This document shows positions 1 to 64,000 of a stretch of 64,000 bases of DNA, one piece after another. A program made the position numbers and the translations under genes. Numbering within the stretch: the first letter of the stretch is position 1; each line of letters starts with the position of its first letter. This stretch comes from an uncultured Verrucomicrobiota bacterium. GTDB taxonomy: Bacteria; Verrucomicrobiota; Kiritimatiellia; CAIQIC01; Lenti-01. The stretch lies in assembly GCA_964393515.1 (NCBI GenBank), contig CAYMTY010000012.1:3473-67472 (forward strand), given 5' to 3'. The notes beneath the pieces were generated by a model. The model made no database searches and was not told the origin of the DNA. It was given only the letters and a program-made list of their open reading frames with translations.

Positions 1-2382
1 TCGGAGGCGATCACGCCGCAGAGGAACAGGTGGGAAGCCGCCTCCGGCCCGGCCGCGCCGAGCGCCGCCCAGGGCAGCGCCGCCTCCCAGCGGGTGGTCT
101 CCGGGCTGGAGCCGTCCCCGCCCGTCGGACAGGGCGTGGTGCCCTCCCCGTCGAACTGCGAAAGCGGCGCCGCGGCCAGCGGCACAAACACACCGCTGTT
201 GGTACCCAGGTAATAGATGCCCTGGCCGAAGTCGTAGCCGCCATGGGTGAAATTCGTGTAGCCGGACCCGTCTCCATACTGGTTGCCCAGGATGAGGGCG
301 ATGTCCATCGGCTCGGTGAAGCGCACGTTGTGCAGGAAGTCCAGCGCGTTGGGCAGACCCGCCTTGTGCCAGAGGTTCCACGCATCGTCGGCCAGCGTAT
401 CCACGCCGAGGAACAGAATCGGCACGTTGTTGCTGCCGCCGAGGTCCAGGCCATGGCCGCCCAAATAGAGATGGGTTTCGTCGGCGTTGACCCAGATCTG
501 CCCGAAATCCCCGAACCCCAGCACGGCGTCCTGGGCCGCCAGCGGCGGCCCCGTCATCGCCAGGTCGAAATTGTCGCCGACATTGTTGGGCGGGGCGCCG
601 GTGGGATTGCTGGTGATGACCGGCGAATGGAGGTCCGCCACCGGCGCCGGCGGCCAGGCCCGGTTGGTGGCGCCCGCCACCGCAAATTGCCACGTGCGGT
701 GGTCATTGTCGTCCCGGCCGTTGTTGGCGGTAAACACGACGGCGAGGTCGGAGGCATGAGCCGGCACGGGGAATTCCGCCTCCCAGAGCGCGCCGGAGAC
801 ATTCGCCAGCGGCACGGGATTGGTCGCCGGAAACCGGCCGCCGGTGCACGCGACCCAGGCCGTCACCTGCGTGGCGCCCGCCAGCGGCCCCAAATCGGCC
901 TCGTAGCGGAGCGTGGCGTTGGAACCGGCCGTGGGCGGCGCGGGCGCCAGATCCACCCGCCCCAGCAGCGCCTGCCAGTTATGATCGAAGTTATTCGTCC
1001 AGTTTCCGGCGCCGTCGTGGAAGACGAACGCCAGGCGCTGCGTGGCCGTGGCCGGCACCGTGGATTCGTACACCCAGCGCTGGCGGACGGCATCCCACGT
1101 CATCGGCGCATCGGCGAAGGCGTTGGTGAAGATGTCCTGTCCGAGATGGATGTAGACCGGATCGGCGACGGCCAGCGGCCCTTCGGCGGCGTGGAAGAAA
1201 ATCCGGGCGGTCTGCCCGCGCAGCGGAAACGCCGGTTCCACGCGCACGGCCCGGTGGTGGGTCATGGTCTCGCTGTCGAACACCAGGCCGTCGCTGCGGA
1301 TGCCGCGTACCTGCATGACGTCGCCGGTGACGTGGCAGGACACGTAGTGGTAACAGGTCGTGGCGAAGGCATGCAGCGGCTCGCCCTCGGCGGAGCCGTA
1401 GGGATAGCCGCCGCCGCCGCCGCTGACCAGGTAGCGCACGCCGCGGACCGGCACCGTGCGCTGATAGTTGTGGCTGTGGCCGCTGAACAGCCAGTCGGCC
1501 TCGTACTTCACCAGCAGCGGCGACCAGTTGGTCTTGCCCTCGCCCCATCCCTCCCGCTCGCCCTGCGAATAAGGCGGGCGGTGGCAGGCGGCGATGATCC
1601 ACGTGACATTCGTGTCGTTGGCCGCGGCCTGCAGCTCGCGGGCCAGCCAGTTGGTTTGGGTTGGGGCTGCTTCCTCCGTGTTCAGACCGATGAACCGGAC
1701 GTTGCCGGCCGTGAACGCATAGTACGCGCGGCCCAGGGACGGCTCCGGCAGCGCGAACAGGCGGTGGTACATTCCCCGCTCGTGGTTCGGCACACCGGCG
1801 TTGTCCGGATCGTCGTGGTTGCCCAGCAGCGGCATGAACACGGCCTGCGCCAGCTCCTGGGAGCAGATCTGGAAGAAGTTGGTCCACGTGGAGAAGCCCG
1901 CGTTGGTATAGGCCTCGTCGGACATGTCGCCCATCTGCAGGATCCACTGCGGATCCTCCAGCGCGATGCGGGCGGCCACCCCCTGCGCCCATGTGTAGTC
2001 GAGGCCGCCTTGAAGGTCCCCGTGCACGGCGAAATGCAGCGGTTGGCCCGCCGCCGGCGCGGTCCGGAACGTGCCGGCCTGCAGATCTCCGGCGGTGGAG
2101 GAGGCTTCGTAGAAGTAGCGGGTGCCGGGCTGCAAACCGCGCAGCGTGATCGCGTGGCGGTACACGCCGCCGCCGTCCCGGACGATCCCGGCGTAGTTGG
2201 TGGTCAAGCCGTAGCGCACCGTGCCGCGCGCCGGCACGGGCGTGTCCCACGCGATGGTCGCAGTGGTGGCCGGATCCTCCATCCAGCTGACGCGCACCGG
2301 CGTGGCGTACTGGGCTGCCGCCGTCCCCGCCCAGACCGCCAGCCCCAGCCCGGCCAGCCACCCGCATGTCCATATCCGTTTC
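1..2382 (-). CDS. Secreted metallophosphoesterase (calcineurin-like / purple-acid-phosphatase-like). C-terminus runs off the left window edge.
   Basis: Manual translation of the minus strand from ATG at 2382: MKRIWTCGWLAGLGLAVWAGTAAAQ (signal peptide). Metallophosphatase motifs are present: GDMSDE (about 1930), GNHDD (about 1815), GHSHNYQR (about 1470). The ORF is not in the track because it is truncated by the window edge. The plus-strand ORF 30..2414 and minus-strand ORF 991..2373 are antisense or frame artefacts. Confidence 0.8.
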
Positions 2383-2489
2383 ATGTGTATCCGCCCCGGT
2401 TCATTTCAAGCTAGCCGCCGGCCGGCTAAAACGCAAATGCGAACCGTTTCCCCCTGTCATTTTCGCTTTTTCGTGCTATTTTTCCCGCC

Positions 2490-5102
2490 ATGAACCGGAT
2501 GGTCCGTCACTTCGGCGCTTGTGCCGCCCTGCTGCTTACCCAGGAGTTCGCCATGTCCCAGGATCCCGTGGATGTCTTGAAAGCCGCCAACACCCACGTC
2601 CGGCGCCTCGTGCTGGACAACGGCCTGGTCGTCCTGCTCAAGGAGGACCGCAGCGCCCCGCTGGTGGCCCTCCAGTTCTGGGTCGGCGCCGGCTCCATCC
2701 ACGAGGATGAAAAACTCGGCGGAGGTCTCGCCCACTTTCTCGAGCACATGGTCTTCAAGGGCACGGCGACCCGCGGCCCCGGCCAGGTCTCCCAGGAGAT
2801 CGCCGACGCCGGCGGCGAGATCAACGCCTACACCTCGACCGACCGCACCGTGTTCCACGCCTCGCTCCCCGCCGCCCATTGGCGCACCGGCCTCGATGTC
2901 CTGGCCGATGCCGTCTTCAATCCTTCCTTCCCCGCCGACGAATGGGAACGCGAGCGCGAGGTCATCCTGCGCGAGGTCGACATGGGCGAGGACGACCCCG
3001 GCCGCGTCCACGGCCGGCTGACCGGCGAAACCGCCTACCGCGTCCACCCCTACCGCATCCCCGTCATCGGCTGGCGCGATATCCTGGTCACCATGGACCG
3101 CGACGACCTCGTTGCCTACCACCGCCGGCATTACTCGCCCGACAATATGATCCTCGCCGTCGCCGGGGCCGTGCCGGTGGACGAGTTGGAGGCCGCTGTC
3201 CGCGAGCGCCTGGAGAAGATTCCCCGCACGGCCCGCCCGCCGGCCCCCGTTCCGGCGGAGCCCCCGCAACTGGCCGAGCGCCACGGCCGCAAGACCGGCG
3301 CCTACGAAGTCACCCGCATCAACTGGGTCTTCCATACCACCGACCTGGCCGATCCCGACACGCCCGCCCTCGACGTCCTGGCTTCCGTCGTGGGTTCCGG
3401 CCGCGCCTCCCCCCTCGTCAAGCAACTGCGCGAGGAACGCCGGCTCGTTCTCAACGTGGACGCCTGGAGCTACACGCCCAAGGATCCCGGCCTTTTCGGC
3501 CTCTCCGCCGAATGCGAGCCGGAAAAGGAGGCGGACGTCATCGCCGCCCTGCGCGCGGAAGTCGCGCGCTGGCAGGCCGAACCGTTCGACCCGGCCCGCC
3601 TCGAACAGGCCCGCCGCGAAGTGCTGGCCGGCGCCATCCAGGAACTCGCCACGATGGACGGCCAGGCGGGCTCCATGGCTTCCGGCGAGTTCTATGCCGG
3701 CGATCCGCGCCACGTCGAAACCTACCTGGAGCAGGTCCGGCAGGTCACCCCCGGCGATCTCGCCCGCGTCGCCCGCAAATACCTCCGCCCCGAAAACGGC
3801 TCGTGGGCCATCCTCGCCCCCGCGGCCGCCGCGGCCGCCGCCCCCGCCGCCGCGGCCGCCGCCGGCCAGGAGGTCCAACTGCTGACGTTGTCCAACGGCC
3901 TGCGACTCGTGGTCCGCGAAGATCCGCGCCTGCCCATGGCCTATGTCGCCGCCGTCCTCGGCGGCGGCCTCCTGGCCGAGGCCGAGGGGCAGGCCGGCCT
4001 CTCCCAACTGACCTCCGACCTCCTCACGCGCGGCACGTCGCGGCACACCGCCCCGGAACTGGCCGCCATGCTCGAAGCCCGCGCCATCGCGCTGTCCGCC
4101 TTCTCCGGCCGCAACAGCTATGGCCTCAACGCCGCGGGGCTCTCCGAAGACCTGCCCCTCATGCTGGCCACCGTGGCGGAATGCCTGCTTGAATCGCAAT
4201 TCCCCGTCGACGAGCTCGACAAGCAGCGGGCCCTGCAGCTGGCCGCCATCCGGCGCGAACTCGAACGCCCCATCACCCACGCCCAGCAAATGGTCCGCGA
4301 GAGCTTCTTCCCGGGGCACCCCTACCGGTTCTCCCCGCTGGGTGACCCGGACACGGTGGCCGCCCTCTCCCGCGACACGCTCCTGGCCCACCACCGGAAT
4401 CTGCTGGGTCCGTCCAACCTCGTGCTGGCGGTGTTCGGTGACGTGCGCGCCGCCGCGGTCGCCGCGCAGGTGGAACAGGCCTTCGCCGCCCTGCCCCGCA
4501 ATCCTGCGCCCGCCTGGCCGCCCCTGCCCCCGGCTCCGGCCCAACCCGTGCGCGCCGAAAAGCGCCTGCCGTTCAAGCAAACCGTCCTGGTCCGCGCCTG
4601 GCCGGGCATCGCCGCCGGCGATCCGCGCGAAGACGCCGTGGCCGTCCTTCTCGACGCCCTCAACGGCTTGTCCTCGGACCTGTTCCTCGAGGTCCGGGAC
4701 AAGCGCGGTCTGGCCTACTACACCGGCGCCCTGCACTTCAGCGGGCCCGTGGGTGGCCTCTTCATGATCTACGCCGGCACCACCGCGGAGGGCCGCGCCG
4801 TGGTCGAAACCCAGATCCAGACCCAGGTCGACCGCCTCCGCCAGGCCGGCCTGCGCGACGAAGAGTTCGCCCGCGCCCTCGCGCAATTGCAGGCCGAAAC
4901 CGCCCGCGTCCGGCAGAACAACGCCGGCCTGGCGCAGCAATGCGCCCTCGACGAACTGCTCGGCCTCGGCTACGCCCACTCCCTCGATGCCGCCCAGCGC
5001 CTCGAGCAGCTCGCGCCCGAGGCCGTCCGCGCCGCCGCCGAATCCCTCTTCGCCGCCGCCGGCGACGCCACCGCCGTGGTTTTGCCCGGCGACAACCCGT
5101 GA
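2490..5102 (+). CDS. M16-family zinc metallopeptidase (pitrilysin/insulinase-like), tandem M16 active + inactive halves, secreted
   Basis: Inverted zinc motif HFLEH. The N-terminal half has the M16 catalytic fold and the second half (LLTLSNGLRLVVREDPRLP...) is the non-catalytic M16 repeat. 870 aa with an N-terminal hydrophobic segment. Confidence 0.85.
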   Translation: MNRMVRHFGACAALLLTQEFAMSQDPVDVLKAANTHVRRLVLDNGLVVLLKEDRSAPLVALQFWVGAGSIHEDEKLGGGLAHFLEHMVFKGTATRGPGQVSQEIADAGGEINAYTSTDRTVFHASLPAAHWRTGLDVLADAVFNPSFPADEWEREREVILREVDMGEDDPGRVHGRLTGETAYRVHPYRIPVIGWRDILVTMDRDDLVAYHRRHYSPDNMILAVAGAVPVDELEAAVRERLEKIPRTARPPAPVPAEPPQLAERHGRKTGAYEVTRINWVFHTTDLADPDTPALDVLASVVGSGRASPLVKQLREERRLVLNVDAWSYTPKDPGLFGLSAECEPEKEADVIAALRAEVARWQAEPFDPARLEQARREVLAGAIQELATMDGQAGSMASGEFYAGDPRHVETYLEQVRQVTPGDLARVARKYLRPENGSWAILAPAAAAAAAPAAAAAAGQEVQLLTLSNGLRLVVREDPRLPMAYVAAVLGGGLLAEAEGQAGLSQLTSDLLTRGTSRHTAPELAAMLEARAIALSAFSGRNSYGLNAAGLSEDLPLMLATVAECLLESQFPVDELDKQRALQLAAIRRELERPITHAQQMVRESFFPGHPYRFSPLGDPDTVAALSRDTLLAHHRNLLGPSNLVLAVFGDVRAAAVAAQVEQAFAALPRNPAPAWPPLPPAPAQPVRAEKRLPFKQTVLVRAWPGIAAGDPREDAVAVLLDALNGLSSDLFLEVRDKRGLAYYTGALHFSGPVGGLFMIYAGTTAEGRAVVETQIQTQVDRLRQAGLRDEEFARALAQLQAETARVRQNNAGLAQQCALDELLGLGYAHSLDAAQRLEQLAPEAVRAAAESLFAAAGDATAVVLPGDNP

Positions 5103-5839
5103 GCCGCCCGTTCTACCAGCGCAAGCGGACCTGGGCCCTCGCGGCCGTTGCGCTGGCGGGTTTCCTGGCCGCGGTCTACTGGCCCGAAATCACGGCCTTC
5201 CTCGACCGCTGGGACCTGCCGCACCTGCGGAAAGCCGTGCGGGCCGCCGGGGCCTGGGGGCCGCTGCTGTGCATCCTGCTTAACGCCCTCTTCACCGTGC
5301 TGAGCCTGCCGACCACTCTGGTCTGCATCGTCGTCGGACTGCTGTTTGGCGTGGGGCGGGGCCTGCCCATCTGTCTCGCCGGGCTGACCCTCGGCATGGC
5401 TGCCTCGTTCCTGATCGCCCGCTACCTGGCCCGCGGCTGGCTCCAGCGCCGCATCGGCCATACCCGGCTCTTCGCCCGGCTGGAGGAGAGCATGCGCCGC
5501 GAAGGCTGGAAAATCGTGGTCTTCACCCGCCTCCTGCCGGTCAACCCGTTCAGCGTCCTGAACTACGCCTACGGCCTCACCAACATCCCGTTCTGGCGCT
5601 ATCTGCTGGCCTCCGCCGTCGGCATCATCCCCAACATCCTCGCGCTCCTGTGGACCGTCAAGGCCGCCGGCAAACTCGCCCGGGGCCAGATGGATTGGCG
5701 CGTGCTCCTGATCCTCTTCGCCGGCGCCGGCCTGTTCGCCGTCCTCGCCTGGCTGCCGAAATACCTCCGGCGAAAACCCCGCTTCGCCGGCCTGCCGGGC
5801 ACAGCCGATGACGAGGACGGCGGAAGCTGCTCCGATTAA
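5099..5839 (+). CDS. TVP38/TMEM64 (DedA/SNARE-associated) family inner-membrane protein
   Basis: Multi-pass hydrophobic protein with a DedA-type core: LPTTLVCIVVGLLFG ... RLLPVNPFSVLNYAYGLTNIPFWRYLLAS. A GTG start at 5099 overlaps the M16 stop. The track's upstream extension to 4940 lies inside the M16 gene. Confidence 0.7.
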   Translation: MSRPFYQRKRTWALAAVALAGFLAAVYWPEITAFLDRWDLPHLRKAVRAAGAWGPLLCILLNALFTVLSLPTTLVCIVVGLLFGVGRGLPICLAGLTLGMAASFLIARYLARGWLQRRIGHTRLFARLEESMRREGWKIVVFTRLLPVNPFSVLNYAYGLTNIPFWRYLLASAVGIIPNILALLWTVKAAGKLARGQMDWRVLLILFAGAGLFAVLAWLPKYLRRKPRFAGLPGTADDEDGGSCSD

Positions 5840-5908
5840 AGGTCCGCCGCCGCGCCCCCGCCCATTTCCGCATTGCCCCGCCGGACGCCGGCGAATATCA
5901 TGCCGCCA

Positions 5909-6835
5909 ATGAAAAATCTGGTCATTCTGGGGTCCGGCCCCGCCGGCTTGACCGCCGCCCTCTACGCCGGCCGCGCCGGCCTCGCCCCCCTCGTCCTCGA
6001 CGGCCCCAACCCCGGCGGGCCGCTCATCACCACCCCCCTCATCGAGAACATTCCCGGCTTTCCCGACGGCATCGCCGGCTTTGAATTCATCGAACTGCTG
6101 CGCCGGCAGGCGGAGAAATTCGGCGCCCGCTTCCAAAGCGCCCAGGTGGAAAAGCTGATCCCCCGCCCCGGCGGCGGCGCCGACCTCCGGCTCGCCGACG
6201 GCGCCACGATCGCCGCCGACGTCGTCATCATCGCCACTGGCGCCGACCACCGGCTCCTCGGCCTGCCCGGCGAAAAGGAACTCGCCGGCCACGGCATCTC
6301 CTACTGCGCCACCTGCGACGGCGCCTTCCACCGCGGCCAGCACATCGCCGTCGTCGGCGGCGGCGACACCGCCATGGAGGAAGCCCTTTTCCTGACGCGC
6401 TTCGCCTCCCAGGTCACCGTCATCCACCGCCGCGACGCCTTCCGCGCCTCCAAGATCATGGCCAACCGCGTGCGGGAACACCCCAAGATCCAGGTGCGCT
6501 GGAATTCCGTGGTCGCGGAACTGATCGACCCGGCCAAAGGCAAACTCACCGCCCTGAAGCTGCGCGACGTGAAGACCGGCACCGAAAGCCTCCTCGAGGT
6601 CGGCGCGCTGTTCGTGGCCATCGGCCTCGAACCGGCCACCAGGCCCTTCGAGGACGCGCTGGAATGCGACGCCAACGGCTACCTCGTCACCAACGGCGTC
6701 CTGACCAAGCATTGCTGCATCTTCGTCGCCGGCGACGTCGCCGACGCCCGCTACCGGCAGGCCGTCACCGCCGCCGGGGCCGGCTGCCGCGCCGCCATCG
6801 AGGCCATGCATTACCTGGAATCCCTCGGCGCATGA
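5909..6835 (+). CDS. trxB: Thioredoxin reductase
   Basis: FAD motif GSGPAG, redox-active CATC in YCATCDG, NADPH motif GGGDTA, and full-length TrxB architecture. Alternative upstream starts at 5873 or 5900. Confidence 0.9.
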   Translation: MKNLVILGSGPAGLTAALYAGRAGLAPLVLDGPNPGGPLITTPLIENIPGFPDGIAGFEFIELLRRQAEKFGARFQSAQVEKLIPRPGGGADLRLADGATIAADVVIIATGADHRLLGLPGEKELAGHGISYCATCDGAFHRGQHIAVVGGGDTAMEEALFLTRFASQVTVIHRRDAFRASKIMANRVREHPKIQVRWNSVVAELIDPAKGKLTALKLRDVKTGTESLLEVGALFVAIGLEPATRPFEDALECDANGYLVTNGVLTKHCCIFVAGDVADARYRQAVTAAGAGCRAAIEAMHYLESLGA

Positions 6836-8667
6836 CCGCGGAAACCCGCAAGCTGTCCGACCGCGAACGGCAGATCTACCTGCGCGTGCTGACGCGCTCC
6901 CGGCCGTACCGCGGCCGCCTGGCGCTGGCGGTCTTCTTCGGCATGACCTATGGCGGCTCCCTGTTCGGGCTGTTCGCCTCCGCCAAGGGCGGCATGACCC
7001 AGGTCTTCGGCGGCGCCGCCACCCGCCTGCAGACCGCCGTCTCCGCCTGGGCGGAACGCTGGTTCGCGGGCGAGACGGGGAACAGCTGGCTGGTCACCGC
7101 CCTCGTGCTCGGCCTCGTGCTGTTCTTCGTGCTCCTGCGCGGCCTCAGCTTCTTCCTCAGCAAGTACCTCATCGAGTGGGTCGCCCAGCGCGTGGTCATG
7201 GGCCTGCGCAACGACCTCTTCGCCCGCATCCTGCGCCTGCCCCTGCTCTACTTCACCGGTTCGCGCACCGGCGAACTCATGTCCCGCACCCTCAACGATA
7301 CTCAGCTCATCGAGCGCGGCATCACCGAGGTCATCTGCGACCTCGTCCAGCAGCCGTTCGTCCTCCTCGGCGCGGCGACCGCCCTGCTGCTCATCGACCT
7401 GCGCCTGGCCGTCGTCAGCCTGGCGATCTTCCCCGTGTGCGTCCTGCCCGTCCTGCTGTTCGGCAAGCGCGTCCGCCGCCATTCCAAGGCCGGCCAGGAG
7501 CGCATCGCCGACCTCTCCAGCCTCCAGCAGGAGGTCATCGCCGGGGCGGCCATCGTCAAGGCCTTCGGCACCGAAACCCGCGAGCAGGCGCGGTTCGAGA
7601 AGCACAGCTTCGATTTCTTCCGCCGGCAGGTCAAGATCATCGCCTCCAAGGCCGCCGTCAACCCGCTCATGGAACTGTTCTCCGCCCTGGCCGCCTGCGC
7701 CATCCTCGTCTACGCTCGCCACGCCGGTCTCCAGCTGGCCGACATCTTCATCTTCATCGGCGCCATGGTCGTCATGTACGACCCCGCCAAGAAGCTGTCC
7801 CGCGTCCACCTCGTCATCCAGCAGAGCAGCGCCGCCGCCGAACGCATTTTCACCATTCTCGACACCGAAGACACCGTCGCCGACCTGCCCGGCGCCGCGG
7901 AGTTCGCCGGCCCCATCCGCGAAATCCGCTACGAGGGCATTTCGTTCGCCTACGGCGCCGGCCAGCCGCGCGTCCTCGACGGCATCGATTTCGCCGCCCG
8001 CACCGGTGAACTCGTCGCCCTCGTCGGCGGCTCCGGCTCCGGCAAGACCACCCTGGTCAACCTCCTGCCGCGCTTTTTCGACCCGACCGCCGGCCACGTC
8101 CGCCTTGACGGCCGCGACCTGCGCGAATTCACCCTCGCCAGCCTCCGCCGCCGCATCGGCCTCGTCACCCAGGAAACCATCCTCTTCAACGACACCGTGT
8201 TCGCCAACATCGCCTACGGCGAGCCCGGCGCCACCCGCGCACAGGTCGAGGCCGCCGCGAAAAAGGCCCACGCCCACGAGTTCATCCTCGCCATGCCCAG
8301 GGGCTACGACACCGTCATCGCCGAGCGCGGCCTGCTCCTTTCCGGCGGCCAGCGCCAGCGCCTCGCCATCGCCCGCGCCCTCCTGCGCAATCCGCCCATC
8401 CTCATCCTCGATGAGGCCACCAGCGCCCTCGACACCGAATCCGAACGCGCCGTGCAGGCGGCCCTCAACGAGGCCATGCAGGGCCGCACTGTCTTCGCCA
8501 TCGCCCACCGCCTCTCCACCATCCAGCGCGCCAACCAGATCCTCGTCCTCGACCGCGGCCGCATCGCCGAGCGCGGCCGCCATGAAGAACTCCTTGCCCG
8601 CGATGGCATCTACTGCCGCCTTTACCATATGCAGTTCGAACACCAGGCCGCCGGAACCCCGCCATGA
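6832..8667 (+). CDS. msbA: ABC exporter, fused permease + ATPase (MsbA/lipid A exporter family)
   Basis: A six-TM N-terminal domain is followed by Walker A GGSGSGKTT, ABC signature LSGGQRQR and Walker B ILILDEAT. The ATG at 6832 overlaps the trxB stop. Confidence 0.85.
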   Translation: MTAETRKLSDRERQIYLRVLTRSRPYRGRLALAVFFGMTYGGSLFGLFASAKGGMTQVFGGAATRLQTAVSAWAERWFAGETGNSWLVTALVLGLVLFFVLLRGLSFFLSKYLIEWVAQRVVMGLRNDLFARILRLPLLYFTGSRTGELMSRTLNDTQLIERGITEVICDLVQQPFVLLGAATALLLIDLRLAVVSLAIFPVCVLPVLLFGKRVRRHSKAGQERIADLSSLQQEVIAGAAIVKAFGTETREQARFEKHSFDFFRRQVKIIASKAAVNPLMELFSALAACAILVYARHAGLQLADIFIFIGAMVVMYDPAKKLSRVHLVIQQSSAAAERIFTILDTEDTVADLPGAAEFAGPIREIRYEGISFAYGAGQPRVLDGIDFAARTGELVALVGGSGSGKTTLVNLLPRFFDPTAGHVRLDGRDLREFTLASLRRRIGLVTQETILFNDTVFANIAYGEPGATRAQVEAAAKKAHAHEFILAMPRGYDTVIAERGLLLSGGQRQRLAIARALLRNPPILILDEATSALDTESERAVQAALNEAMQGRTVFAIAHRLSTIQRANQILVLDRGRIAERGRHEELLARDGIYCRLYHMQFEHQAAGTPP

Positions 8668-8945
8668 ACGCCATCGAAGCCCACCTGCTGAGCGCCCTCT
8701 GCGCCATCCGCGACCCCGTCGAAATGCGCCGGGTCCTCGCCGACCTTTTGACCCCCGCCGAATACAAGGCCCTCCGCAAACGCTGGACCATCCTGCGACT
8801 CCTGCGCGCCGGCGTCCCCCAGCGCGAAATCGCCCGCCGCATCGGCGGCAGCCTCTGCAACGTCACCCGCGGCGCCCGCCTCATGCACAACCCCGATTGC
8901 GCCTCCGCCCGCCTCATGGACCGGCTCGAAAAGGCTTCCCGCTAG
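8664..8945 (+). CDS. TrpR-family (Trp repressor-like, YerC/YecD-type) HTH protein
   Basis: 93 aa. The LLTPAEYKALRKRWTILRLLRAGVPQREIARRIGGSLCNVTRG segment aligns with E. coli TrpR [45 protein letters not shown]. The start overlaps the msbA stop (ATGA). Confidence 0.7.
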   Translation: MNAIEAHLLSALCAIRDPVEMRRVLADLLTPAEYKALRKRWTILRLLRAGVPQREIARRIGGSLCNVTRGARLMHNPDCASARLMDRLEKASR

Positions 8946-9083
8946 AATCCGGTACAGAAACGCGCCCGTTCCATTCCGAACCGCCGGGTCAACGCCCCAG
9001 CCTACAACCGAGCCGTTGAACCCTGATCCGCCCAACCACCCGCCGGTAGCCCGGCGCGAGGAGGCGGATGACGGCTTACTTCC

Positions 9084-9125
9084 TTGGTCATTGGATATTG
9101 GGTATTGGATATTGGATATTGGATA
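9084..9125. repeat. Heptanucleotide tandem repeat (TTGGATA/TTGGTCA/TTGGGTA) x6 immediately upstream of nfeD
   Basis: Direct reading: ttggtca ttggata ttgggta ttggata ttggata ttggata. This is an AT-rich microsatellite in a GC-rich genome. Confidence 0.9.
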
Positions 9126-9149
9126 TTGAGTTTTCCGTCCCCCCGCCCC

Positions 9150-10565
9150 ATGCTGGCGGGCATGAAAGCCATCTTTCTGTTGTTCGCCGCCCTGCTGGCC
9201 GTTTCCGCCGGCGCCGCAGCGGAATCCGATCTGCCCGCCCCGGCCCCGGAGGCCCCGGTCTACATCATCCCTATCCGCGGCCAGATCGAGGGCGCCCTGC
9301 TCTACGTCATCCGCCGCGGCCTCGCCGAGGCCGAACAGCGGAACGCCGCCGCGGTCGTCTTCGTCATGGACACCCCCGGCGGCACCCTCGGCGCCGCCAG
9401 CGACATCGTCCGCTCCATCCAGGCCGCCAAGCCCCCGGTTTACACCTTTGTCGAGAAAGACGCCTTCTCGGCCGGGGCCATCATCGCCCTTGCCACCAAG
9501 GCCATCTACATGGCCCCCGGTTCCGTCATCGGCGATGCCCTGCCCATCATGATGACGCCCTTTGGCGGCGTTCAGGAAATGCCCGAGGGCGTCGAGGAAA
9601 AGGCCGTCTCGGCCGTCGCCGCCCTCGTGCGCTCTGCCGCCCAGACCGCCGGCCACGACCCCGAACTGGCCGAAAAAATGGTCCGCCGCGAAACCGAGTT
9701 CAAGATCGGCGACGAAGTCATCAGCCCCGCCGGCCGGCTCCTGACGCTCACCGCCGAAGAGGCCGCCCGCCCCGGCAAGGAGGACAAGCCCCTGCTGTCC
9801 GCCGGCACCGTCAAGGATGTTCCCGCCGTCCTGGCAACCCTTGGGCTGGCCAAACAGCCCGTCGTCGAAATGCAGATCACGTCGACGGAAAAAATCGCGC
9901 GGCTGATCGCCGCCGCCGCGCCCATCCTGATGATCATCGGCTTTCTCGGCATCTACATCGAGATTAAGACCCCCGGCTTCGGCCTGCCCGGCGTCCTGGG
10001 CGCCGCCTGCCTCGCCCTCTTTTTCTGGGGCCACCACATCGCCGGCCTCGCCGGCCTGGAGGACCTGGTGATCCTGATCCTCGGGATCGCCCTGATCCTG
10101 GTGGAGATCTTCCTGATCCCCGGCTTCGGCTTCACCGGGATCTTCGGAATCGCCCTCGTGCTGGTGGCCCTGGTCGGCGCGATGGTCCGCATCGTTCCCG
10201 GCGGCGGTGTTTGGTGGCCATCCTGGGGCGATTTGCAGACGCCCATCTTCAAGACCGGCATTGCGCTGGTCGGCACCGGCGCGGGCACACTCCTGCTGGG
10301 GCGTTTTCTTCCCCAGAGCCGCCTGTTCGGCCGGCTCACCCTCTCCGCCGCAACCGCCGCCGCCGCCGGCTACACCGCCGCGCCCGATTCCTCCGCGCTG
10401 GTCGGCCGGACCGGCACCGCCGCGACCCCCCTCCACCCCGCCGGCGCCGCCCGCTTCGGCGGCGACCGCCTCGATGTCGTCACCTCCGGCGAATTCCTCG
10501 CTGCCGGCACCCCCGTCCGCATCATCGAGGCGTACGGCAGCCGCATCGTCGTCCAAAAGGTCTGA
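9150..10565 (+). CDS. NfeD-family membrane-bound ClpP-class serine protease (long form)
   Basis: Signal/TM segment, then a ClpP-like domain (VYIIPIRGQIEGALLYVIRRGL...VFVMDTPGG...AFSAGAIIALA), a multi-TM middle and a C-terminal OB-like domain. Start chosen at MLAGMKAIFLL. The track start at 9084 lies inside the heptad repeat. Confidence 0.75.
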   Translation: MLAGMKAIFLLFAALLAVSAGAAAESDLPAPAPEAPVYIIPIRGQIEGALLYVIRRGLAEAEQRNAAAVVFVMDTPGGTLGAASDIVRSIQAAKPPVYTFVEKDAFSAGAIIALATKAIYMAPGSVIGDALPIMMTPFGGVQEMPEGVEEKAVSAVAALVRSAAQTAGHDPELAEKMVRRETEFKIGDEVISPAGRLLTLTAEEAARPGKEDKPLLSAGTVKDVPAVLATLGLAKQPVVEMQITSTEKIARLIAAAAPILMIIGFLGIYIEIKTPGFGLPGVLGAACLALFFWGHHIAGLAGLEDLVILILGIALILVEIFLIPGFGFTGIFGIALVLVALVGAMVRIVPGGGVWWPSWGDLQTPIFKTGIALVGTGAGTLLLGRFLPQSRLFGRLTLSAATAAAAGYTAAPDSSALVGRTGTAATPLHPAGAARFGGDRLDVVTSGEFLAAGTPVRIIEAYGSRIVVQKV

Positions 10566-10681
10566 GGCCGGTTCGCTCCCCGGCCGGCAGCCCGGCGGGC
10601 AGGAAATGCGGGCAGGAAATGCTTGCCGCCGCTCCTTCCGCACCGTAGGATTACGGACAGCCAGCGAACGGAGCAGCGCGC

Positions 10682-11200
10682 ATGAAGGCAGTGGTGGTAT
10701 ACGAATCTTTGTGGGGCAATACGGCGGCGGTGGCCCGCGCCATTGCCGAGGGGCTCGGCCCGGGCGCCCGGGCGCTGTCCACGGCCGAAGCCACCGGCGC
10801 GGTGGTGGCCGGCGTGGATCTGATCGTGGCCGGTTCGCCGCTGTTCGCCTTCCGCCTGCCCACGGAAGGCATCCGCGAAAACATCCGGCGGAAGACCTCC
10901 ATGTTCCCCCGTCCGCCCGATCTGTCGCATCCCCCCCTGCGGCAGTGGCTGGAAACCCTGCCGCCCGGCCGGGGCCGCGCCGCGGCCTTCGAAACCCGCA
11001 TCTGGTGGTCGCCCGGCGGCGCCACCAATGCCATCCTCGCCGGCCTGATCCGGGCCGGTTACCAGCCCTTGATGCGCGGCAAGCGCTTCCGCGTCGGCGG
11101 CATGTACGGCCCCCTCAAGACCGGGGAACTCGAACGCGCCCGCGCCTGGGGCGGCGAACTCGCCACCCTCGCCGGCTGGGAAAGCGGCGCCGTGGAGTAA
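10682..11200 (+). CDS. Flavodoxin-like fold protein
   Basis: N-terminus MKAVVVYESLWGNTAAVARAIAEGL is typical of the flavodoxin/WrbA fold. 172 aa. Confidence 0.55.
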   Translation: MKAVVVYESLWGNTAAVARAIAEGLGPGARALSTAEATGAVVAGVDLIVAGSPLFAFRLPTEGIRENIRRKTSMFPRPPDLSHPPLRQWLETLPPGRGRAAAFETRIWWSPGGATNAILAGLIRAGYQPLMRGKRFRVGGMYGPLKTGELERARAWGGELATLAGWESGAVE

Positions 11201-11220
11201 TCCCCCGTCCCCCGGGCGGC

Positions 11221-11577
11221 CTAGAAACTGACGCGCCAGCCGATGGCCGCGCCGGCCAGTTCGGCGGAGGCCGCCCCGCCGGTGGTCTCCAGCCCGATGG
11301 GCGCCGTGATCGCTTGCAAGACCAGGGGGGATTCCTCCGCCGCCCGCGCGGCGCGGGCGATCGCCGCATCCACGTCTTTGGCCGTGTAGCGCTCGACGTC
11401 GGACCGCAGCGACACCAGCCCGTAGACCACGACGATCGTGAACATCAGGCCGACGGTGACCGCCGCGCCGATGGAATCCGCACCCGTTTCGGCGCGCGCC
11501 GGCGCCGCCGGCAGCGTGGCCCACACCAGCGCGGCCGCCAGAATCGCCGCCGTCCCGCTCCAACCCTTGTGCTTCAT
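11221..11577 (-). CDS. Small secreted hypothetical protein (signal peptide + one hydrophobic helix), last gene of the mla operon
   Basis: Real portion of track ORF 11221..12606. MKHKGWSGTAAILAAALVWATLPAAPARAE is a signal peptide with an AXA site. ATG at 11577. Confidence 0.5.
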   Translation of the reverse strand: MKHKGWSGTAAILAAALVWATLPAAPARAETGADSIGAAVTVGLMFTIVVVYGLVSLRSDVERYTAKDVDAAIARAARAAEESPLVLQAITAPIGLETTGGAASAELAGAAIGWRVSF

Positions 11578-11600
11578 GTCCGCCTCCGCTCCTCGCTGCG

Positions 11601-12584
11601 CTAGAACGCCCCGAAGAAAATGCTGGTGAAGGTCGTGATGGGCGAGGTTTCGCGGATGTCGTCCACCGCCGCCCGGCCCTCGCGCACCAGCGCCTTGAAT
11701 TCCGTGTAGAGCTCGTCGTCGGAAACCAGCCGGCCGATCGTCCCCTCGCCCCGCGCGATGGTCTCGGACATCTGGCGGAACGCGGCCAGGGTCGCCGCCA
11801 GGTCGTCGTAGACCTGGCTGTCGCCGGTCAGCAGGCGGCCCAGCGTGCCTTCGCCCTGGTTCAGCCGCGCGCTGATGTCCTTGAGGTTCGCGGCGACGGC
11901 CTGCACGTCGCCGTACACCGCGTCGTCCTGGATCAGCTTGCCGAGCGTGCCCTCGCCCTTGGCCAGGGCGCCGCTGATGTCGCGCAGGTTGGCGGCGGCC
12001 TGCTGCACGTCGCCGTAGACCGTGTCGTCGTTGATCAGCTTGCCCAGGGTGCCTTCGCCCTCCGCCAGGCGGGTGGCGATCTTGCGGGCCTGCTGCAGCG
12101 TGCCCCGGAAGTCGTCGAGGATGCCGTCGTGGAGGGCCTGGCGGATCTCCTCGACCGTGCGGGTGGCGGCGTCGATCAGGTCGGTCGAGGGACTGCCCTG
12201 GTAGATCTTCTGCCGGGGCAGCTCCGCGGCCTCGTAGGTGCCCTCGTGGATGTTCAGGTAGCGGCCGCCCAGCACCGACGTGGGCAGCACCTCGATCCGG
12301 TAGTCCGTCCGCAGATGCACCGGCATCGTCAGCAGCGCCAGCACGTGCACGCCGTCCTTCTTCAGGGCGATCTGCTTCACCTTGCCGACCGTCACCCCCC
12401 GGGCGTTGACGGAGTCGCCCACCCGCAGCCCCATGGCGTTGTCGAACAGGATCTCCACCGGCCGCTCCGCGCGGAACAGCGCGTCGCGGCTCAGCACCAC
12501 CGTCAGCAGAAACAGCGCCGCCAGCACCGCGAAGCTGAACAGCCCCACCGCGCTTTCCACGAAAATCTGCCGCTTGAACTTCAT
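11601..12584 (-). CDS. mlaD: MlaD/MCE-family ABC-transporter periplasmic substrate-binding component with repeated GEGT(L/I)G(K/R)L coiled segments
   Basis: N-terminal TM anchor (MKFKRQIFVESAVGLFSFAVLAALFLL), an MCE domain, then four repeats of EGTLGKLI...DVQ. The start overlaps the mlaF stop. Confidence 0.85.
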   Translation of the reverse strand: MKFKRQIFVESAVGLFSFAVLAALFLLTVVLSRDALFRAERPVEILFDNAMGLRVGDSVNARGVTVGKVKQIALKKDGVHVLALLTMPVHLRTDYRIEVLPTSVLGGRYLNIHEGTYEAAELPRQKIYQGSPSTDLIDAATRTVEEIRQALHDGILDDFRGTLQQARKIATRLAEGEGTLGKLINDDTVYGDVQQAAANLRDISGALAKGEGTLGKLIQDDAVYGDVQAVAANLKDISARLNQGEGTLGRLLTGDSQVYDDLAATLAAFRQMSETIARGEGTIGRLVSDDELYTEFKALVREGRAAVDDIRETSPITTFTSIFFGAF

Positions 12585-13345
12585 GCGCCGAACGCCTTCC
12601 GGACATCCCGCAGGTCCGCGATGCCCTGGGCCTGCAGAAAGTCTCTCACGACCGGGTGCTCCGATGCAACGAATTCCTCCGGCGGGGCGCAGACCACGAA
12701 CCGGCCCTCGTGGAGCATCGCCACCCGGCTGCCGATGAACAGCGCGCTGTAGAGGTCGTGGGTCACGACCACGCTGGTCACGCCCAGCTTCCGCCGCAGG
12801 TCGTCGATCAGCCGGTCGATCTGCCGCGAAATCACCGGGTCCAGCCCGGACGTCGGCTCGTCGTAGAGCACGATCTCCGGCTGGGTCACGATGGCCCGCG
12901 CCAGGCCGACGCGCTTGCGCATGCCTCCCGAAATGCGGTCGGGCAGCTGGTCGCCCGCCCCGTCCAGACCCACCAGCGCCAGCTTCTCGGCCGCGCGCGC
13001 CCGGATCTCGTCGTCGGGCAGGTCCGTCTTCTGCCGCAGCGGCAGGCAGACGTTGTCCTCCACGTCCAGCCACTGCAGCAGCGCCGCGCTCTGGAACAGC
13101 ACCCCGAACCGCCCCAGGATCCGCTCCAGCTGCGCCCCGCGCGCTTCGCTGACGCAATCCGCCCCCACCCACACCCGGCCGGTCTCCGGCGTCAGCAGCC
13201 GGATCATGTGCCGCAGGCTCACGCTCTTGCCCGCCCCCGACCGGCCCACGATCACGAAGGTCTCGCCCGGCGCCAGCTCGAAGCTGAGGTCGTCCAGCAC
13301 CGGCTGGGCGCCGAACCGCTTGGTGACATGCTCGAATCGGATCAT
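12581..13345 (-). CDS. mlaF: ABC transporter ATP-binding protein (MlaF type)
   Basis: Walker A GRSGAGKS, signature ISGGMRKRVGLARA, Walker B VLYDEPTSGLD. 254 aa. ATGA overlaps with both neighbours. Confidence 0.9.
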   Translation of the reverse strand: MIRFEHVTKRFGAQPVLDDLSFELAPGETFVIVGRSGAGKSVSLRHMIRLLTPETGRVWVGADCVSEARGAQLERILGRFGVLFQSAALLQWLDVEDNVCLPLRQKTDLPDDEIRARAAEKLALVGLDGAGDQLPDRISGGMRKRVGLARAIVTQPEIVLYDEPTSGLDPVISRQIDRLIDDLRRKLGVTSVVVTHDLYSALFIGSRVAMLHEGRFVVCAPPEEFVASEHPVVRDFLQAQGIADLRDVRKAFGA

Positions 13346-14154
13346 TGGTAGAACAGCCTCGTCACGAAATAGCCCGTCACCAGGATCAGCAGGAACGACA
13401 CGATCACTGTGCGCCGCGTGGCGCGCCCGACGCCCACCGCGCCTTCCGTCGCGGCGAAGCCCTGGTAGCAGGCCACCGTCACGATGACCAGCCCAAACAG
13501 GAACGCCTTGAACAGCCCCACGTAGAGGTCCTTGTTGTCCGCGTAGCGGAAGGCGTTGTCGAAATAGGCCTCGAACGAGATGCCCAGCTGCATCGAGCCG
13601 ACCAGCGCGCCGCCGAAGATCCCGAGCAGGTCCGTGTAGACCGCCAGCAGCGGCATCATCACCGCCAGCGCGACCAGCCGCGGCATCATCAGGTAGCGCA
13701 GGGGGCTGATCCCCATCACGTCGAGCGCCGCGATCTCCTCGGCTACCGTCATCGTCCCCATCTGCGCGGCGATGGCCGATCCCACGCTGGCCGCGATCAC
13801 CAGCCCCGTCATGAACGGCCCCATTTCGCGCAACATTGAAATGCACACCAGCGTGCCGATGTTGTTCTCCTGCCCGTAGCGGCGCAGCTCCAGGCCCACC
13901 TGCAGGGCCAGGATCATTCCCGTGAACAGCGCCACCACGCTCACCACCCCCAGGCTCTTGATGCCCACCAGGTAGAGCTGGTGCAGCACGTCGGCGCGGT
14001 TCCGGCGCGAGAACAGGTGCGGCACCTGCGCCGCCGCCCCCAGCAGCAGCAGCAGCGCCTGCCCCGACCCCTGGCAGGCCCCGATGACCCCGCGGCCCGC
14101 CGCCACCGCCACGTTCGGCGGCGGATCGTAAATCTGGGGCTCGCGCGTGATCAT
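13342..14154 (-). CDS. mlaE: ABC transporter permease (MlaE type)
   Basis: MITREPQIYD... 270 aa multi-TM permease with the conserved MlaE core (LVCISMLREMGPFMTGLVIAASVGSA...). The track ORF 13342..14964 is extended upstream artefactually. Confidence 0.9.
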   Translation of the reverse strand: MITREPQIYDPPPNVAVAAGRGVIGACQGSGQALLLLLGAAAQVPHLFSRRNRADVLHQLYLVGIKSLGVVSVVALFTGMILALQVGLELRRYGQENNIGTLVCISMLREMGPFMTGLVIAASVGSAIAAQMGTMTVAEEIAALDVMGISPLRYLMMPRLVALAVMMPLLAVYTDLLGIFGGALVGSMQLGISFEAYFDNAFRYADNKDLYVGLFKAFLFGLVIVTVACYQGFAATEGAVGVGRATRRTVIVSFLLILVTGYFVTRLFYQ

Positions 14155-15629
14155 TTGGCTCCGGCGCCCTGCCCGCCCGGGGCGGCCAGCCGGACCCGGC
14201 CCAGCCAGAGGAGGCGCACTTGACGATTTGTAGCGGTTCGGTCGTAGGCGAGCAATCCTTTCAGCACGGACCAGCGCCGGCCGCCGGCGGCCCGCTCGTG
14301 CTGCCACAGCGGGAAGAGCGAAACCGCCCGGGCGTTGTCTTTCCGCCGCGTGTCGCGGTACAGGCCCCAGAGCACGTCGAGGTCGCGCCGCTCCCCGTTC
14401 CGGCGGTAGTCCCACAGCGTCCACAGCGGCGCCCAGCTGCGCTCGACGGGCGGGGGGTGCACGGCCGGCCAGAGGTCCGGCGCCCGCCAGAGGCAGGTGC
14501 CCGCCTCGCGGTCCACCTGCCGGGAGCATAGCGGCCAAAGCTTCGTGCGGTTGGCCACCGCCGCCGCGGCCTGGCGTTCCGCTGGCGGCAGGGCCGCCGT
14601 CTGCGACACGCAGTTCCAGAACGGCGCCACGCTCCAGCGGGTGATCTTCCGCCCGCCCCACGTGTTCTTCTCGCGGGTGATGATGGGCCACAGCCAGTAG
14701 CGCCGGTCCAGCACGCCGTCCTTGCGGTAGCCCCACAGCGGCCAGACGGACAGCCGCGTGCGGTAGCCCGTCTCCCGCTGGAAGAACGGCCACGGGCAGA
14801 ACAGCCGCGTCTGCCGGTCGCCGCCGATGCGCTGGAAGAACGGCGGCAGGACCATCCAGCCTTTCTGGCCCTCCAGGTCCACCCGGCCACAGAGCGGGAA
14901 CAGCACCCAGGCCGTGCCCGGCGCCTTGGGGTGGGTGTAGCGCGCGTGCGTCCAGAAGGGCCACAGCACCGTGTGCTTCTCATGCTGCCGCGCGTTCTTC
15001 GTGCGGGCGTAGAAGGGAAAAACCCGCAGCTTCTCCAAGTGGCCGTCGGGCGTCGTCGTCCGCGAATAAAGCGGCCAGAGCACGTCTGTCGTCCGCACGT
15101 CGTTCACCGCGCTGCGCGCCCACAGCGGCCACAGGAAAAACCGGATCCGGTCCTTCCACAGGATGTTGCGGACCTCCCCGCCCAGCGGGAACAGCGCCGC
15201 GTAGCCCCGGCCGTTTTCGTCCCGCCCGTGGAACCACAGCGGCAGGATCCAGAACCGGTACTGCGACTCCGGATCGGTCCGGTCCTTGTCGAAGAAATAC
15301 GTCGTCAGCGCCCGCCAGTAGCGCTCCGCGCCGAACGCCCGCCCCGACGCCGCCGGCCACAGGCAGTCCCACGACGACCGGTCCGTCGCCGGATCGGTCG
15401 CCCGCGCGTACAGCGGCCGCGGCACCGCCCGCAGCCGCATCCCGCCCGGCCCCTGGGCCGCCTCCCAGAACGGGCCCGCCGCGCGCAGCCGCCCGTTCCC
15501 GTCCGCGTCCACCAGCTCCGAAGCCAGCGGCCCCCAGTCCCATTCCAGGCACCACGGGACCACCGGCCCGTCCGCGCGCGCCCCCGCGCCGGCCAGCCAC
15601 GCCAGCACCGCCACGGTTTTCCACACCAT
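14151..15629 (-). CDS. Secreted protein built from about 20-aa Trp/Pro-rich repeats (LWPL / FPLW / WPFW motifs). First gene of the mla operon.
   Basis: Signal peptide MVWKTVAVLAWLAGAGARA. At least 15 quasi-periodic repeats such as VLWPLYSRTT, VLWPFWTHARY, SVWPLWGYRKD, WLWPIITREK, KLWPLCSRQVD, PLWTLWDYRRN, SLFPLWQHERA. The stop overlaps the mlaE ATG (ATGA). The track extends this ORF to 16763, but everything upstream of 15629 is the low-GC repeat region. Confidence 0.55.
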   Translation of the reverse strand: MVWKTVAVLAWLAGAGARADGPVVPWCLEWDWGPLASELVDADGNGRLRAAGPFWEAAQGPGGMRLRAVPRPLYARATDPATDRSSWDCLWPAASGRAFGAERYWRALTTYFFDKDRTDPESQYRFWILPLWFHGRDENGRGYAALFPLGGEVRNILWKDRIRFFLWPLWARSAVNDVRTTDVLWPLYSRTTTPDGHLEKLRVFPFYARTKNARQHEKHTVLWPFWTHARYTHPKAPGTAWVLFPLCGRVDLEGQKGWMVLPPFFQRIGGDRQTRLFCPWPFFQRETGYRTRLSVWPLWGYRKDGVLDRRYWLWPIITREKNTWGGRKITRWSVAPFWNCVSQTAALPPAERQAAAAVANRTKLWPLCSRQVDREAGTCLWRAPDLWPAVHPPPVERSWAPLWTLWDYRRNGERRDLDVLWGLYRDTRRKDNARAVSLFPLWQHERAAGGRRWSVLKGLLAYDRTATNRQVRLLWLGRVRLAAPGGQGAGAK

Positions 15630-15790
15630 GGAAAACTGTTTCGCCGTTTTTCCACGCAATGGAAAATATTTTTCCACACCGTGGAAAAATCGACCGGTTT
15701 TTTCCACATCCCGGAAGACTTTTTGGCGAATTTTCCACACTATGGAAAAATATTTTCCACACCGTGGAAAACTTCCCTTGTCCGCCGTCC
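15628..15790. promoter_or_regulatory. Array of six 19-21 bp palindromic sites TTTTCCAC-N3/4-(R)TGGAAAA, which are DnaA-box-like TTTTCCACA 9-mers on both strands, in a low-GC (about 40%) stretch
   Basis: Direct reading: TTTTCCACACCATGGAAAA / TTTTTCCACGCAATGGAAAATA / TTTTTCCACACCGTGGAAAAAT / TTTTTTCCACATCCCGGAAGACTTTTT / TTTTCCACACTATGGAAAAATA / TTTTCCACACCGTGGAAAAC. Five plus-strand 9-mers match the relaxed DnaA-box consensus TTWTNCACA. The first site contains the start codon of the WP-repeat gene. Confidence 0.5.
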
Positions 15791-15828
15791 GCAGAACGCG
15801 GAGACCGGGGATTTCTTCCGGATTTTTA

Positions 15829-15983
15829 CGGGCTTTCCCGCGGAAATAAGCCGCGAATTTTCCGATGAGGCCGCTTCGCGGACGACCCGAGCTGGACTCG
15901 TGTCCGCGAGCGGTCGGCCGCGAAGCGGTCGCGCGGAAAAGACGCGGCTTGGTTTCCGCGCCGTCACAATCCGGAAGAAATCC
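15829..15983. repeat. Copy A of a conserved roughly 160-bp palindromic element with 13-bp terminal inverted repeats (GGATTTCTTCCGG ... CCGGAAGAAATCC)
   Basis: About 85% identical to 46238..46402. A 50-nt core, GCCGCTTCGCGGACGACCCGAGCTGGACTCGTGTCCGCGAGCGGTCGGCC, is identical in both copies. Long imperfect hairpin potential: GCCGCTTCGCGG pairs with CCGCGAAGCGG, with the alternative partner GTCCGCGAGCGG. Confidence 0.8.
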
Positions 15984-16015
15984 CCGATTTTTCATCTCGT
16001 CACTTTCGCCATGGC

Positions 16016-17380
16016 CTACAGCAGCAGCCGGCCCTTCCCGGCCGGGCCGACGAACTGCCCGTTGCGCACCATGATCTCGCCGCGCACCGTCACCACCTCC
16101 GGCGCCCCGACCACCGCAAAGCCTTCGTAGGGATTGTAGTCCGTGCCCAGGCTCTGGGTCTTCCGCGAGATCGTGCGCTTCACGTTGGGATCCCACACGA
16201 CCAGGTCGGCGTCGAACCCCGGCGCGACCGCGCCCTTGCGCCCCCACAGCCCGAAAATTTTCGCCGGATTCTCCGCCGCCACCTCCACGAACCGCTCGAG
16301 GGAGATTTTGCCCCCCACCACGCCCGCCGTGTACGCCAGCGCCACGCGCTCCTCCACGCCCGCGATGCCGTTGGGGATCTTCGTGAAATCGCCCCGCCCC
16401 AGCGTCTTCTGCCCCTGGAAGTCGAACGGACAATGATCCGTCCCCAGCGTGTCGATGCGGCCGTCCGCCAGCCCCCGCCACAGCGCCTCCTGGTCGGACT
16501 TTTCGCGCAGCGGCGGCGAGAGGATCCACTTTGCGCCCTCGAAATCCCCGCGCTCCGCGTACGACTTGTCGAGCACCAGGTACTGGATCATCGTTTCGAT
16601 GTATAATTTCTTCAATTTTCCGCGGAAGCGGTCGGCCATGGAGAGTGCCTCGGCGCAGCTCAGGTGGACGACGTACGCCTTCGCACCCGCCGCTGCCGCG
16701 AAGGTCAGGAACTTGCAGACGCCCTCGGCCTCGACCATCGGCGGCCGGCTCGGTTCGTGCCATTCGGGCCCCGTCTTGCCTGCGGCCAGCAGCTTCTGCT
16801 GCAGCGCCGGGATCAGGTCCGCGTTCTCGCAGTGCGCCAGCACGACCAGGTCGTGCGCCGCCGCGAACTCCAGCACCCGCAGCAGGTCCTCATCCGCGAT
16901 CGCCAATGCCGGCTTGTAGGCCAGGTAGATCTTGAGCGACTTCAGCCCCTGCGCCGCCAGCCGTTCCAGTTGCTTCTCCAGTTCCGCGTCGTAGCGCCGG
17001 ACCATCAGGTGCAGGGCGTAGTCGCACGAGGCCTTCCCGTCCGCCGCCGCGCGCCACGCGGCCCACGCCTCGTCGAAGTCCTTCTCCCGCCCCGCCCCCG
17101 CGAAATCCATCAGGCAGGTCGTCCCGCCCAGCAGCGCCGCCTGCGTGCAGTTGGCAAAATCGGACTTCGCCGTCACGTTCACCAGCGGCAGCCAGGCGTG
17201 CACGTGCGGATCGATGAACCCCGGGAACACCAGCTTGCCCGCCGCCTCCACCACCGTCGCCCCCGGCGGCGGCGCGATTCCGGCCGCGACCCGGGCAATC
17301 TTTTCCCCCTCGCACCAGACGTCCGCGGCGCCGCGGCCCCGCGCCGTCACCACCTCGCCGCCGCGGATCAACAAGCCCAT
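16016..17380 (-). CDS. Cyclic amidohydrolase (dihydropyrimidinase / D-hydantoinase / allantoinase family)
   Basis: Metal-binding PGFIDPHVH, carbamyl-lysine region LKIYLAYK, HCEN and GTDHCPF motifs. 454 aa. Confidence 0.8.
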   Translation of the reverse strand: MGLLIRGGEVVTARGRGAADVWCEGEKIARVAAGIAPPPGATVVEAAGKLVFPGFIDPHVHAWLPLVNVTAKSDFANCTQAALLGGTTCLMDFAGAGREKDFDEAWAAWRAAADGKASCDYALHLMVRRYDAELEKQLERLAAQGLKSLKIYLAYKPALAIADEDLLRVLEFAAAHDLVVLAHCENADLIPALQQKLLAAGKTGPEWHEPSRPPMVEAEGVCKFLTFAAAAGAKAYVVHLSCAEALSMADRFRGKLKKLYIETMIQYLVLDKSYAERGDFEGAKWILSPPLREKSDQEALWRGLADGRIDTLGTDHCPFDFQGQKTLGRGDFTKIPNGIAGVEERVALAYTAGVVGGKISLERFVEVAAENPAKIFGLWGRKGAVAPGFDADLVVWDPNVKRTISRKTQSLGTDYNPYEGFAVVGAPEVVTVRGEIMVRNGQFVGPAGKGRLLL

Positions 17381-17389
17381 GATGCCTTC

Positions 17390-17752
17390 CTACTTCCGCA
17401 GGATCTTCCGGATGCGGTTCCGGGCATCCACCTGCACCACCGTCGCCTTGAACTTCCGGGCCTCCGCGTCGTCCACCTGCGCGTAGGCAATGACAATGAT
17501 GGTGTCGCCCCGGTAGGCCAGGCGCGCCGCGGGGCCGTTCAGCATCATCTGGCCCGAGCCGCGCCGGCCGCGGATGGCGTAGGTGACGAAGCGGGCGCCG
17601 CTGTTCAGGTTGAGGACCTGGACCTGTTCGCCGGGCAGGATGTCCGCCGCCTCCAGCAGGTCGGGATCGATGGCGATGCTGCCCTCGTAGTCGAGTTCCA
17701 GCCCCGTCACCGTCGCGCGGTGGATTTTCGCCTTCAGCATCGTCCGTTGCAT
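17390..17752 (-). CDS. panD: Aspartate 1-decarboxylase
   Basis: [60 protein letters not shown] aligns residue-by-residue with E. coli PanD [29 protein letters not shown]. This includes the self-processing Gly-Ser (YEGS). Confidence 0.9.
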
Positions 17753-17803
17753 GATTCAAATCCCTTTATGAAAAAGACATATTATCCTTTGCCGCCCGGC
17801 GCA

Positions 17804-18429
17804 TCAAGCCAGCGGCCGGCCCTCGGCATCGAACCGCGGGGCGGCGGTGACCGCGGGGTGCAGGTAGATCGGCTGCAGTTCCTCGCTCGCGTCCCCCGCA
17901 AAGAACAGCTTGCCCACCCATTCCGCCCGGGGCGGGCGGCTTCGTTCAATCCAGTGCGCGCCCGGCCATTCCCGGCCCCAGGCCTCCGCCGGCAATAGTT
18001 TCCAAGCCCCCACCCGGTGCACTGCCGGCCCCTTCCCGCGCTCGAAAAGGCCGGCCCAGAGTGTTCCGCGCCGGGCCACGCCCGACACCACGACCTGCGC
18101 CAGTTGCGGCCGTTCCGCAAAAAAATCCGCCGCCAGTGCCGCGGCGCTGCTCACCGTCCAGACCGGCTTGTGATCCGGCAGGGCCCAGCCGTGCGCGGCC
18201 GTCAGGCTCACCCGCAGCCCCGTATAGGCCCCCGGCCCTCGGCCGACCGCAACCGCACCGATCTCCCGAAAGGTCCAGCCTGCACCTGCCAGAAGCGCAG
18301 CCGCCGCATCGAACAACCCCTGACTGCGGCGCGAACTGGCGTCCACGGGTTGCACCGCGACCACCGCGCCGTCCGCTAGTAGCGCCAGACTTGCCGTCTC
18401 TGTCGAAAATTCCAAGGCCAGCACGTTCA
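17804..18429 (-). CDS. tsaB: tRNA threonylcarbamoyladenosine (t6A) biosynthesis protein TsaB (YeaZ)
   Basis: MNVLALEFSTETASLALL...GRGPGAYTGLRVSLTAAHGWAL is the inactive-Kae1 (YeaZ) fold. Start chosen at ATG 18429. The track's 18505 extension is unsupported. Confidence 0.75.
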
Positions 18430-18592
18430 TCCCGCCCCAAATTGCCAGTTTTCCATCCGGGGGCAAATCATATTCCATGGGTCCGCCCCCATCTTGGCTG
18501 ACCAACCATCATCGCCGGCTTGCCGATTCCCCCTGCGGGGGCCTGCGCCGGCCCGCCCGCCGCCGTGCCTTCGCGGCTCCAACCGAAGATAC

Positions 18593-18726
18593 CAACGATG
18601 TATTATAATACATCGTTTATAGGTCGTATACTATTACTTATTATAGTGCTCTAAGTTATGTATTATATATAATCAGTTATGTAACAATAATATGATCCTC
18701 ATGCGATCTATTATAATACATCGCAT
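18593..18726. promoter_or_regulatory. About 22% GC island bounded by two palindromes: AACGATGTATTATAATACATCGTT (24 bp, perfect) and ATGCGATCTATTATAATACATCGCAT (26 bp, one mismatch). Core TGT-N8-ACA / TATAAT.
   Basis: Direct reading of 18593-18616 and 18701-18726. Between them lies about 85 bp of A/T-rich sequence (tataggtcgtatactattacttattatag...tattatatataatcag...). It is intergenic, downstream of the glycosylase gene and upstream of tsaB. Confidence 0.45.
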
Positions 18727-18730
18727 GGGT

Positions 18731-19291
18731 TCACGGACTGGGGCGACCGCCTTTGCCCCATCCTGCGGACGGCAGGGCGGCGCGCCAAGCGGCCAGTTTT
18801 CGGGACAGGCTGCGGGTGGCATGGGCGGGGCTGGTCGAGGGCAGCCGCACCCGTTCCACGCCGGCCAGTTGCGCCCGGCAGGCCGGCCACACGTGCTTCC
18901 GGAACAACGCCTCCGCCGCGCCGCCGTTGAACGCAATCAATTCCAGTTCCGGATGCCGCGCCAGCAGGCGGGGGATATCGTTGGCCACCCGTTGCCGGGG
19001 ATGGATGTCCGCGTCCAGGCTGCCGGGCCGCCGGGCGGCCTGCAGCACGTCCCAGAGCATCACGCCGGCCGCCGCCAGTTTCCGCAGGCGGGTCGGATAG
19101 TTCCATTCCCGCCCCGCGCCGTACAGAACGCCCATGATCGGCCAAAAGGCGTTGCGGGGATGCGCATAGTACTCCCCCTGCCGCAGCGAGGCCACACTGG
19201 GCAGCGTGCCCAGCACCAGCACGCGCGCGCGCCGAGGCTCGACCGGCGGAAAGCCCACCGCCCAGGCGGCGGGCGGGCAGGGGTGTTTCAT
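18731..19291 (-). CDS. Uracil-DNA glycosylase superfamily protein (hypoxanthine/deoxyinosine-DNA glycosylase-like)
   Basis: [32 protein letters not shown] matches the UDG-superfamily GT(L)PS...Y.HP.N.FW core. Start at MKHPCPP (19291). The track's upstream extension to 19777 is low-complexity. Confidence 0.6.
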
Positions 19292-19803
19292 GGGTCCGCG
19301 GCGCGCGGCACGAAGCGGAGGGCAACGGAGTTGATGCAGTAACGCAGGCCGGTGGGCCGCGGACCGTCTTCGAAGACATGCCCGAGGTGCGCATCGCACC
19401 GCGCGCAGAGCACCTCCGTCCGCACCATCCCATGGCTGCGGTCCTCCCGCAGGGCCACCTGGCGTCCAGCCACCGGCTGGAAATAGCTGGGCCAGCCCGT
19501 GCCCGAATCGAACTTGGCCTCGGAGGAAAACAACGGCAGGCCGCAACCCACACAGAGATAGGTGCCCGGCTCGTGGTGGTTGTGAAACGCCCCTGAGCAG
19601 GCCCGCTCGGTACCCTGCTGCCGCGTAATCCGGTACTGTTCGGGCGTCAGCAGCGCCCGCCATTCCGCATCCGACTTGACCACTTTCTCCATGGGAGCCT
19701 CCCCGTCCGCCGGAGCGGTCGCCGCCGCGGTCCGGCCGAGGCCGGCGGCCGCCAGCAGGCCCGCCGCCCAGATCCATTTCATTTCCGGTTTCATGGTGTT
19801 CAT
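19288..19803 (-). CDS. msrB: Peptide-methionine (R)-S-oxide reductase MsrB with signal peptide (periplasmic)
   Basis: SelR domain with both CxxC pairs (CVGCGLPLF ... [12 protein letters not shown]) and a catalytic RYCINS. N-terminal [22 protein letters not shown] signal peptide. Confidence 0.85.
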
Positions 19804-19896
19804 TCTACCCTCTTTGTCCCGCCGCCGCCAGTCCGGCCCTTTGAGTCCGGCCCTTTGGCGCTTGCGCCCTCGGGCCGCGCATGGCAGATTGACACC

Positions 19897-20781
19897 ATGA
19901 ACAGCGCGTGGACGGACGTCTTCCGGAGAATCCCCCTTCCGGGCGTGGGCGGGCTGCTCGAAATCCTCGTCCTGGCCGTGCTGTTCTACTACATGATCCT
20001 TTTCTTCCGAGGGACGCGCGGCGCGCAGGTGCTGCTGGGATTCGTCACCGCGGTGGTAGCCATGCTGGTCCTGACGCGGATTTTCAACCTCGACACCCTG
20101 AACTGGCTGCTGCAACGCCTGTCGGTCTACCTGGTCATCGCCTTCGTGGTGATTTTTCAGCCCGAGATCCGGCGGGCCCTTGCGGAGCTGGGCAAGCAGC
20201 CGGTGTTCGCCGCCACCGAGCGCGAACGGGGCATCCTCGACGAAATCGTGAAGGCGGTGGCGGGGCTGGCGGCGGACAAGATCGGCGCGCTGATTGCCAT
20301 CGAGCGCGAAATCGGCACCCGCGCCGTGCAGGAGACCGGCACCCGGCTCGACTCGCTCGTGACCGCGGACCTGCTGCGGACGCTGTTCTATCCCCGGACC
20401 GTCCTGCACGACGGCGGCGTCATCATCGCGGGCGACCGCATCCGCGCGGCCGGCTGCGTCTTTCCCCTGTCCGGCCGGGAGATCGGCAAGATCGGCACCC
20501 GCCACCGCGCGGCCGTCGGGCTATCCGAGGACAGCGACGCCGTGGTGGTCGTCGTGTCGGAGGAGACGGGGGCGATCTCCCTCGCCTATCGGGGGCGGCT
20601 GATCCGGAGCCTCGACGAGGAGCGGCTGCGCCGCATCCTGTCCTACGTGCTGCTGCGCGGCGCCAAGACCCAGAGCCGCTGGCAGCGCCTGCGCAAGAAC
20701 CTCGACCTGTCGGCCGAGAGCCTGGCCCGCAACGAAGAACTGATGGAGCGCGAATTTGAAGATCCTGCCCAAAATCGTTAA
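19897..20781 (+). CDS. cdaA: Diadenylate cyclase (c-di-AMP synthase), membrane-anchored CdaA type
   Basis: Three N-terminal TM helices followed by a DisA_N/DAC domain with [13 protein letters not shown] and SEETG motifs. Alternative upstream start at 19855. Confidence 0.85.
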
Positions 20782-21703
20782 ATTCCTGGGCACGCCGCGC
20801 GGGCTGCGGCTGGTATCCGTGCTGGCCGCCATTGTCGTCTGGTACACCATCCGCGCCGCCACCAGCAACTCGACCATCATCGCCGACATTCCCCTGGGGG
20901 TGCAGCCGCCGCCGGATTGGAGCGTGCTGGACTGCTCGGCCCGGACTGTGGATGTCGCCTTCCTGGGCACCCGCGACGACCTGCGCTACCTGAACCGCGA
21001 GCTGATCAAGGCCACGGTGGACGCCCGCACCCACACGGACAACCGGCCCTTCACCGTAGTGCTCGGGGCGGCCAACATCAACGCGCCCGGCAGCGCCCGC
21101 ATCGATTTCATCCGCCCCGGCGCCGTGACGCTGCGCCTCGACCGTGAAATCACCAAGCAGGTCTCCGTCAAGATCGAGACCCAGAATCTGCTCCCCGACG
21201 GCTACGAGATCGAGAAGACCACGGTCACGCCCGCCACCGTCGAACTGTCCGGCCCGGCGCAGGTGTTGGCGGAAATCGAGTCCATCAGCACGGTTCCCGT
21301 GGACCTGGACGGGCGCATCCGCTCCATCAACAAACGCCGCCTGCCGCTCGTGCCCGCCCACAACATGACCGGCGTGAAGCTGGATTCCGAGGCGGTCACG
21401 CTGGACATGGCGATCGTGGAGCGCTCCGTCAGCGTCGCGTATCCGGATCTGCCCGTCCTGCCGATGCTGCCGCCCGGACGGGCGGGGAACATAGAGCTCG
21501 ACCCGGAGGTAGCCACTTTGACGATCAAGGGCCGGCCCGAACTGATGAAATCCGTCGCGGCGGAGGATCTCCGGCTGTTTGTGGACCTCACCGGGCTGGG
21601 CGGCAAGAAATCCGCCAAGCTGGCCGTCCAGGCGGCCCTGCCGGGCGGCGTGGTTCTGGTCCAGACCGAGCCGGCCATGGTCGATGTCAGCCTGAAGGAG
21701 TGA
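20756..21703 (+). CDS. cdaR: CdaR (YbbR-domain) regulator of CdaA
   Basis: N-terminal TM anchor plus repeated YbbR-like beta domains (VSVKIETQNLLPDGYEIEKTTVTPATVELSGPAQVLAEIESISTVPVDL). It overlaps the cdaA 3' end and sits in the canonical cdaA-cdaR arrangement. Confidence 0.7.
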   Translation: MKILPKIVKFLGTPRGLRLVSVLAAIVVWYTIRAATSNSTIIADIPLGVQPPPDWSVLDCSARTVDVAFLGTRDDLRYLNRELIKATVDARTHTDNRPFTVVLGAANINAPGSARIDFIRPGAVTLRLDREITKQVSVKIETQNLLPDGYEIEKTTVTPATVELSGPAQVLAEIESISTVPVDLDGRIRSINKRRLPLVPAHNMTGVKLDSEAVTLDMAIVERSVSVAYPDLPVLPMLPPGRAGNIELDPEVATLTIKGRPELMKSVAAEDLRLFVDLTGLGGKKSAKLAVQAALPGGVVLVQTEPAMVDVSLKE

Positions 21704-22305
21704 GCATGGCCCGGGGTATGCTTGCCGCAGGCCTGCTTGGGATGCTGGTCCTCCGTGCCGGCGCTGCCGGCGCCCCCTGGCAGACCTTGCGTTTGCCGGC
21801 CGCGGCCGTCCAGTTGAACCAGGCCGCGGAAGCCGCTGCCGACCCGGCTGAAGCGGCGCGGCTCTACACCCAGGCGATCCGCGCCTGCCCCTCCAACTAC
21901 CCCGCCCTCTACGGCCTGGGCCGGGCCCTGCTCGCCCAGGAGCAGGCGGCCGGCGCCCGCAAGGTATTCGAGCGCCTCAACACCCTATTTCCGGACGACT
22001 CGACCATCCTGCTAGCCCTGGCCGCCGCCGTGGCGCGGTTGCCCGAACCCCGGCGCGCCGACATCGCCGTCGGGCTGGCCGCGGCCGGACAGGCCGCCCG
22101 GCTCGGGCCCGGCTCCTCCGAGGTGCAGTACCTTCTGTCGGTCCTGCTGCATATGAACGGCGACCACGCCGCAGCCGTGGCGGCGTCCCGCCAGGCCGTC
22201 GCGCTTGACGCCGCGAATCCCGCCGATGCTGAAACCACTGCCCGCTACCAACAACAGGAGATCATATGCACCGATGCCCTTTGGGTATTCTCGCCCTTGG
22301 ACTGA
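21700..22305 (+). CDS. Secreted TPR-like hypothetical protein
   Basis: Signal peptide MSMARGMLAAGLLGMLVLRAGAAGA, then Ala/Leu-rich TPR-like helical pairs. The 3' end overlaps the next ORF by about 40 nt, so the exact end is uncertain. Confidence 0.45.
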   Translation: MSMARGMLAAGLLGMLVLRAGAAGAPWQTLRLPAAAVQLNQAAEAAADPAEAARLYTQAIRACPSNYPALYGLGRALLAQEQAAGARKVFERLNTLFPDDSTILLALAAAVARLPEPRRADIAVGLAAAGQAARLGPGSSEVQYLLSVLLHMNGDHAAAVAASRQAVALDAANPADAETTARYQQQEIICTDALWVFSPLD

Positions 22306-22982
22306 TCCTCGTTTCCGCCCGCGCCCAGGAACCGGTCCCCGCGCCGGCGCCGGAATCCGCGCCCCCCCCGGTGATTTATCCCGTAGGCTCCGAGCCCCAG
22401 CCGGAGCCTTCCCCCGTGCGGTGGGAGGGCACCACGGCCGTGCTGGGCTCCGTGCAGCTCGATTCCGCCACCAAGACCGTCACGGCCACCGGCTGGGTCA
22501 ACCAGATCGAAGGGCCCATCGAAGTCCTGGCCTGCGGAATCAAGGGCAAGGTCCACGAATCCGTTTTCGTGCTGGTGCTCAATCCGTTGGATCTGCAGGC
22601 CGCCCTCCTGTTGGCAGGCCTGAAAGGCGGCCCCCCCATGCCGGCGCTGGGGGTTGGCCCGCCCCAGGGCGCGCCCGTGGATATTTTCGTCGAATGGCAG
22701 GCCGGGGAGGAAACCCGCAAGGCCCGTGCCGAAAGTTTCTTATGGAATCTCGAGGAGAACGCCGTCCTGCCGGAAACGCCGTGGACCTTCACGGGCTCCG
22801 TGGTGAAGGACGGCCAATTCAAGGCATTTGCCGAAGAGTCCCTGGTCGTGACCTACTGGGACCCCTACGCGATCGTCAACCTGCCCCTGCCCTGCGGCGC
22901 CAACGACGAGATCCTCACGGTCAACACCAACACCGTGCCACCCTACCAGACCCCCGTGACCTTCCGCTTCGTCCCGCGGTAA
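22266..22982 (+). CDS. Secreted hypothetical protein
   Basis: Signal peptide MHRCPLGILALGLILVSARAQE followed by a Pro-rich linker and a globular domain. No family recognised. Confidence 0.5.
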   Translation: MHRCPLGILALGLILVSARAQEPVPAPAPESAPPPVIYPVGSEPQPEPSPVRWEGTTAVLGSVQLDSATKTVTATGWVNQIEGPIEVLACGIKGKVHESVFVLVLNPLDLQAALLLAGLKGGPPMPALGVGPPQGAPVDIFVEWQAGEETRKARAESFLWNLEENAVLPETPWTFTGSVVKDGQFKAFAEESLVVTYWDPYAIVNLPLPCGANDEILTVNTNTVPPYQTPVTFRFVPR

Positions 22983-22994
22983 TCGTCTGGCGCC

Positions 22995-23262
22995 AACCCG
23001 CCCGGCGCAGAGGCCGGGCCTACATCTTGATCCCCGCCCTATTTGCAGGCCAGCCCTCTGCGGCTGGCGAATACCCGCCCGGCGCAGAGGCCGGGCCTAC
23101 ATCTTGATCCCCACCCTATTTGCAGGCCAGCCCTCTGCGGCTGGCGAATACCCGCCCGGCGCAGAGGCCGGGCCTACATCTTGATCCCCACCCTATTTGC
23201 AGGCCAGCCCTCTGCGGCTGGCGAACACCCGCCCGGCGCAGAGGCCGGGCCTACAGGCAAAA
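22995..23262. repeat. 77-bp tandem repeat x about 3.4, BIME-like. Each unit is a REP-like palindrome in forward and inverted orientation separated by a 27-nt spacer.
   Basis: Unit: CCGCCCGGCGCAGAGGCCGGGCCTACATCTTGATCCCCACCCTATTTGCAGGCCAGCCCTCTGCGGCTGGCGAATAC. It repeats with only 2-3 substitutions. GGCGCAGAGGCCGGGCC and GGCCAGCCCTCTGCGGC are near-reverse-complements. It lies in a convergent intergenic region. Confidence 0.85.
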
Positions 23263-23388
23263 CCCTCGCACCCAGCGGGCGCGGCGACAACAAAACGCAG
23301 CCGGGATTCCCCGCCAGCCGCGGAGGACTGGCCGACAGACAAAAAAGCGCCGCGGGAAACCCGCGGCGCCTCCTATGGAATCCGGTTA

Positions 23389-24348
23389 TTATTCAATCTC
23401 TTCCTGGCCTTCGGCGCCCTCTTCTACACCTTCCTCCACGCCTTCCTCCTCCTCGGTGACGGTGATGGTGATGGACGAGGCTACGGCGGTGATGTCGTCG
23501 GAGGTGCCTCCGGCGATGCGGGTGCCGTTAAGGGTGCGATTGGCAAAGACGCCTTCGACCACCACGCCCTCAAGGGTCCCGACGATTTTGGCGCCGGAGC
23601 CGGTGGCTTCGAAGGAGGCAATGATCGCATCGCCGTTTTCCGGCAGCGGGCTCTCGTAATAAGTGAGCTTGGCGTGCAGGGAGTCGTTGATGGTCTCGTC
23701 GGTGCCGACCTGGGTAATATCCGTGTTCTGGGCGCCGGAGGCGGACCGGATCTGGCTGATCCGGCCATCGTAGCGGACGCCGGTGTTGTCGGTCAGGCTG
23801 ATATCCTGGGCGCGATGGTTGACCACGTAGGAATAGGCGTCAACCTGGGTGCCGGCGATTTCATTTCCAGTCGGCTCGACGGCCGCAATGAGATAGGCGT
23901 AGGAAACCACGCCCGTCTTCGTCTCCGCGGGGGCCGCATCCAGGAGAATGCTCCATTCCCCCGTGGAGTAATTGAAATGCCCGGTCCCGCCGGTTCCCGT
24001 CAGAATTCCGTCCTTGTCGGGATCCGACAGCGAGGCGATGCCGGGAACCGAAATAGAGGCGGAGCCCGGGATCAGGTTGCCGTGAGGCACCTGCTGCGGA
24101 CCGACGGGCGCCAATTGACCCGGAGGCACCAGAAAGGTCGCGGAGGCCAGATTGGTTGTGGCTGGCGTGCCGGGATCATAATCCGAGTCCAAGGTGATTG
24201 TCGTGGTGCCGCGATAGACGCCGCTGAAGTTGACCCAGTCAAAGGCCGAACTCCAGCTGTCCGCGCCGCTGCCGGTCTCCCATTCGCATCCCGCGAGGCC
24301 CAGGGCGAACACCGCCGCCAAAACGCCAAACCAAGCAATTCGTTTCAT
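23389..24348 (-). CDS. Lipoprotein, hypothetical, with C-terminal poly-acidic tail (EEGVEEGVEEGAEGQEEIE)
   Basis: MKRIAWFGVLAAVFALGLAGC lipobox. Thr/Gly/Ser-rich beta-rich body. 319 aa. Confidence 0.6.
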   Translation of the reverse strand: MKRIAWFGVLAAVFALGLAGCEWETGSGADSWSSAFDWVNFSGVYRGTTTITLDSDYDPGTPATTNLASATFLVPPGQLAPVGPQQVPHGNLIPGSASISVPGIASLSDPDKDGILTGTGGTGHFNYSTGEWSILLDAAPAETKTGVVSYAYLIAAVEPTGNEIAGTQVDAYSYVVNHRAQDISLTDNTGVRYDGRISQIRSASGAQNTDITQVGTDETINDSLHAKLTYYESPLPENGDAIIASFEATGSGAKIVGTLEGVVVEGVFANRTLNGTRIAGGTSDDITAVASSITITVTEEEEGVEEGVEEGAEGQEEIE

Positions 24349-24463
24349 CCTGTCCGGTCTCCTTGCTAGATGCCTTTATCCTGTTGACCTTAAACTTTAT
24401 ACCGCGGTGGCGTCAACGTCTTTTGGCGGATCCGCCAGGACGGGCGGATCCGCCGGGGCTCCC

Positions 24464-27400
24464 CTATTTGCTCCGGAGCCGGATGAAGAGCGTGCCGTCC
24501 GCGTCCGGATCCACCACGGTGTCGGTCAGCCCGGTGGTGGCGGCGCTCACCGCCCGCTGCACGCCGACCCCGGTCCAACCCGCGCCATCGGTGAGATCCT
24601 CGTTCACCATGAATTCCACGACGGCCGAGTTGCCTGCCGGGTTCACCTCGGTGACATTGTAGGTCACCACGGCGCCGGTGGCGGTTTTTTCGATGCGGGT
24701 GATGACGGTACCGGCGGTGATGCCGCTGGGGGGCCGGTCGAACCGGTTGTTGGGATCGGAACCGGCGGCCAACTCGACGCCATCGCTGTAGCCGTCGCCG
24801 TCGGAGTCCCACATCAGCGGATTGGTCCGGCGGACGACGACCTCGTCGGCATCGTTGATGCCGTCGCCGTCGGTATCCGCCATCCGGGGATCCGTGCCCA
24901 GATCCCGTTCCTGGGCATTGGGCAGGGTGTCGCCGTCGGGATCGCCGTCCGGCCCGTCGTCGCCGGTGGGAACCAGCGGATTCAGGCGGTAGCGGACTTC
25001 CCAATCGTCCTGCAAGCCGTCGTCATCGGAATCTGCGTCGCAGGGGTTGGTGCCGTTGGCCTGTTCGAGGGCGTTGGACAGGTTGTCGCCATCCGCGTCC
25101 GCGGTGCCGTCGGCGGGATCCCGCGGGTCGAGACCGGCGCAGGCCTGGTAGGTGAGTTCCCATCCGTCGAGCAGGGTATCCCCGTCGGTATCGGGATTGG
25201 CGGGATTGGTGCCGTAGATTTCGAGTTCGGCCCGGTCATTGAGCCCGTCGAAATCGCTGTCCCAGCGCATGGGATTGGTGCCCAGCGCCAGTTCGGCTTC
25301 GTCGGTCAGGCCGTCGCCGTCGCTGTCCACGTTGTTCTTCCAGTAGGCCAGCGAATTATAGATCAGCAGATTCTGGCCCGGCACCGATCCTTGCGAAGTC
25401 AGCGCCAGGGTTTTCACGGAGAATTCCAGCGCGTAGGGCAATTGAGAGCCGGTCGATCCCTTGGGGTTCGCTTTGCGGGCCAGGATGATCCCGCCCGAGG
25501 GCTCGCCCTTGAGGAAGCCCCACGGCTCGCCGACATCCAGCATTCCGTTGCTGTTCCGGTCCAGGAAACCCCGGACATGATAGGCCCCGGCGCGCAGGCC
25601 CAGCAGGGTGTAGCTGCCGTCGGCGGCCGCCCGGACACGGGCGGCGGGGGTCTGATCAAAACCGGCCCCGGCAAAGGCCTCCACGACACGCACGCCGGTA
25701 TTGGTGCCGAAGTAGCCGATCTTGCCCCGGATGGTGCCGGCCCCGACGGGCGCCGGCTGCAGGTTGACCGAGAAGGGCGCCGAGGCCGTTCCGGAGCTGA
25801 CGCGCGGATTGAGGGCCGAGACGCGGATGGCATAGTCGCCATTGGTAAAAGTTCCCCAGCCCGCCAACCAGGGCAGGTCCATCTCGGCGATGCCGGCGTT
25901 GTTGACCACCGGCGCGGGGACCGTGAAGCTCAAGAAGGTGGTCCCGCCGCGCTGAATCTGAACCGTCACCTGGGCGGCATTCTTGGAAAGGCGGAGCTGC
26001 AGCCGGTTCCGGGCATGCGGCAGGGTCATGTTGGTCGGAGACAAGATGCTCGGCGCGGCCAAGGAGGCGGCATACCAGATGCTGTTCGAGCCCGAGGCAA
26101 ATACATTGGTACCGGTCATGACGATGGAACCATCGGAGGGCGGCGCCCCACCGACCACGGCCCACTTGTAGTTCCCGTACAGGGGTGCCACGCCGGCCTG
26201 CCGGAAATCCATCTCCGTGATAAACGGCCGATCCATGGATTCCAGGTCGCGCACCGCGGAATAGATGATGGAGCCGCCGATCTGCTGGATCGATACGATG
26301 TAGGTCGTGCTGTTCACCTGCGCGAGCGCCGCGGCGATCTTCGCCAGGTCCTGCTCCCACGAGAAGCGGATGTAGCCGGCCGGCTTGTCGGTCAGGGTGA
26401 CGCGGACGTCTGCGGAGCCCCACTGGATGTTTTCGACGCCGCTCTGCGCGAAGCCCTCGCTGAAGCCCAGCCACTCGGCCTCGCCGGCTGTGCCGCCGGC
26501 GTTCCACTTGCCGTCTCCGTTGGCATCGATGAACGCCATGAAGATGTTGTTCCCCTGCCGCAGGTGGCCGACATCCCAGTTGGTGACCGTGCAGGTGCTG
26601 CCGTTGGCGAACAGGCCCTCCAGCGGGATGACGGTCCGGGCATCCGGCCGGCGCATGGCCAGGTCCGAATAGGCCCAGACCACGAGCGGGGCTTCGGCCG
26701 ACAGCGTGGCCGCCGCATCGCCCAGGAAGGTGAAGGTCACCGGCGGCACCGGATAGGAGTCGGGGTCGTCGGGCCGGGTCGGCCCCACGGCCATCCGGTT
26801 GGTGACGCCCTCCACCACGGTCAAATCAAAACCCGTTCCCAGGTATTCCGCGAGATTGTGCCAGCCGTCGCCGTCGGGGTCGGTGCCGGCGTCGTTGACG
26901 AGCGGGCTCAGCACGTCGGCATAGATGATCTCCCAGGCGTCCGGGATCAGGTCGCCGTCCATGAAGTATTCGCCGAAGCTCAGGCAGTTGCCGACGCAGA
27001 GCGGATCGTTGGAGTCGTAGTCGCTGAAGCCGTCGCCGTCGCTGTCCCAATCGGTGGGATTGGTGCCGGCCAGGTATTCGGCCAGGTTGGTCAGGCCGTC
27101 GCGGTCCGGGTCGCCGTAGGCGCCGTCGTTGCCGCGTTCGCTGTTGGGATCCAGGCCGTACAGGGTTTCCCAGCCGTCGGGCAGGCCGTCGCCGTCGCTG
27201 TCGCTTAAGAAAGGCTGGTTTTGCTGGGAGAGCACTTCAAACGCCACATCGCCCACCAGCCGGCCGGCATAGTCCCAGTTGTTCTGGTAGATCAGGTTTT
27301 CCAGGGTGGCGCCGCCATCGTCGGCGGGATAGTAGCCCACCAGCGCAGTCAGGGCGTAGACCCGCAGCGGGTAGAAGTTTTCCAGGGGTGCCTGGTCCAC

Positions 27401-30400
27401 CGTGCGCACGTGCAGTGCGCCGGGGATGTACGTGCCGTACTCCATGTCCGGATTGCGCACGGCCGCCCGGTCTTCCGCATGCACCCCCTGCTGGAAGTCG
27501 AAGTTGAAATAGCTCACCAGGCCGCTTTCGCTGCCGTACAGGTTCTGCTTCATGGCGCTGCGGACTTCCTCGGTCGTGAGCGCGTTGTTCCAAATGCGGA
27601 CTTCGTCGATGTCGCCCGCAAGGCCGCGGCCGATCTCCACGGGACCGTCCAAAATGCGGATTGACAGGTCCGTGTAATCCGTCCCGATCGAAATCGGCAC
27701 CAGCAGGCTGTTCTGGATGGCAGACAGTTCACCGTCGATGTACAGGGTGGTGTTCATCTCATCCCGCGTGTAGGCCACGTGATGCCATTTGCCGTCGTTC
27801 ACCGGCTTGGCCGAGATCAGATTGTTGATCGAGGTGTTAACAACCACATCGCCAACGGTCACGACCCCGTTGGTATCCGTGTCCGTTTCGCGCCATTGGA
27901 TTGCAAACCGGCCGACCAGCCGGCCGCCCTCGCCGACGGTGAGGGCGTAGTTGAAATCGTCGGTTTCGCCGATGACATTCCCCGTGTTCACGCGGGAGAT
28001 GATGGCGCCGGCGTCGTCCGAAGTGCGCACCCAGCATTCCAGGGTCCAGGTCTGCAACTGGTCGCGGGCCGTGTTGGGGGCCGCCACTTCGCGCAGATGC
28101 CCCTGGTCGCCCACGACGCGCAGCAGGCCGGAATCGGCAGCGGCCACCCCGAAGAGCAGATTGCGGCGGCTGAATTCCTGGATGTCCACGTCCCGGCGGC
28201 CGATCTTCCAGATCCGCACGTCCTTCAGACGGCCCACGAAGCCATTGCCGCCGAAATAGGTATCGCCCGGGCCCTGGGCCGGATCATAGCTGGTGATCTG
28301 GGAGCGGACCACCTGGCCGTTGATGAACAAGCCCAGGCTGCCATCGGAGAGGCGCCCGGCCAGATGCACCCACTGATTCGTCTCCAGCGGGAGGTTCACG
28401 GTCAGTTCCGTGAGGTTGGCGTCGTTGAAGTGGTTGAAGCGGACATAGGGTACGATCTGGTTGCTGCCGTTGTTGCGGATGCCCAGTTCGTAGTTGAGCC
28501 AGTTGCTGCAGCGCACGGTGCGCTGCACGAGCGGCTGATCCACGCCCAGCGGCGGCACGGCCTCCGGCTGGACGAAGCATTCGATCGTCCACTCCTCGGC
28601 GCCCAGGTGTTCCGTGTCCACGCCCCGGACCCGGTCCGCCACCACGATTTCGCCCGCGCCGCCCGAGGCCCCGAAGCGGAGCGCCTTCATTTCGTAGGGA
28701 ATCATGGAATAGGCCGGATCGGTGGCGGCCGCGAGTTCCCCGTTGTCGTCCAGGCCGGAATCATCGGTGTCCCGGCGGTCCACCCGGCTGCCGTGGTGGG
28801 CCTGTTCATCCCGGCTGATCAGCGTATCGCCGTCGTGATCCTCATTGCCGTCACCGGTGCCATTGCCGTTGCTGTCGGCCAGCACCGGATTCAGGGACGG
28901 CAGGCCCAGCGCCTGGTTCATGAAGCTGATTCGCCATTCATTCAGGTTGGTCAGGCCGTCGCCGTCGGGATCGTCGTCGGGCTCGTCCTCCTCGGTCTGC
29001 GCCAGGAACCACTCCTCCCACCAGACGGGCATGTCCTCTTCCGAATCCACGAACGAGTAGTTGAAGGGCGTGATGGCGGTCGCGAACGTTGCGGCGTCGA
29101 AGGCCACGCCGGTGAGGGCGTAGTCCCAGTTCCGGAACTGGGTGTAGTCCTCCGCCAGCAGGCCGCCGTCGTCGAAGGGATAGAAGGCGAAGTCCTCCGC
29201 GGCATCATCGGTGACAATGGCGGTGAGGATCTGGGACAGTTCGGAGCCGCCCGGCGCCGGGAAGAAGGTGCCGCCGGTTCCGGTGGCAATGCGCTCCAGT
29301 TCGAACGTGCTGCCGGCCAGGATCGAGGAGCCGAAGCCCACGGTGTTGACCTTGGCGCCCAGCGTCACGAGCTGGGCCAGATCCGTGTCCGTCGGCACGC
29401 CCGAGTTGGGCACGCCGTCCGAGATCAGGATGCCCACGTATCCGCCGGGGGCTTCGCGACCCGAGATGATTTCGATCATCTTGGACACGGGCGCGCTGTA
29501 GCTGGTGTTCCCGATCGGGACCAGGGAATCGACCAAGGTCTTCAACGTGTCCCGGTCGGCGGTGAACTCCTGGACCATCTGGACTTCGTTGTCGAAGGTG
29601 ATGATCGCCATGGAAGCGCCCTTGGGCATGGAATCGATGGCGACCGTGGCGGCCTCCTTGGCCTGGTCCATGCGGCTTTCCGCGGCCATGCTGCCCGAGA
29701 CGTCGATCATCAGGACGTAGTCGGCCGAGGGCATACCGCCGCCCAGCAATTGGCGGCCGATGAACACATCGTCGATCCGGCCGGTGATGTTCTCCCCGAT
29801 GTAGGTGGCGCCCCGCCCCGTGATGCAGGGCGCGGCGACGTTCAGGGCCGCCACGACGCAATCATCGACCAGGAGCCGCAGAATGTGGTTGGACGGGCTC
29901 CACTCGGCAATCACGGCGGAGAACCGGTCGGTCGGCAGCGGGTCGGTGCCGCTGGCCGTGTAGGTCGCCATCAGGGGGTTGTTGAAGCGCACAAAGGGGA
30001 CGTTGTTATTCAGGCCCAGTTCGAAATGGATGCCGCCGCCCTCCACGTCCCGCCGGATGAGGGAGCCGGTCTGGGCGGCATCGGGCTTCACCATGGCCGC
30101 CAGATGCCACTGGGCAAGGTTTTCGAAACGCTGCGGGGTGAGATCGTCTTCAAGCACCCGCTGGGGCTCCGGAACCAGCACGGGGGTTCCGTCCAGCACC
30201 AGGCTGCGGTCCACCTGCGGGCTCCGCGAATAGATGCCGGAGGTGTTCTCGGTGACCTCCAGGTCGTCCCGGCGGCCATCGTCGTCCGTGTCGGAATTGT
30301 CCGGATCGGTGCCCCAGGTCCAGATTTCCGCCGCATTGGCCAGGGTGTCGCCATCGCTGTCCCATTCGGCGTCGGTCAGGCGGCCGGTGGGATCCTGGGA

Positions 30401-33400
30401 GTACATGCCGTGCGGATCGCTGCCGATGCGGAATTCCCAGTAGTTGCTGAGGCCGTCCCCGTCGGGATCCTCTTCGGCCACGGAAGCGCCGCGCGGATCG
30501 AACCCGTGTTCGAGGTACCACCAGTCCGGGATGCCGTCGCGGTTGGAGTCATAGCTCATGCTGGCACCGGCGCCGGCGCCGTCCCACAATTCGACCGCGG
30601 CGTCCGCCCGGGCGTCGCGCAGGGGCAGCAGATCGTTGAAGAGCGAATTGTCCCGGGTCGTGAAGACCAGGTGTTCCTGGTTCAGGGCGTCCGGGTGGTT
30701 CTCCAGCCATTCGGTGGCGCCGTGATAGTAACCCATATTGTAGGGATTGGCGCTGTTGGGGAAGTCGCGCTGCTGCTGGATCACGGTGGTCACGTTGGTG
30801 GCCACGTTGGTGACCGTCACCACGTCGCCGTCCGTGTTGGTGGTGGAAGTCGTGGTGATCTCCAGGTTGGTGACCTGGACGGGGACCATCATCTGGTTGT
30901 AGGGCGAATCGGGCGGCGGATCGAGCGGGAAGCGCGCGGCGATGTTGGCGATCCACGGCACATAGTGGTAGTTGTCATACACCGTGGACCGGTCGAGGGC
31001 GGTTCCCCACCACGGCACGTTCGGATAGGAGCCGTCGTTTGGCCGGCCGTTCAAGAGCTCGAAGCCGGCGGGCGCGACGCCTTCGCCCGCGGTCAGCGGG
31101 TCCATCAGGTTGTTGAAATTGTAGAGGTACATCAATTCCGGCGCGGCGGGGGTGTCGGTCACCGCGGCGCGGTTGGCGATCACATCGTCCAGGTCCATCT
31201 TCGCCATGCGCTCCTGCGCGATCTGGGCGCTGGTTTTCGCGCCGTTCCAGATGCGCACTTCATCCACCCAGCCTTCGAAGTAATTCGACAGGTCCGGCTG
31301 GGTCAGGACGGTCCCGGCATAGTACCCGACGAGGATCGGCGTGCCCGACACCCAGCCGTCCGGATTGTTTTCTTTCGCGCCCACCACGATCGGCGCGGAA
31401 AACACAAAGGCGGGATTCCCGGTGAACCAGCCGTTGGCGGGCCGTTCGGCGCTGGCCACGCTGGCGCGCATTTCCCCGTCGATGTACAGATACAGGCGCT
31501 TGGCGGTCCCGTCATACACCCCGGCCAGGTGATACCAGCGATCGGCCTGCAGGGCGTAGGCGCTGGCGGCCTTGGCTTCCACGTAGAGCGCGTCGTAGCC
31601 CAGCCCGTTGTAGGCGACATACGGCTGCCCATTGGCATCCAGGGCCAGCCGGAAATTGAGCCGGTTGCCTTCCGGGAAGCCCATGAGATTGCCGTTGGGC
31701 ACGGTCATCGGCCGTTCCAAGATGACCTGCATCTCGCCCTTGGCCGGATTGACGGCCCGGACCCAGGTCTCGATGGTGAAGGTGGTCATGGCGTAGGCGG
31801 GATGGAGGAACCGGCCGCGGGTGCGGGCGGCGGCATCGCCGTCGAGATACAGGGCGCGCCGGCGCGGCGGCGATTCCACGTTCAGCGGATCCGTGCTGCC
31901 CGGGCTGGTGGGCGTATGCACGAGTTCGGCCCGGTCACCCAGCATGTCGCTGTCCGAGTCAAAGCCTTCGCTGGAGGCAAACGAGAACATATAGGACGGC
32001 GGCGGACGAATCGTCGAGCCCCAATACCAGTAATTCAGCAGGTTGCCGAGGCCGTAATACAGGTTCACCCAGCTGAGCTGGTAGCTGGTGTCCCGGACCC
32101 ACAGCGGCGAAGGGCTGGTGTGGTAGTAGGCCGGAGCCGGGACATTGGCCTGAATGGATTCATCCGAGTTGGGCAAGCCGTCCTGGTCCGGGTCGGCAAA
32201 CGGGGAACCGGCGACAAAGGGCCACAGGCGGATGTCGAAGGTGGGCGGTACTCCGGCAAAGACCGTGGCGCCGAGGACCATGGACTGGTGGATGTCCAGC
32301 GTCCCGTACATGGGATTCAAGCCGTGATAGATCTCCCAGAAATCATCCATGCCGTCCCAGTCGGTATCGGCGACGCGCGGGCTGGTGGCCGTGTACCGGT
32401 TGTTGACGTGGTTGATGTAATAATAGTCGTAGGTGTTCTGCTGGCTGTTCCAATCCCAGGGGAACGGCGTGCCGCCGAAGAACAGCATGGGGTCGTAGCT
32501 GCCCAGCGGTTGGTTGGCGATCCATTCCGTATAGCGCCAGTGGTGCACGGACCCGCTCAGGTACTCCTGGTAGTTGACCAGCCCGTCGTCGTCATAATCC
32601 GCCGGGGCGTCCTTGTGGGTGCCGTCCATGCCGTTGCGGCCGTCCAGGTCGGTGATGTCATAGATCGTCGAGCGGTAGCGGGCCTCCCAGTGGTCGGGGA
32701 TGGCGTCGCGGTCCGTGTCGGCTGTCGTGGGGTTGAGGCCGCAGCCGATGTAGCAGCTGTTGTTCCAGTTGATGACGCCCCCGGCGTACTTGAGGACGGC
32801 CAGGCTGCCTTCCGCGTCCTCGCCGCCCGGGAGATCCTTGTCGCTGTAGCCGCCCTCGCCGCCGTCGATCAGGCCGTCGCCGTCGGTGTCGTCCACATTG
32901 GGATCGGACGGCCAGACCTTGTTGAGCCAGGCCATGTCGAAATGGGTCCGGCCGTTGGGCCAGCTCGCTCCGCGGGTCAGATTGATGTCGTAGGCGCTGA
33001 ATTCCTGGAAGGCGTTCAAGCCGTCCGCATCCCCGTCCACAATGGCGTCGTCCTGGTTCACGGGATTGAGCCCCACATAGAGCTCCCAGCCGTCGAAAAT
33101 CCCGTCGGTATCCGTGTCGATGCTCAACGGATTCACGGCAAAACTGTTGAAATTGGCGCAGGAAAACCCGCCCTGGAGGAAGCCCAGGTAGAGGGTGGCC
33201 AGGAATTTCTCGCGGTTGTTGAAGGGCTGCGTGTTTTCCTGGCCGGAGAGGGCCCGGACCGTCCCGCGCGTCAGATAATTTTCACCCCAGCCGGTGCGGG
33301 GGTCGAATCCCAGTTCGTCGTACACCTGCCGGTGGCGGAATTCGGAAACGCCGTCGTCGTAATAGGCCATGTAGTCGCCGGAGGGATTGCGGGTGCCGTC

Positions 33401-34495
33401 GGCCGGATCAATGGGCTTGAGGCCCATCCGGATTTCAAAGCCGTCGGCGATCTCATCCGCATCCGTGTCCCAGTGGAAAGGATCGGTACCAGCGAGGAAT
33501 TCATCCCGGAGGCCGGCGCAATCGCCATCCAGATCCTCCGTCGGGTCCACGACCAGCTCAAAGCCGAAGGTGGCCAGCATGGCGGGATTGAGCAGCGGCA
33601 GCGTCGGGATGGCCCAGCTCACGGTGGGATCGAAGGAGGGCACATCGAGCGCCACCCCCTCGAGCAGGAGGGTGACGCCATCATTGAGCAAGCTGCCGTA
33701 GAAATAATACTTCCAGCCGTCGGAGATCCCGTCGCCGGCGGTGCTGAGCAGCGTCGGGTCGGTGCCGGGATCGTCATTGAAACCAGTGAGGGCATTGAAG
33801 CCGTACCAGCCGTCGAAGCCGCGGGCCTGGAACCAGTTGTTGAAGGGAATCGTGCCGATGTAATAGTCGGGCGGCCGCACCCCCGTGACGGGGAAGCGGA
33901 AGGGCCAGTCGGTATTGATCACGGCCGGATAGGCCCCGGACGCGAACTGGTTCATGGTGCCGGGAGTCCACCCGCCCGGCATGGTGTCGCCGGAGGGATT
34001 TCCCGTGCGCCCGTCGTTGCCGGTCGCCTTCTTGTGGTTCAGGCCGTACTTGTATTCCCACTTGTCCGGCAGGCCGTCGAGGTCGACATCGCCCACCCCT
34101 TCCCCGGGATGGTATTCCCGGCTGAAGAGAATGGTGATGTCCTTGTCTTCATCCAGGGTCAGTTGGATGCTGGTCAGGTTGATATGGGGTCCCTCGCCGA
34201 GATGCTCGGGAATGTCCCCGCCCCATTCGCAGACGAAACTATCATAGGGCCCCACCGGGGTCGGCGTCAACGTAATGGTGACGAGATCGCCTTCCACATA
34301 GGGGCCGGCCGGATTGACGACATACGTACCGGTACCCACCCCTTGCAATCCCTGATAGTCGGCCGGCAGCACCGTGATGGCCAGGGATACGGGATCCTGC
34401 GCGACGGCAGGTTGAATCCCCGCCACGACCAGCAGGGCAAGTGCCCCGAGGCAAACCGAAACGACGCTGAAGGGTGTCCGTTTGTTTTTCATCAT
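24464..34495 (-). CDS. Giant (3343 aa) secreted multidomain protein: multiple LamG/concanavalin-A-like lectin domains, a VWA domain with MIDAS, many thrombospondin type-3-like Ca-binding repeats (DxDxDGxxD), and a C-terminal beta-domain
   Basis: Signal peptide MMKNKRTPFSVVSVCLGALALLVVAGIQPAVAQ. LamG-type signatures end in ...VDEVRIWN (at least four occurrences). VWA: MIDVSGSMAAESRMDQAKEAATVAIDSM...ISDGVPNSG. TSP3-like: DTDGDGINDADE, DSDGDGYSDGVE, DPDGDGLTNLNE and many more. Both antisense giant ORFs in the track (24230..27208 + and 27779..34939 +) are GC artefacts. Confidence 0.85.
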   Translation of the reverse strand: MMKNKRTPFSVVSVCLGALALLVVAGIQPAVAQDPVSLAITVLPADYQGLQGVGTGTYVVNPAGPYVEGDLVTITLTPTPVGPYDSFVCEWGGDIPEHLGEGPHINLTSIQLTLDEDKDITILFSREYHPGEGVGDVDLDGLPDKWEYKYGLNHKKATGNDGRTGNPSGDTMPGGWTPGTMNQFASGAYPAVINTDWPFRFPVTGVRPPDYYIGTIPFNNWFQARGFDGWYGFNALTGFNDDPGTDPTLLSTAGDGISDGWKYYFYGSLLNDGVTLLLEGVALDVPSFDPTVSWAIPTLPLLNPAMLATFGFELVVDPTEDLDGDCAGLRDEFLAGTDPFHWDTDADEIADGFEIRMGLKPIDPADGTRNPSGDYMAYYDDGVSEFRHRQVYDELGFDPRTGWGENYLTRGTVRALSGQENTQPFNNREKFLATLYLGFLQGGFSCANFNSFAVNPLSIDTDTDGIFDGWELYVGLNPVNQDDAIVDGDADGLNAFQEFSAYDINLTRGASWPNGRTHFDMAWLNKVWPSDPNVDDTDGDGLIDGGEGGYSDKDLPGGEDAEGSLAVLKYAGGVINWNNSCYIGCGLNPTTADTDRDAIPDHWEARYRSTIYDITDLDGRNGMDGTHKDAPADYDDDGLVNYQEYLSGSVHHWRYTEWIANQPLGSYDPMLFFGGTPFPWDWNSQQNTYDYYYINHVNNRYTATSPRVADTDWDGMDDFWEIYHGLNPMYGTLDIHQSMVLGATVFAGVPPTFDIRLWPFVAGSPFADPDQDGLPNSDESIQANVPAPAYYHTSPSPLWVRDTSYQLSWVNLYYGLGNLLNYWYWGSTIRPPPSYMFSFASSEGFDSDSDMLGDRAELVHTPTSPGSTDPLNVESPPRRRALYLDGDAAARTRGRFLHPAYAMTTFTIETWVRAVNPAKGEMQVILERPMTVPNGNLMGFPEGNRLNFRLALDANGQPYVAYNGLGYDALYVEAKAASAYALQADRWYHLAGVYDGTAKRLYLYIDGEMRASVASAERPANGWFTGNPAFVFSAPIVVGAKENNPDGWVSGTPILVGYYAGTVLTQPDLSNYFEGWVDEVRIWNGAKTSAQIAQERMAKMDLDDVIANRAAVTDTPAAPELMYLYNFNNLMDPLTAGEGVAPAGFELLNGRPNDGSYPNVPWWGTALDRSTVYDNYHYVPWIANIAARFPLDPPPDSPYNQMMVPVQVTNLEITTTSTTNTDGDVVTVTNVATNVTTVIQQQRDFPNSANPYNMGYYHGATEWLENHPDALNQEHLVFTTRDNSLFNDLLPLRDARADAAVELWDGAGAGASMSYDSNRDGIPDWWYLEHGFDPRGASVAEEDPDGDGLSNYWEFRIGSDPHGMYSQDPTGRLTDAEWDSDGDTLANAAEIWTWGTDPDNSDTDDDGRRDDLEVTENTSGIYSRSPQVDRSLVLDGTPVLVPEPQRVLEDDLTPQRFENLAQWHLAAMVKPDAAQTGSLIRRDVEGGGIHFELGLNNNVPFVRFNNPLMATYTASGTDPLPTDRFSAVIAEWSPSNHILRLLVDDCVVAALNVAAPCITGRGATYIGENITGRIDDVFIGRQLLGGGMPSADYVLMIDVSGSMAAESRMDQAKEAATVAIDSMPKGASMAIITFDNEVQMVQEFTADRDTLKTLVDSLVPIGNTSYSAPVSKMIEIISGREAPGGYVGILISDGVPNSGVPTDTDLAQLVTLGAKVNTVGFGSSILAGSTFELERIATGTGGTFFPAPGGSELSQILTAIVTDDAAEDFAFYPFDDGGLLAEDYTQFRNWDYALTGVAFDAATFATAITPFNYSFVDSEEDMPVWWEEWFLAQTEEDEPDDDPDGDGLTNLNEWRISFMNQALGLPSLNPVLADSNGNGTGDGNEDHDGDTLISRDEQAHHGSRVDRRDTDDSGLDDNGELAAATDPAYSMIPYEMKALRFGASGGAGEIVVADRVRGVDTEHLGAEEWTIECFVQPEAVPPLGVDQPLVQRTVRCSNWLNYELGIRNNGSNQIVPYVRFNHFNDANLTELTVNLPLETNQWVHLAGRLSDGSLGLFINGQVVRSQITSYDPAQGPGDTYFGGNGFVGRLKDVRIWKIGRRDVDIQEFSRRNLLFGVAAADSGLLRVVGDQGHLREVAAPNTARDQLQTWTLECWVRTSDDAGAIISRVNTGNVIGETDDFNYALTVGEGGRLVGRFAIQWRETDTDTNGVVTVGDVVVNTSINNLISAKPVNDGKWHHVAYTRDEMNTTLYIDGELSAIQNSLLVPISIGTDYTDLSIRILDGPVEIGRGLAGDIDEVRIWNNALTTEEVRSAMKQNLYGSESGLVSYFNFDFQQGVHAEDRAAVRNPDMEYGTYIPGALHVRTVDQAPLENFYPLRVYALTALVGYYPADDGGATLENLIYQNNWDYAGRLVGDVAFEVLSQQNQPFLSDSDGDGLPDGWETLYGLDPNSERGNDGAYGDPDRDGLTNLAEYLAGTNPTDWDSDGDGFSDYDSNDPLCVGNCLSFGEYFMDGDLIPDAWEIIYADVLSPLVNDAGTDPDGDGWHNLAEYLGTGFDLTVVEGVTNRMAVGPTRPDDPDSYPVPPVTFTFLGDAAATLSAEAPLVVWAYSDLAMRRPDARTVIPLEGLFANGSTCTVTNWDVGHLRQGNNIFMAFIDANGDGKWNAGGTAGEAEWLGFSEGFAQSGVENIQWGSADVRVTLTDKPAGYIRFSWEQDLAKIAAALAQVNSTTYIVSIQQIGGSIIYSAVRDLESMDRPFITEMDFRQAGVAPLYGNYKWAVVGGAPPSDGSIVMTGTNVFASGSNSIWYAASLAAPSILSPTNMTLPHARNRLQLRLSKNAAQVTVQIQRGGTTFLSFTVPAPVVNNAGIAEMDLPWLAGWGTFTNGDYAIRVSALNPRVSSGTASAPFSVNLQPAPVGAGTIRGKIGYFGTNTGVRVVEAFAGAGFDQTPAARVRAAADGSYTLLGLRAGAYHVRGFLDRNSNGMLDVGEPWGFLKGEPSGGIILARKANPKGSTGSQLPYALEFSVKTLALTSQGSVPGQNLLIYNSLAYWKNNVDSDGDGLTDEAELALGTNPMRWDSDFDGLNDRAELEIYGTNPANPDTDGDTLLDGWELTYQACAGLDPRDPADGTADADGDNLSNALEQANGTNPCDADSDDDGLQDDWEVRYRLNPLVPTGDDGPDGDPDGDTLPNAQERDLGTDPRMADTDGDGINDADEVVVRRTNPLMWDSDGDGYSDGVELAAGSDPNNRFDRPPSGITAGTVITRIEKTATGAVVTYNVTEVNPAGNSAVVEFMVNEDLTDGAGWTGVGVQRAVSAATTGLTDTVVDPDADGTLFIRLRSK

Positions 34496-34541
34496 TTGCT
34501 CCTGGCAGAGACGGCCCGACTGGTAAACATGGTCCTACAAA

Positions 34542-35045
34542 TCATGGCTCTTCTTCCAAAACGTCCTGTGTCTCGGCGGCGCCGGCCGGCCGGCTCAACG
34601 CGCGCAATTCATCCAGCAGGGCGGTCTCCTGCTCGCGCAAGGCACGCCACTGCTCATCCGCGCCCACCTGGGCTTCCAACTGCAGGCTTTTCTCCCGCAG
34701 CTTCTGCCGCGATTCTTCTATTTCCCGGACCAAGGCGCGCGCGCCTTCGCCGGCCTCGATTTGCTGGCGGCGCTGGAAGACGTCCCGGCGGACGGCGATC
34801 AACTGCGTGCGCAACTGGTCCAGGCGTTCGGTCCGGGCTTCCGGCGAAAGCGCCGGTGTCTCGGCGGCAACCGCCTCGACTGCCGGTGGCGGGGCCGCGG
34901 GTGGCGCTTCCGGCGGCGGGGCTTCCGCCGGTGCGATAACCGGAACGCAGGCAACGCAAAGCGCGATCAAGCCACAGCGCACGGTTCCCGCCCCGAGGCG
35001 GGTGCGCCGGCAGAGTTCCGGCCGAAAAAACAGCGTAGCGATCAT
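34542..35045 (-). CDS. Small secreted acidic coiled-coil protein (partner 1), 46 bp upstream of the 3343-aa gene
   Basis: From ATG 35045: MIATLFFRPELCRRTRLGAGTVRCGLIALCVACVPVIAPAEA (signal), then a Pro/Ala/Glu linker, a coiled-coil heptads segment (LDQLRTQLIAVRRDVFQRRQQIEAGEGARALVREIEESRQKLREKSLQLEAQ) and an acidic tail. The track start at 35153 is unsupported. Confidence 0.5.
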   Translation of the reverse strand: MIATLFFRPELCRRTRLGAGTVRCGLIALCVACVPVIAPAEAPPPEAPPAAPPPAVEAVAAETPALSPEARTERLDQLRTQLIAVRRDVFQRRQQIEAGEGARALVREIEESRQKLREKSLQLEAQVGADEQWRALREQETALLDELRALSRPAGAAETQDVLEEEP

Positions 35046-35166
35046 CTGTTCAATCCTAGGTCTTGTTGGGTTCCTTGTCAACGGCGGCAAATCGCCGCGC
35101 CGGCCCGCCGCAACCGCGGGAAGCGTCAGAAACCGGCTGCATTTCATTTCCATGATCTCCGCGGGA

Positions 35167-38100
35167 TTAAGGCAGGCGGACCGGGCGGAAGAACAGCCAG
35201 GGGACGTTCACATCGAGGTTGGTAAAGACTTGCAGGCCGGAGGTGGCGACGGCCACTTCCGAACCCGGTATCGTCATCCAGGGGGCCGACACCAGGTTGG
35301 AGGTCACCTGCACGGCATACGTCATGCCGGCCGAGCCCATCCACGTGAAGGTGAAGGGCGCGGCGGGCTGGAGGTTCCGCACGTACAGGGGGGCATCGGT
35401 CGGATCCGCGGGGTCGGTTCCAGCCGCCACCTCCTCGCCGTCGGTGTACCCGTCGCCGTCCGTGTCGGCCACCTGCGGATTCAGGCGCAGGCGGTATTCG
35501 CCGATGTTCAGGAGCAGGTCGCCGTCGTCGTCCTCCATGGCATCCAGCGGATTGGTGGGATCCAGGTCATGGAGCAGTTCGTAGGTGTCGTCGATGCCGT
35601 CGCCGTCGCCGTCCAGGACGGCTTCGAGCTGCAGCAGCCGGTGGTTCCAGGTGTCGGCCACGTAGATTGCCCCCGAGTCGAGGGCGGGCGCGGCGTCGTG
35701 CGGGAACTTGACTTCGCCGTCCCCGCTGCCGTACTGCCCCAGGGCGCCCACCGGAGTGCGGGAGGGATTCAACACCTGGATCCGGTGATTGGAGGTGTCG
35801 GCCACATAGAGGCGGCCGCCCGCCCCGAGCTGCAGATCCATGGGCTTGTTGAACTGCCCCAGGCCGTTTCCGGCCGTGCCCGTCTTCCAGAGGAAGGCCC
35901 CGCCGCCGGAGAAGCCCTGGAGGCGGTCATTGTCCGTGTCGGCCACATAGACGATGCCGTCGGCGTCCACCGCGATGCCCTGCGGGGATTTCAGCTGGCC
36001 GTTCGCGGTGCCGTACGCGCCGAAGGCGAACTGGAAGTTGCCTTCCGGATCGAAGACCTGCACGCGGTGGTTGTCCATGTCGGCCACGAAGAAGCGGCCC
36101 AGCGGATCGATGGCCACGTCGCGGGGGTTCTTGAACTGGCCGTTGGCGCTGCCGTAGGACCCGAATTGGCGTTCGAAGGCGATCTGGCCGGTCCCGGGAT
36201 AGAAGGTGAACACCTGGATGCGGTGATTGGCGGAATCGGCCACGGCGAACCGGTCGGCATTGGGATCCTTCCCGAGGCCGTACGGCGAGGCGAACTGCCC
36301 GGCCCCCGTGCCGTTGGCCCCGTAGTTGCGGACATGGGCGAGCGTGGCGCGGTTCCAGACGGAGATCCGGCTGTTTTCGCGGTCCAGGACGAACACGAAG
36401 GCCTCGGTCAGGAACAGGCGGGTCGGGAACCGGAACTGGCCGGTGGCCGTGCCGTAGTCGCCCACGGCCTGCTGCTGCGTCCAGCCCGCCTCCAGCGGCA
36501 GGATGGGCTGATGGGGATCCATTCCGTTGAGAACGCAATAGCCGTCGGGGATCGAATCCCCGTTGCTGTCCGGCAGGGCCCCGGGCGTTCCCGGATAGCC
36601 CAGCACGCGGTCGACCACCCAGGTGCCGAAATCGTGGGTTTCGCCGGCCGAGAGGTCCAGCGCGTACAGCCCGGAATCCCCGTAGGCGACGGAATCCACG
36701 AACGTCGCGGCGTCCCAGGCGCGGACGTAGACGTTGCGGACCGGGGTCGTGGGCATCAGGTCGTGCTGGAAGTTTTCATCAAAGCGGCCGTGTTCGGGCA
36801 GCCATTCATAGCCCACGCCGATCCGGCCGTGGTTCCGGCCGAACGGGAACGTGAGCAGGATGACATCGTCGCCGGTGGTCTGGCCGTCGGTCCGCGGCGC
36901 ATTGATGGCTCCGTCCGGGCCGGCGTAGACCAGTTGGAAGAGGCTGGCGTCGGGCCCGCCGGTGCCGGACAGGTACTGGCCCATCCAGTTCTGCACGCCG
37001 GTGGTGGACTGCGCGCGCAGGGTCGGCCGGGCCACCTCGAAGCTGACCGCCACGGTCCGCACATCGGCGCCGGGATAGTTCCCACGCACGAGCAGCACGG
37101 CCTGGTGGGTGCCGATCGCAAGGCCGGCGGACTCGGCCCGTACCGTCACCGGCAGCGAGCCGCCGGAGAACCCGGCGGTCTCGGGGGTGACGTGCAGCCA
37201 GGCGACCGGTTCCCGCAGCTCGTTCTCGACCAGGCCCTGCAACACATCCTGCCAGACGCCCCGCTGATTCCATTCCCCGGCATCCAGGTTCCCGTTCCAA
37301 AGAACGACCACGCCGCCCTCGGCAGTGACACGACGCATGATCTTGGAGGCGCCATCCACTTCAAAGAAGGAGGCGACGGTCTCGGCCGCATCGGGCGTGG
37401 CTTCGTCGTAGATCCTGGGCGCAACGGCCACGCGGTCGCCCGGCTGGATGGCGACCCAGTTGGTGTCGATCGGCAGCGCCTGGGCGAGCACGGCCACCGT
37501 CCCCGTGCTGGCCGCGCGGTCCAGCGAGTCGGCGCCGACCAGGCCGCACATGCGCCGGTCATCCGGCCGGGTCAGGACGTTGGCCCCCACTACGATGAGC
37601 TTGCCGCCCCGGGCAAGGAAGGTGTTGAACAGGGTTTCCTCCGCCGCCGACAGCAGGCGGCCGGTTCCGGCGGTTCCGCCGAGGTCCAGGATGACGAGGT
37701 CCTGGGGCAGAACAACTTCTTCGTCGGTGGAATGCAGTCCGGTCTGCACGCCGTCCGCCACGGCCAGGTTGTTCGACCACAGCGCCACCGTCCAGCCCAG
37801 CGCCTGCAGCACCGGCTGCAGCGGAGCCAGGTTGTTCCGGTCGGAGATCAGCCCGATCCGGCGCGGCTGGGAGCTCAGGATCCTGAACTGGAACGAATCC
37901 GCGGCGGGATTGTCGAGCAGCAGTTCCAGCTCCTGGTCCTGCCCGGCCTGGACCGCGAATTCCAGCTGGGTGGCGCCGAAGGCGACCTCCGGCCGGCGGA
38001 GGGAGAAATGAGCCGTCTGATTGCCGCCGGCAATGGTGCACACGGTCGCCGCGGACTTTTCATGGGATTCACCCAGGGCGCGGACGCGGTAGACGCCATC

Positions 38101-41100
38101 CTCCAGGCCGTCCAGCCGGTAGGCCCCGCCGGCATCGGTGAGTACCCGGCCGCCGGCGGCGCCCCAGTACTCCACGGCCAGCCCGCCCAGCCCCGCCGCG
38201 GTCTGCGCATCCCGCACCACCCCCGAAATGGTGTGCCGACGGGCGACCGGCACCGTGAAGGACAGCACCCACGGCCCCCGGGTCGGATGCACCATCGTCA
38301 GCGTGAATTCCGCCGGCCCGGCCGCGGCCGGCATCCGGACCCGGAAAGGCAGCGTGTTGCTCTGCTGCTGCCCGCTGGGAATGCCGGGCCAGGCCGCGGT
38401 GCCCTGCTGGATCACCACGCCGGCCGTGGCGCTGGCGAGAGTGCCAGTCGGATTCGCATAAAGGGCCGAGCCGTCATTGAACAGGCGGATGTACAAATCC
38501 ACGGTTTCGCTCGGCTCGGCGTGGCTGTCGCCGTCACCCGTGCCGTTATCCACCACGCGGACCTCCGTGATCACCGGGAACGGCGCGGCCAGCACGTCGA
38601 CCGTCACCGGGACCATCAGGACGTTGACACCGCCGCGGATGACGATATTGGCGGTATAGGTCCCCGCGGGCAGCTGGCCCGCCGCGTTGATCGCCACCTC
38701 GACGGACAGCCGGTCTCCCGCCGGGATGTTCCCCCGCTCCAGGTCCAGTTGCAGCCAAAAGGCCTGGATCTGCTCCAAGGCCGCTGCGGCGTCCAGGTGG
38801 CCGCCGGAGGCGACCTTCCCGGCCAAGACCGGGTCCCGCCGCGCCCCCAGCATCAGGGCGTCCCGCAGCATCGCCGGCGTGGCCCACGGGGCGATGGATT
38901 TCATCAAGCCGGCCACGCCGGCAACGTGGGGCGCGGCCATCGAAGTGCCGGATATGCTCTTATAGCCGTCCGCCATGGTGAAGACATCCAGATAGGTACT
39001 GAGAATGTCGACGCCGGGGGCGGCAATATCCACGGACTGTTCCCCGTAGTTCGAGAACCACGCCAGCAGCCCGTCGTGGTCCGTGGCGGCCACCGACACG
39101 ATGTTGTCGAGGTTGTACGACGCCGGATAGCTGGGATAGACATCGTTGTTCAGCGTATCGTTGCCGGCCGCCGCGACCACGAGGTGATCCTGGGCCAGCG
39201 CGGCGGCAATGGTTTCATACTCCACTCCGCTGAAATAGCTCCCGCCATAGCTGTGGTTGCTGATCTTGACGCCCTCGGCCACCGCGCGATTCAACGCATC
39301 TATCGCCGCCGCCGCGGAAAGGCTCAAGGTCTCGAGGCCCGTCAGCGGGTCGATCACCACGGTGGCGATTTTCAGCGGCATGAGCTTGGAATTCCAATTC
39401 ACGCCCACCACGCCGATTCGGTTGTCGCCAACGGCGCCGATGGTGCCGGCCACGTGGGTGCCGTGCTCGGCGACGTCGGCAATGGGATCCGGCGTGGGAT
39501 CGGGATCGTCGTCCCCGCAATCGTAGCCCGGCACCAGGTTGGCGGCCAGGTCGACGTGGTCGAGCTTCACGCCGGTGTCCACCACGGCGATGACCGTCCC
39601 GGTGCTGCCGACCGTGATGTCCCATGCCTGCGGCGCGCGGATGTCCGCGCCCAGGGTGCCGCCGGTCTGCCGGGTGTTCTCCAAGCCGTACATCTGCCCG
39701 AAGAACGGGTCCTCCGGCACGGCGAAGGGCTTCCGCCGGTAGTTGGGCTCCACGTAGCGGATGGCGGCATCCGCGGTGAGCGTGTCGGCGATCGCCGGCA
39801 GGGACCGGTTGGCCGGCACCCGGACGAGCGCCGCGGAAACCAGATCGAAGCGACGCAGCACCTGCGCGCCGACCGCGGCCAGGGCGCCGGCCTGGGCCTG
39901 AAGGCCGGCGGCGTCCTCGAACCGGACCAGCAATTCCCCTGGAACGTACGCCTCCGCGGGCAGGGACGCCCAATCGGTTGCGGGCAGCACCACCTCGCCC
40001 ACCCGGTCATGCGGAATCCCGGATACGAGTTCGATCCCGAGCTCGACAAAGCCGTCGAAGACTCCGGCGTTGTCGATTTCCAGCGTCAGGTTGGTCCCCG
40101 TGCCTTCGCGCAGGGTCACCGCGATGGGATCGGGCGCGGCCGTGACATTCCACGGCGCCACGGTGAAGTCCACGTTGGGGACATCGGCGTCCGCCACCGG
40201 CACGATCCGGGCGGGCGGCGCGCCGTACGGCGGCGGCGGCAGGACATAGACTTCATAGGCGCCGTTGACCAGGCCGAACACCTGGTAGTCGCCGGCGGCA
40301 TCCGTCAGGGCCTGGCCCGTGAAATTGCTGCCGACGACCTTGACGACCGCACCCTCCACCGGAGCGGCCGCCATATCCTGCACGTTTCCGGAGATGGCGT
40401 GGCGCACGGTCACGGTCAGGGCGAAGGTCAAGGCGGTCACCCGGGCCTCGACATCGGTAACTTCCAGATCGAACTCAACCACCTCGCCCGCCGCCAAGGC
40501 CGGATCCAGAGTGATCCGCGGATACTCCGCCGGCGGCACGGTCAGGGGATCGACCACCGGGCTGGCCGCGCTGCCGGCCGGCACGCTGATCCAGGACACG
40601 GCGTCCTGGTCGACAGTCGTGGCGGTGCCGCCGCCGTAGCTGACAATGCCCGCCAGCTGCAGCGCATCCTGGCTCCCGGAGTTGCCCAGGAAAATATCGA
40701 TGTCCAGAGACTCGCCGGCCTCCGGATAGGCGTCCCCGTCGCCGCCGATCACGCGTGTGCCCTGGATATAGAGGACCGGGCTGGCCGCCACGGTCAGCGT
40801 CACGGGGATCAGGATGTCCTCGCCGCCGATGTCATTGCTGATCAACCGCAGGATCGCTTCATACGGCTGTTCGGAGGGCGTCAAATCGGCGGCGGCGACG
40901 GCCACTTCGACCGTGGCGCCCGCGCCCGCGGGCACGGCGCCGGCGGCCGGGTCCACGGCCAGCCAAGCCGGGATTTCCGCCATGGCCGGGTGCGGGAGAT
41001 AATCCACCCGGAGATCATAGTCCAGCGGCAGATTGCCGGTGCTGTTGTCCAGCGCGAGGCTCTCCAGCGCCGCGCCGCCCTCGCCCAGTTCCAGGACAAA

Positions 41101-44100
41101 GAGCAGCGGCGCAGGATTGGCGGTGGCCCGTCCCAGGCCGAAGTTGGCGGTGGCCGGGCCCGTCCGGGAAACCGGCGCGCTCGGCGAATATTCGCCGGGT
41201 TTCAACGCCCGGATATCGTACGCCACGCCCGGAACGAGGCCATGCAGGGCATAGGTGCCATCCGCCCCGGAATAGGCCTCGAGCTCCGGATATCCGGGTG
41301 CCTGGCCGCGGATCCAGGCATCCGCGATGGGATTGCCGGTGAACAGGTCCGTCACCACGCCGGTCACGCTTTCCCGCACGGCGATTTCCACCGCCAGCGT
41401 ATCGGGATACGGCCCGAGGCCGCCGTCGGCCTGCGCGCTGTGGAAAACCGTGAACCACGTTCCGCCGGGCACATCCGCAGCAACCGCCAGAGGCAGCTGC
41501 GTCCCGCTGAAGGCGTTGTCCCCGGGATCCAGGTCGCCGTAGAGGACGGTGGCCGGAGTCGGCGTCAACGTCACCCCGGGGGTGGGCACGGTGACCGTGG
41601 CCCGGGCATTCATGAGCGCCTGGGTCTGGGTCGAGTTGTAGACCTCCAAATCCAGGAAGAAGCTTTCGCCCGGTTCCGCATGACCGTCCCCGTCGCCCCC
41701 GGCCAGGTCGTCGATGACATGGCTCACGATGCTGATGCCCGGCGGCAGCACGTGGGAAATCCGGACGTCATCGAGATACCAGCCCGCGGCGGTTTGCTGG
41801 GCGTCGGACTCGATGCGGAACCGCACCCGGATGGCTTGGTTGCTGAAATTGGCCAGTTCCACCGTCACCAGCTGCCATTCTGCGGCGGAGCCCTCCACGA
41901 CGTTCGCCCCAAACGAGGATTGGGCCGTGACATTGACCCAGCCGGCCCCGGCATTGACCTCGATGACGCCGAAATCCCCGGCGCCGAACTGGTGCCACGA
42001 CCAGAATTCCAGGCGCGGGTTGAGTTTCACCTCGACGGACGTGCCTACCACTGCGGCTTTGGCCAGGTGCGGATAGTTGCCGTCCAGAATGGTGCCCCAG
42101 GCCCGCATCCCCGAATGGGCGCCCACCGGGCCGAAGGTCGGAATGCCGTACTCCCAACAGGCCACCCCGTTGAGGTTGGTGATGGTCCATCCGGCCACGC
42201 CGGATTCCATGTCGTTCTCGTAGACCACCCGGCGCAGCGGCGTGATGAACTTCAAGTAGTCGTCTTCCACCGTGGAGGTCAGATCTGCCGGGGCCGAGGC
42301 CTTGTTGCCGGCATAATCCTCGGACAGGACCGCGACAAAGTAGCGGGTTGCGCCTTCGACGGGGATCGACACTTCATGCACGTATTGCGTCACGCCCTCG
42401 ACCACGGTCGGCGTGTCCACATACACGCCCCCGCCCGTCTCCGGCAGCAACGTGGCCAATCCGCCGGCCGGAATTGCCTGGGCCAGAACGTACCGGGAAT
42501 CCGCCGGCTCGTCCGTGGCCCAGGACACCACGGCCGTATCCTCGGTCAGACTGAGCAGCTTTACCCCGCTGATGACCGGCGGTGTGTCGTCGATGGGAGC
42601 CGCCGCCGTCGCGGTCTTGCCGCCCGGACTGGTGTAGGAAATCGTCAGCGTGTCGCCATCCACCGCCATGGTGCCGCTGGCCAACGCCAGCTGGCCGGTA
42701 AAGCTGATGCCTGCGTCATACGGCAGGGTCAACGCATCGCTCCAGCGCAGGACCCCGTCGGGATCCCGGATCTCGCCGTCCGCCGTCACGTCCGCCGGCA
42801 GCGGCGCGGGCAGGGTCGGATCGCTCACGGTGACCTGGACCGTGGCATCCGACTGGTAGGCCGGCCGGTCCAGCGCAACTTGCGGCCCCAGCGCCGCCAC
42901 TGCGGCGTAGAGATCCAGCTCGCCGCCGGTGACCACCTTGCCATCCAGATTCGCATTCGGCGCAACACTCGTCAGGAGCGCGTCCCGGATCACGGTGTAG
43001 GGATAATCCGGATTGAGGCTCCACAGCAGAGCCGCCGCCCCCGCCACGTGCGGGCAGGCCATGGAGGTGCCGCTGTAGGAGTCCAGCGCATCCCCCCCGC
43101 CGCCGGGGACGGTGCTGAGAATGTCCACGCCGGGCGCGGCCAGATCCACGCTTTCCAGGCCGTAATTGGAAAAGTCCGCCAGTTCCCCGGCGGAATCGAT
43201 GGCTGCGACCGCGATCAGGTTGGGCAGGTCATAGCTGGACGGATAATGGGGATAGGCGTCGTTGTCCTCGCCGTCATTGCCCGCCGCCGCAATGAACAGC
43301 TGCCCGTAGACTTCGCCGGCTTTCTTGATGGCGTCGTACAGGCCCTGGCTGTACCCGCCCCCGCCCCAGCTGTTGTTGGTGATCTTGATCTTGAGCGCGG
43401 TGTTGGTGGCCGCATATTCGACGGCCTCGATCGCGTCGGCCGTGCTGCCATAGGGATCCAGGAATTTCAGGGCGATCATCTTGACCTGCCAGTTCACGCC
43501 CGCCACCCCGAGGGCATTGTTGCCGACGGCCCCGATGGTTCCGGACACATGTGTGCCATGGCCGTGGTTGTCCTGCTGGTCCGGGATGTCGTTGGCAAAA
43601 TCGTAGCTGCCCGGCGCGATGTTGGCCTGCAAATCCTGGTGGGCGGTGTAAATGCCCGTGTCAATGATGCCGACCACCATTTCCTGGCTGCCTTGCGTGA
43701 TGTCCCAGGCTTCTGGCGCGCGGATGCGCTCCATGCCCCATAAATCACCGTAATGGGGGTCGTCCGGCACCGTTGCGACCGGGCGCAGGATGTAATTCGG
43801 CTCGACATAGGCCACCGCGGGATCCGCCAGGTACTGCTTGGCGGCCTGGGCCAGGGAGACCTGCCGGGGCAGGCGCACCTGCGCCACGGGGGTGATCCGG
43901 AACTGCCGGACGACTTCGGCGCCAACCTGCCGGTGCAGGGCGGCGACCGTCGCCGGGACGGCTTCCCCCTTGAATCCAACCAGCAGCTCGCCGGCCACAT
44001 ATTGTTCCGTGAAAACCGGCTTGTCCCAGTCGATGCCGGGGTGCGCGGCCCAGCCCGGACCGGCGGCCAGGAAGAACAAGCCGGCGCACAGCAGCCGGAA

Positions 44101-44130
44101 ACTGCGAAACGCGTGATGGTTTTTCGTCAT
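35167..44130 (-). CDS. Giant (2987 aa) secreted protein with two complete tandem (I9 propeptide + S8 subtilisin) units, CarbopepD_reg-like beta-sandwich domains, a six-blade NHL-repeat propeller, TSP3-like repeats and a C-terminal beta-domain
   Basis: Signal peptide MTKNHHAFRSFRLLCAGLFFLAAGPGWA. Triad 1: VGIIDTGI / HGHGTHVSGTIGA / GTSMACPHVAGAAALL. Triad 2: AVVDTGV / EHGTHVAGTIGA / GTSMAAPHVAGVAGLM. NHL repeats include ADSANHRIQVF, ADMDNHRVQVFDPEGNF, ADTDNDRLQGF, ADTSNHRIQVLNP and ADTWNHRLLQLE. The antisense 3089-aa ORF 34474..43743 + is an artefact. Confidence 0.85.
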   Translation of the reverse strand: MTKNHHAFRSFRLLCAGLFFLAAGPGWAAHPGIDWDKPVFTEQYVAGELLVGFKGEAVPATVAALHRQVGAEVVRQFRITPVAQVRLPRQVSLAQAAKQYLADPAVAYVEPNYILRPVATVPDDPHYGDLWGMERIRAPEAWDITQGSQEMVVGIIDTGIYTAHQDLQANIAPGSYDFANDIPDQQDNHGHGTHVSGTIGAVGNNALGVAGVNWQVKMIALKFLDPYGSTADAIEAVEYAATNTALKIKITNNSWGGGGYSQGLYDAIKKAGEVYGQLFIAAAGNDGEDNDAYPHYPSSYDLPNLIAVAAIDSAGELADFSNYGLESVDLAAPGVDILSTVPGGGGDALDSYSGTSMACPHVAGAAALLWSLNPDYPYTVIRDALLTSVAPNANLDGKVVTGGELDLYAAVAALGPQVALDRPAYQSDATVQVTVSDPTLPAPLPADVTADGEIRDPDGVLRWSDALTLPYDAGISFTGQLALASGTMAVDGDTLTISYTSPGGKTATAAAPIDDTPPVISGVKLLSLTEDTAVVSWATDEPADSRYVLAQAIPAGGLATLLPETGGGVYVDTPTVVEGVTQYVHEVSIPVEGATRYFVAVLSEDYAGNKASAPADLTSTVEDDYLKFITPLRRVVYENDMESGVAGWTITNLNGVACWEYGIPTFGPVGAHSGMRAWGTILDGNYPHLAKAAVVGTSVEVKLNPRLEFWSWHQFGAGDFGVIEVNAGAGWVNVTAQSSFGANVVEGSAAEWQLVTVELANFSNQAIRVRFRIESDAQQTAAGWYLDDVRISHVLPPGISIVSHVIDDLAGGDGDGHAEPGESFFLDLEVYNSTQTQALMNARATVTVPTPGVTLTPTPATVLYGDLDPGDNAFSGTQLPLAVAADVPGGTWFTVFHSAQADGGLGPYPDTLAVEIAVRESVTGVVTDLFTGNPIADAWIRGQAPGYPELEAYSGADGTYALHGLVPGVAYDIRALKPGEYSPSAPVSRTGPATANFGLGRATANPAPLLFVLELGEGGAALESLALDNSTGNLPLDYDLRVDYLPHPAMAEIPAWLAVDPAAGAVPAGAGATVEVAVAAADLTPSEQPYEAILRLISNDIGGEDILIPVTLTVAASPVLYIQGTRVIGGDGDAYPEAGESLDIDIFLGNSGSQDALQLAGIVSYGGGTATTVDQDAVSWISVPAGSAASPVVDPLTVPPAEYPRITLDPALAAGEVVEFDLEVTDVEARVTALTFALTVTVRHAISGNVQDMAAAPVEGAVVKVVGSNFTGQALTDAAGDYQVFGLVNGAYEVYVLPPPPYGAPPARIVPVADADVPNVDFTVAPWNVTAAPDPIAVTLREGTGTNLTLEIDNAGVFDGFVELGIELVSGIPHDRVGEVVLPATDWASLPAEAYVPGELLVRFEDAAGLQAQAGALAAVGAQVLRRFDLVSAALVRVPANRSLPAIADTLTADAAIRYVEPNYRRKPFAVPEDPFFGQMYGLENTRQTGGTLGADIRAPQAWDITVGSTGTVIAVVDTGVKLDHVDLAANLVPGYDCGDDDPDPTPDPIADVAEHGTHVAGTIGAVGDNRIGVVGVNWNSKLMPLKIATVVIDPLTGLETLSLSAAAAIDALNRAVAEGVKISNHSYGGSYFSGVEYETIAAALAQDHLVVAAAGNDTLNNDVYPSYPASYNLDNIVSVAATDHDGLLAWFSNYGEQSVDIAAPGVDILSTYLDVFTMADGYKSISGTSMAAPHVAGVAGLMKSIAPWATPAMLRDALMLGARRDPVLAGKVASGGHLDAAAALEQIQAFWLQLDLERGNIPAGDRLSVEVAINAAGQLPAGTYTANIVIRGGVNVLMVPVTVDVLAAPFPVITEVRVVDNGTGDGDSHAEPSETVDLYIRLFNDGSALYANPTGTLASATAGVVIQQGTAAWPGIPSGQQQSNTLPFRVRMPAAAGPAEFTLTMVHPTRGPWVLSFTVPVARRHTISGVVRDAQTAAGLGGLAVEYWGAAGGRVLTDAGGAYRLDGLEDGVYRVRALGESHEKSAATVCTIAGGNQTAHFSLRRPEVAFGATQLEFAVQAGQDQELELLLDNPAADSFQFRILSSQPRRIGLISDRNNLAPLQPVLQALGWTVALWSNNLAVADGVQTGLHSTDEEVVLPQDLVILDLGGTAGTGRLLSAAEETLFNTFLARGGKLIVVGANVLTRPDDRRMCGLVGADSLDRAASTGTVAVLAQALPIDTNWVAIQPGDRVAVAPRIYDEATPDAAETVASFFEVDGASKIMRRVTAEGGVVVLWNGNLDAGEWNQRGVWQDVLQGLVENELREPVAWLHVTPETAGFSGGSLPVTVRAESAGLAIGTHQAVLLVRGNYPGADVRTVAVSFEVARPTLRAQSTTGVQNWMGQYLSGTGGPDASLFQLVYAGPDGAINAPRTDGQTTGDDVILLTFPFGRNHGRIGVGYEWLPEHGRFDENFQHDLMPTTPVRNVYVRAWDAATFVDSVAYGDSGLYALDLSAGETHDFGTWVVDRVLGYPGTPGALPDSNGDSIPDGYCVLNGMDPHQPILPLEAGWTQQQAVGDYGTATGQFRFPTRLFLTEAFVFVLDRENSRISVWNRATLAHVRNYGANGTGAGQFASPYGLGKDPNADRFAVADSANHRIQVFTFYPGTGQIAFERQFGSYGSANGQFKNPRDVAIDPLGRFFVADMDNHRVQVFDPEGNFQFAFGAYGTANGQLKSPQGIAVDADGIVYVADTDNDRLQGFSGGGAFLWKTGTAGNGLGQFNKPMDLQLGAGGRLYVADTSNHRIQVLNPSRTPVGALGQYGSGDGEVKFPHDAAPALDSGAIYVADTWNHRLLQLEAVLDGDGDGIDDTYELLHDLDPTNPLDAMEDDDGDLLLNIGEYRLRLNPQVADTDGDGYTDGEEVAAGTDPADPTDAPLYVRNLQPAAPFTFTWMGSAGMTYAVQVTSNLVSAPWMTIPGSEVAVATSGLQVFTNLDVNVPWLFFRPVRLP

Positions 44131-44732
44131 TGCTCGGAATCCTCCGCTGGCAGGGCTGTACCGGTCTCTTCGGGATCCGGAGCCGCCGCTCCGGACGTGA
44201 AATCATTTCCAGCGGCCACCCCGTCCGGCGGCTGCTCCAGGGCTTGCAGTTCCAGTTGCTTGCGTACCCGGTCATTGGCCAGCGTCATGATTTCCCGCTG
44301 GATTGTCCCAATCCGCCCGCTCACCCCTGCCTGCTGTTCCTGGAATGCCGTATAGCCCGGGTCGGCAGCCAGCTGCTGGGCCAGGGATTCCTGCAGAGCT
44401 TGCAGTTCGCGCTGCGCGGCTTCGATCCGCTGCTCGAGATCCTGCATGACGGCGTTGCTGGCCACGATCTGCCGGTGGATCTCAAACTGGCTGCGGTGCG
44501 TTTCGCGGGCCTGTTCCATCAGGGCGGTTTGCTCCTGCTCCAGGACCGCCAGCCGGCTGTCAATGGCGCTGATTTGCTCCTGGAACTCGCGCGCCGGATC
44601 TGCCGGCATCTCCGCCGGCGCCGGCGTTTCTGGAAGCTCTTCGGCAAAACTGCTTGCGGGTAAAAATAATAGCGGAACCAGGCTGAAAACCAACGACAAG
44701 CCGCAACGCGAAAACATGCCCAACCTCTTCAT
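44127..44732 (-). CDS. Small secreted acidic coiled-coil protein (partner 2). Its stop overlaps the ATG of the 2987-aa gene (ATGA).
   Basis: MKRLGMFSRCGLSLVFSLVPLLFLPASSFAEE (signal), a Pro/Glu linker, then long Gln/Glu-rich coiled coil (RLAVLEQEQTALMEQARETHRSQFEIHRQIVASNAVMQDLEQRIEAAQRELQALQESLAQQLAAD...) and an acidic tail. Same architecture as 34542..35045. Confidence 0.55.
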   Translation of the reverse strand: MKRLGMFSRCGLSLVFSLVPLLFLPASSFAEELPETPAPAEMPADPAREFQEQISAIDSRLAVLEQEQTALMEQARETHRSQFEIHRQIVASNAVMQDLEQRIEAAQRELQALQESLAQQLAADPGYTAFQEQQAGVSGRIGTIQREIMTLANDRVRKQLELQALEQPPDGVAAGNDFTSGAAAPDPEETGTALPAEDSEQ

Positions 44733-45044
44733 TTCATTCTATAGCAGGCTCAATCCGCCGGCTGGCCAAACCGGATGAAACTCCCTCGTCACCGCCGCCT
44801 GCAGGAGCCAGGCAACGGCTCAGATTGTCCAACGCTCTTCCTCGGAACGCGGAAAAAACGTTGTGCTTTCTTTAATTACACTCCAATTCGCCGGAACTGG
44901 CAACCAAAAAAAAGCCTGGGACGCAGTCGGTTTTCCCCTCCCGATCGCGTCACCGGGCAACTTGTTGGGGGGATCGCCGCGCCCGGCCGGTAAATCGTTT
45001 TCCGGCGAAAAGGTCGGAGGCGGAAGGCGGTAATAATTCCGTAA

Positions 45045-46085
45045 TCAACCGGCCAGAGCCGCGAGAAAGGCGTCCATCTGCGCGTCGGTTCCGATGCTCA
45101 CGCGCAAATAGTTGGCCGTGCGTCCCGCCGGGAAATAGCGGACCAGGATGTTCTGCCGCCGCAGCGCGGCGAAGAGATCGGCGGCGGCGGTCCCGGCCGG
45201 CGGCGCCACGAACAGGAAATTGGCGGCCGAAGGCACGATTGCGAAGCCTCGCTTCTCCAGTTCGGCGACGATGCGCCGGCGGGTAGCCACGATCCGGCGC
45301 GCATTGTCCTCCATCCACGGCAAATCCCCCAGGGCGGCCAAGGCGAGCGCCTGCGCCAGCCGGTCCACGTTGTAGGAATCCTTCAGCTTGTACAACGCCC
45401 CGATCAATTCCGGAGAGCCAATGGCATATCCAATGCGCAACCCGGCAAGGGAGAATGACTTGGAAAGCGTGCGGCACACCAGCACATTGGGCAGTTCCCG
45501 AGCCAGTGCAAGGCAGTCCCGCCCTTCGGCAAAGGCCACATAGGCCTCGTCCACCAGCACCACCCCTGGAAAATGCCGGCAGAAAGCCCGAATGGCCTCC
45601 ATGGGATAGAACATGCCGGTCGGGGCATTGGGATTGGCCAGGAAGAACAGCGAGGCGGCCAGGTTGTCCGGCGGCTCCGCCCAACCGAAACCTCCCGGCA
45701 GGGGAACCGACCGGAAGGCTACCTCTTCCGCCGCGGCCAGCACCGGATAAAGCGAATAGGATGGATCGAACGACGCCACGGCACCGCCCGGTTGCGTGAA
45801 GGTCCGCGTGGCCAGTCGCAAAACCTCGTCGGACCCGTTGCCCACGAACACCTGGTCGGCCGAGCAGCCGCTGATCGCCGCAATCCGCGCCCGCAAGGCC
45901 GAGCACATCGGATCGGGATAGAGGCGCAAGTCCTCCGCCGCGAATCCGCGCAGGACGCGCGTCACCGCCGGGCTCGGCGGATACGGATTCTCGTTGGTGT
46001 TGAGCTTGACCAGCCCCGCCACCTGCGGCTGCTCGCCGGGCGTGTAGGCCGTCAACTCCTGGACCGATTTGCGGATGAGATTCAT
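45045..46085 (-). CDS. hisC: Histidinol-phosphate aminotransferase
   Basis: NTNENPYPPSP substrate loop, PLP lysine context TLSKSFSLAGLRIGY, and class-II aminotransferase length (346 aa). Confidence 0.9.
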   Translation of the reverse strand: MNLIRKSVQELTAYTPGEQPQVAGLVKLNTNENPYPPSPAVTRVLRGFAAEDLRLYPDPMCSALRARIAAISGCSADQVFVGNGSDEVLRLATRTFTQPGGAVASFDPSYSLYPVLAAAEEVAFRSVPLPGGFGWAEPPDNLAASLFFLANPNAPTGMFYPMEAIRAFCRHFPGVVLVDEAYVAFAEGRDCLALARELPNVLVCRTLSKSFSLAGLRIGYAIGSPELIGALYKLKDSYNVDRLAQALALAALGDLPWMEDNARRIVATRRRIVAELEKRGFAIVPSAANFLFVAPPAGTAAADLFAALRRQNILVRYFPAGRTANYLRVSIGTDAQMDAFLAALAG

Positions 46086-46237
46086 GGATGTTCCGGGGAT
46101 TCATAACGCAAAAGGCGCACGGGACGCAAGAAAACAGCCGACAGCCGGAACTACGAATGTCGCGAATCGCACGAATGAACCGCTGACGAACACCACGGGG
46201 ATCAACGTGTCCGCCCACCGCAGGTGCGGCAGGCGGA

Positions 46238-46402
46238 GGATTTCTTTGGGATTTTGCCGGGTTTTCTCGCGAAAATAATACGCAGATTTTCCGGAGATGC
46301 CGCTTCGCGGACGACCCGAGCTGGACTCGTGTCCGCGAGCGGTCGGCCTCGAAGCGGCAGAACGGAAAAGATGCGGATTGGTTTTCGCGCCGGCGAACTC
46401 CC
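46238..46402. repeat. Copy B of the roughly 160-bp palindromic element (TIRs GGATTTCTTTGGG ... CCCAAAGAAATCC), inserted between hisD and hisC
   Basis: Aligns base-by-base with 15829..15983. The identical 50-nt core is retained. The TIR substitution CCGG to TGGG is mirrored by CCGG to CCCA at the other end, a compensatory change. Confidence 0.8.
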
Positions 46403-46448
46403 AAAGAAATCCTCTTGTCCCCGAACTGTCCGAAACGGAAGCAGGCGG

Positions 46449-47765
46449 TTACGGGTTCGCCGCGGCGTCGAAGCGGACGGCGGCGGCGCGCGCGTGGGCG
46501 TCAAGGCCCTCCACCTTGCCCAGCGTCTCGATCAGCGGCAGGGTCTCGAGCAGGTCCGCGCGGGTGAAGGCCACCACGCTCGTGCGCTTGCGGAACGAAT
46601 CCACCGTCAGGCCCGAGAAGAACGCCGCGGTGCCGCCCGTGGGCAGCACGTGGCTGGGCCCGGCGACGAAGTCACCCGCGCTCTCCGGCGTCCAGGCGCC
46701 GACAAACACCGCGCCGGCGTTCTTCACTTTCTGCAGCCAGCGCCGCGGCTCCTTCGTCATGATTTCGAAGTGCTCCGGCGCGAAGCGGTTGATGATGTCC
46801 ATGCCCGTGTCGAGCGTGTCGACCACCACGGCCAGCGCCCCGGCGGCGGCCGCGTGCCCGATGGCTTCGCGGCGCGAGAGCCCGGCGGTCTGCCGCTCCA
46901 TCTCCGCCAGCACCTTGTTCGCCATGGCCATATAGGGCGTCACCAGCAGGGCCTTCTCGTGGCCGGTGCCGTGCTCGAGCTGCGAGAGCAGGTCGGCGGC
47001 CACGTGCGCGGGCACCGCCGTCTCGTCGGCCAGCACCGCGATCTCGCTGGGACCGGCCACCATGTCGAGGTCCACGTCGCCGTAGACCAGTTTCTTGGCG
47101 GCGGTGACGTACGGTCCGCCCGGGCCGACGATCTTCTGCACCTTGCGCAGCGTGGCAGTGCCGTAGGCCATGGCGCCGATCGCCTGGATGCCGCCGAGAC
47201 GGTAGACCTCCGTTGCGCCGGCCACCTCGAGGGCGTGCAGCAGGAACGGATTCACCTGCCCCCGCTTGTCGCAGGGCGTGCAGGCGACGATCTCCGGCAC
47301 GCCGGCGATCTTGGCCAGGGCCACGCTCATCAGGGCCGTGGAGGCCAGCGGGGCCGCGCCGCCGGGAATGTAGGCGCCCACGCGGGCCAGCGGCGTGAAG
47401 CGCTCGCCCAGCACCCCGCCCTTCGGCGTGGCCAGGCTCCAGTCCTTGCGCATGCCCGCCTTGCCGAAGCGCGCAATGCGCGCGAACACCTCCGAGGCGG
47501 TGCGCTTGAACATCAGGTCCACCTTGTCCGCCGCGGCCAGGATCTCCTCGCGCGGGACCGCGAAGCGGGCGGGCGCCAGGGCGATCCCGTTGAACTCCTT
47601 GGTGTACTTCTGGACCGCCTTGTCGCCGGCGGCGCGGATGTCCTCCAGCACGCGGCGGGCCGTCGCCTCCGCCTCCGGCGCGAACGCCGGCCGCGCCAGG
47701 AACCGCTCCAGCTCGGGCGCTTCCTTGTGCGGCGAATACTTCAGAATCGGAATGTTCAGGCTCAT
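46449..47765 (-). CDS. hisD: Histidinol dehydrogenase
   Basis: Full-length HisD (438 aa) with conserved zinc/NAD regions (GGIQAIGAMAYGT, VAGPSEIAVLADE, SQLEHGTGHEKALLVT, HVLPTGGTA). Confidence 0.9.
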   Translation of the reverse strand: MSLNIPILKYSPHKEAPELERFLARPAFAPEAEATARRVLEDIRAAGDKAVQKYTKEFNGIALAPARFAVPREEILAAADKVDLMFKRTASEVFARIARFGKAGMRKDWSLATPKGGVLGERFTPLARVGAYIPGGAAPLASTALMSVALAKIAGVPEIVACTPCDKRGQVNPFLLHALEVAGATEVYRLGGIQAIGAMAYGTATLRKVQKIVGPGGPYVTAAKKLVYGDVDLDMVAGPSEIAVLADETAVPAHVAADLLSQLEHGTGHEKALLVTPYMAMANKVLAEMERQTAGLSRREAIGHAAAAGALAVVVDTLDTGMDIINRFAPEHFEIMTKEPRRWLQKVKNAGAVFVGAWTPESAGDFVAGPSHVLPTGGTAAFFSGLTVDSFRKRTSVVAFTRADLLETLPLIETLGKVEGLDAHARAAAVRFDAAANP

Positions 47766-47777
47766 GGGAAAAGCTTG

Positions 47778-47877
47778 GGTTCAGGGTTCACAGTTCACAG
47801 TTCAACGTTCTTGGTTCACGGTTCAGGGTTTGCGGTTCAGCGGCTGCCATTCTGAATTCTGACTCCTGACTTCTGAC
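47778..47877. promoter_or_regulatory. hisD leader/promoter region with two adjacent heptanucleotide arrays: (GGTTCAS)8 and (TTCTGAC)4
   Basis: Plus-strand reading: gggttca gggttca cagttca cagttca acgttct tggttca cggttca gggtttg cggttca, then tctgaat tctgact cctgact tctgact tct. Confidence 0.5.
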
Positions 47878-47885
47878 TTCTTCTC

Positions 47886-48123
47886 CTAGAAACTCTTCAC
47901 GCTTTCGTTCATGGCGCCGCACTTTTCGCACTCGGCCAGCGGCACGTTGCGGCGGTCGAGATAGACATGGCCGCAGGCCGCGCACCGGAAGATGAACGGG
48001 GCGGCGCGCCGCCGCGGCAGGCGCCGGTACCGCCGGACAGCATAATAGAGCGTGACTACGAACACCAGCGCCAGGTTCGCGGCGAAGAACAGGAAGAACC
48101 AGTCGGGCGGCGTCAGCGGGATC
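47886..48123 (-). CDS. Small membrane protein with C-terminal zinc-ribbon (CxxC...CxxC)
   Basis: Real 3' part of track ORF 47886..48686: MIPLTPPDWFFLFFAANLALVFVVTLYYAV (TM) ... FRCAACGHVYLDRRNVPLAECEKCGAMN. ATG at 48123. Confidence 0.45.
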
Positions 48124-48904
48124 ATGGCGGCGGCTCCCCCGCCGCGCCGCCCGCCGCGAGCTCGGGAGCGGGAGCCGCCGGACTGAGCCAGGCGACCAGT
48201 CCGGCGCGCGCGGCGGCGGGTTCCAGCAGGCGCCAGCCGCCTGCCGACCGCACCAGGCGGCGGTCGATCTCCGGCAGCCCGCTCGGCTGCGCCAGCAGCA
48301 CCGAGATGGGCACGCCCCGGGCATCGAACCGCAGCTCGATCCGCGCGGTCCAGGCGGCGTTCGTCCACGCGCTGAAATTCAGGTCGATCCCGGAAAACAG
48401 CCGGGACTCCCAGCCGGCGGGAAACTCCAGGTGGGGCGATTCGGCCGCGGCCGGCCGCGGGGGAAAGACCGCCGAGACGGACGGCAACCCGGCCGGCCTT
48501 TCCGCGGGCAGCGGCCGGACGACGCCGACGGACGTCAGCCCCGGCCGCGGCAGAGGCCGGGGATTGCCCAGATAGGCCGTCCAGGGGCGTACCGACTCCA
48601 CCGGCGGCGTCAACCCGATCCGCTCCCGGCGCAGGGCGTGAGTGAATCCCGCCGGCGTGGCCAGCGCGAATGCGGCCGGCGTCCAAACGCTGCGCACGTC
48701 CCAGGCGTCAGCGCCCTCCGCCGGCCACCAGGCCAGCGCGGGCGCCGAGGGCTTCGCCCCCGCCGGCAACGGCAGCGCCAGGCGGAACAGCAGGGCGAAG
48801 GCCGCGAACCAGAGCGCGGCGAACACGCCAGCCAGACGCCAGCCCGACCGGCTGAACCGGCGCCAGCGCCGGTCGGGATCGTCGCCGGGACGGGATCGGT
48901 GCAT
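48122..48904 (-). CDS. TonB/TolA-like energy-transducer candidate: N-terminal TM anchor, Pro-rich spacer, C-terminal beta domain
   Basis: TM anchor WRLAGVFAALWFAAFALLF, then a Pro-rich span (PPVESVRPWTAYLGNPRPLPRPGLTS...PLPAERPAGLPS) and a C-terminal domain. It follows exbB-exbD on the same strand. Confidence 0.45.
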   Translation of the reverse strand: MHRSRPGDDPDRRWRRFSRSGWRLAGVFAALWFAAFALLFRLALPLPAGAKPSAPALAWWPAEGADAWDVRSVWTPAAFALATPAGFTHALRRERIGLTPPVESVRPWTAYLGNPRPLPRPGLTSVGVVRPLPAERPAGLPSVSAVFPPRPAAAESPHLEFPAGWESRLFSGIDLNFSAWTNAAWTARIELRFDARGVPISVLLAQPSGLPEIDRRLVRSAGGWRLLEPAAARAGLVAWLSPAAPAPELAAGGAAGEPPP

Positions 48905-48919
48905 GCGGCCCCCTCCCCC

Positions 48920-49381
48920 CTAGGGCGCCACCGGCGGCGGCCGCGTGGCCAGAACCACTTCGCGGATGCCGGCCTTCTGCGCCAGGGCGTAGACCTCGAT
49001 CAAGGTCCCGTAGGGCGTGCCTTCGTCGGCCTCGATCAGCAGCGGCAGGCCGGCGGCCTCGCCGGCCGGACGCGCCAGGGCGGCGCCCAGCGCGGCCAGC
49101 GGCAGCCGCTCGTCGTTGAAAAAAACCTGGCCGCCCTGCGCCAGCGTCAGCACCCGCGCGCGGTAGGATGCGCCGGCGGCGAACGGCGCCTCCGGCAGGC
49201 GCAGGCGCACGCCCGGCTGCAGCACGAAATCCGCGGCGGCGAACAGGAACATCCCCGCCAGGGCCAGAATATTGAGCAGCGCGGTCACTTCGACCGGCCC
49301 CACGGCGCGGCGGTAGCGCCCGGTGAAGCGGCGGCGCACGCTCCGGAACTGCAGCTGGATGGGCTGGTCCGGAATCCTCAT
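48920..49381 (-). CDS. exbD: Biopolymer transport protein ExbD/TolR
   Basis: Single N-terminal TM (VEVTALLNILALAGMFLFAAA) plus the ExbD periplasmic domain (VFFNDERLPLAALGAAL...LLIEADEGTPYGTLIEVYALAQKAGI). Start at ATG 49381. The upstream part of track ORF 48920..50086 is out of frame with real sequence. Confidence 0.8.
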   Translation of the reverse strand: MRIPDQPIQLQFRSVRRRFTGRYRRAVGPVEVTALLNILALAGMFLFAAADFVLQPGVRLRLPEAPFAAGASYRARVLTLAQGGQVFFNDERLPLAALGAALARPAGEAAGLPLLIEADEGTPYGTLIEVYALAQKAGIREVVLATRPPPVAP

Positions 49382-50010
49382 GTTCGCGGCGCCTCCCGGG
49401 CCGGCTTCCACTGCCGCATGAAGTTCAGCAGCGCCGAGGCCGAGCGTTCCATGTCCAGCAGGATCGATTCCACGCGCGACACCAGCAGGTTGTAGCCCGC
49501 ATAGGCCAGGATGGCGATGACCAGGCTCAGGGCCGTCGCCGTGAGCGCCCGCCACAGCCCGCCCGCCAGGTCGGCCGACTGCACCAGCGGGGCGTTGCGG
49601 TTCACCGCCAGCAGCATGTCCATCATGCCCAGCACCGTGCCCAGCAGCCCGATCAGCGGCGTGATGCGCGCCAGCGTCGCCAGCCAGCCCAGACCGCGTT
49701 CCATCCGCGGGATCTCCTCGAGGCCGGCGTCCTCGATCGCCCGCCCGATGTTCTCCAGCGTGTCGTCGTGGTGCAGGACCGCCGCCAGGGCCAGCCGGGC
49801 CACGGGTCCCGGCGCCTCCTCGCAGATCGCCGCCGCCTCGACCGGGTTGTCGCGGTTGAGGATGTTGTAAAGGCCCTTCAAAAAGTCGTCGGGCGCGATC
49901 TGCGCGCGGTGCAGGTTGAACAGGCGCTCCAGGAAAACCAGTGCCGTGACCAGGCCGCAGCCCAGCAGGATCCAGACCACCGGCCCGCCGTTTCCGATCA
50001 GGTTCAACAT
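49378..50010 (-). CDS. exbB: MotA/TolQ/ExbB proton-channel family protein
   Basis: Three TM helices with the conserved ITPLIGLLGTVLGM segment. 210 aa. It overlaps the exbD start. Confidence 0.8.
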   Translation of the reverse strand: MLNLIGNGGPVVWILLGCGLVTALVFLERLFNLHRAQIAPDDFLKGLYNILNRDNPVEAAAICEEAPGPVARLALAAVLHHDDTLENIGRAIEDAGLEEIPRMERGLGWLATLARITPLIGLLGTVLGMMDMLLAVNRNAPLVQSADLAGGLWRALTATALSLVIAILAYAGYNLLVSRVESILLDMERSASALLNFMRQWKPAREAPRT

Positions 50011-50086
50011 AGGCTTCTCCGTCCGCAGGATTCCAAGGGAATTGACAGCCCAGTCTAGGCCGCCGCCCGCCCCCGCTCAACCACAA

Positions 50087-50150
50087 AAACCAGGTTCACG
50101 GTTTATGGTTCACGGTTCAACGGCTGGAAAACTGTGAACCGCTGAATCTT
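50087..50150. promoter_or_regulatory. GGTTCAC heptad direct repeats followed by inverted TGAACC copies, immediately upstream of exbB
   Basis: aggttca cggttta tggttca cggttca acggctggaaaactgtgaaccgctgaatcttgaactcg. Same heptad as upstream of hisD and uvrA. Confidence 0.45.
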
Positions 50151-50166
50151 GAACTCGAAACCCCTG

Positions 50167-52712
50167 TCAGAACAGCGTCCAATGCTCCTGCCGGATACGT
50201 TCAAGGCGGGCGCGGGCCTCGGCAGCGGACGGCGCGCCGGAGTCGGCCACGCGCCGGTAGATGCCGGCAGCTTCGCGCCACTTGGCGGCGGCCTCCTGGA
50301 GCGCAGCGGCGGCGAACGCCGCGCGGGTGAACCAGACGTGGGCCTCGGCCGGCGGCTGGCTTTCCTGGAGGTAGGCGTAGACGACCTCCATGTAGCGGTC
50401 GAGGGCGGCGGCGGCGCGGCCCATCTTTTCCAGGCAGCGCCCGAGCTTGTAGCCCGCCTGCAGGCGCAGATCCGCGGGTGCCCCCGCGGAATCCAGCAGG
50501 GTGCGGTAGGACAGCAGCGCCTCTTCGTAGCGCGCGGGATTCTCCTGCCCGAGGGTGTACTGGCAGTCCCCCTTCCGCCCCCAGGCGACGGCCGCCTCCG
50601 CCGACTGCGGGAACTTCACGATCACCTCGTTGAAGGCGAGAATGGCCGCCGCGAACTGGCCCAGTTCGCCCAGCACGTCGCCCTGGGCCAGCAGGGTCTC
50701 GGCCAGCCGCGGATGGTCCGGATGGCGGGCCATGAGATTGTTGTAGTGTTCGTTCGCGGCGAGATAGGCCCGCCGCGCCGTCGCCGCCCGGCCTGCCCAG
50801 TAGAGCGCCTCCGCGGCGCGCGGGCCGTCGGGATGGTCGGCGGCCAGGTCGGCGAACCGCCGCTCCGCCTTTTCATATTCGCCGTGGTTGAACGCATGCT
50901 CGCCGAGCCAGAAGCGGACATCTTGCGCGTAGGCGGACCGGGGATCCTCCGCCAGGAACTGTTCGGCGGCCTTGAGCGCCTCAGCGTCGCGGCCGAGCAG
51001 GTAGAGACACCAGGCACGCATGAACTTCGCCTGTGCCGCCGGCCGCGTGCGCGCAAACTCGTCGCGGATGCGCGTGAAGTCGTCCAGGGCGGCCTGGAAG
51101 GCACCCATGCGGTAGCGGATGAGGCCGCGCGCCAGCAGGGCCTGAGCGCAGGGGCCGGGCACGGAGCAGGCGGTGATGAGCCGGGTGTACTGTTCCATGG
51201 CAGTCTCGAGCGCGCCGCGCTCTTCGTAGAGCGCCCCGAGGCGCATCGTGGCTGCGCGCGTGAACTCCGTTTCCGCCTTCTCCCGGCTCAGGTCGAGCAG
51301 GCGGATCTCGCCCGCTTCGGTCGCGCCCTGCGCCAGTTCCGCCTCGGCCAGCTGCAGCTGCGCCCGGCCCGCGAGTTCCCCGTCCGGCGGGGCGGCTGCC
51401 AGGATCGCCGCATAGGTACCCTGTGCCGCCGCATATTGCCGGCTGGCGAACTGCGCATCCGCCAGCTTCTGCAGCAGCGGCAGGCGACGGCCGGAATCGG
51501 GCTCCGCCGCCGCGGCGCGCGCAAACACCGCCGCGGCTTCTTCGTGGCGGCCGGCCGCCCACAGCGCCCAGCCCTGGCCCGCCAGCACCTCGCCGGTGCC
51601 GGGCAGGCCGGCGAAGGCGTCGAGCCAGGCCTGGTATTCCCCGGCCGCCAGGTTCCACTTCTCCAACCGGGCCAGGTTGTCAGCCAGCCCCAGCTGCAGC
51701 TGGGCGGCCCGGGTTTCGTCGGGGATCCGGGCCGCGACGGCGCGCATCAGTTCCGCGCCCTCCGCCACCTGGCCGGCCAGGAGCAGGAGGCGGGCCTTGA
51801 TGACCTCGCTCTCCAGCCGCTGGGCCGGATCGGCGGCGGCGGCAATGCTGCGGTTGATCAGCCGCAGGGCGGCGGGATAGTTGGCCTCGGCCCCCAGGGC
51901 CTGGGCCACGATCCGGTAGCCCTGCGCGCGGGTCTCCGCGAGCAGGTTCGTGTTTTCCGCCAGCGCCTGCAGGCGCTGGACGGCCAGCGCGCGCGCGCCC
52001 TGCCGGATCTGCAGTTCGGCCAGCTTGAGGGTCGCCCGTTCGCTCCAGACCCGGCCGGCGTAGTTGGTTTCGACCTGCTCGAGCAGGCTGCGGGCCTGGC
52101 CGGCGCGGTTTGTCGCCGCCAGGTCCGCCGCGAGATCCAGCCAGGCGCCCGGAGCGTCGGGATGTTCCGGATGCCGGGCGGCAAGATCGCGGCAGGCGGT
52201 CTCGGCCGCCTCCCAGTTCCCCTGCGCGGCCAGGATCCGCGCCAGCAAACGCAGGGCCTGCGGCGCCGATTCCTGGCCGGCGTGTTTATCCTTGAATCCT
52301 TCGAGTTCCGCGGCCGCCTCGTCCAGCCGCCCCAGGCCGTACAAGGCCTGGCCGCGGGCCAGGGCGTAGTCCGCGGATAGCGCCGCGGCGCGCACCTGTC
52401 CGCCATGCGCTTGCAGCGCCGCCAGGGCGGCCCCGGGATTCTGCTCGGCCAGCAACACCCGCGCCAGCCACAGCGCGCCTTCGGCCTGCCGGCGCCGGTC
52501 CGGCGCGCCGGCCACCAGTTCCTCGAGGCGGCGGCGCGCCAGCCGGTAGAGGCCGTCCTCGTAGGCCGCGCGCGCCGTCGTCAGCAGCCGGCCGGCGTCC
52601 TCGAGGGTCAGCTGGGCCGTCGGCAGCCGCGCCTCCCCGCCGGGTTCTTGCGCGAGAACAGGACCGGCGCACACCAGCGCCGCAAGCGCCCCCAGGATGG
52701 CCCGCCACTTTC

Positions 52713-52716
<4 letters not shown>
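50167..52716 (-). CDS. Secreted tetratricopeptide-repeat protein (849 aa, TPR throughout)
   Basis: Signal peptide MRKWRAILGALAALVCAGPVLAQE, then more than 15 TPR-like units (AEALYWAGRAATARRAYLAANEHYNNLMARHPDHP...). Its start overlaps the uvrA stop (ATGA). The upstream part of track ORF 50167..54855 is the uvrA antisense/other-frame artefact. Confidence 0.7.
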
Positions 52717-55592
<2,876 letters not shown>

Positions 55593-55667
55593 CGCCTGAC
55601 GCCTCTTCAAAATGGATGGTCTAACCTACCACGCTTGCAACCCGCGGCAAATCCGGATAACGAGGGT

Positions 55668-55973
55668 TCAGGGTTCGGGCGGGGACGGGGATGGTTTGGA
55701 CAGATATTCCGCCGGCGGCTCGCCCACGGCCGGAGCCACCAACCCCTGTTGTCGCGCGAACTTCATGAACCACCGTTGCATTTCCACCAGACCACTGGTG
55801 GCGCGGGGTTTTCCGAACCGCAAAGCCAGATCGACCAAAGCATCCACCGTGGACACGTCCTTGCGCGTGTCCAGGGCGCGCAACTCTTCCCGCCGGATCC
55901 GATCCAATTCGGGTCCGGCCCGTTTCCACCCCTGAACGTATTGCCGATACTGCTCCCGGACCGTCGCGTTCAT
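55668..55973 (-). CDS. Small hypothetical protein, translationally coupled (ATGA) to the upstream nucleotidyltransferase gene
   Basis: MNATVREQYRQYVQGWKRAGPELDRIRREELRALDTRKDVSTVDALVDLALRFGK... (101 aa, helical). No family recognised. Confidence 0.4.
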   Translation of the reverse strand: MNATVREQYRQYVQGWKRAGPELDRIRREELRALDTRKDVSTVDALVDLALRFGKPRATSGLVEMQRWFMKFARQQGLVAPAVGEPPAEYLSKPSPSPPEP

Positions 55974-56533
55974 CGGGCCGTCTCCACCAGTTTGCGGAAA
56001 CGGACGATGATTTCCGGCGCCTCCTTCAACTCGCACAAGGGGGTCAGTTGGCGCATCACATAGTTCATATTCAGCTTCTGACCTTGCCGGACCAGCACGC
56101 CCTCGATGTCCAGCCAGTCCTTGGGACGGTCTGCAAAAGCCTTGGCCACGAGCAGATCTTCCGCGGAACAGGTCTTCAAGCGGCAGCCTTCATCAAATTC
56201 AAAGACCGAGGCCCGTTTCAGAATCGCCTCCTCAAAAGGGAATCCCGCCAACGCTACGTCCACGCCCACTCCGTTCACCGTCGACAACAGTAAAACCCGG
56301 TTGCGCATGGCTTGGGCGCGGGCCTCCGGGCCTCGCGCCGCAAACCCGGTCAGCAACTCGTCCACGAAACGCTTTTCGGCGCCGAATCCTGTCAGCAGGG
56401 TGATGTCCACGTCCCGGGTCGTGCGCGGTTCCCCCCAGCGCATCACCGCAAGGCCGCCGATGATGCAGTAGGTCCACTCCCGCGCCTCCATGAAGTCCGT
56501 AACCTCTTTGGCCGCTTGGAACACCGCGTTCAT
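55970..56533 (-). CDS. Pol-beta-superfamily nucleotidyltransferase-fold protein
   Basis: The TYCIIGGLAVMRWGEPRTTRDVDITL segment fits the minimal NTase signature hG[GS]x9-13 D-x-[DE]-h. 187 aa. Confidence 0.55.
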   Translation of the reverse strand: MNAVFQAAKEVTDFMEAREWTYCIIGGLAVMRWGEPRTTRDVDITLLTGFGAEKRFVDELLTGFAARGPEARAQAMRNRVLLLSTVNGVGVDVALAGFPFEEAILKRASVFEFDEGCRLKTCSAEDLLVAKAFADRPKDWLDIEGVLVRQGQKLNMNYVMRQLTPLCELKEAPEIIVRFRKLVETAR

Positions 56534-56615
56534 AAAATGCCCCTGGCTTGCCGGCAGTTATTCACACCCGGATGCTACCTCATCCGGCCTGGGCACATCA
56601 AGCTCGCCCCCGCCG

Positions 56616-58505
56616 TCAATCCATGGTTTCCAGCACTGCGAGCAAGCGCGGGCGGCGTTTGTTCTCCGCGCGCAGTCCGGTCAACAGGGTCCGCCACTCG
56701 TCCAGCCTTCCCGTCGCTCGACAGATGCCACGGATATTCCTCAAATATCGGCCCGCTTCTTCATAGGCCGACGGCTTGACATAGGCAATCTGGTTTGCGG
56801 CCAGTCCCTTCCAGATCCGGATGGCCTCCTCCGGATGGGTCTGGGCCACGGCCTGGGCCAGTTCCCTTGCGCAGTCGCCTCCATAGAAGCGGTCGCGCTC
56901 CGCGCTTTCACGGTGCAAACGAATGGCTTCGTCGTGCCGTTTTTCGTCGAGGGCAATCAAGATCAGGCTCGTCCAGTCCGGGAAACGCTGCCACCGCTTT
57001 TCTTCCGCAGGCCATTTCACCTCCGTGGGTGGCAGCGGCCAGCCGGTATCATTTTCCGGCCTATGGCCTGTTTGGAGGAACGCCAATGCCGACTTGCGGA
57101 TCGAATCCCACATCCCGACCTTGGCGGAGGCCTTCCGCAACACAGCATAGCGCGCCAGGCCGGGCTCTTTGAAAAATTCCAGCGCCCGATAGGCTGCCAC
57201 CCGCGGATTGTCCCGGTCTTTCGCCGCCAGTTCGCAGAGCAACTGTTCCAGTTCCCAGGCCAAGCCCGGCAACGCCTTCAGCGTTCGGTTGAAGCCGGTG
57301 ATCGCCCATTCCCGGGCCCGGGCGATCCGGCCCGCGGCGCGATGCGCCTTCACCAGCTCGGCATAGCAATGCACTTGCTCGACTTCGCGCTCCAAAACTG
57401 CGAGACATTCGTTCCCGCGACCGGCCTTTTCCAGCGCGCGCAACAGCCAGCGCATCAGTTCTGCGCGCCGATACCGGGCAGAATCCCCCGCCTGTGGATT
57501 CGCGGGACAGGCCGGCCATTTCGCCAATCGTCCTGCCAATTCGTCCGCCACCGGGCTCCAGTCCTCCCGGTGGCATGACTCCATCTCCAACGGCCCCCGG
57601 AGACTATCGAAAATACTGTACTGATCTTGAAGCGCCAGATCGATCTGCCACAGCAGCCGTTTTGAATTCGGCCAGGGTGAACGCAAAACGGCCTGGCAAA
57701 CCACTTCCATGCAGCTGGCGATCTCCATGCCGGTCTCGCCTTCGTCGTGACTGCGCTCGATTTGCTCCGTGCCAAGTTCCACGAGCAACTCGCCCAGTTC
57801 GATCACGGCCTCCACTTGGCCCAGGGCCAGCAACTGTTCCAACTTCCGCTTCGCCTTGGAATAATCGGGAATATTTCCGCTCCGGTCCCAGTAATTCATC
57901 CAAGCTTCTTCCGCGGCTGCCGCTTCGATTTCCCGGCGCGCAGAGCTGATCAATCGACCGACATCCCCCTTGCGGACCGGCAACCCGTCGGCCAGCTTTT
58001 CCCTCAGCTCCGGCGCCAGTCCCATTCCTTCTTTCACCAGCTTGAGCAACTCCCGTTTCGACAACCCCTCCAGATGGCGTTGGAGGCGGCGGTCATCGCG
58101 TTTTTTGCCGGCTTGTTCCTCCACAAGGGATTTGAGGGTTTTTTCGGCCTGAGCGCCCTTTCTTTTCAACAGTTCGAGGCGCTCGTCGTCTCGACGCGCC
58201 GGCGGCAGAACTTCGTTGCTCTTGGCTCCCCGTTGAAAGGACAACACCACCGCCACGGCATGTTTGCAGGGGCTCCCCTCGTAAGGGCAACTGCATTCAG
58301 AGACAACCCCATCCTGCTTGTCGATTTCGACCCGGGTGGCATAGCGATCGCCGCCATCGACCCATGCCAGCAGAGAGCCATCCTCTAACTGAACCAACTC
58401 CGCCACCTTGCGCGCGTAAGACCGGGCCCGGCTTGCAACCTTCGTTCCGGCCCACCGTTCCAAATCGGCCCAGCTCAACTCCACGAATTTCACGCCGGCT
58501 TTCAT
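56616..58505 (-). CDS. SWIM zinc-finger domain protein with long alpha-helical repeat C-terminal region
   Basis: A CxCxnCxH SWIM finger at the N-terminus (VSECSCPYEGSPCKHAVAVVL) is followed by about 500 aa of helical repeats. The protein is more Lys/Glu-rich than its neighbours. Confidence 0.7.
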   Translation of the reverse strand: MKAGVKFVELSWADLERWAGTKVASRARSYARKVAELVQLEDGSLLAWVDGGDRYATRVEIDKQDGVVSECSCPYEGSPCKHAVAVVLSFQRGAKSNEVLPPARRDDERLELLKRKGAQAEKTLKSLVEEQAGKKRDDRRLQRHLEGLSKRELLKLVKEGMGLAPELREKLADGLPVRKGDVGRLISSARREIEAAAAEEAWMNYWDRSGNIPDYSKAKRKLEQLLALGQVEAVIELGELLVELGTEQIERSHDEGETGMEIASCMEVVCQAVLRSPWPNSKRLLWQIDLALQDQYSIFDSLRGPLEMESCHREDWSPVADELAGRLAKWPACPANPQAGDSARYRRAELMRWLLRALEKAGRGNECLAVLEREVEQVHCYAELVKAHRAAGRIARAREWAITGFNRTLKALPGLAWELEQLLCELAAKDRDNPRVAAYRALEFFKEPGLARYAVLRKASAKVGMWDSIRKSALAFLQTGHRPENDTGWPLPPTEVKWPAEEKRWQRFPDWTSLILIALDEKRHDEAIRLHRESAERDRFYGGDCARELAQAVAQTHPEEAIRIWKGLAANQIAYVKPSAYEEAGRYLRNIRGICRATGRLDEWRTLLTGLRAENKRRPRLLAVLETMD

Positions 58506-58623
58506 GCCTCGCTACGCTACCACGCTCCCCCAACCGTGCAAACCCGTATAATCAGCCCCATGTCCCAAGCTTGCCGGTTCGCCCCCCCACGACTTTGCGG
58601 CGTGGGTGAATCAGTTTATCCGG

Positions 58624-59041
58624 TTATGGTTGCCCGTGGCCCGGGACCATGGTCCGGTCGGTGGACAAATGCGTTTTCGGACAGCCGAACAGGGCGACGA
58701 GCCGCTCGTCGTTGTCGTTGACCAGCTGGTGAACCTCGCCCGACTGGATGGTGAAGCAATCGCCCTTCTTGACCGCCGTGGCGGAAATCCAGTTTGTCCG
58801 GCCTTCGCCGACGGGCTTGCCGATGTGGATGACGCCTTGGCCCTCGACGATCTGGTAGATTTCCGCCCCCTGGTCGTGGTAGTGCGCCCCGACCCGCTTG
58901 CGCGGGCCGATTTCCGCCGCGAAAAACGTGAAATCGTCGTTGCCCGTCAGCGGTACGACCCGAATGCCCACCGCCGGATCCAGCGCCGCGGATACGATCT
59001 GATCGTAAATATTCTTCACGTTCAAGCTGGCGGCGGACATG
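58624..59041 (-). CDS. Cupin-2 domain protein
   Basis: From ATG 59041: MSAASLNVKNIYDQIV...AHYHDQGAEIYQIVEGQGVIHIG...FTIQSGEVHQLVN. This carries the two-His cupin motif. The track's upstream extension to 59139 is unsupported. Confidence 0.6.
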
Positions 59042-59169
59042 GCACTGCTCCTGTTACGGTTCGTTGCCGCACAGTTTCTTTCGTTCCGGCTTGTTTGGCG
59101 AGAGTAGTTTTCATCTTTTTGCCGGCCGCCCGGTTGCAATCTCTAGGAAATCAGTTTAGAATACGGCCA

Positions 59170-61506
59170 ATGACACCCGCGACGCATCTGGGAACCTCGC
59201 CGGTCCGGACGGACGCCCCGGCCAAGGTCCGCGGCACGCTCCGCTACACCGACGACCTGATCCGCCCGGGCACCCTCCACGCCGCGGTCCTCTACAGCCC
59301 CCAGGCGCATGCCGAAATCAAGAAAATCGACACCACGGCCGCCGCGGCCGCCCGCGGCGTGCGCGGCGTTTTCACGGGCGCCGACTGGCCGGATATTCTG
59401 ATCGGCCTCTATATGGGCGACAAGCCACCACTCGCCCGCAACAAGGTACGCCATCACGGCGAGCCGGTTGCCGTCGTCGTGGCCGACGAAGAAGCCATCG
59501 CCCAAAACGCCCTGCGGTTGGTGAAGGTCGAATACGCGCCCCTCCCCGCCCTCGGCACCCCGCGCGAGGCGCTCGCGCCGGGCGCGCCGATCCTGCATCC
59601 CGATATGGCGCAATACGCGCGCATCCCCGATATTCTCCCCGAGCCGGGCACCAATATCGCCAACCGCACAAAAATCCGGCAAGGCGACGTGGACAAGGCC
59701 TTTGCCGAAGCGGACGCCGTCGTGGAAGGCGAATTCTCGTTTCCGCCGGGCGACCACGTGGCCCTGGAGCCGCGCGTGGCCATCGCCGAATACGGCGCCG
59801 ACGGACGCCTCGAAATCGACAGCTCCACGCAATCGCCGTTCGAGGTGCGCAATCTCTTGGCTCGCGCCCTGAAGCTGCCCGAGCGGCAGATCCTCGTGCG
59901 GGCGGCCCCCATCGGCGGCGGCTTCGGCGGCAAGGCGGGCATCATGAACGAACCCCTCGCCGCGCTGCTCGCCCTGCGCTTCCCCGGCCGCCCCGTACGT
60001 CTCGCCAACACCCGCGAGGCCGACCTGCTCGCCAGCCCCGGCCGTTGCGGCCTGCAGGCGCGCGTGCGCCTCGCGGCGCGCGCCGACGGCACGCTCCTCG
60101 GCGCGGACATCGAGTTCCTGTTCGATTCCGGCGGCTACGCCGACTACGCCGTCAACGTTTCGCGCGCAGCGGCGATCTCCTGCACCGGGCCCTACCATAT
60201 TCCCGCCGTGAAGGCCGATTCGCTCTGCGTCTACACGAACCACCCCTTCGCCACCGCGTTCCGCGGCTTCGGCCACATCGAACTCTCCTTCGCCACCGAG
60301 CGCGCCATGGACCTCCTGGCCGAGCGTCTGCAAATGGATCCCGCCACGCTGCGCCTGAAAAACGCCATCCGGGAAGGCGATCTCACCCCCACCGGCGCGC
60401 CGATGGACGAAAACACCGGCGACCTGCCCGCCTGCCTGGCAAAGGTGAGGGAGCGCCTGGAATGGGATTTCCAACCGCACCGCGTCGTCCTGCCCGACGG
60501 CAAGATCCGCGCCAAGGGCATTTCCTGCTTCTGGAAGGCCCCGGCCATCCCCACGTTCACCGACGCCGGCGCGGTGCTGTATTTTGCCGAAGACGGCAGC
60601 GCTACGCTCGCCACCGGCGTCATCGAAATCGGCCAGGGCGCACACGAAGGCCTGCGCATGCTCGTGGCCGAGGCGCTCCAGACCGATCTCGACCACGTGC
60701 GCGTGACGCGCCACGTGGACACCAACCGCTCGCCGCACGACTGGGCCACCGCCGCCAGCCGCTCGCTCTTCATGGCCGGCCGCGCCGCGCTCGACGCCGT
60801 CGCCGACGCCGTCGCCCAGATCAAGAATATCGCCGCCGTACCCCTGCACTGCCCAGCGGAAGACCTCGAAGTCACCGGCAACCGCGTGTTCGTCCGCACC
60901 GAGCCGGCGCGCTTCCTGCCGCTGGGAAAAGTGGTCCTGGGCTACGTCCATCCCAACGGCAACTCCATCGGCGGCCCCGTCATCGGCCGCGGGTGGTACA
61001 TCACCCCCGACCTGACCAGCCTCGATCCCGCGACCGGCGCCGGCAAGCCGTGGCTCGAATGGACGCTCGGCGCCGAGGGCGTCGAGGTCGAGATCGATCC
61101 CGCCGACGGCGCCATCCGCGTGCTCAAGGCCGCCTGCACAATGGATGTCGGCAAGGTGGTGCATCCCGCCCTGGCGCGCGGCCAGGCCGTCGGCGCCATG
61201 GCCATGGGCATCGGCTATTCGCTCCAGGAGGGCTTCGTCTTCGACGCTCGCCAAGTGGTCCAGAACGGCAGCCTGCGCGACTACAAGATCATGCGCTACG
61301 GCGAGGATCCGGAATATCTCGTCGATTTCGTCGAAACGCCGCAGCACGACGGTCCCTACGGCCTGCGCGGCCTCGGCGAACAGGGCATCGTCGGCATGCC
61401 CGGCTGCCTCGCGCAGGCGGTTTCGCTCGCCGTCGGCGCGCAGATGACCGCGCTGCCCATGACCCCCGAAACCATCTGGCGGAAAGCCCGGGAGGCCGCG
61501 CCATGA
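59170..61506 (+). CDS. Molybdopterin-dependent oxidoreductase, large (MoCo) subunit of the xanthine dehydrogenase/aldehyde oxidase/CO-dehydrogenase family
   Basis: From ATG 59170 (MTPATHLGTSPVRTDAPAKVRGTLRYTDD...). Ald_Xan_dh_C hammerhead and MoCo-binding domains (GGGFGGK, AFRGFG motifs). 778 aa. The track extends the ORF upstream to 58606 in the same frame, but that part overlaps the cupin gene. Confidence 0.85.
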   Translation: MTPATHLGTSPVRTDAPAKVRGTLRYTDDLIRPGTLHAAVLYSPQAHAEIKKIDTTAAAAARGVRGVFTGADWPDILIGLYMGDKPPLARNKVRHHGEPVAVVVADEEAIAQNALRLVKVEYAPLPALGTPREALAPGAPILHPDMAQYARIPDILPEPGTNIANRTKIRQGDVDKAFAEADAVVEGEFSFPPGDHVALEPRVAIAEYGADGRLEIDSSTQSPFEVRNLLARALKLPERQILVRAAPIGGGFGGKAGIMNEPLAALLALRFPGRPVRLANTREADLLASPGRCGLQARVRLAARADGTLLGADIEFLFDSGGYADYAVNVSRAAAISCTGPYHIPAVKADSLCVYTNHPFATAFRGFGHIELSFATERAMDLLAERLQMDPATLRLKNAIREGDLTPTGAPMDENTGDLPACLAKVRERLEWDFQPHRVVLPDGKIRAKGISCFWKAPAIPTFTDAGAVLYFAEDGSATLATGVIEIGQGAHEGLRMLVAEALQTDLDHVRVTRHVDTNRSPHDWATAASRSLFMAGRAALDAVADAVAQIKNIAAVPLHCPAEDLEVTGNRVFVRTEPARFLPLGKVVLGYVHPNGNSIGGPVIGRGWYITPDLTSLDPATGAGKPWLEWTLGAEGVEVEIDPADGAIRVLKAACTMDVGKVVHPALARGQAVGAMAMGIGYSLQEGFVFDARQVVQNGSLRDYKIMRYGEDPEYLVDFVETPQHDGPYGLRGLGEQGIVGMPGCLAQAVSLAVGAQMTALPMTPETIWRKAREAAP

Positions 61507-62327
61507 TTCCCGCCGACATCGCCTATGTCCGCCCCGACGCCGCCGAGGAAGCCGTCGCCGCCTGGGGCCGCCATCCGGACGCCCGTTACCTTGCCGGCGG
61601 CACCGAAATCACCACCTCCGCCCGCCGCACCGCGGCCTACGACCTCGGCGCCTGCATCGACATCAAGCGCATTCCCGAAGCCAACGTCCACGAAACCTCC
61701 GGGGACCTTCTCCGCCTCGGCGCGGCGCTGACGCTCACGGATATTGCCGACCGCGACCTCTTCCCGCTGCTCTCCGCCGCCTGCCGCGGCATTGCCGACC
61801 GCACCGTCCGCAACCGGCTCACCCTCGGCGGCAACCTCGCCGGCATGCTGCCCTACCGCGAGGCCGCCCTGCCCCTGCTGATCGCCGACGCCGCCGTGCA
61901 GACCATCCTGCCCGGCTCCGGCGGCGCCGCTCCCGTCCGCCGCGAACGCAAGCTGCGCGACATCTTCGACCGGCGGCTGGCTCTGGCCCCCGGCGAACTT
62001 GTGCTGTCGTTCGCCGTGCCCGCCGCGGCCGCGCACTGGCCCTGGCAGCACCGGCGGAAGACCCGCACCGGGGCCGTCGATTATCCGCTCCTCACGACTT
62101 GCCTGATCCGCGACGGAAAAGCCATCCGCCTCGCCATCGCCGGCGCCCATCCCTATCCGTTCCGCTCCGACAAGATCGATGCGGCCCTCACGAAAAACGG
62201 GCTGGCCGCCCTCCCGGCCGTGCTTGACGCCTTCGGGCCATTGCGGTCCGACTCCCGCGCCTCGGCCGAGTACCGCGTCAGCCTGCTCCGGAACCTGATC
62301 CGCTCCGCGCTGGAGGCCCTCGCATGA
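61503..62327 (+). CDS. FAD-binding subunit (CoxM/XdhB-like) of the molybdoenzyme
   Basis: FAD_binding_5 / CO_deh_flav_C architecture (YLAGGTEI, LTLGGNLAG). The start overlaps the large-subunit stop (ATGA). Confidence 0.85.
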   Translation: MIPADIAYVRPDAAEEAVAAWGRHPDARYLAGGTEITTSARRTAAYDLGACIDIKRIPEANVHETSGDLLRLGAALTLTDIADRDLFPLLSAACRGIADRTVRNRLTLGGNLAGMLPYREAALPLLIADAAVQTILPGSGGAAPVRRERKLRDIFDRRLALAPGELVLSFAVPAAAAHWPWQHRRKTRTGAVDYPLLTTCLIRDGKAIRLAIAGAHPYPFRSDKIDAALTKNGLAALPAVLDAFGPLRSDSRASAEYRVSLLRNLIRSALEALA

Positions 62328-62800
62328 AAGAGCTCACCGGCACCGTCGATCTGGTCCTGAACGTCAACGGCGAGGAGCGCCGCGCCGCCGTCCGCCCCGG
62401 CGACACCCTCCTGCGCGTCCTGCGCGAGAAGCTCGGGCTCACCGGCGCCAAGTGCGGGTGCGAGAACGGAGACTGCGGCGCCTGCACCGTCCTGCTCGCC
62501 GGCCGGCCCGTCAAGTCCTGCATGATCCTGGCCGTCGAGTGCGACGGCGCGGCCATCACCACCATCGAAGGCCTGCGCGACCATCCCGTCCAGCAGGCGT
62601 TCATGGAGGAAAACGGCTTCCAATGCGGCTTCTGCACCCCCGGCATGCTCCTCAACGCCGCCGCGCTGGTGGAGGCGCATCCCACGCCCGACGAGGCCGC
62701 CGACCGCGAATGGATGCAGAGCAACCTCTGCCGCTGCACCGGCTACGAGGGCATCCGCCGCGCCCTCGCCCGCGCCCGCGATCTGCGCGCGCCGGAATAA
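62324..62800 (+). CDS. (2Fe-2S)-binding small subunit (CoxS/XdhC-Fe-S-like)
   Basis: Plant-type ferredoxin cluster CGCENGDCGACTV plus a second cluster (QCGFCTPG ... CRCTGY). Confidence 0.9.
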   Translation: MKELTGTVDLVLNVNGEERRAAVRPGDTLLRVLREKLGLTGAKCGCENGDCGACTVLLAGRPVKSCMILAVECDGAAITTIEGLRDHPVQQAFMEENGFQCGFCTPGMLLNAAALVEAHPTPDEAADREWMQSNLCRCTGYEGIRRALARARDLRAPE

Positions 62801-62853
62801 CCGGCCCGCCCGGATTCCCGGTCCCGCCCCCCTCTTTATTCATCTCCTGGCGT

Positions 62854-63369
62854 TTAGAGATCCGCGACGGTGAACTGCCATGTCTCCGACCACCGGACCT
62901 CTTCTTCCGTGCCGCCCGTGGCCGGATCGGGACGCACGGCGGCGGCCTGCCAGTTGTAGGTGCCGATCGGCCTTGTGGATCTGAACGAAGTGCCGTCCAC
63001 ATCGCTCACCTGCCCGTTGACCTTCACCTTGTAGGATGCCGCATCCTCCACGCTGTTCCACCGCAGGCGCACCGTCGCGGCGCCGGCGCGGGCCGCGATC
63101 ACGGCCCCGTTCGCCGGAGCCGTCAGCACCGGCGGGGCGAGAACCTGGTATACCTCGAACCCCACGTAAATATCGGCGTCGACGGCCGGTTCGTTGACTC
63201 CCGTGCCGGTTTCGTCGGCTCCGGCCCCGTCGGTTCCGCCCGTTCCGGTCCCGTCGGCCACGGTCGCCGCCGCCCCGGCGTCGTTGTCGTCATCATCGCA
63301 TCCCGCCATCGGCAGAATGGCGGCCGCGCACAGCCATCCGGCGAGCATCAGCCGGTTCCAGTTCTTCAT
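62854..63369 (-). CDS. Lipoprotein with fibronectin-III-like domain
   Basis: From ATG 63369: MKNWNRLMLAGWLCAAAILPMAGC (lipobox), a Gly/Thr/Asp-rich linker, then an FN3-like segment (PPVLTAPANGAVIAARAGAATVRLRWNSVEDAASYKVKVNG). Confidence 0.5.
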   Translation of the reverse strand: MKNWNRLMLAGWLCAAAILPMAGCDDDDNDAGAAATVADGTGTGGTDGAGADETGTGVNEPAVDADIYVGFEVYQVLAPPVLTAPANGAVIAARAGAATVRLRWNSVEDAASYKVKVNGQVSDVDGTSFRSTRPIGTYNWQAAAVRPDPATGGTEEEVRWSETWQFTVADL

Positions 63370-63614
63370 CGTGACCTCCTTCGGGCAGCGGATTCCGGTT
63401 GCCAGCAACCACCTCGGGAACAAGACCTCCCGCGGCCGGTATCGGCCAGCAGGGCTCGATTCCATGCCCGTCATAGTAGCGGCCTCCGGCGGAGGGATGT
63501 CAACCGCAATGTCCGCCCCCCTCCACTTTCACGTCCGCCCCCCCCCGTGCCGATTAGCCTTTCGTACGCCGCAGGATCCGGCTATACTGCCTGCCAACCC
63601 AACCAAGGAAATCC

Positions 63615-64000
63615 ATGAGAATCGTCTCGCTGTTGCTGGTCGCACTGTTGTCCGTTACCGCCTCCACGTTGGCCGCCGACCTGTCCATCGGCGATCCCGC
63701 GCCGGAGCTGAAGGTTTCTACCTGGGTCAAGGGCGGTCCGGTGGAAAGCCTCGATCCGGCCAAGACCTACGTCGTGGAATTCTGGGCGACGTGGTGCCCG
63801 CCCTGCCGCGCCTCCATCCCCCACCTGACCGAACTGGCCAAGGAATATCCGGACATCACGTTCATCGGGATGAACGTCTGGGAACGCGGCGCGGACGTCG
63901 CGGCCAAGGTGGACCAGTTCGTCGCGGACATGGGTGACAAGATGGACTACCCCGTCGCGATGGACACGGACGACCAGTTCATGGCGAAGAACTGGATGAC
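63615..64000 (+). CDS. Secreted TlpA/ResA-like thiol-disulfide oxidoreductase (thioredoxin fold). The 3' end runs off the window.
   Basis: Manual translation: MRIVSLLLVALLSVTASTLAADLSIGDPAPELKVSTWVKGG...YVVEFWATWCPPCRASIPHL. WCPPC is the redox motif. Not in the track because it is edge-truncated. Confidence 0.75.
   Translation, partial: MRIVSLLLVALLSVTASTLAADLSIGDPAPELKVSTWVKGGPVESLDPAKTYVVEFWATWCPPCRASIPHLTELAKEYPDITFIGMNVWERGADVAAKVDQFVADMGDKMDYPVAMDTDDQFMAKNWM

Follow-up and report, generated by a model that had tools for sequence, protein, structure and literature searches.

The mla operon and its flanks

What is an exported protein rich in Trp and Pro doing at the head of an mla operon that has no MlaA, MlaB or MlaC gene nearby? 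The operon lies on the minus strand (15629-11221) of the window, the 64,000-nucleotide stretch from an uncultured Kiritimatiellia bacterium analysed here. It comprises five co-directional genes, encoding a WP-repeat protein (hereafter WP; 492 aa, 14151..15629), the permease MlaE (270 aa, 13342..14154), an MlaF-type ABC ATPase (254 aa, 12581..13345), a long, barrel-less MlaD (327 aa, 11601..12584) and a 118-aa protein (11221..11577), and an independent gene caller reproduced all five products on a Logan contig. The original prediction had described five genes chained by ATGA overlaps. The five-gene run stands, but when the sequence was read directly the overlaps proved to be confined to three junctions, WP/mlaE, mlaE/mlaF and mlaF/mlaD; the mlaD stop codon is TAG, and 23 nt separate it from the fifth gene, which is preceded by the Shine-Dalgarno-like GGAGCGGAGG.

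MlaE matched PF02405 at 9e-73 and scored 221.9 with TIGR00056, above the cut-off of 212.2. MlaF matched PF00005 (ABC_tran) at 2e-28 and MlaD matched PF02470 at 7.6e-15, although both fall short of their equivalog models (for MlaF, 157 bits with NF008809 against a cut-off of 441). The fifth product, conserved in 18 loci of the close clade only and matching nothing in Pfam or NCBIfam, had been taken as simply secreted. Beyond its signal-like segment, however, lies another hydrophobic helix, 22 aa long, and then a tail of some 65 aa with GWRVSF at its end, so that a small membrane protein appears more likely.

Upstream of the operon, a 386-nt region contains an array of five 19-bp palindromes, TTTTCCAYNGYGTGGAAAA (15617..15771), the final copy of which holds the WP start codon (ATGGTGTGGAAAA, encoding M-V-W-K). 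The palindrome gave 9 strand-matches compared to 0 expected, and within the window it occurs at this site only. Scored as hairpins, two of the copies resemble weak terminators, and the array had no match in Rfam. Such arrays are found 5' of WP in most close-clade loci, but also at other intergenic sites of the relatives, which identifies the palindrome as a clade-wide intergenic repeat and rules out an operon-specific operator.

WP is a conserved family linked to mlaEFD

The original prediction depended on the WP ORF being conserved. We found at least 635 homologues, and at 50% identity the family comprises 1942 cluster representatives at E<=1e-3 (717 at <=1e-30), nearly all from Kiritimatiellia/PVC genomes. 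WP is thus a genuine conserved gene. As anticipated for a repeat family that could not be named, it lies outside every described family, with no match in Pfam, NCBIfam or the PDB sequences.

The synteny with mlaEFD, proposed earlier as a check, held in both directions. mlaE lies directly 3' of WP in 70 of 75 species-level loci (34-68% identity), and WP is directly 5' of mlaE in 45 of 52 metagenome mlaE loci; the complete order WP, mlaE, mlaF and mlaD was present in 57 of 64. The exact ATGA overlap between WP and mlaE is kept in 39 of 55 loci, down to 34% identity. The gene upstream of WP varies (glmM-like or panD-amidohydrolase) while mlaEFD is constant, and it is therefore mla, rather than the neighbourhood, to which WP is linked. 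This linkage is among the tightest that synteny can show. Together with the conserved overlap, the two-way synteny makes it well founded, from gene order, that WP is an accessory of an MlaEFD-type MCE transporter.

Could WP instead be a non-lipid envelope protein, binding peptidoglycan, LPS or polysaccharide or serving as a periplasmic scaffold, that sits in the mla operon for co-regulation only? The glmM-like gene, which belongs to envelope precursor synthesis, adjoins WP in 22 loci, and WP persists apart from mlaEFD in about 5 of 75 lineages, which form a clade with sheep-rumen MAGs among its members. Aromatic-rich hairpin repeats are typical of cell-wall and choline-binding modules. Folds related to the beta-flower have also been annotated as cell-wall binding (PMC10584680). 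Against this, a linkage of 87-93% in both directions and a 4-nt overlap kept class-wide go far beyond usual co-regulation, and WP matched no carbohydrate- or peptidoglycan-binding family in Pfam or NCBIfam. We consider this explanation unlikely.

WP is predicted to form a continuous beta-meander

WP contains 7.5% Trp and 7.7% Pro. The more than 15 repeats of about 20 aa described earlier correspond to 19 conserved turns centred on Pro, with a spacing of mostly 16-21 aa; a 5-residue motif occurs 13 times, compared to 0.41 expected (maximum of 4 in 5000 shuffles), and the hydrophobic autocorrelation peaks at lag 18. AF2 modelled the whole protein with a pLDDT of 91.5 and a pTM of 0.79 (pLDDT 96.4 for the fragment 120-346), predicting 46 short strands of 5-8 residues. 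Coevolution concurs with the model: 158 of the top 400 couplings link consecutive strands in antiparallel register, and the top 500 cover 43 of the 44 strand junctions. Both analyses thus point to a single continuous antiparallel beta-meander with about 45 strands. The predicted fold is not a propeller.

The best-conserved contiguous motif, ERSWAPLWTL (14415..14444, minus strand), which was selected by the locus-finding tool to represent the family, is predicted to form a short helix (393-403) that interrupts a WP-type turn; the strands on either side, 378-383 and 406-411, are joined by seven couplings. The region of this helix (385-405) is coupled to residues 70-84 (5 couplings, 0.34 expected, p=3e-5), as are residues 31-60 to 420-481 (9 couplings, 2.45 expected, p=8e-4). 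These long-range couplings argue for a compact body and not a loose ribbon. Hydrophobic residues occur only from position -4 to position +2 relative to each Pro, leaving two thirds of every hairpin polar. In the model, the Trp-Pro turns would build a hydrophobic rim or core, the remainder being polar and strongly basic. The mature protein has a pI of 10.45, a net charge of +30 and a GRAVY of -0.53, and a basic pI is shared by 89% of the homologues.

The original prediction had offered an outer-membrane beta-barrel or a beta-solenoid. The solenoid is closer than the barrel, but the predicted single-layer-type meander is not a classical solenoid. An integral barrel acting as a TGD4- or LptD-like channel would agree with an all-beta protein that has a signal peptide and many aromatics, and the plant MlaEFD homologues TGD1-3 do function with an outer-envelope beta-barrel, TGD4. 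However, strands of 5-8 residues are below membrane-crossing length, and hydrophobicity confined to one part of an 18-19-aa repeat gives no alternating lipid-facing pattern. The low GRAVY and the high pI also argue against a barrel, as do the variable, low-confidence C-terminal tail, which has no terminal aromatic beta-signal, and the existence of lipoproteins in the family. The sole membrane barrel in the Foldseek top-50 lists was VDAC1, at rank 48 with the whole protein (TM 0.09-0.14, probability 0.28). The barrel is close to refuted.

None of the solved structures in these top-50 lists superimposes on WP (TM <=0.34). The best matches, OspA mutants and TCP10, had a probability of 1.00; engineered OspA, the TCP10/G-box of CPAP and the YD shell of teneurin/Rhs all share with WP a long run of tight antiparallel hairpins in one continuous sheet. 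With TM values of 0.27-0.34 at an rmsd of 12-16 A, their curvature or global shape must differ from that of WP; they share no sequence similarity with it and have no hydrophobic Trp-Pro rim. Another likeness is to the beta-flower of the Tubby-like clan CL0395, whose hairpins measure about 19 aa, carry a [DNEQ]xxG-like tip and pack their strand-end aromatics against a hydrophobic helix; it includes lipoproteins, and its relatives bind lipids (PMC10584680). WP shares the hairpin length and the tip, and its conserved helix couples with distant hairpins, but it has about 45 strands compared to 8-12. It did not match PF21784-6 in Pfam, and Tubby and scramblase structures were absent from its top-50 Foldseek matches.

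A long MlaD in the absence of MlaA, MlaB and MlaC

As the original prediction stated, we found no MlaA (PF04333), MlaC (PF05494) or STAS (MlaB) protein among the about 45 window ORFs scanned. This is no anomaly: MlaEFD-only is the ancestral and most widespread state, MlaABC being mostly proteobacterial, so the absence is normal outside Proteobacteria (PMC10665443). MlaC was not found in two of the three Kiritimatiellales genomes surveyed. Kiritimatiella glycovorans has an additional, separate MlaA-MlaC-MlaDFE cluster, indicating that the class is not universally without a shuttle route.

MlaD begins with a transmembrane helix, followed by the MCE domain (41-114) and then by helical repeats over about 190 aa. 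The four GEGTLGKLI-type repeats noted earlier are present as GEGT[LI]G[KR]L at residues 176, 210, 244 and 279, with a period of 34-35 aa. PF28544 (Helical_needle) matched MlaD and its orthologues faintly or weakly, and the alignment to the nearest solved relatives is confined to the MCE domain. Across 64 orthologues, which range from 251 to 335 aa with 0-4 GEGT-type motifs, the hydrophobic C-terminal peptide (TTFTSIFFGAF) is nearly invariant. This tip, DDIRETSPITTFTSIFFGAF-COOH (11604..11663, minus strand), is a candidate docking or insertion peptide.

MlaE, MlaF and the MCE domain are homologous to those of the E. coli MlaFEDB-MlaC-MlaA/OmpC system, whose MlaD is only 183 aa. The operon of Veillonella parvula is also MlaEFD-only, with no MlaA/B/C; there, the transmembrane helix and MCE domain of MlaD are extended by 150 aa or more of helices, a layout proposed to be an ancestral bridge (PMC10665443). 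That MlaD however ends in its own 10-strand outer-membrane barrel, whereas the one described here has none and is accompanied by the separate, beta-rich WP; the V. parvula operon continues with tolC and tamB and has no WP ahead.

WP might also stand in for MlaC, as a soluble protein of the periplasm that ferries lipids between the MlaD ring and the outer membrane with their acyl chains hidden in its Trp-Pro core. WP is exported, hydrophilic overall and predicted to bury a large aromatic cluster, most members have no lipid anchor, and MlaC is missing from the window and from two of the three surveyed genomes. But no shuttle is needed where MlaD is long and of the needle type (PMC10665443), a quarter of the family would be tethered to a membrane, and with 470 aa and a charge of +30 WP is unlike any known lipid chaperone. 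We regard a carrier as quite improbable.

A putative outer-membrane partner for MlaD

Judging from its N-terminus, WP is exported. Comparison with the N-termini of 55 homologues bore out the signal peptide (residues 1-20, 15570..15629, minus strand), which is of the signal peptidase I type with the cut at LAGAGARA/DG. Most family members have such signals, but about 62 of 243 (about 25%) have a lipobox instead, never with Asp at +2 (0 of 62). These variants, together with the analogy to PqiC/PA3214, suggest an outer-membrane location. The partner role originally proposed for WP is thus supported by synteny as far as an accessory goes, and its place at the outer membrane would follow from the lipoproteins and the analogy; the likeness to LetB is poor, LetB being itself an MCE protein.

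PA3211-PA3214 of P. aeruginosa and the Brucella Mpc (an Mla-Pqi chimera) have, like the WP locus, an MlaE/F-type ABC engine in the inner membrane. These two systems and E. coli PqiABC join an MCE protein and a periplasm-crossing helical needle to an accessory from the same operon, as the WP locus would. In PA3213-PA3214 and PqiB-PqiC, C-terminal peptides of the MCE protein fit into a hydrophobic groove on their outer-membrane lipoprotein partner (PMC13631591), and this peptide sets the specificity of the contact (PMC13631591; PMC12436622). The MlaD described here likewise has an invariant peptide at its C-terminus. PVC MlaDs have no barrel of their own, long-MlaD MlaEFD-only systems are ancestral, and the PVC route to the outer membrane was left open (PMC10665443).

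The five-gene operon is best explained as encoding an MCE transporter of the ancestral, MlaEFD-only type, presumably for lipids, in which WP would cap or dock the MlaD needle; taken as a whole, we hold this reading tentatively, as possible but short of probable. MlaF2E2 would be the inner-membrane ABC engine, and an MlaD hexamer would form a periplasm-spanning needle, by analogy with PqiB, Mce1 and the Veillonella MlaD. The conserved ATGA overlap would fix the output of WP, a lineage-specific accessory, relative to that of MlaE. WP might then occupy the far tip of the needle, on the periplasmic side of the outer membrane, anchored by lipid in about a quarter of the lineages and through its aromatic rim and its basic surface in the rest, and dock the MlaD C-terminal peptides, completing a lipid path from needle to outer membrane. 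By analogy, WP could do for MlaD what PqiC and PA3214 do for PqiB and PA3213, using an unrelated fold: PqiC/PA3214 are small subunits forming an octameric ring, whereas WP is predicted to be a meander of beta-strands only, about 470 aa long, and has no Pfam match, and most WP proteins are not lipoproteins.

Several observations count against a needle cap. The WP of the window has no lipid anchor, and WP is unlike PqiC, MlaA and TGD4 in sequence and fold. The lipoprotein gene follows the MCE gene in PqiABC and PA3211-14, whereas the WP gene lies ahead of mlaE, and its coupling is to the permease rather than to MlaD. The lineages with unlinked WP and mlaEFD, and the additional K. glycovorans cluster, are also counted here.

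The position of WP as gene 1, with its conserved translational coupling to mlaE, would also suit the inner-membrane end, as a periplasmic subunit or assembly factor on the periplasmic face of MlaE or on the MCE ring, for example to gate or load the channel. A strongly basic surface would fit the anionic outer leaflet of the inner membrane, and the lipoprotein variants could stay there if PVC sorting rules differ. Yet known MlaFED/MCE complexes have no such subunit, lipoboxes without Asp at +2 point to the outer membrane under the E. coli rule, and the invariant MlaD peptide would be left with no partner. This placement seems to us rather unlikely.

Kiritimatiellia have an otherwise ordinary MlaEFD operon led by a conserved, exported, Trp-rich beta-hairpin-repeat protein that may supply the transporter's outer-membrane-side partner.

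A five-gene operon headed by the WP gene

The window has a G+C content of about 68%, and long spurious ORFs are therefore open in every frame. Gene starts were set by start-codon analysis, which gave five co-directional genes on the minus strand: that of WP, the Trp/Pro-rich hairpin-repeat protein (15629-14151, 492 aa), mlaE (14154-13342, 270 aa), mlaF (13345-12581, 254 aa), mlaD (12584-11601, 327 aa) and a small gene (11577-11221, 118 aa). An independent gene caller returned the same five products from a Logan contig with an identical protein. The original prediction had all five genes chained by ATGA overlaps; read directly, the WP/mlaE, mlaE/mlaF and mlaF/mlaD junctions are indeed of this kind, but mlaD stops with TAG and the 118-aa gene starts after a 23-nt gap, behind GGAGCGGAGG. 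Since a convergent gene ends 20 nt past the fifth gene and 386 nt of non-coding DNA precede WP, the operon consists of these five genes. Neither Rfam nor a sigma-70 promoter scan gave a match in the window.

The 386-nt region contains five tandem 19-bp palindromes, TTTTCCAYNGYGTGGAAAA (15617-15771), spaced 22, 31 or 61 bp apart (strand-matches, 9 versus 0 expected). The WP start codon lies in the last copy, which also encodes Trp-Lys (W-K) of the signal peptide. Similar arrays lie upstream of WP in most loci of the close clade, the relatives nearest to the window (at least 50% identity), and also at other intergenic sites in the relatives' loci L007, L025, L032, L055, L065 and L081. The array looks like a clade-wide intergenic repeat, be it an operator array, a weak terminator or a REP-like element. 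Gene callers read through these arrays, which explains the false N-termini of the FSTVWK/FFHGVEK type in relatives' gene calls.

The 118-aa product, which has no match in Pfam, in NCBIfam or among PDB sequences and is encoded only in the close clade (18 loci), had been described as a small secreted protein. It does have a signal-like segment, but a second hydrophobic helix of 22 aa follows, and then a tail of about 65 aa with GWRVSF at its end; this small protein probably sits in the inner membrane with its tail in the cytoplasm. A role as a stand-in for MlaB would be a guess. The conserved end of the tail, GWR[VM][ST]F, resembles an outer-membrane beta-signal, in a protein far too small for a barrel.

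Other envelope-related genes of the window encode a DedA/VTT-domain membrane protein (4940-5839, plus strand), an NfeD-type membrane protease (9084-10565, plus strand) and a MotA/ExbB-family proton channel (49378-50010, minus strand); none is syntenic with WP in relatives. Two adjacent giant genes on the minus strand have exported products, probably huge surface or secreted proteins: one of 3343 aa (24464-34495) with Laminin_G_3, VWA and bacterial TSP3 repeats, and one of 2987 aa (35167-44130) with two subtilase S8 domains (fervidolysin-type prodomains), NHL repeats, CarboxypepD_reg and TSP3.

The transporter is of the MlaEFD-only kind

MlaE matches PF02405 (9e-73) over 211 of 212 profile positions and passes the TIGR00056 cut-off (221.9 versus 212.2). 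MlaF, whose gene adjoins the permease gene and has an ATGA overlap on both sides, matches PF00005 (2e-28) and is by its sequence a standard ABC ATPase; it misses the cut-off of the MlaF equivalog model (157 versus 441 bits), and we therefore call it an MlaF-type protein rather than a strict equivalog. MlaD has a hydrophobic N-terminal helix ahead of an MCE domain at residues 41-114 (PF02470, 55.4 bits with a cut-off of 25.1, 7.6e-15), and its matches to MlaD and Mce (Mce1) chains in the PDB cover that domain only. With a permease, an ATPase and an MCE protein, the three genes encode an MlaFED-type MCE ABC transporter core.

As originally predicted, neither MlaA (PF04333) nor MlaC (PF05494) nor a STAS protein (MlaB) was found among the approximately 45 ORFs of the 64-kb window, and the operon is not the proteobacterial six-component system (MlaA-F). 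This absence is nothing unusual. The survey of 1083 genomes by Grasekamp et al. (PMC10665443) identified MlaEFD as the ancestral and widespread core and MlaABC as essentially proteobacterial. Supplementary Data 1 of that study includes three Kiritimatiellales genomes, two of which have MlaEFD only, without MlaA/B/C; Kiritimatiella glycovorans, the type species of the class, has an MlaA-MlaC-MlaD-F-E cluster (AKJ63436-40) and a second MlaEFD cluster (AKJ64008-10). To judge from these comparisons, the Mla part of the operon is ordinary.

WP belongs to a large family of exported repeat proteins

A word-indexed search returned at least 635 homologues of WP, all of them unnamed or 'hypothetical'. 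The ORF is well conserved in relatives: a profile search of 1.84 billion representatives gave 1942 cluster representatives (50% identity) at E<=1e-3, and 717 at E<=1e-30. The source labels are Kiritimatiellia or the older PVC labels for such MAGs (Verrucomicrobia, Lentisphaerae, Victivallales, Pontiellaceae). WP matched nothing in Pfam or NCBIfam at E<=0.1, and its family profile nothing among PDB sequences. The repeat family is thus as nameless as had been supposed, and the same searches argue against membership of the PqiC family. Full-text literature searches found no paper that links Kiritimatiellia to Mla or describes the WP family.

The repeats themselves are plain. A five-residue Pro-centred motif occurs 13 times versus 0.41 expected (maximum 4 in 5000 shuffles), the hydrophobic autocorrelation peaks at 18 residues, and there are nineteen Pro-centred turns, mostly 16-21 aa apart, 18 of whose Pro residues are invariant across 55 homologues. 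The earlier estimate of more than 15 repeats of about 20 aa agrees with these figures.

The predicted signal peptide was also found, and is of the signal peptidase I type (AGARA, cleaved before DG), without a lipobox. Most homologues likewise have a signal peptidase I signal, and about 62 of 243 have a lipobox, in which Asp never comes directly after the Cys. These export signals place the site of action of WP outside the cytoplasm, and in part of the family the protein appears to be membrane-tethered. Under the E. coli sorting rule the lipobox-bearing proteins would go to the outer membrane, a rule that is E. coli's and may not hold in this phylum. That WP is a soluble carrier, doing the work of MlaC, would suit the signal of the window's protein and sits less easily with the tethered members; we consider it quite improbable.

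WP is the constant neighbour of mlaEFD

The association of WP with mlaEFD was examined in relatives in both directions. In the forward scan, which used one genome per GTDB species, 166 loci were confirmed and 80 fetched (34-68% identity). mlaE lies within 400 nt downstream of WP on the same strand in 70 of the 75 loci with at least 1 kb of downstream sequence, and mlaE, mlaF and mlaD all follow in 57 of the 64 loci with at least 3 kb. MlaE served as the query for the reverse scan of metagenomes, from which 80 loci were taken, and WP is directly upstream of mlaE in 45 of the 52 that have at least 900 nt upstream. The WP stop and mlaE start share the exact 4-nt overlap in 39 of 55 evaluable loci. 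It is to mlaE that WP is coupled, which favours a subunit or assembly factor close to the inner membrane; we regard this reading of WP as unlikely.

What lies upstream of WP varies. In the close clade it is panD-amidohydrolase, and in 22 loci of a large distant clade (L001, L004, L036 and L039 among them) a glmM-like (phosphoglucosamine-mutase-like) PGM_PMM I-IV gene ends at or overlaps the WP start. Because the upstream neighbour changes between the clades, mlaEFD is the constant partner of WP. Ahead of the PGM_PMM gene are an AI-2E-family permease and a conserved 404-aa protein without a Pfam match; in the distant clade the operon thereby extends into envelope-precursor metabolism.

The exceptions are of several kinds. 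In two loci labelled 'Victivallales' (L075, 10757-16675, and L084; possibly three MAGs) the operon is split directly after mlaE by an island encoding an AAA-type ATPase and a type I restriction-modification methylase, and mlaF and mlaD were not found within 8 kb. In five others WP is away from mla (L003, the sheep-rumen MAGs L031-L033, and L034): in L034 the mlaF/D genes are found 5 kb upstream, and unrelated metabolic genes follow WP in L031. Conversely, L095-L097 and L099-L101 have mlaEFD without an adjacent WP; a 694-aa ORF that seemed to overlap mlaE in L097 proved to be an out-of-frame Arg/Pro artefact of high G+C. Of the seven mlaE loci without WP upstream, some form a tight group (MlaE identity 75-83%), which may be the unlinked-WP lineages of the forward scan. 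Some lineages keep both WP and mlaEFD, but apart, and could show, as a natural experiment, whether either still depends on the other. Such lineages are where one would look for support if WP were an envelope protein outside lipid transport, a reading that we think improbable beside the synteny in 70 of 75 loci.

WP is predicted to be a continuous beta-meander

AlphaFold2, run with WP and 55 homologues (pLDDT 91.5, pTM 0.79), gave 46 strands, each 5-8 residues long and connected by turns of 2-6 residues, together with two short helices and, at the N-terminus, a helix that is the signal peptide. Mean-field DCA of 339 sequences gave little but noise, most of it from a few columns, and was not used further. 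The topology was checked independently with a pseudolikelihood coupling model (339 homologues, Neff 259, 381 columns, about 117 iterations), which recovers the strand ladder but, with so few effective sequences per column, does not fix the tertiary fold. Among the top 400 couplings, 158 join consecutive predicted strands; with the top 500, 43 of 44 consecutive junctions show antiparallel register, without a period-4 gap, so that WP is one continuous beta-meander and not a propeller. The helix at 393-403 (ERSWAPLWTL) is an insertion within one turn. Propeller structures matched whole WP with a TM of only 0.09-0.15 and were few among the 50 fragment matches listed, none above 0.22. The continuous hairpin meander, seen in both model and couplings, also rules against a classical form of the beta-solenoid that had been offered as one possible fold.

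Long-range couplings are sparse but non-random, control blocks showing no excess. Residues 31-60 couple with 420-481 (9 versus 2.45 expected, p=8e-4) and residues 70-84 with the helix region (5 versus 0.34, p=3e-5), which indicates a compact body with its N- and C-terminal parts together. Rim-to-rim couplings are in twofold excess, which may partly be compositional covariation between repeats and is no proof of a common core. In the family average, hydrophobicity is confined to positions -4 to +2 relative to each Pro (0.7-1.0), and the 12 or so residues that make up the rest of a hairpin are polar (0.07-0.3); the sheet therefore has a single Trp-Pro rim, which is hydrophobic, and is polar elsewhere. 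The mature protein is hydrophilic and basic (GRAVY -0.53, pI 10.45, net charge +30), and the pI exceeds 9 in 89% of homologues. A specially conserved C-terminal binding module was considered and dropped, conservation being even over residues 120-300 and 361-480.

The other fold in the original prediction, a transmembrane outer-membrane barrel, did not hold up. The strands are too short (5-8 residues versus about 9 or more needed), hydrophobicity is confined to the Pro turn with no lipid-facing pattern, and there is no beta-signal, the C-terminal tail being variable and not ending in an aromatic residue. The sole membrane barrel among the matches listed for whole WP in Foldseek was VDAC1 (rank 48, TM 0.09-0.14, probability 0.28). 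A true barrel is highly improbable.

Foldseek found no global match to whole WP in the PDB (TM at most 0.20 among the matches listed). Folded alone, the fragment 120-346 reached a pLDDT of 96.4, and its best matches were the single-layer beta-sheets of engineered OspA and the CPAP TCP10/G-box (probability 1.00, TM 0.27-0.34), with the teneurin YD shell at TM 0.26-0.28; this search sharpened the class to a meander of single-layer type and gave no better structural match. WP may be a ribbon of the OspA/TCP10 G-box kind, which is a continuous antiparallel meander with no second packing layer: the meander is supported by the couplings, but the TM values are low and the long-range couplings indicate a compact, folded-up body. 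The beta-flower/Tubby clan (CL0395), with 8-12-strand closed barrels around a helix, resembles WP only in hairpin period and aromatic-helix packing; neither PF21784-PF21786 nor any other Pfam family matched, and no Tubby or scramblase structure was among the Foldseek matches listed. On the basis of these models, WP is best described as a hairpin-repeat meander of single-layer type, folded into a compact shape.

An invariant MlaD tip as the putative contact of WP

After its MCE domain, MlaD has about 190 residues with four 34-aa repeats, marked by GEGT[LI]G[KR]L motifs at residues 176, 210, 244 and 279; PF28544 (Helical_needle) matches it and its orthologues only faintly or weakly. Past this putatively helical part there are only about 12 hydrophobic residues (ITTFTSIFFGAF), which rules out a long MlaD with a C-terminal 10-strand outer-membrane barrel. 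This is consistent with the report that PVC and FCB MlaDs, most MlaDs being 'long', do not have the C-terminal barrel seen in Veillonella (PMC10665443). According to the same study, a long MlaD without a barrel can end in a tiny tip of six strands, Mce1 being an example.

Among 64 orthologues from the relatives' loci L001-L085, MlaD varies from 251 to 335 aa, and its helical region by more than 80 residues and from 0 to 4 GxGTxGKL motifs. The last 20 residues (11604-11663, minus strand) are almost invariant in these 64 species, DDxRETxPxTTFTSIFFGAF-COOH. Using cryo-EM and mutational scanning, Giacometti et al. 2026 (PMC13631591) showed how PA3213 and PqiB contact their cognate outer-membrane lipoproteins, PA3214 and PqiC: the C-terminal peptide of the MCE protein binds in a hydrophobic groove of the lipoprotein, and this contact sets partner specificity. 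An invariant hydrophobic MlaD tip and a co-encoded, exported WP whose aromatic surface is large fit the same pattern.

The genes, their homology, synteny and coupling, the export signals, and the strand topology and surface chemistry of WP are the observations from which we start, and the reading that we tentatively prefer is that WP caps or docks the putative MlaD needle at the outer membrane. MlaF2E2 would power the movement of a presumed lipid substrate, in a direction likewise presumed, through a hexameric MlaD ring and needle. WP would sit at the distal end of the needle, on the inner face of the outer membrane, and receive the MlaD C-terminal peptides; it would work in the manner of PqiC/PA3214 while standing outside that family. 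The one fact that speaks for PqiC-like binding of the MCE peptide is the invariance of the MlaD C-terminus. More doubtful is a bolder version, in which WP would found a class of MCE-transporter partner without structural precedent: a monomer of about 45 strands, coiled as a beta-ribbon, with a lipid-facing or membrane-inserting Trp-Pro rim, that takes six MlaD C-terminal peptides at the outer membrane. In this version WP would supply, in PVC-group bacteria with their barrel-less MlaD, the outer-membrane end that the ancestral MlaEFD bridge lacks there.

Significance

What is new here is WP, an undescribed family with a fold without solved counterpart and a class-wide association with mla; the transporter itself is of a known kind. 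Should WP prove unrelated to lipid transport, an ordinary MlaEFD operon with an unclassified neighbour remains. Whatever its function, the family is large (about 1900 representatives at 50% identity) and has a confident predicted fold, no PDB superposition and no Pfam entry. The route by which phospholipids pass from one membrane to the other is not yet settled. Current opinion takes MlaEFD-only systems with a long MlaD as the ancestral and most common form, and in PVC and FCB bacteria, where MlaD has no barrel, the occupant of the outer-membrane end is not known (PMC10665443). WP is a concrete candidate for that end, conserved class-wide and accompanied by a matching invariant MlaD peptide.

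Follow-up and report, generated by a model that had tools for sequence, protein, structure and literature searches.

A palindromic intergenic repeat family of Kiritimatiellia with a fold conserved on one strand

Introduction

REPIN hairpins are mobile DNA in which compensatory changes are common, and their excision has been described as leaving partial hairpins behind (PMC3116915). The REP hairpin carries a conserved unpaired GTAG (or CGTC) tag at its foot as a family property (PMC3733652). Transposition of single-stranded DNA is coupled to replication, and in the IS200/IS605 elements the active strand lies on the lagging-strand template (PMC3333891, PMC6006769). Kiritimatiellia and related PVC bacteria are a group whose repeat biology is almost undescribed, and our search of the literature did not find a description of a Kiritimatiellia repeat of the kind reported here. 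The family is previously undescribed, while belonging to a known kind, the palindromic intergenic repeats.

The element occurs twice in a window of 64,000 nucleotides (the whole stretch of DNA that was analysed) from an uncultured Verrucomicrobiota bacterium. Like the REPINs (RAYT/TnpA-REP Y1), it is a non-coding intergenic repeat that forms a long hairpin in single-stranded nucleic acid, has conserved ends and a less conserved interior that is kept paired by compensatory changes, persists vertically in a clade, and is found in clusters and tandems and as partial, "collapsed" copies. With the classical MITEs (Correia/NEMIS, RUP) and the ERIC/IRU repeats it shares a length within 100-250 bp, terminal inverted repeats, the lack of an open reading frame, an intergenic and often co-transcribed position, and presence or absence between relatives; an imperfect palindrome over the whole length is a further likeness to ERIC. 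It resembles the IS200/IS605 elements and PATEs in having a functional secondary structure on one strand and no clear target-site duplication, and IS200/IS605 also in an orientation that appears to correlate with replication direction. Finally, it is similar to the attC sites of integrons, which are imperfect palindromes functional as one folded DNA strand and located just after gene ends.

Results and Discussion

Structure of the two window copies

Each window copy is a unit of about 207 bp (Table 1), composed of a small 5' hairpin of about 30 nt, here called S, followed by a rod-like hairpin of 176 nt. The initial annotation had described two copies of about 85% identity that share an identical 50-nt core, and this is confirmed: the copies are 84-86% identical across an alignment of about 175-210 nt, and the core matches the window exactly twice, where the chance expectation is 0. 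Neither blastn at word size 7 nor a profile search adds a third copy in the window. The 13-bp inverted repeats with compensatory substitutions were likewise recovered in both copies, the difference being CC/GG in copy A and TG/CA in copy B. The boundaries first assigned require correction, however. The copies themselves are real, but the start given for copy A (15829) is internal and misses the left repeat, and the end given for copy B (46402) cuts the right repeat. Similarly, terminal repeats of a palindromic element are indeed present, but the imperfect palindrome spans the entire 176 nt and not the ends alone (76% self reverse-complement identity over 181 nt), and a conserved module of about 30 nt, S, lies 5' of the left repeat. 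The folding energy of the rod is far below that of shuffled sequences (-87 ± 4.6 kcal/mol; Table 1).

Protein coding across the element was considered and is excluded because frame-shifting 1-nt indels separate the copies; substitutions that track base pairing and not codon positions also contradict a coding reading.

Table 1. Positions of the repeat units, their parts and the neighbouring features in the window
Feature	Position	Strand	Remarks
Copy A, whole unit	15777-15985	+	about 207 bp
Copy A, module S	15777-15806	+	GTCC-GCA-GAAC within an outer CCGC/GCGG-type stem; 5' of the rod in all full copies
Copy A, rod hairpin	15807-15985	+	179 nt, GGGGATTTCTT... to ...AAGAAATCCCC; MFE -137 kcal/mol, z = -11
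Copy A, left inverted repeat	15809-15821		13 bp, GGATTTCTTCCGG
Copy A, apical core	15870-15919	+	50 nt, identical in both window copies
Copy A, right inverted repeat	15971-15983		13 bp, CCGGAAGAAATCC
Copy B, whole unit	46206-46414	+	about 207 bp
Copy B, module S	46206-46235	+	CACC-GCA-GGTG variant
Copy B, rod hairpin	46236-46414	+	GAGGATTTCTTTGGG ... CCCAAAGAAATCCTC
Copy B, left inverted repeat	46238-46250		13 bp, GGATTTCTTTGGG
Copy B, apical core	46299-46348	+	
Copy B, right inverted repeat	46400-46412		13 bp, CCCAAAGAAATCC
Palindrome array (context, outside the element)	15617-15771		five TTTTCCAY-N3-RTGGAAAA, 19 bp each
Amidohydrolase, dihydropyrimidinase-type	16016-17380	-	Pfam; stop codon about 30 nt from the right end of copy A
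panD	17390-17752	-	Pfam
Class I/II aminotransferase (hisC-like)	45045-46085	-	Pfam; start about 120 nt past the left end of copy B
hisD	46449-47765	-	Pfam; stop codon about 34 nt from the right end of copy B

Distribution of the family

A 24-mer taken from the core matched 17 loci in a one-genome-per-species collection, and all 17 loci are in Verrucomicrobia or Verrucomicrobiota MAGs. At least 12 copies are found in a single fragmented MAG, ADurb.Bin018. Several, perhaps many, of the core-matched loci are at contig ends, and the copies at many MAG contig ends could make the family useful in assembly and strain typing. A scan independent of the core, using the terminal repeats and one inner box, identified 56 metagenome loci in activated sludge, bioreactor and digester samples, and a profile search of all loci yielded 79 full-length copies (51 unique) along with many partial ones. 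All copies come from Verrucomicrobia/Kiritimatiellia MAGs and from sludge or digester metagenomes, and the nearest homologues of the window's hisD and dihydropyrimidinase genes carry Kiritimatiellia labels.

Homology between genomes always covers the same span of about 207 bp. The rod is strictly 175-176 nt long across copies, the terminal inverted repeats (GGAGGATTTCTT... / ...AAGAAATCCTCC) bound a short non-coding unit in all copies, and module S follows a consensus of about 30 nt (CTTGTCCGCYGT[G/C]CGCAG[C/G]ACGTG...). The element was not matched in phages or plasmids by BLASTN, nor in a scan of viral contigs. Rfam gave no match to the window at gathering thresholds, and at E values up to 10 the region 15550-16050 gave only chance hairpin matches far below threshold.

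Conservation of the fold

Covariation was assessed on an alignment of 49 distinct sequences, with 500 shuffles and slid alignments as controls. The consensus fold of the + strand has 72 pairs, and 98.5% of cells are paired in the 49 sequences compared with 41-52% in the slid controls. Changes on both sides were found in 27 pairs (197 cells), and none of the 500 shuffles reached any of the measures, which bears out the original suggestion of selection for pairing. The inner stem of S covaries as well (GTGC/GCAC, GTCC/GGAC, CACC/GGTG).

The two strands are not equivalent. The consensus energy of the + strand is -107 kcal/mol with 72 pairs, compared with -81 kcal/mol and 61 pairs for the - strand, and the + strand is the more stable in all 19 lineage representatives (clustered at 92% identity), with mean values for + and - of -136 and -120 kcal/mol under RNA parameters and -80 and -74 kcal/mol under DNA parameters. 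The same representatives contain 82 G·T oppositions and 11 A·C, and conserved tandem G·A pairs occupy symmetric internal loops, where the opposite strand has C·T. Columns 82/172 are AU in 19 sequences, GC in 17 and GU in 13, and intermediates of the G·U type are possible on the + strand only. As these wobble states run against the local compositional trend, the + strand context being C-rich, mutation bias is an unlikely cause of them. We conclude that selection maintains the fold on a single strand, which in the window is the + strand.

The apex of the rod is near-invariant (ACGACCCGAGC-NNGAC-TCGT-GTCNN-GCGAG-NGGTCGG), as are two internal boxes that do not vary across lineages (GGATTTCTT/AAGAAATCC and ATTTTCCG/CGGAAAA), and outside the apex and these boxes the lineages differ by about 20%. 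With a unit of 207 nt, covariation in 27 of its 72 base pairs and an apex that is invariant, the family is a well-defined model. RNA and single-stranded DNA are not separable by sequence here, G·U/G·T and tandem G·A pairs being tolerated in both. Compensatory changes had initially been taken to favour RNA over mobile DNA, a view that does not hold, as the mobile REPIN hairpins show them too (PMC3116915), and the present case shows that compensatory change alone cannot separate a structured RNA from a mobile DNA hairpin.

A switch-like alternative stem, in which GCCGCTTCGCGGAC would pair with GTCCGCGAGCGG, had also been proposed. Counted on the 49 sequences, this stem shows 81% pairing and 0 pairs changed on both sides, and it is equalled by 493 of 500 shuffles. 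In ten sequences a C-to-G change in column 133 has no counterpart in column 108, still a G, so that the alternative stem is broken; column 122 changes from G to C, which keeps the local apical stem. The change of GTCCGC to GTCGGC is compensated by that of GCTGGAC to GCGCGAC, which belongs to the local apical stem, and not by GCGGAC. A riboswitch-like reading is not supported.

Gain, loss and modularity

The element is absent from eight hisD loci of relatives, which total about 123 kb and whose hisD genes are 84-92% identical, and no copies were found in about 230 kb of relatives' loci. The locus orthologous to that of copy A keeps its synteny (panD, dihydropyrimidinase, secreted protein, mlaE). 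At the site of copy A, relative L086 has no element and its palindrome array begins 7 nt after the stop codon, L082 has no element and carries an unrelated filler, and L084 shares a flank with the window (CGAGATGARAA) and retains S and about 25 nt of the rod, with about 150 nt of the rod deleted. Comparison of these three loci shows turnover of the element and collapse of its hairpin, and the remnant in L084 is similar to the partial hairpins that REPIN excision is described as leaving (PMC3116915). The initial description as a MITE-like repeated unit stands, in that the unit is multi-copy, intergenic, and gained or lost between relatives. The filler at the "empty" site of L082 (about 11395-11415) consists of three ATATCCA units, reported as the reverse complement of ATTGGAT, a heptamer repeat present in 5.6 copies at 9090-9128 of the window.

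No consistent direct repeat that would represent a target-site duplication is present at the boundaries of 49 copies, and the empty site of L086, set against copy A, would allow a GAAAG/GGAAG repeat at most. A longer or autonomous unit with the same ends was not found in about 0.9 Mb of loci, in which the only end-to-end spacings are 160 nt and 300-400 nt and no unit contains an ORF. No gene for a partner transposase or other enzyme was noticed in the loci of up to about 15 kb around the copies.

The Bin018 lineage carries the element within a mosaic, and many copies there are preceded by the same small hairpin (AAGGCCCTGCCGGGCCTT). Some copies of the Bin018 type have the 50-nt apex replaced by an insert of about 200-300 nt bounded by inverted heptamer arrays, and module S also leads a different repeat type, by itself preceding these heptamer arrays. 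The element and its flank are in places duplicated in tandem, and truncated and split copies exist. Heptamer tandem arrays of GGTTCAC and TTCTGAC are also present in the window at 47778-47839 and 47850-47881, immediately upstream of hisD, and at 50093-50119. In Bin018-type loci (L009 700-730 and 840-870; L065), related arrays of GGTCAGG / CCTGAAC serve as the inverted arms of a second type of repeat. S precedes this second repeat too, and in some copies of the element the repeat is inserted within the apex.

We give an even chance to the reading of this element as a non-autonomous palindromic repeat family, about 207 bp in length and of the REPIN/MITE/ERIC kind, that folds as single-stranded nucleic acid. 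Such a repeat would be propagated in trans by a putative enzyme recognising the invariant boxes and the apex on the folded single strand, and co-occurrence analysis could reveal what moves or binds the element. The conservation of the apex across lineages could also reflect a host function instead of transposase binding.

Relation to flanking genes and transcription

Every full copy with callable flanking genes sits between genes. In the frame of the element the flanking-gene patterns are ++ in 12 cases, -- in 9, convergent in 6 and divergent in 1; the copies are mostly beside gene 3' ends and avoid divergent promoter regions, and their orientation relative to the direction of transcription is not fixed. 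Both window copies are + between minus-strand genes, in agreement with what was first noted. Copy B does lie between hisD and the hisC-like gene in the window, but its reading as part of a his operon spacer cannot be retained, as this linkage is not conserved in relatives. Following hisD, relatives carry 2 to 4 other genes or different genes, in an order that differs in every relative, so that none offers an empty site for comparison with copy B, and copy B is accordingly placed at a variable junction. Upstream of hisC by about 50 nt, a small hairpin plus T-run is found on the minus strand at 46135-46147 (CGGCTGTCGGCTG TTTTCTTGCG), within a stretch of about 60 nt conserved with relative L074. 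This conservation suggests that hisC is controlled from an upstream region of its own and independently of hisD.

The window copies occupy transcribed intergenic spacers about 30 nt after stop codons, and either strand would give a highly stable hairpin as RNA. A cis-acting role in the mRNA of the surrounding operons might be envisaged (terminator, attenuator, RNase III site or 3' stabiliser), including a role or switch at the his genes, and such effects are a feature of ERIC and Correia elements. We consider this role very unlikely because the copies point either way with respect to the flanking genes, whereas selection for the fold acts on a single strand. The mRNA across both window copies would moreover carry the less well-paired minus version, with no U-tract after the hairpin on that strand; the alternative stem has no covariation support; and the linkage of hisD and hisC is not conserved. 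Under the preferred reading as a mobile repeat, effects on neighbouring genes, for example of a very stable hairpin in read-through mRNA, would be secondary.

The + strand could instead be the RNA-like strand of a multi-copy structured sRNA gene, with its own promoter and a rod RNA of about 200 nt whose apex binds a protein or target, spread by duplication. The strand-specific conservation of a fold with G·U and tandem G·A pairs is consistent with such a gene, as are the invariant apical sequence, the strict length of 175-176 nt and a pyrimidine-rich tract after the hairpin, in which the first 30 nt of the right flank on the + strand are 74% pyrimidine compared with a background of 55%. This tract is C/T-rich and contains no U-tract, however, and no intrinsic terminator (hairpin plus U-tract) was found at the rod end on either strand of either window copy; the regions of both copies contain a few terminator-like sites elsewhere, in a number similar to that in shuffled sequence. 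A promoter scan found no sigma-70-like promoter near either window copy, and there is no sequence conservation upstream of S. At least 12 copies in one MAG, accompanied by truncated, split and tandem copies, would also be unusual for an sRNA gene, the apex is replaceable in some copies, and close relatives lack the element. It has no Rfam relative, and in skewed genomes every copy would be transcribed head-on to replication. Taken together, we regard an sRNA gene as unlikely.

Orientation and strand composition

Polarity was counted on sites clustered by their flanks, requiring at least 2 kb of flank and |GC skew| > 0.1. In 17 of 17 such clusters the + strand of the element is on the C-rich strand, whatever the direction of the genes, and across all 27 site clusters the skew is negative in 24 and positive in 3. 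Each lineage with a marked GC skew shows this placement of the + strand. Copies on the same contig are always co-oriented (7 independent sets, up to 49 kb apart, the window pair included). In the Bin018 lineage the sign of the local skew is mixed, and it differs between two loci of a single 57-kb contig (L035 versus the L062/L065 locus), so skew looks to be an unreliable guide in that lineage. With the leading strand called from GC skew alone, the C-rich strand would be the leading-strand template, and the orientation appears to be linked to replication rather than to transcription. This strict orientation to strand composition is, in our view, the most interesting feature of the element, because it is the better-folding strand that lies on the C-rich strand. 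If confirmed in complete genomes, it would represent hairpin repeats tied to replication direction in a manner unlike the IS200/IS605 paradigm.

Several observations on strand composition were made in passing. Whole-locus GC skew has a magnitude of 0.19-0.31 at L023, L039, L041, L042, L043, L049, L055, L060 and L072. In most of these Kiritimatiellia-type contigs about 87% of coding bases are on the C-rich strand, a bias that would not be expected with the G-rich strand as the leading one, and gene content in the strongly skewed loci gave no guide to which strand leads. In the window, two giant minus-strand ORFs of 3343 and 2987 aa follow shortly downstream of the hisC-like gene and occupy 24464-44130, a region whose GC skew is opposite in sign to the rest of the window, and relatives carry giant Laminin_G_3/TSP3 proteins at this position.

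For the mobile repeat preferred here, the folded single strand would more likely be DNA at replication forks than RNA, since no promoter was found, orientation relative to genes is mixed and orientation follows strand composition. The polarity might arise from orientation-specific insertion, by a mechanism of different polarity from that of IS200/IS605, or from selection against having the better-folding strand on the lagging-strand template. Hairpins on the lagging-strand template promote deletion and cleavage (palindrome instability, SbcCD). That the element represents a new type that is replication-polar and single-strand-specific, with a putative protein-binding apex, strikes us as rather improbable; it would be either mobile as single-stranded DNA with a polarity opposed to that of IS200/IS605, or a hairpin site maintained by the host, which may act on the leading-strand template or the nascent lagging strand.

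Host recruitment may also be framed more broadly, as a DNA structural site dependent on replication direction, where a hairpin or cruciform is bound by a chromosome-organising, repair or replication protein. The strict polarity and the co-orientation along contigs would fit such a site, as would boxes and an apex that are invariant across lineages differing by about 20% elsewhere, and the inner box ATTTTCCG/CGGAAAA resembles a half-site of the neighbouring TTTTCCAY...RTGGAAAA palindromes. The distribution is patchy, however, the element being missing from relatives with 84-92% identity in hisD or dihydropyrimidinase; genomes also differ widely in copy number, and decayed and collapsed copies exist. 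We know of no candidate binding protein. A structural site of this sort, comparable in role to BIME/REP protein-binding sites or polar chromosomal motifs, is in our judgment doubtful.

Differences from described families

A comparison of the element with the REPINs reveals several disparities. The element is about twice as long, with a rod of 176 nt compared with about 70-110 nt, its most conserved part is the apex and not only the ends, and it possesses an extra, asymmetric 5' hairpin (S). It lacks a conserved GTAG or CGTC tag; some copies do have a GTAG (CCGGTAGATTTT), but others show GTGG, GCGG or GCGA in its place, and the position falls within the paired rod. No RAYT gene was noticed near the copies in the loci of up to about 15 kb. 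The element also shows a clear polarity to GC skew, and its copy number is apparently in the tens, not the hundreds.

Compared with the MITE and ERIC families, the element has no definable target-site duplication in 49 copies, and about 0.9 Mb of loci yielded no parent IS whose ends match its own. Its arms are under a strand-specific pairing constraint, and it shows a polarity of orientation that has not been described for those families. Its sequence is not known to resemble the consensus sequences of Correia/NEMIS, RUP or ERIC/IRU.

In place of the single rod described here, the IS200/IS605 elements carry two subterminal hairpins, separate from each other, and they lack terminal inverted repeats; the orientation bias of the element (17/17) is opposite to theirs in sign, the better-folding strand being on the C-rich strand, which on GC skew only would be the leading-strand template. 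No associated TnpA or TnpB gene was noticed in the loci around the copies. In sedentary chromosomal integrons the recombinogenic attC strand is on the leading-strand template. The element nonetheless differs from attC in lacking R''/R' core sites (RYYYAAC/GTTRRRY), its ends being GGATTTCTT/AAGAAATCC, in having no cassette array or intI gene, in being flanked by conserved housekeeping genes (hisD, hisC-like, dihydropyrimidinase-type, mla-type), and in its high sequence conservation between copies and lineages.

Neighbouring palindromes and other repeats

The array beside copy A was initially described as a DnaA-box array. Inverted 9-mers similar to DnaA boxes are indeed present, but the array consists of 19-bp palindromes and is not accompanied by a change in the sign of GC skew. 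It lies upstream of a minus-strand gene that starts at about 15630, and the same array is found at the same locus in relatives, including ones that lack the element. An origin of replication at this position was considered and rejected: between 12 and 20 kb the skew keeps a value of -0.10 to -0.12, the surrounding genes (panD, dihydropyrimidinase, mla) show no dnaA/dnaN linkage, and similar arrays occur upstream of other genes. The array is probably an operator or other regulatory region and not oriC, because it is conserved in relatives at the mla-type locus and is without a GC-skew switch.

Each TTTTCCAY-N3-RTGGAAAA palindrome is made up of two inverted DnaA-box-like 9-mers. Arrays of 3-8 such palindromes are also found at L012 400-660, at about 11370-11560 of L082/L084/L086, and in L023 upstream of a DsbD-like gene. 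They directly precede genes that encode secreted or membrane proteins, extending over the start codon, and gene callers read them as FSxVWK repeats. Such a palindrome is often found no more than 10 nt from the left end of the element (window copy A, L043, L001).

Two further tandem repeats were observed in the window. A 77-bp repeat at 22996-23255 is present in 3.4 copies at 98% identity and contains GC-rich hairpins (GGCCAGCCCTCTGCGGCTGGC), and a 102-bp repeat at 11838-12070, with 2.3 copies at 79% identity, lies within a coding region.

Follow-up and report, generated by a model that had tools for sequence, protein, structure and literature searches.

The stretch of DNA analysed here (64,000 nucleotides, referred to below as the window) has a GC content of 67.5%, and is interrupted at 18594–18727 by an AT-rich island of ∼135 bp that carries two near-identical palindromes at its ends (Table 1). 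All of the genes adjoining the island, from msrB through to an amidohydrolase gene, are encoded on the minus strand. Upstream lie msrB and a DNA glycosylase gene, with cdaA and ybbR divergent from msrB, and downstream ∼160 bp of GC-rich DNA separates the island from tsaB, which is followed by panD and the amidohydrolase gene. Homologues at 70–76% identity carry names that put the organism in the Kiritimatiellia, within the PVC group. An earlier reading of the locus, made from its letters and referred to here as the sequence-only reading, had noted that a DNA glycosylase gene ends close to the island, which is the case, and had put the distance at 5 bp; the stop codon (18731–18733, minus strand) lies 3 bp from the adjacent palindrome when this is taken at its full 28 bp, ending at 18727, and 4 bp from it when taken as a 26-mer ending at 18726.

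Table 1. Coordinates of the features at and around the AT-rich island (positions in the window; L007 and L008 are related genomes described in the text)
Feature	Position	Strand	Description
tsaB (TsaD/YeaZ family)	17804–18430	−	Conserved start MNVLAL at 18430; gene callers extend to 18478
Palindrome remnant	18442–18480		Degenerate remnant of two TTTTCCAC-N3-GTGGAAAA palindromes, both still intact in L007 and L008 immediately before tsaB
GC-rich hairpin	18529–18541		CCCCCTGCGGGGG; centre 59 bp beyond site B; L007 equivalent TCCCGCGGGGA at equal distance
Site B (palindrome 1 of the sequence-only reading)	18594–18617		AACGATGTATTATAATACATCGTT, perfect 24-bp palindrome; conserved core 18596–18615, TATAAT central on both strands
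AT-rich spacer	18618–18699		82 bp, GC 0.24
Site A (palindrome 2 of the sequence-only reading)	18700–18727		CATGCGATCTATTATAATACATCGCATG, 28-bp palindrome, one C/C (G/G) mismatch at ±6
DNA-deoxyinosine (hypoxanthine) glycosylase, UDG superfamily	18731–19291	−	186 aa; start overlaps msrB end; names as given by the source
msrB (SelR domain)	19288–19803	−	Leads the msrB-glycosylase pair, which lies upstream of the island; coordinates converted from L001

Both palindromes lie where the sequence-only reading had put them, the first (site B) being perfect and the second (site A) containing one mismatched pair. The 26-mer of the latter, ATGCGATCTATTATAATACATCGCAT at 18701–18726, includes that mismatched pair and can be extended to 28 bp (18700–18727). 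Common to both sites is a 20-bp core, CGAT-S-TATTATAATA-S-ATCG, and the palindrome centres are 108 bp apart. Searching the 64 kb with the 20-mer core at up to three mismatches returned just the two sites, and 0 in 100 shuffles; no third copy matches the core at 14 or more of its 20 positions, the next-best 20-mer in the window reaching 13/20. Shuffled sequences with the same composition as the island contain one palindrome of 20 bp or more in 2.6% of cases, and a chance origin of two palindromes with one common 20-bp core is excluded. With respect to composition, the island is the GC minimum of the window, at 0.22 over its best 100 bp and 0.25 over its best 134 bp, compared with 0.40 for the runner-up region of 134 bp. 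The description of this stretch as the lowest in GC of the window is thus borne out by a wide margin, whereas two of the figures attached to it need correction: the interval 18593–18726, described as 22% GC, is 26% GC, and the 82–83 bp between the palindromes, described as almost pure A/T, are 24% GC. A block of 25% GC whose limits coincide exactly with terminal repeats resembles a mobile element more than a native operator region, which weighs against paired binding sites. As the island is found in four independent assemblies (L001, L020, L021 and L007), an assembly artefact is ruled out; the window sequence is also found in Logan assemblies of environmental runs. The interior of the island holds no conserved ORF, Rfam family or promoter, and the Rfam search of the island gave no family at the gathering threshold and only noise at E ≤10. 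A small ORF of 18 hydrophobic residues that starts in the site B palindrome was rejected, its ATG being lost in L020 and absent from L007.

Relatives of the locus were found through the TsaB and glycosylase proteins, giving three informative sets. A second strain is represented by L020 and L021, from two other samples, with a glycosylase that is 99% identical and an overall DNA divergence of ∼2%. The sister species L007 has a TsaB that is 81% identical and agrees with the window at 80% of four-fold degenerate sites. The island is absent from the outgroups L008, L022–L026, L027 and L028, in which the glycosylase or TsaB is ∼75–77% identical. In L007 the island is at the same place, 30 bp past the glycosylase stop, with the sites ATACGATCTATTATAATACATCGTAT and AAACAATCTATTATAATACATCGTTT, the latter being the orthologue of site B, which reads AAACGATATATTATAATACATCGTT in L020; the dinucleotide CC immediately precedes site A in all three lineages. 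On the other side, the GC-rich hairpin, probably the terminator of a lost or neighbouring operon that includes ORF95 (see below), is centred 59 bp past site B in each of the two species, an equal distance that indicates that the position of the island is orthologous. On these comparisons the island is orthologous in position on both of its sides, and its conservation therefore reflects retention in place.

The gene content around the island differs between the two species. Between the glycosylase gene and tsaB, both L007 and L008 carry a small ORF (95 or 145 aa; ORF95) and a pabB-pabC fusion (pabBC) on the opposite strand, which places the L007 island between convergent genes and 2.3 kb away from tsaB. 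That convergent setting offers no obvious gene to regulate, an observation that speaks against paired binding sites. The window species has lost pabBC and ORF95, and this loss alone put the island ∼120–160 bp from tsaB; the tsaB-proximal position is secondary, having been created by the deletion. The degenerate palindrome remnant at 18442–18480, which is outside the island, marks the right edge of this deletion. In L008 the gene order of L007 is kept, with just 30 bp from the glycosylase gene to the ORF95 homologue and no island, and in L022–L028 other genes are found at the 3′ side of the glycosylase gene. As the genes there differ in these other distant relatives, the point at which the island lies is a synteny breakpoint. 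It probably arose as an AT-rich insertion immediately 3′ of the msrB-glycosylase operon, acquired in an ancestor shared by the two species. The suggestion that the island might be an integration scar is partly supported, in that it is a lineage-specific AT-rich block, absent at the same site in more distant relatives.

Alignment of the region with its relatives, which the sequence-only reading had proposed, demonstrates that the palindromes and their spacing are kept in three lineages. The centre-to-centre distance is 108, 108 and 110 bp in the window, L020 and L007, respectively, and the interior measures 82, 82 and 84 bp at a GC content of 0.24–0.29. The same reading had held that a motif unique to this locus and not conserved in relatives would count against it; the motif is unique to the locus within the window, yet relatives have kept it. 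A comparison of the window with L007 gives 36 identical positions of 40 for the 20-bp cores, and 45–46 of 52 for the 26-mers. The interior of the window compared with that of L007 gives z = 2.7 in the inverted orientation versus 0.3 when collinear, with a best p of ∼0.01 in either orientation, and the L020 interior has no significant alignment with that of L007 in either orientation. The interior is thus essentially unalignable between the species, with only its length and AT-richness kept. As for the flanks, the 38-bp proximal flank is ∼47% identical between the window and L007 (manual count), and the similarity of the distal flank is not significant (p = 0.08). Against this local non-coding background, itself near saturation, the sites stand out clearly. 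Compared with coding DNA, the sites are 87–90% identical versus 80% at four-fold sites, an excess that is suggestive and not significant (p ∼0.07), which is a weakness of paired binding sites; the case for selection on the sites draws on the contrast with neighbouring non-coding DNA.

Closer in, 11 substitutions in 133 bp set the L020/L021 island apart from that of the window. The palindromes account for 3 of them and the 82-bp interior for the other 8; elsewhere the divergence of the two strains is ∼1–2%. Two of the three palindrome substitutions are symmetric, changing G:C to A:T on both sides of site A at ±11, so that the site reads ATACGAT...ATCGTAT in L020 versus ATGCGAT...ATCGCAT in the window. 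This symmetric change, together with hairpins that are better kept on one strand, hints at a hairpin role and weighs against paired binding sites. When reverse-complemented, the resulting L020 site A matches that of L007 exactly. Across the 12 half-sites of the six sites in three lineages the half-site consensus is A-C-G-A-T-(G/C)-T-A-T-T-A, and with the exception of ±6, the ten inner positions of the half-site are invariant in 11–12 of the 12. The ±6 pair is mismatched (G/G, C/C or A/C) in five of the six sites, and five of six also break TGT/ACA on one side (to ATCT, AGAT or ATAT).

It is sequence, not pairing, that has been kept in the palindromes, a fixed mismatch is tolerated, and the spacing is close to ten turns; for these reasons the sites of a dimeric protein give the best fit. 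We therefore lean, tentatively and with rather less than even confidence, towards twin candidate sites for a dimeric DNA-binding protein that would bridge a flexible AT-rich spacer. From the letters and their conservation we infer that both palindromes would be functional parts, bound by a sequence-specific homodimer such as a winged-helix repressor. The sites, held 108–110 bp (∼10.3–10.5 helical turns) apart, would allow two bound dimers to loop the spacer, which would be constrained in length and AT-richness alone. Occupancy of the sites would have the effect of masking promoter-like foreign DNA (TATAAT on both strands), or may provide a roadblock between neighbouring operons. The locus as a whole is a real, discrete and partly conserved AT-rich module, restricted to one small Kiritimatiellia lineage; that it is formerly foreign DNA on which the palindromes are protein-binding sites is the most likely view, proposed as tentatively as that of the twin sites themselves.

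The consensus of PadR operators is ATGT-N8-ACAT, with a canonical 8-bp spacing (PMC5428041, PMC3506622). Like the operators of this family (e.g. those of LmrR, PadR and bcPadR1), site B is exactly ATGT-ATTATAAT-ACAT, an AT-rich dyad over a −10-like element, and a partial likeness extends to site A and the orthologues, which retain one exact half (five of six sites). PadR operators, however, are usually found beside the autoregulated regulator or a target, whereas no PadR gene adjoins the island; the conserved site here spans 20–26 bp as opposed to the 16 bp of the consensus; and in the ancestral layout, between convergent genes, the island is not in a promoter. The sites are centred on TATAAT and have no conserved −35. 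The consensus is also weak, and a PadR-type identity may be taken as a lead, not as membership of the family. The PadR family (PF03551) had no match in the ∼38 window ORFs scanned or in the neighbouring ORFs of L007 and L008, and the same ∼38 ORFs contained 0 PadR, Rrf2, Xre or recombinase domains. Among the window ORFs scanned there is no candidate regulator near the island, which weighs against paired binding sites. A search of the literature for the exact motif found no paper.

The operators OE and OI of GalR are 113 bp apart, and O1 and O3 of lac are 92 bp apart. As in these looping systems, the island presents two near-identical palindromes about ten turns apart, with a bendable AT-rich spacer of free sequence. 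The gal and lac loops, in contrast, enclose known promoters of a known operon and are closed by a known repressor, and the spacing of the island varies by 2 bp between species. The Kiritimatiellia are an uncultured-dominated lineage of the PVC bacteria, for which, to our knowledge, essentially no transcriptional regulation has been described. Should the palindromes be real protein-binding sites, they would define a cis-element and its regulator in this group, and would illustrate how a genome of 67% GC can retain a small piece of AT-rich foreign DNA while controlling it; if the island is a relic of a miniature transposable element, it is ordinary. On either reading, neither an SOS regulon nor a tsaB promoter is to be had from the island, and its value is modest for now.

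The reading that ranks close behind paired binding sites, possible and yet doubtful, is that of a non-autonomous element or its relic, akin to miniature inverted-repeat transposable elements (MITEs), BIME or Correia elements, in which the island would be a 135-bp insertion whose ends of 24–28 bp served a transposase or recombinase encoded elsewhere, with no function for the host. The size, the AT-richness and the terminal repeats that delimit the AT block exactly are all as expected of such an element, and by the usual description of a MITE the island is small (134 bp) and non-coding, has terminal inverted repeats (24–28 bp) and corresponds to empty orthologous sites: it is present in two sister species, and the same site is empty in L008 and L022–L028. 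Its place is also a ‘safe’ one, 3′ intergenic between convergent genes and at a synteny breakpoint, and its interior is fast-evolving and unconstrained. Correia/NEMIS, ERIC and BIME/RIP elements form multi-copy families, mostly with target-site duplications. The island is like them in being a non-coding, AT-rich sequence of 100–150 bp with terminal repeats of ∼26 bp and promoter-like ends, in its location at gene 3′ ends or convergent gaps, and in its presence or absence among relatives; it is unlike them in that there is one copy in 64 kb, no duplication, and palindromic ends that are kept across a species split. No target-site duplication is seen, as the flanks AACCC/GGTAT in the window and AATCC/ATATG in L007 contain no direct repeat. 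Beyond the one copy in 64 kb there is none in ∼35 kb of other Kiritimatiellia loci, and no match was obtained in plasmids or phages, or in GTDB, JGI and IMG/VR, none of which includes the genome of the window species or of L007. More specifically, a scan of collections lacking those genomes for the core 19–20-mer gave 4 GTDB and 11 JGI metagenome matches, all of them AT-rich chance matches, IMG/VR gave 0 matches for the core or the two-site pattern, and a BLAST search of plasmids and phages with the island came back empty. The copy is moreover inherited vertically, and the ends of a dead element should decay as fast as its interior but have been kept; each terminus is also itself palindromic, which is unusual for terminal inverted repeats. 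A role of the palindromes as hairpins, in RNA or single-stranded DNA, is unlikely. They would have acted as a bidirectional terminator or 3′-end stabiliser between the convergent msrB-glycosylase and pabBC-ORF95 operons, and would be a relic in the window since the loss of pabBC-ORF95. Consistent with this are the ancestral placement between convergent genes, the folding energies of the six sites, which all fall between −7.4 and −11.2 kcal/mol on the glycosylase-antisense strand (the sense strand of ORF95), the UUUAU or UUUUU that follows site B on that strand, and the double change at ±11, which preserves pairing. Both single substitutions that break symmetry would likewise be G-U pairs on the ORF95 sense strand, although a strand preference drawn from two substitutions has a p of ∼0.25, and terminator hairpins make up most of the chance matches that the motif has in AT-rich genomes. 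On the sense strand of the glycosylase gene, however, the energies range from −0.9 to −13.8 kcal/mol, two sites being weakened to −0.9 and −4.7; site A has no U-tract, and a terminator scan finds none at the island. The loop and the central bases are as invariant as the stem, and AU-rich stems would be odd in an organism of 67% GC. The ±6 pair is mismatched in five of six sites, which a dimeric protein tolerates and a hairpin under selection would not.

Recombination has also to be considered, given that a pair of palindromes with an AT-rich centre resembles hix or res site I. In this case the palindromes would be crossover sites of a site-specific recombinase, able to invert or exchange the 82-bp spacer as a mini-cassette (an inverton), which we regard as highly unlikely. 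The sites of small serine recombinases (hix, gix and res site I) are similarly imperfect palindromes of 24–28 bp, made up of two 12-bp half-sites with an AT-rich centre and arranged as an inverted pair, but here no recombinase, enhancer or accessory site is nearby, and 82 bp is far below known invertible segments and very short for a recombination loop. The palindromes of 24–28 bp, with their TTATAA centre and mutual inversion, would fit an inverton, as would the slightly better alignment of the window interior with L007 when inverted (z = 2.7 versus 0.3), the reverse-complement relation of the L020 and L007 sites A, and an interior replaced or diverged far beyond four-fold sites. The inversion signal nonetheless disappears when L020 is put in place of the window, all four assemblies of the window species have a single orientation, no recombinase is encoded among the window ORFs scanned, and the interior has no conserved promoter to switch. 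We know of no phase-variation system described in the Kiritimatiellia. A domesticated form of such a mini-cassette, in which palindromes bound by a recombinase or a regulator would frame an AT-rich segment of 82–84 bp that is inverted, exchanged or hypermutated between lineages, is quite unlikely; it would amount to a very small switch, invertible or replaceable, at the boundary of an operon. The island is very probably not an SOS box or an unwinding element, and was not ancestrally a promoter of tsaB, readings that the sequence-only reading had variously proposed. As a promoter or operator of the tsaB-panD-amidohydrolase operon, with the TATAAT of site B as its −10, it has a perfect hexamer on the same strand as tsaB, 116 bp (start 18478) or 164 bp (start 18430) upstream, and the pabBC deletion damaged the native palindromes next to tsaB, so that a new promoter may have been recruited; this is very unlikely even so. 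In L007 the island and tsaB are separated by 2.3 kb and by two genes on the opposite strand, and at that distance the island was not originally the tsaB promoter. By scanning and manual inspection there is no conserved −35 at 16–18 bp and no TGn extension in any lineage or in any of the four directions, and in relatives that lack the island other sequences serve to express tsaB. The likening of the palindromes to LexA-type SOS boxes for DNA-repair genes, with a replication-origin unwinding element as a further option, is barely credible. In E. coli the LexA box is CTGT-N8-ACAG (PMC8565304), the form found in Gammaproteobacteria. The palindromes share with it the length of the dyad (16 bp), the TGT-N8-ACA spacing and the AT-richness of the centre; a DNA glycosylase gene lies alongside, and uracil-glycosylase genes have been reported to be SOS-regulated in Verrucomicrobia. 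The palindromes, in contrast, have ATGT/ACAT half-sites without the outer C/G of CTGT/ACAG, one half being broken in five of six sites, and the island is found 3′ of the glycosylase gene, i.e. downstream of the repair gene and outside its promoter; the region upstream of uvrA (about 55626–55700 in the window) is without the motif, the 64 kb contain no further copy, and nothing points to a regulon. The LexA motif of Verrucomicrobia is TGTTC-N4-GAACA; this consensus has no significant site in the window, where its 13 matches, against 13.2 expected, are at chance level. With respect to an origin, a cluster of motifs resembling DnaA boxes is present 2.8 kb from the island, but the ancestral layout has no DnaA box in or beside the island, the L007 island is 5 kb from the box cluster, and the GC skew does not switch at the island.

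Some smaller observations concern the same DNA. An origin or terminus at the island was rejected on the same absence of a GC-skew switch, and a dif/Xer site was likewise rejected, the best match being 17/28 compared with a shuffle mean of 15 and a maximum of 18–20 (five dif sequences, including those of Verrucomicrobia, E. coli and B. subtilis). No second locus was found in the 64 kb, or in GC-rich contexts of GTDB, JGI and IMG/VR, which speaks against paired binding sites. Most matches of the motif scan are terminator hairpins with runs of A and T on either side, the others including one toxin-antitoxin promoter (L003) and one operator of an HTH gene (L013). Finally, the sole ORF with HTH-type DNA-binding matches among the ∼38 scanned in the window encodes a TrpR/YerC-like protein, 10 kb from the island.

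The AT-rich island lies exactly at a recurrent synteny breakpoint that follows the DNA-deoxyinosine glycosylase gene. The cdaA-ybbR-TPR/msrB-glycosylase block is kept across lineages, including the more distant relatives L022-L026, L027 and L028, and each lineage has its own set of genes 3′ of the glycosylase (znuABC, a Mem_trans permease, ORF95-pabBC or tsaB). In the sister species that carries the island (L007, 787-2976) and in a distant relative without it (L008, 529-2878), a small ORF and a pabB-pabC fusion gene (domains Chorismate_bind and Aminotran_4) are present between the glycosylase and tsaB genes. Both are missing from the window species (the window, L001 and the second strain, L020 and L021), with the gap at about 18457-18593 of the window. 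The small ORF is membrane-like, with a length of 95 or 145 aa, and gave no Pfam match. The absence of the two genes implies that the window species has lost the capacity to make p-aminobenzoate from this locus.

A second group of palindromes is found after the amidohydrolase gene, where TTTTCCACA is present in five perfect copies at 15617-15775, inside the intergenic region of about 14980-16015, against a chance expectation of 0.14 copies. At least one variant, TTTTCCACG, is present in the same cluster, and most of the TTTTCCACA-type copies are arranged as 19-bp palindromes of the form TTTTCCAC-N3-GTGGAAAA. The 134-bp segment with this cluster has the second-lowest GC content anywhere in the window, and L007 keeps an equivalent cluster after its amidohydrolase gene (5660-5842). 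TTTTCCACA matches the relaxed DnaA-box consensus TTWTNCACA. The cluster could be an oriC or a DnaA-box cluster, or a different regulator could bind there; the GC skew does not switch at this point. L007 (2941-2985) and L008 (about 2940-2985) also carry a tandem pair of this 19-bp palindrome immediately before tsaB, between the divergent pabB and tsaB genes, and the motif is therefore present at several loci and conserved in the lineage. The tsaB-upstream pair of the window (18442-18480) is degenerate.

A look-alike of the island palindromes is present in a Gammaproteobacteria MAG (L003, 6240-6320) as the perfect 26-bp palindrome ATACGATGTATTATAATACATCGTAT, which shares 25 of its 26 bases with site A of L020 and L007, the sole difference being one base of the variable ±6 pair. 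The three additional matching bases per side are likely due to chance. In L003, ATACGATGTATTATAATACATCGTAT is centred on a TATAAT, with a TTGACA -35 element on one side and a two-gene cassette beginning on the other; judged by eye, the cassette looks like a RelE-like toxin and an HTH antitoxin. The L003 site shows that a palindrome of this sequence can act as a promoter-overlapping operator.

The window and L020 are otherwise about 1% apart, and their substitutions are tightly clustered: about 120 bp close to the end of the TPR gene (22100-22223) hold 26 of them, and 24 bp within tsaB (18083-18106) hold 8. A 14-bp indel is found in the msrB-cdaA intergenic region (19840-19853). These differences may represent recombination tracts or hypervariable patches.

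Among the window ORFs scanned, only the TrpR/YerC-YecD-family protein has DNA-binding (HTH-type) matches, and it has no demonstrable link to the island. The two tandem giant ORFs are typical of PVC bacteria, and the nucleotidyltransferase may be the toxin component in a type IV toxin-antitoxin pair.

Further ORFs of the window
Feature	Position	Strand	Remarks
Small TrpR/YerC-YecD-family HTH protein	8586-8945	+	PF01371, E = 5e-14
Giant ORF, tandem pair	24464-34534	-	3357 aa
Giant ORF, tandem pair	35167-44202	-	3012 aa
Nucleotidyltransferase, DUF6036/AbiEii-like type	55970-56557	-	
SWIM zinc-finger protein	56616-58511		Adjoins the nucleotidyltransferase

What the first reader, a model, noticed from the sequence alone, without database searches (positions are those of the whole stretch)
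24464..44732. Two consecutive 'small secreted coiled-coil protein + giant secreted multidomain protein' cassettes in one apparent operon
Gene order on the minus strand is: small acidic coiled-coil protein (201 aa), 2987-aa protein, small acidic coiled-coil protein (about 167 aa), 3343-aa protein. The first pair overlaps by ATGA, consistent with translational coupling. The gap between the second pair is 46 bp, and the gap between the two cassettes is about 120 bp.

The two small proteins share the same architecture: Sec signal peptide, Pro/Ala/Glu linker, 80-100 residues of Gln/Glu-rich heptad coiled coil, then an acidic tail. They show no obvious similarity to the giants.

The two giants share only TSP3-like Ca-binding repeats and a roughly 80-aa C-terminal beta-rich tail, which could be a sorting or anchoring signal. 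Tail 1 ends ...TVITRIEKTATGAVVTYNVTEV...DGTLFIRLRSK. Tail 2 ends ...FTFTWMGSAGMTYAVQVTSNLVSAPWMTIPG...PWLFFRPVRLP.

The duplicated pairing suggests a dedicated partner for each giant cargo: a periplasmic chaperone (Skp/OmpH-like coiled-coil tentacles), a secretion or anchoring adaptor, or an inhibitor/cap. I know of no described family with this pairing.
Basis: partly seen in the sequence, partly recalled or inferred. Interest (0 to 1): 0.75.

Follow-up and report, generated by a model that had tools for sequence, protein, structure and literature searches.

The report
Small coiled-coil partners of giant exoproteins
In a group of freshwater Verrucomicrobiota (Kiritimatiellia), two giant exported proteins are each preceded by a small exported coiled-coil protein from one undescribed family; the gene pairing is conserved across distant relatives, which points to a dedicated partner of unknown function.

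Summary
On the minus strand lie small1 (201 aa ORF, probably 196 aa), a 2987-aa double-subtilase/NHL/TSP3 giant (ATGA overlap), small2 (167 aa) and a 3343-aa LamG/VWA/TSP3 giant.

The small ORFs are real genes. An exhaustive HMMER search found 24 small1 relatives of 165-237 aa. All 12 small1-family members with usable context sit directly upstream of a giant peptidase gene on the same strand. This holds in loci of 51-71% GC and where the giant's architecture differs.

Small2-type genes lie between the two giants in most loci, but not all. The two small families are probably diverged paralogues: hhalign score 62 against 30 +/- 6 for heptad-preserving shuffles.

Each small protein has a signal peptide, a linker, a heptad rod of about 120 residues and an acidic tail. 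Three relatives carry lipoprotein signals.

No Pfam, NCBIfam or PDB family matches. Skp-like membership fails.

My best reading is a dedicated, roughly stoichiometric envelope partner (tether or escort) of the giant encoded after it. That role is inferred, not shown.

This is a new family with a genuinely conserved pairing and moderate interest.

The parts
44875..44903 (-). Conserved promoter-like motif upstream of small1. It reads TTGCCA (44903-44898), 17 nt, TGTAAT (44880-44875), and is preceded by a T-run after the aminotransferase gene.
   Evidence: Alignment of upstream regions from the window, L011, L015 and L016 shows TTGCCA-N17-T(G/C)TA(A/C)T conserved. The sequence was read. The simple sigma-70 scan did not flag it. 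Function is inferred.
44127..44732 (-). small1: an exported acidic coiled-coil protein. The ORF is 201 aa; the likely start is the ATG at 44717, giving 196 aa. It has a signal peptide, a Pro/Ala/Glu linker, a helical rod at about residues 46-166 and a disordered acidic tail. Its last codons (AEDSEQ) contain the GGAGGA ribosome-binding site of giant1.
35167..44130 (-). giant1: a 2987-aa exported multidomain protein. In order: signal peptide, prodomain+S8, FN3/MAM-like region, CarboxypepD_reg domains, a second prodomain+S8, an unannotated conserved domain of about 300 aa (aa 2036-2335), an NHL propeller, a TSP3 repeat and a C-terminal Ig-like tail. Both S8 modules keep the D/H/S motifs: DTG, HGTH and GTSMA.
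35170..35388 (-). C-terminal tail of giant1, about 73 aa (aa 2915-2987). It is a small beta-sandwich with the motif W..G..Y.vQ...nL...W ... F[FY]R near the end.
34542..35045 (-). small2: an exported acidic coiled-coil protein of 167 aa, probably a diverged paralogue of small1. A conserved TAGGAT (AGGA) motif lies 6-8 nt before its ATG.
24464..34495 (-). giant2: a 3343-aa exported protein. It has a signal peptide, many TSP3-like Ca-binding repeats, three Laminin_G_3 domains, a VWA domain with a DxSxS MIDAS motif (aa about 1591-1760), and a beta-rich C-terminal tail.
23389..24348 (-). A 319-aa predicted lipoprotein (lipobox LAGC) with an acidic tail, 115 nt downstream of giant2 on the same strand. 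It may be a fifth gene of the unit.
   Evidence: Translation is. There is no Pfam or NCBIfam match. A homologue (30% identity, E 1.5e-14) lies downstream of the LamG giant in L018. It is not seen in L013.

Best explanation
This is a conserved Kiritimatiellia (Verrucomicrobiota) surface-protein operon. Each of two giant Sec-exported proteins is encoded directly after a small Sec-exported, acidic, rod-like coiled-coil protein, and the pair is often translationally coupled. Giant1 is a double subtilase with an NHL propeller. Giant2 is a LamG/VWA/TSP3 protein.

The two small proteins belong to one previously undescribed family (diverged paralogues). In some lineages the family members are lipoproteins.

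My best reading is that the small protein is a dedicated, roughly stoichiometric envelope partner of the giant that follows it. An oligomeric coiled-coil rod would bind the giant after export and tether or position it at the membrane or cell surface.

Shown: the genes are real; the family exists; the adjacency, strand and coupling are conserved across deep divergence and across changes in giant architecture; all four proteins carry export signals.

Inferred: co-transcription, physical binding and the tether/escort role.
For: 1. Real family. phmmer against 1.84 billion representatives gives 24 hits of 165-237 aa, E down to 5e-32, and only one spurious long coiled-coil hit.

2. Linkage. The family HMM finds exactly one hit directly upstream of the giant peptidase gene in L011, L013-L017, L019 and L020. 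Distant members keep the position:
- P0140 precedes a 1556-aa S8+NHL protein.
- P0142 and P0143 precede M4+S8 giants of about 3200 aa.
- P0145 overlaps its giant.
That is 12 of 12 informative cases.

3. Coupling. An ATGA overlap, with GGAGGA inside the last small1 codons, is found in most of these loci (7 of the 13 junctions examined). A small2-type gene overlaps the LamG giant in L015 and L031.

4. A second cassette is present in the window, L011, L014-L017, L020, L024, L031 and L032.

5. Paralogy. hhalign gives probability 96%, E 3.5e-9, score 62.4. Controls score 22 +/- 2 (column shuffles) and 30 +/- 6, maximum 41 (heptad-block shuffles). The 206-aa gene between the giants in L032 matches the small1 HMM at 40 bits.

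7. Membrane anchoring in relatives. Lipoboxes are LMAGC (L031), VLGGC (L032) and LVAAC (P0141).

8. Not a GC artefact. The gene is conserved in L013, which is 51% GC.

9. A conserved promoter-like motif lies upstream of small1, and no terminator-like site is predicted between the four genes on the coding strand.
Against: - No interaction, localisation or expression data exist.
- The window's own small proteins have no lipobox, so they cannot anchor anything by themselves.
- small2 is missing in L013, L018 and the P0026 locus, although the LamG giant remains.
- small1 is missing upstream of the distant giants in L031 and L032. The partner is therefore dispensable, or replaceable, in some lineages.
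- No fused small+giant protein was found.
- The conserved C-terminal AEDxDQ motif of small1 is explained by the downstream ribosome-binding site rather than by protein function.
- Lipid-anchored or soluble dedicated chaperones would give the same genomic picture.
Confidence: 0.5

Rival explanations
1. A transient, private periplasmic chaperone or holdase. The coiled-coil protein binds the unfolded or partly folded giant after Sec export, prevents aggregation or premature protease activation, hands it to the outer-membrane export route, and is not part of the final assembly. This would be functionally like lipase-specific foldase Lif or PrsA, not homologous to them.
For: - It shares the same linkage and translational coupling.
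- Both partners have Sec signals.
- Some relatives are membrane-anchored lipoproteins, as PrsA is and as Lif is membrane-anchored (the comparison is from general knowledge).
- The partner is retained while the giant's catalytic head changes from S8 to M4.
Against: - There is no similarity to any chaperone family: OmpH/Skp, LTXXQ/Spy, Lipase_chap and prefoldin are all absent or at noise level.
- A rigid 120-residue heptad rod is atypical for a holdase cavity.
- It is absent in some lineages that keep the giant.
Confidence: 0.25
2. A protease inhibitor or cap. The small protein blocks the subtilase domains until the giant is outside the cell.
For: small1 is coupled to a protein with two catalytically intact S8 modules. 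LamG giants in other loci carry M10, C1 or S8 modules.
Against: - The giants carry their own Fervidolysin-type N-prodomains.
- The window's small2 partners a giant with no peptidase domain.
- small1 is retained when the first S8 is replaced by an M4 peptidase.
- Coiled-coil rods are not a known subtilase-inhibitor fold (general knowledge).
Confidence: 0.07
3. The small genes are co-transcribed envelope proteins, or mainly translational-coupling 'leader' cistrons, with no specific physical relation to the giants.
For: The very C-terminus of small1 is constrained by the downstream Shine-Dalgarno sequence. The small proteins evolve much faster than the giants: about 40% against 68% identity in L011.
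Against: - Protein-level features are conserved: signal peptide, heptad register, and motifs such as ARxxHRxQF and LAExPxY.
- Adjacency survives even where the genes are separated by 37-113 nt and are not overlapping.
- The unit is duplicated in front of a second, unrelated giant.
Confidence: 0.12
4. The small ORFs are artefactual high-GC ORFs.
For: The window is about 67% GC and is full of long spurious ORFs, including antisense mirrors of both small genes.
Against: - Homologues have the same length and architecture in loci of 51-71% GC.
- Gene callers predict them in independent assemblies.
- Ribosome-binding motifs are conserved.
Confidence: 0.01

Closest known systems
Dentilisin operon prcB-prcA-prtP of Treponema denticola (PMC8167434)
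   Same: A small accessory gene (PrcB, 23 kDa) is first in an operon with an exported subtilisin-family protease. PrcB interacts with PrtP and is required for PrtP protein to be detected. [quoted passage not shown] Some relatives of the small proteins here are also lipoproteins.
   Different: No sequence similarity was detected. The paper states that PrcB has no homologues outside oral Treponema. The window's small proteins have no lipobox. They are long coiled-coil rods. The unit occurs twice, the second time with a LamG/VWA giant.
Skp/OmpH periplasmic chaperone
   Same: It is a small, Sec-exported periplasmic protein with long alpha-helical arms that binds exported clients.
   Different: There is no OmpH profile match. 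The model has no beta-strand trimerisation core. The pI is acidic, 4.2-4.7, whereas Skp is strongly basic (general knowledge). Skp is a general chaperone, not one encoded next to a client.
Private steric chaperones of secreted enzymes (lipase-specific foldase Lif; PrsA). General knowledge, not tested by sequence beyond the Pfam scans.
   Same: An all-helical or membrane-tethered envelope protein is encoded in the same operon as one exported client and is needed only for that client.
   Different: No profile match was found. Lif is a globular helical 'headphone' rather than a heptad rod. Gene order and size also differ.
Coiled-coil envelope rods and stalks: Braun's lipoprotein Lpp, the S-layer stalk SlaB, and the tetrabrachion stalk that carries subtilisin-like proteases. 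General knowledge.
   Same: These are oligomeric coiled-coil rods that set distances or hold large surface proteins. Lipoprotein variants exist in this family. Tetrabrachion binds S8-type proteases.
   Different: No homology was detected. The window proteins lack a lipobox, a C-terminal Lys and a transmembrane anchor. Oligomeric state and location are unknown.

Membership tests
Skp/OmpH (PF03938) | Match to the OmpH profile | tested here: not met
   There is no OmpH hit for small1 or small2 at E<=0.01-10, nor for any of the 26 family members.
Skp/OmpH (PF03938) | Beta-strand core that trimerises, with a helical hairpin inserted | tested here: not met
Skp/OmpH (PF03938) | Basic protein (general knowledge) | tested here: not met
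   Mature pI is 4.23 for small1 and 4.71 for small2.
Spy/CpxP (LTXXQ) periplasmic chaperones | LTXXQ-family profile match | tested here: not met
   It does not appear among the Pfam hits for any family member.
Braun lipoprotein-like anchored coiled coil | Lipobox Cys at the signal-peptide cleavage site | tested here: not met
   The window's small1 (…LPASSFA/EE) and small2 (…IAPAEA/PP) have no [LVI][ASTVI][GAS]C. Lipoboxes are present only in relatives: L031, L032 and P0141.
PrcB (dentilisin accessory lipoprotein) | Sequence homology to PrcB and lipoprotein status | not tested
   No PrcB sequence was compared directly. The paper states that it has no homologues outside oral Treponema. The NCBIfam scan gave no such hit. 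The window proteins lack a lipobox.
Peptidase S8 (giant1) | S8 profile match and Asp/His/Ser catalytic motifs | tested here: met
   PF00082 matches at E 7e-105 in two stretches. DTG, HGTHV and GTSMA motifs are present in both modules (sequence).
LamG / VWA adhesin-type modules (giant2) | Laminin_G_3 and VWA profile matches, and a MIDAS DxSxS motif | tested here: met
   PF13385 matches at E 1e-56 in 3 stretches, and PF13519 at E 2e-12. 'DVSGS' lies at about aa 1597.
T9SS C-terminal sorting domain (Por_Secre_tail) for the giants' tails | Profile match to a T9SS CTD | tested here: not met
PEP-CTERM / other known C-terminal anchors | Terminal motif, then a hydrophobic helix, then a basic cluster | tested here: not met
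   The giants end in a beta-sandwich (…LFFRPVRLP and …LFIRLRSK) with no terminal hydrophobic helix.

The most novel reading that the evidence does not exclude
The small proteins define a new class of dedicated coiled-coil partner for giant exoproteins in PVC-group bacteria. A lipid-anchored or soluble oligomeric rod would be made one-for-one with the giant by translational coupling, and would tether it to, or deliver it through, the outer envelope. small1 and small2, as paralogues, might form a hetero-oligomeric stalk that joins the protease giant and the adhesin-like giant into one surface machine.
Probability: 0.3. Interest if true: 0.7.

Novelty: new variant of a known kind. Interest (0 to 1): 0.55.

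Why it matters
How Gram-negative bacteria outside the model phyla export, fold and display proteins of 3000 aa or more is largely unknown. Verrucomicrobiota/Kiritimatiellia are abundant degraders of polymers in lakes, sediments and guts.

A small, lineage-specific partner gene that stays glued to giant protease and adhesin genes gives a concrete, testable handle on that problem. The pairing holds through deep divergence, domain swaps and a tandem duplication. It can be tested by pull-down, deletion or co-folding.

The family (no Pfam or NCBIfam model) could also be used to flag this type of surface apparatus in metagenomes. If the partner proves to be only a minor accessory, the result is still a new conserved family with defined architecture and context.

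Tried and rejected
1. The word-indexed homologue search with small1 alone and with the family alignment returned essentially only self. Coiled-coil words swamp the index. Only the exhaustive search worked.

2. The search for related loci with the small-protein alignments failed, because no stretch was conserved enough. I used a conserved internal domain of giant1 instead (A3). That gave only 7 genome loci and 3 metagenome loci.

3. Fold searches were uninformative. The small1 model matched only generic coiled coils, and the giant1 tail matched only generic Ig/FN3. The afdb50 library was unavailable.

4. Profile searches of the small family against Pfam, NCBIfam and PDB sequences gave only sub-threshold coiled-coil noise: SMC, myosin tail, HlyD, DUF3450 and designed coiled coils.

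5. A Rosetta-stone fusion, meaning a small-like domain inside any giant homologue, was not found.

6. The weak Amuc_1099 'pilus-like system' hits in both giants fall on TSP3 repeats and are below cut-off. I rejected them as evidence.

7. Literature searches for Kiritimatiellia giant genes or coiled-coil partners found nothing relevant.

8. A multimer prediction could not be run with the tools available.
Full report
**1. Observation**

Four co-directional minus-strand ORFs occupy 24464-44732, exactly as described:
- small1: 44732..44127, 201 aa.
- giant1: 44130..35167, 2987 aa.
- small2: 35045..34542, 167 aa.
- giant2: 34495..24464, 3343 aa.

The junctions also match. small1 and giant1 share an ATGA overlap. 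The small2-giant2 gap is 46 nt and the giant1-small2 gap is 121 nt.

The window is about 67% GC and full of spurious ORFs. Codon-position GC picks the minus-strand frames: GC3 is 0.86 for the giants, and the small genes show high GC1/GC3 with low GC2.

Independent assemblies of the same organism carry the same four gene calls. They start small1 at Met6 (196 aa) and giant2 at its second ATG. A GAAGAGG motif before that ATG is conserved in orthologous loci, so 44717 is the likelier start of small1.

**2. The giants**

giant1 has two Fervidolysin-type prodomain+S8 modules, and both keep their D/H/S motifs. It also has CarboxypepD_reg domains, an NHL propeller and a TSP3 repeat.

giant2 has three Laminin_G_3 domains, a VWA domain with a DxSxS motif, and many TSP3 repeats. 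Both giants begin with signal peptides.

giant1 belongs to a large family of proteins of about 3000 aa, at 72% down to about 30% identity. Where sources name them, the labels are Kiritimatiellia, Verrucomicrobia, 'Spartobacteria' and Lentisphaerae MAGs (locus titles). Upstream synteny (UvrA, TPR, ExbB/ExbD, hisD, aminotransferase) is shared with a 68%-identity relative.

**3. Are the small genes real, and are they linked to giants?**

The word-indexed search found only self. An exhaustive phmmer search against 1.84 billion representatives found 24 proteins of 165-237 aa, E from 5e-32 to 1e-4, plus a single spurious long coiled-coil protein.

The family alignment shows:
- a signal peptide;
- a variable linker;
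- conserved motifs ID..L..E, ARxxHRxQF, RIE..Q.EL..LQE.L...LAExPxY and LAxERV..QLE;
- an acidic tail.

I fetched loci through giant1 homologues and through a conserved internal giant1 domain. The family HMM hits exactly one ORF directly upstream of the giant in every locus that reaches that far: L011, L013, L014, L015, L016, L017, L019 and L020. One of these loci is only 51% GC.

I then went the other way, from the most distant small1 relatives at 27-29% identity:
- P0140 precedes a 1556-aa S8+NHL protein, followed by a 163-aa small gene and a 3919-aa LamG+S8 giant.
- P0143 and P0142 precede M4+S8 giants of about 3200 aa, each followed by a small gene.
- P0145 overlaps its giant.
- P0141 lies on a contig too short to judge.

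That makes 12 of 12 informative cases.

**4. Coupling**

The ATGA overlap recurs in the window, L011, L014-L017 and L030. In most of them GGAGGA lies 8-13 nt before the giant's ATG. That hexamer is read as Ala-Glu-Asp in small1.

The conserved C-terminal 'AEDxDQ' of small1 is therefore at least partly a ribosome-binding-site constraint, not evidence for a functional peptide. Members that do not overlap their giant lack the motif.

A promoter-like TTGCCA-N17-T(G/C)TA(A/C)T motif is conserved about 170 nt upstream of small1. No terminator-like site is predicted on the coding strand between the genes. An operon is likely but not shown.

**5. The second cassette and paralogy**

A small gene lies between the S8 giant and the LamG giant in the window, L011, L014, L015/L021/L022, L016, L017, L020, L024, L029 (partial), L031 and L032. 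In L015 and L031 it overlaps the start of the LamG giant.

It is absent in L013, L018 and the P0026 locus. The P0026 locus instead has two small genes upstream of the S8 giant.

Pairwise BLAST of small1 against small2 is insignificant. Profile-level evidence is stronger:
- The small1 HMM hits small2 orthologues and the small2 HMM hits small1 members.
- hhalign gives probability 96%, E 3.5e-9, over 107 columns in matching register.
- As a control for coiled-coil bias I shuffled the small2 alignment. Column shuffles scored 22 +/- 2. Heptad-block shuffles, which keep periodicity, scored 30 +/- 6 with a maximum of 41. The real score is 62.4.
- The between-giants gene of the distant locus L032 matches the small1 HMM at 40 bits over nearly its whole length.

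I conclude that the two small proteins are diverged paralogues. The ancestral unit is 'small gene + following giant'.

**6. What the small proteins look like**

AF2 with the family alignment gives mean pLDDT 80, above 90 over residues 60-150. It predicts a signal-peptide helix, a disordered linker, helices 46-92, 94-123 and 125-166 separated by single residues, and a disordered tail.

Conserved hydrophobic positions show a strong 3.5-residue period. One register runs over about residues 45-128, with a shift after the conserved Pro-x-Tyr.

Mature pI is 4.2 (small1) and 4.7 (small2). No Pfam, NCBIfam or PDB-sequence family is matched above noise.

Three relatives have canonical lipoboxes: L031 (LMAGC), L032 (VLGGC) and P0141 (LVAAC). 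The window proteins do not.

**7. The tails**

All giant1 orthologues end in a domain of about 70 aa with W..G..Y.vQ...nL...W and a terminal F[FY]R. AF2 gives a confident small beta-sandwich with only generic Ig/FN3 neighbours and no Pfam or NCBIfam model.

The tail HMM also hits the LamG giant of L013, but not the window's giant2 at E<=0.1. BLAST links the giant2 tail to one giant1-type tail weakly.

A role as a sorting signal is possible but untested. It is not a T9SS CTD or a PEP-CTERM by the tests available.

**8. Where could the partner bind?**

small1-associated giants share only giant1 residues of about 411-889 and about 2367-2987. The 1556-aa protein of L024 is exactly N-terminal 45-889 plus C-terminal 2367-2985, and L026/L029 replace the first S8 with an M4 peptidase. 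Any small1 binding site should lie in these shared parts. No giant contains a fused small-like domain.

**9. Interpretation**

The data establish a conserved genetic unit and a new protein family. They do not establish function.

I favour a dedicated, stoichiometric envelope partner: a coiled-coil rod that tethers or escorts the following giant. The reasons are:
- translational coupling;
- export of both partners;
- the rod architecture;
- lipoprotein variants;
- persistence through domain swaps;
- duplication in front of a second, unrelated giant.

A purely transient private chaperone is the main rival, and it cannot be separated from the favoured reading with these tools.

An inhibitor role is unlikely: the giants have their own prodomains, and small2 partners a non-protease giant here. 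Skp-like membership fails on profile, fold and charge.

The closest functional analogue I could document is the dentilisin operon. There the small first gene, prcB, encodes a lipoprotein that binds the S8 protease PrtP, is required for PrtP protein to be detected, and helps anchor an equimolar complex. There is no homology to it.

**10. Verdict**

The family and the pairing appear undescribed: I found no model in Pfam or NCBIfam and no relevant paper. The general concept of an operon-encoded accessory partner of an exported enzyme is known. Interest is moderate.

Noticed in passing
window 23389-24348 (-): A 319-aa predicted lipoprotein (lipobox LAGC) with an acidic Glu-rich tail lies 115 nt downstream of giant2. 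It has no Pfam or NCBIfam match. A 30%-identical homologue lies downstream of the LamG giant in L018, so it may be a fifth member of the unit and a possible membrane anchor.
   Followed up: partly
window 35170-35388 (-); also the C-termini of P0007-P0080: An unannotated C-terminal beta-sandwich domain of about 70 aa ends in F[FY]R and is conserved at the very end of essentially all giant1-family proteins. It has no Pfam or NCBIfam model, and only generic Ig/FN3 structural neighbours.
   Followed up: yes
window ~37126-38025 (-) = giant1 aa 2036-2335: A domain of about 300 aa is conserved in all giant1 orthologues. Invariant positions include PDD, G.GRL and W.GN..EW. No family listed in the Pfam or NCBIfam scans has its best stretch there.
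   Followed up: partly
window 36498-36571 (+): ARAGORN calls a tRNA-Leu(GAG) antisense to the giant1 coding region. Rfam finds no tRNA there at gathering threshold, so it is probably a false positive in GC-rich coding sequence.
   Followed up: partly
window ~44740-44870 (-); L011 9250-9425, L015, L016: The 5' leader between the promoter-like motif and small1 contains conserved blocks in relatives: a GGGCACAATGCCC hairpin and CAGGAAGAACGCATGATGAAAAAA. The second block creates an in-frame upstream ATG in some relatives (for example the P0127 N-terminal extension) but not in the window. It may be a regulatory leader.
   Followed up: no
L032 8396-9786: In a distant relative, an ECF sigma factor and a FecR-type anti-sigma gene lie immediately upstream of the giant C25+S8 gene, and small1 is absent. 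This suggests cell-surface-signalling control of the giant genes in that lineage.
   Followed up: no
L026/L027 1-612 and 9407-9616; L029 85-342: A small CxxCxxCC-domain gene lies just upstream of the small1 homologue in two loci. A type II secretin gene lies about 9 kb upstream in L026. L013 has three T2SS/T4P ATPase genes upstream of the unit.
   Followed up: no
window 45045-50010 (-): Housekeeping context is conserved with L011: ExbB, an ExbD-like gene and a 260-aa unannotated protein, then hisD and a class I/II aminotransferase. The giant operon is therefore chromosomal and syntenic, not on an obvious mobile island. GC is slightly lower across 24-36 kb (0.63-0.66 against about 0.69).
   Followed up: partly
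window 27779-34939 (+) and 34474-43743 (+): Very long antisense ORFs of 2386 and 3089 aa mirror the giants. Codon-position GC shows they are high-GC artefacts.
   Followed up: yes
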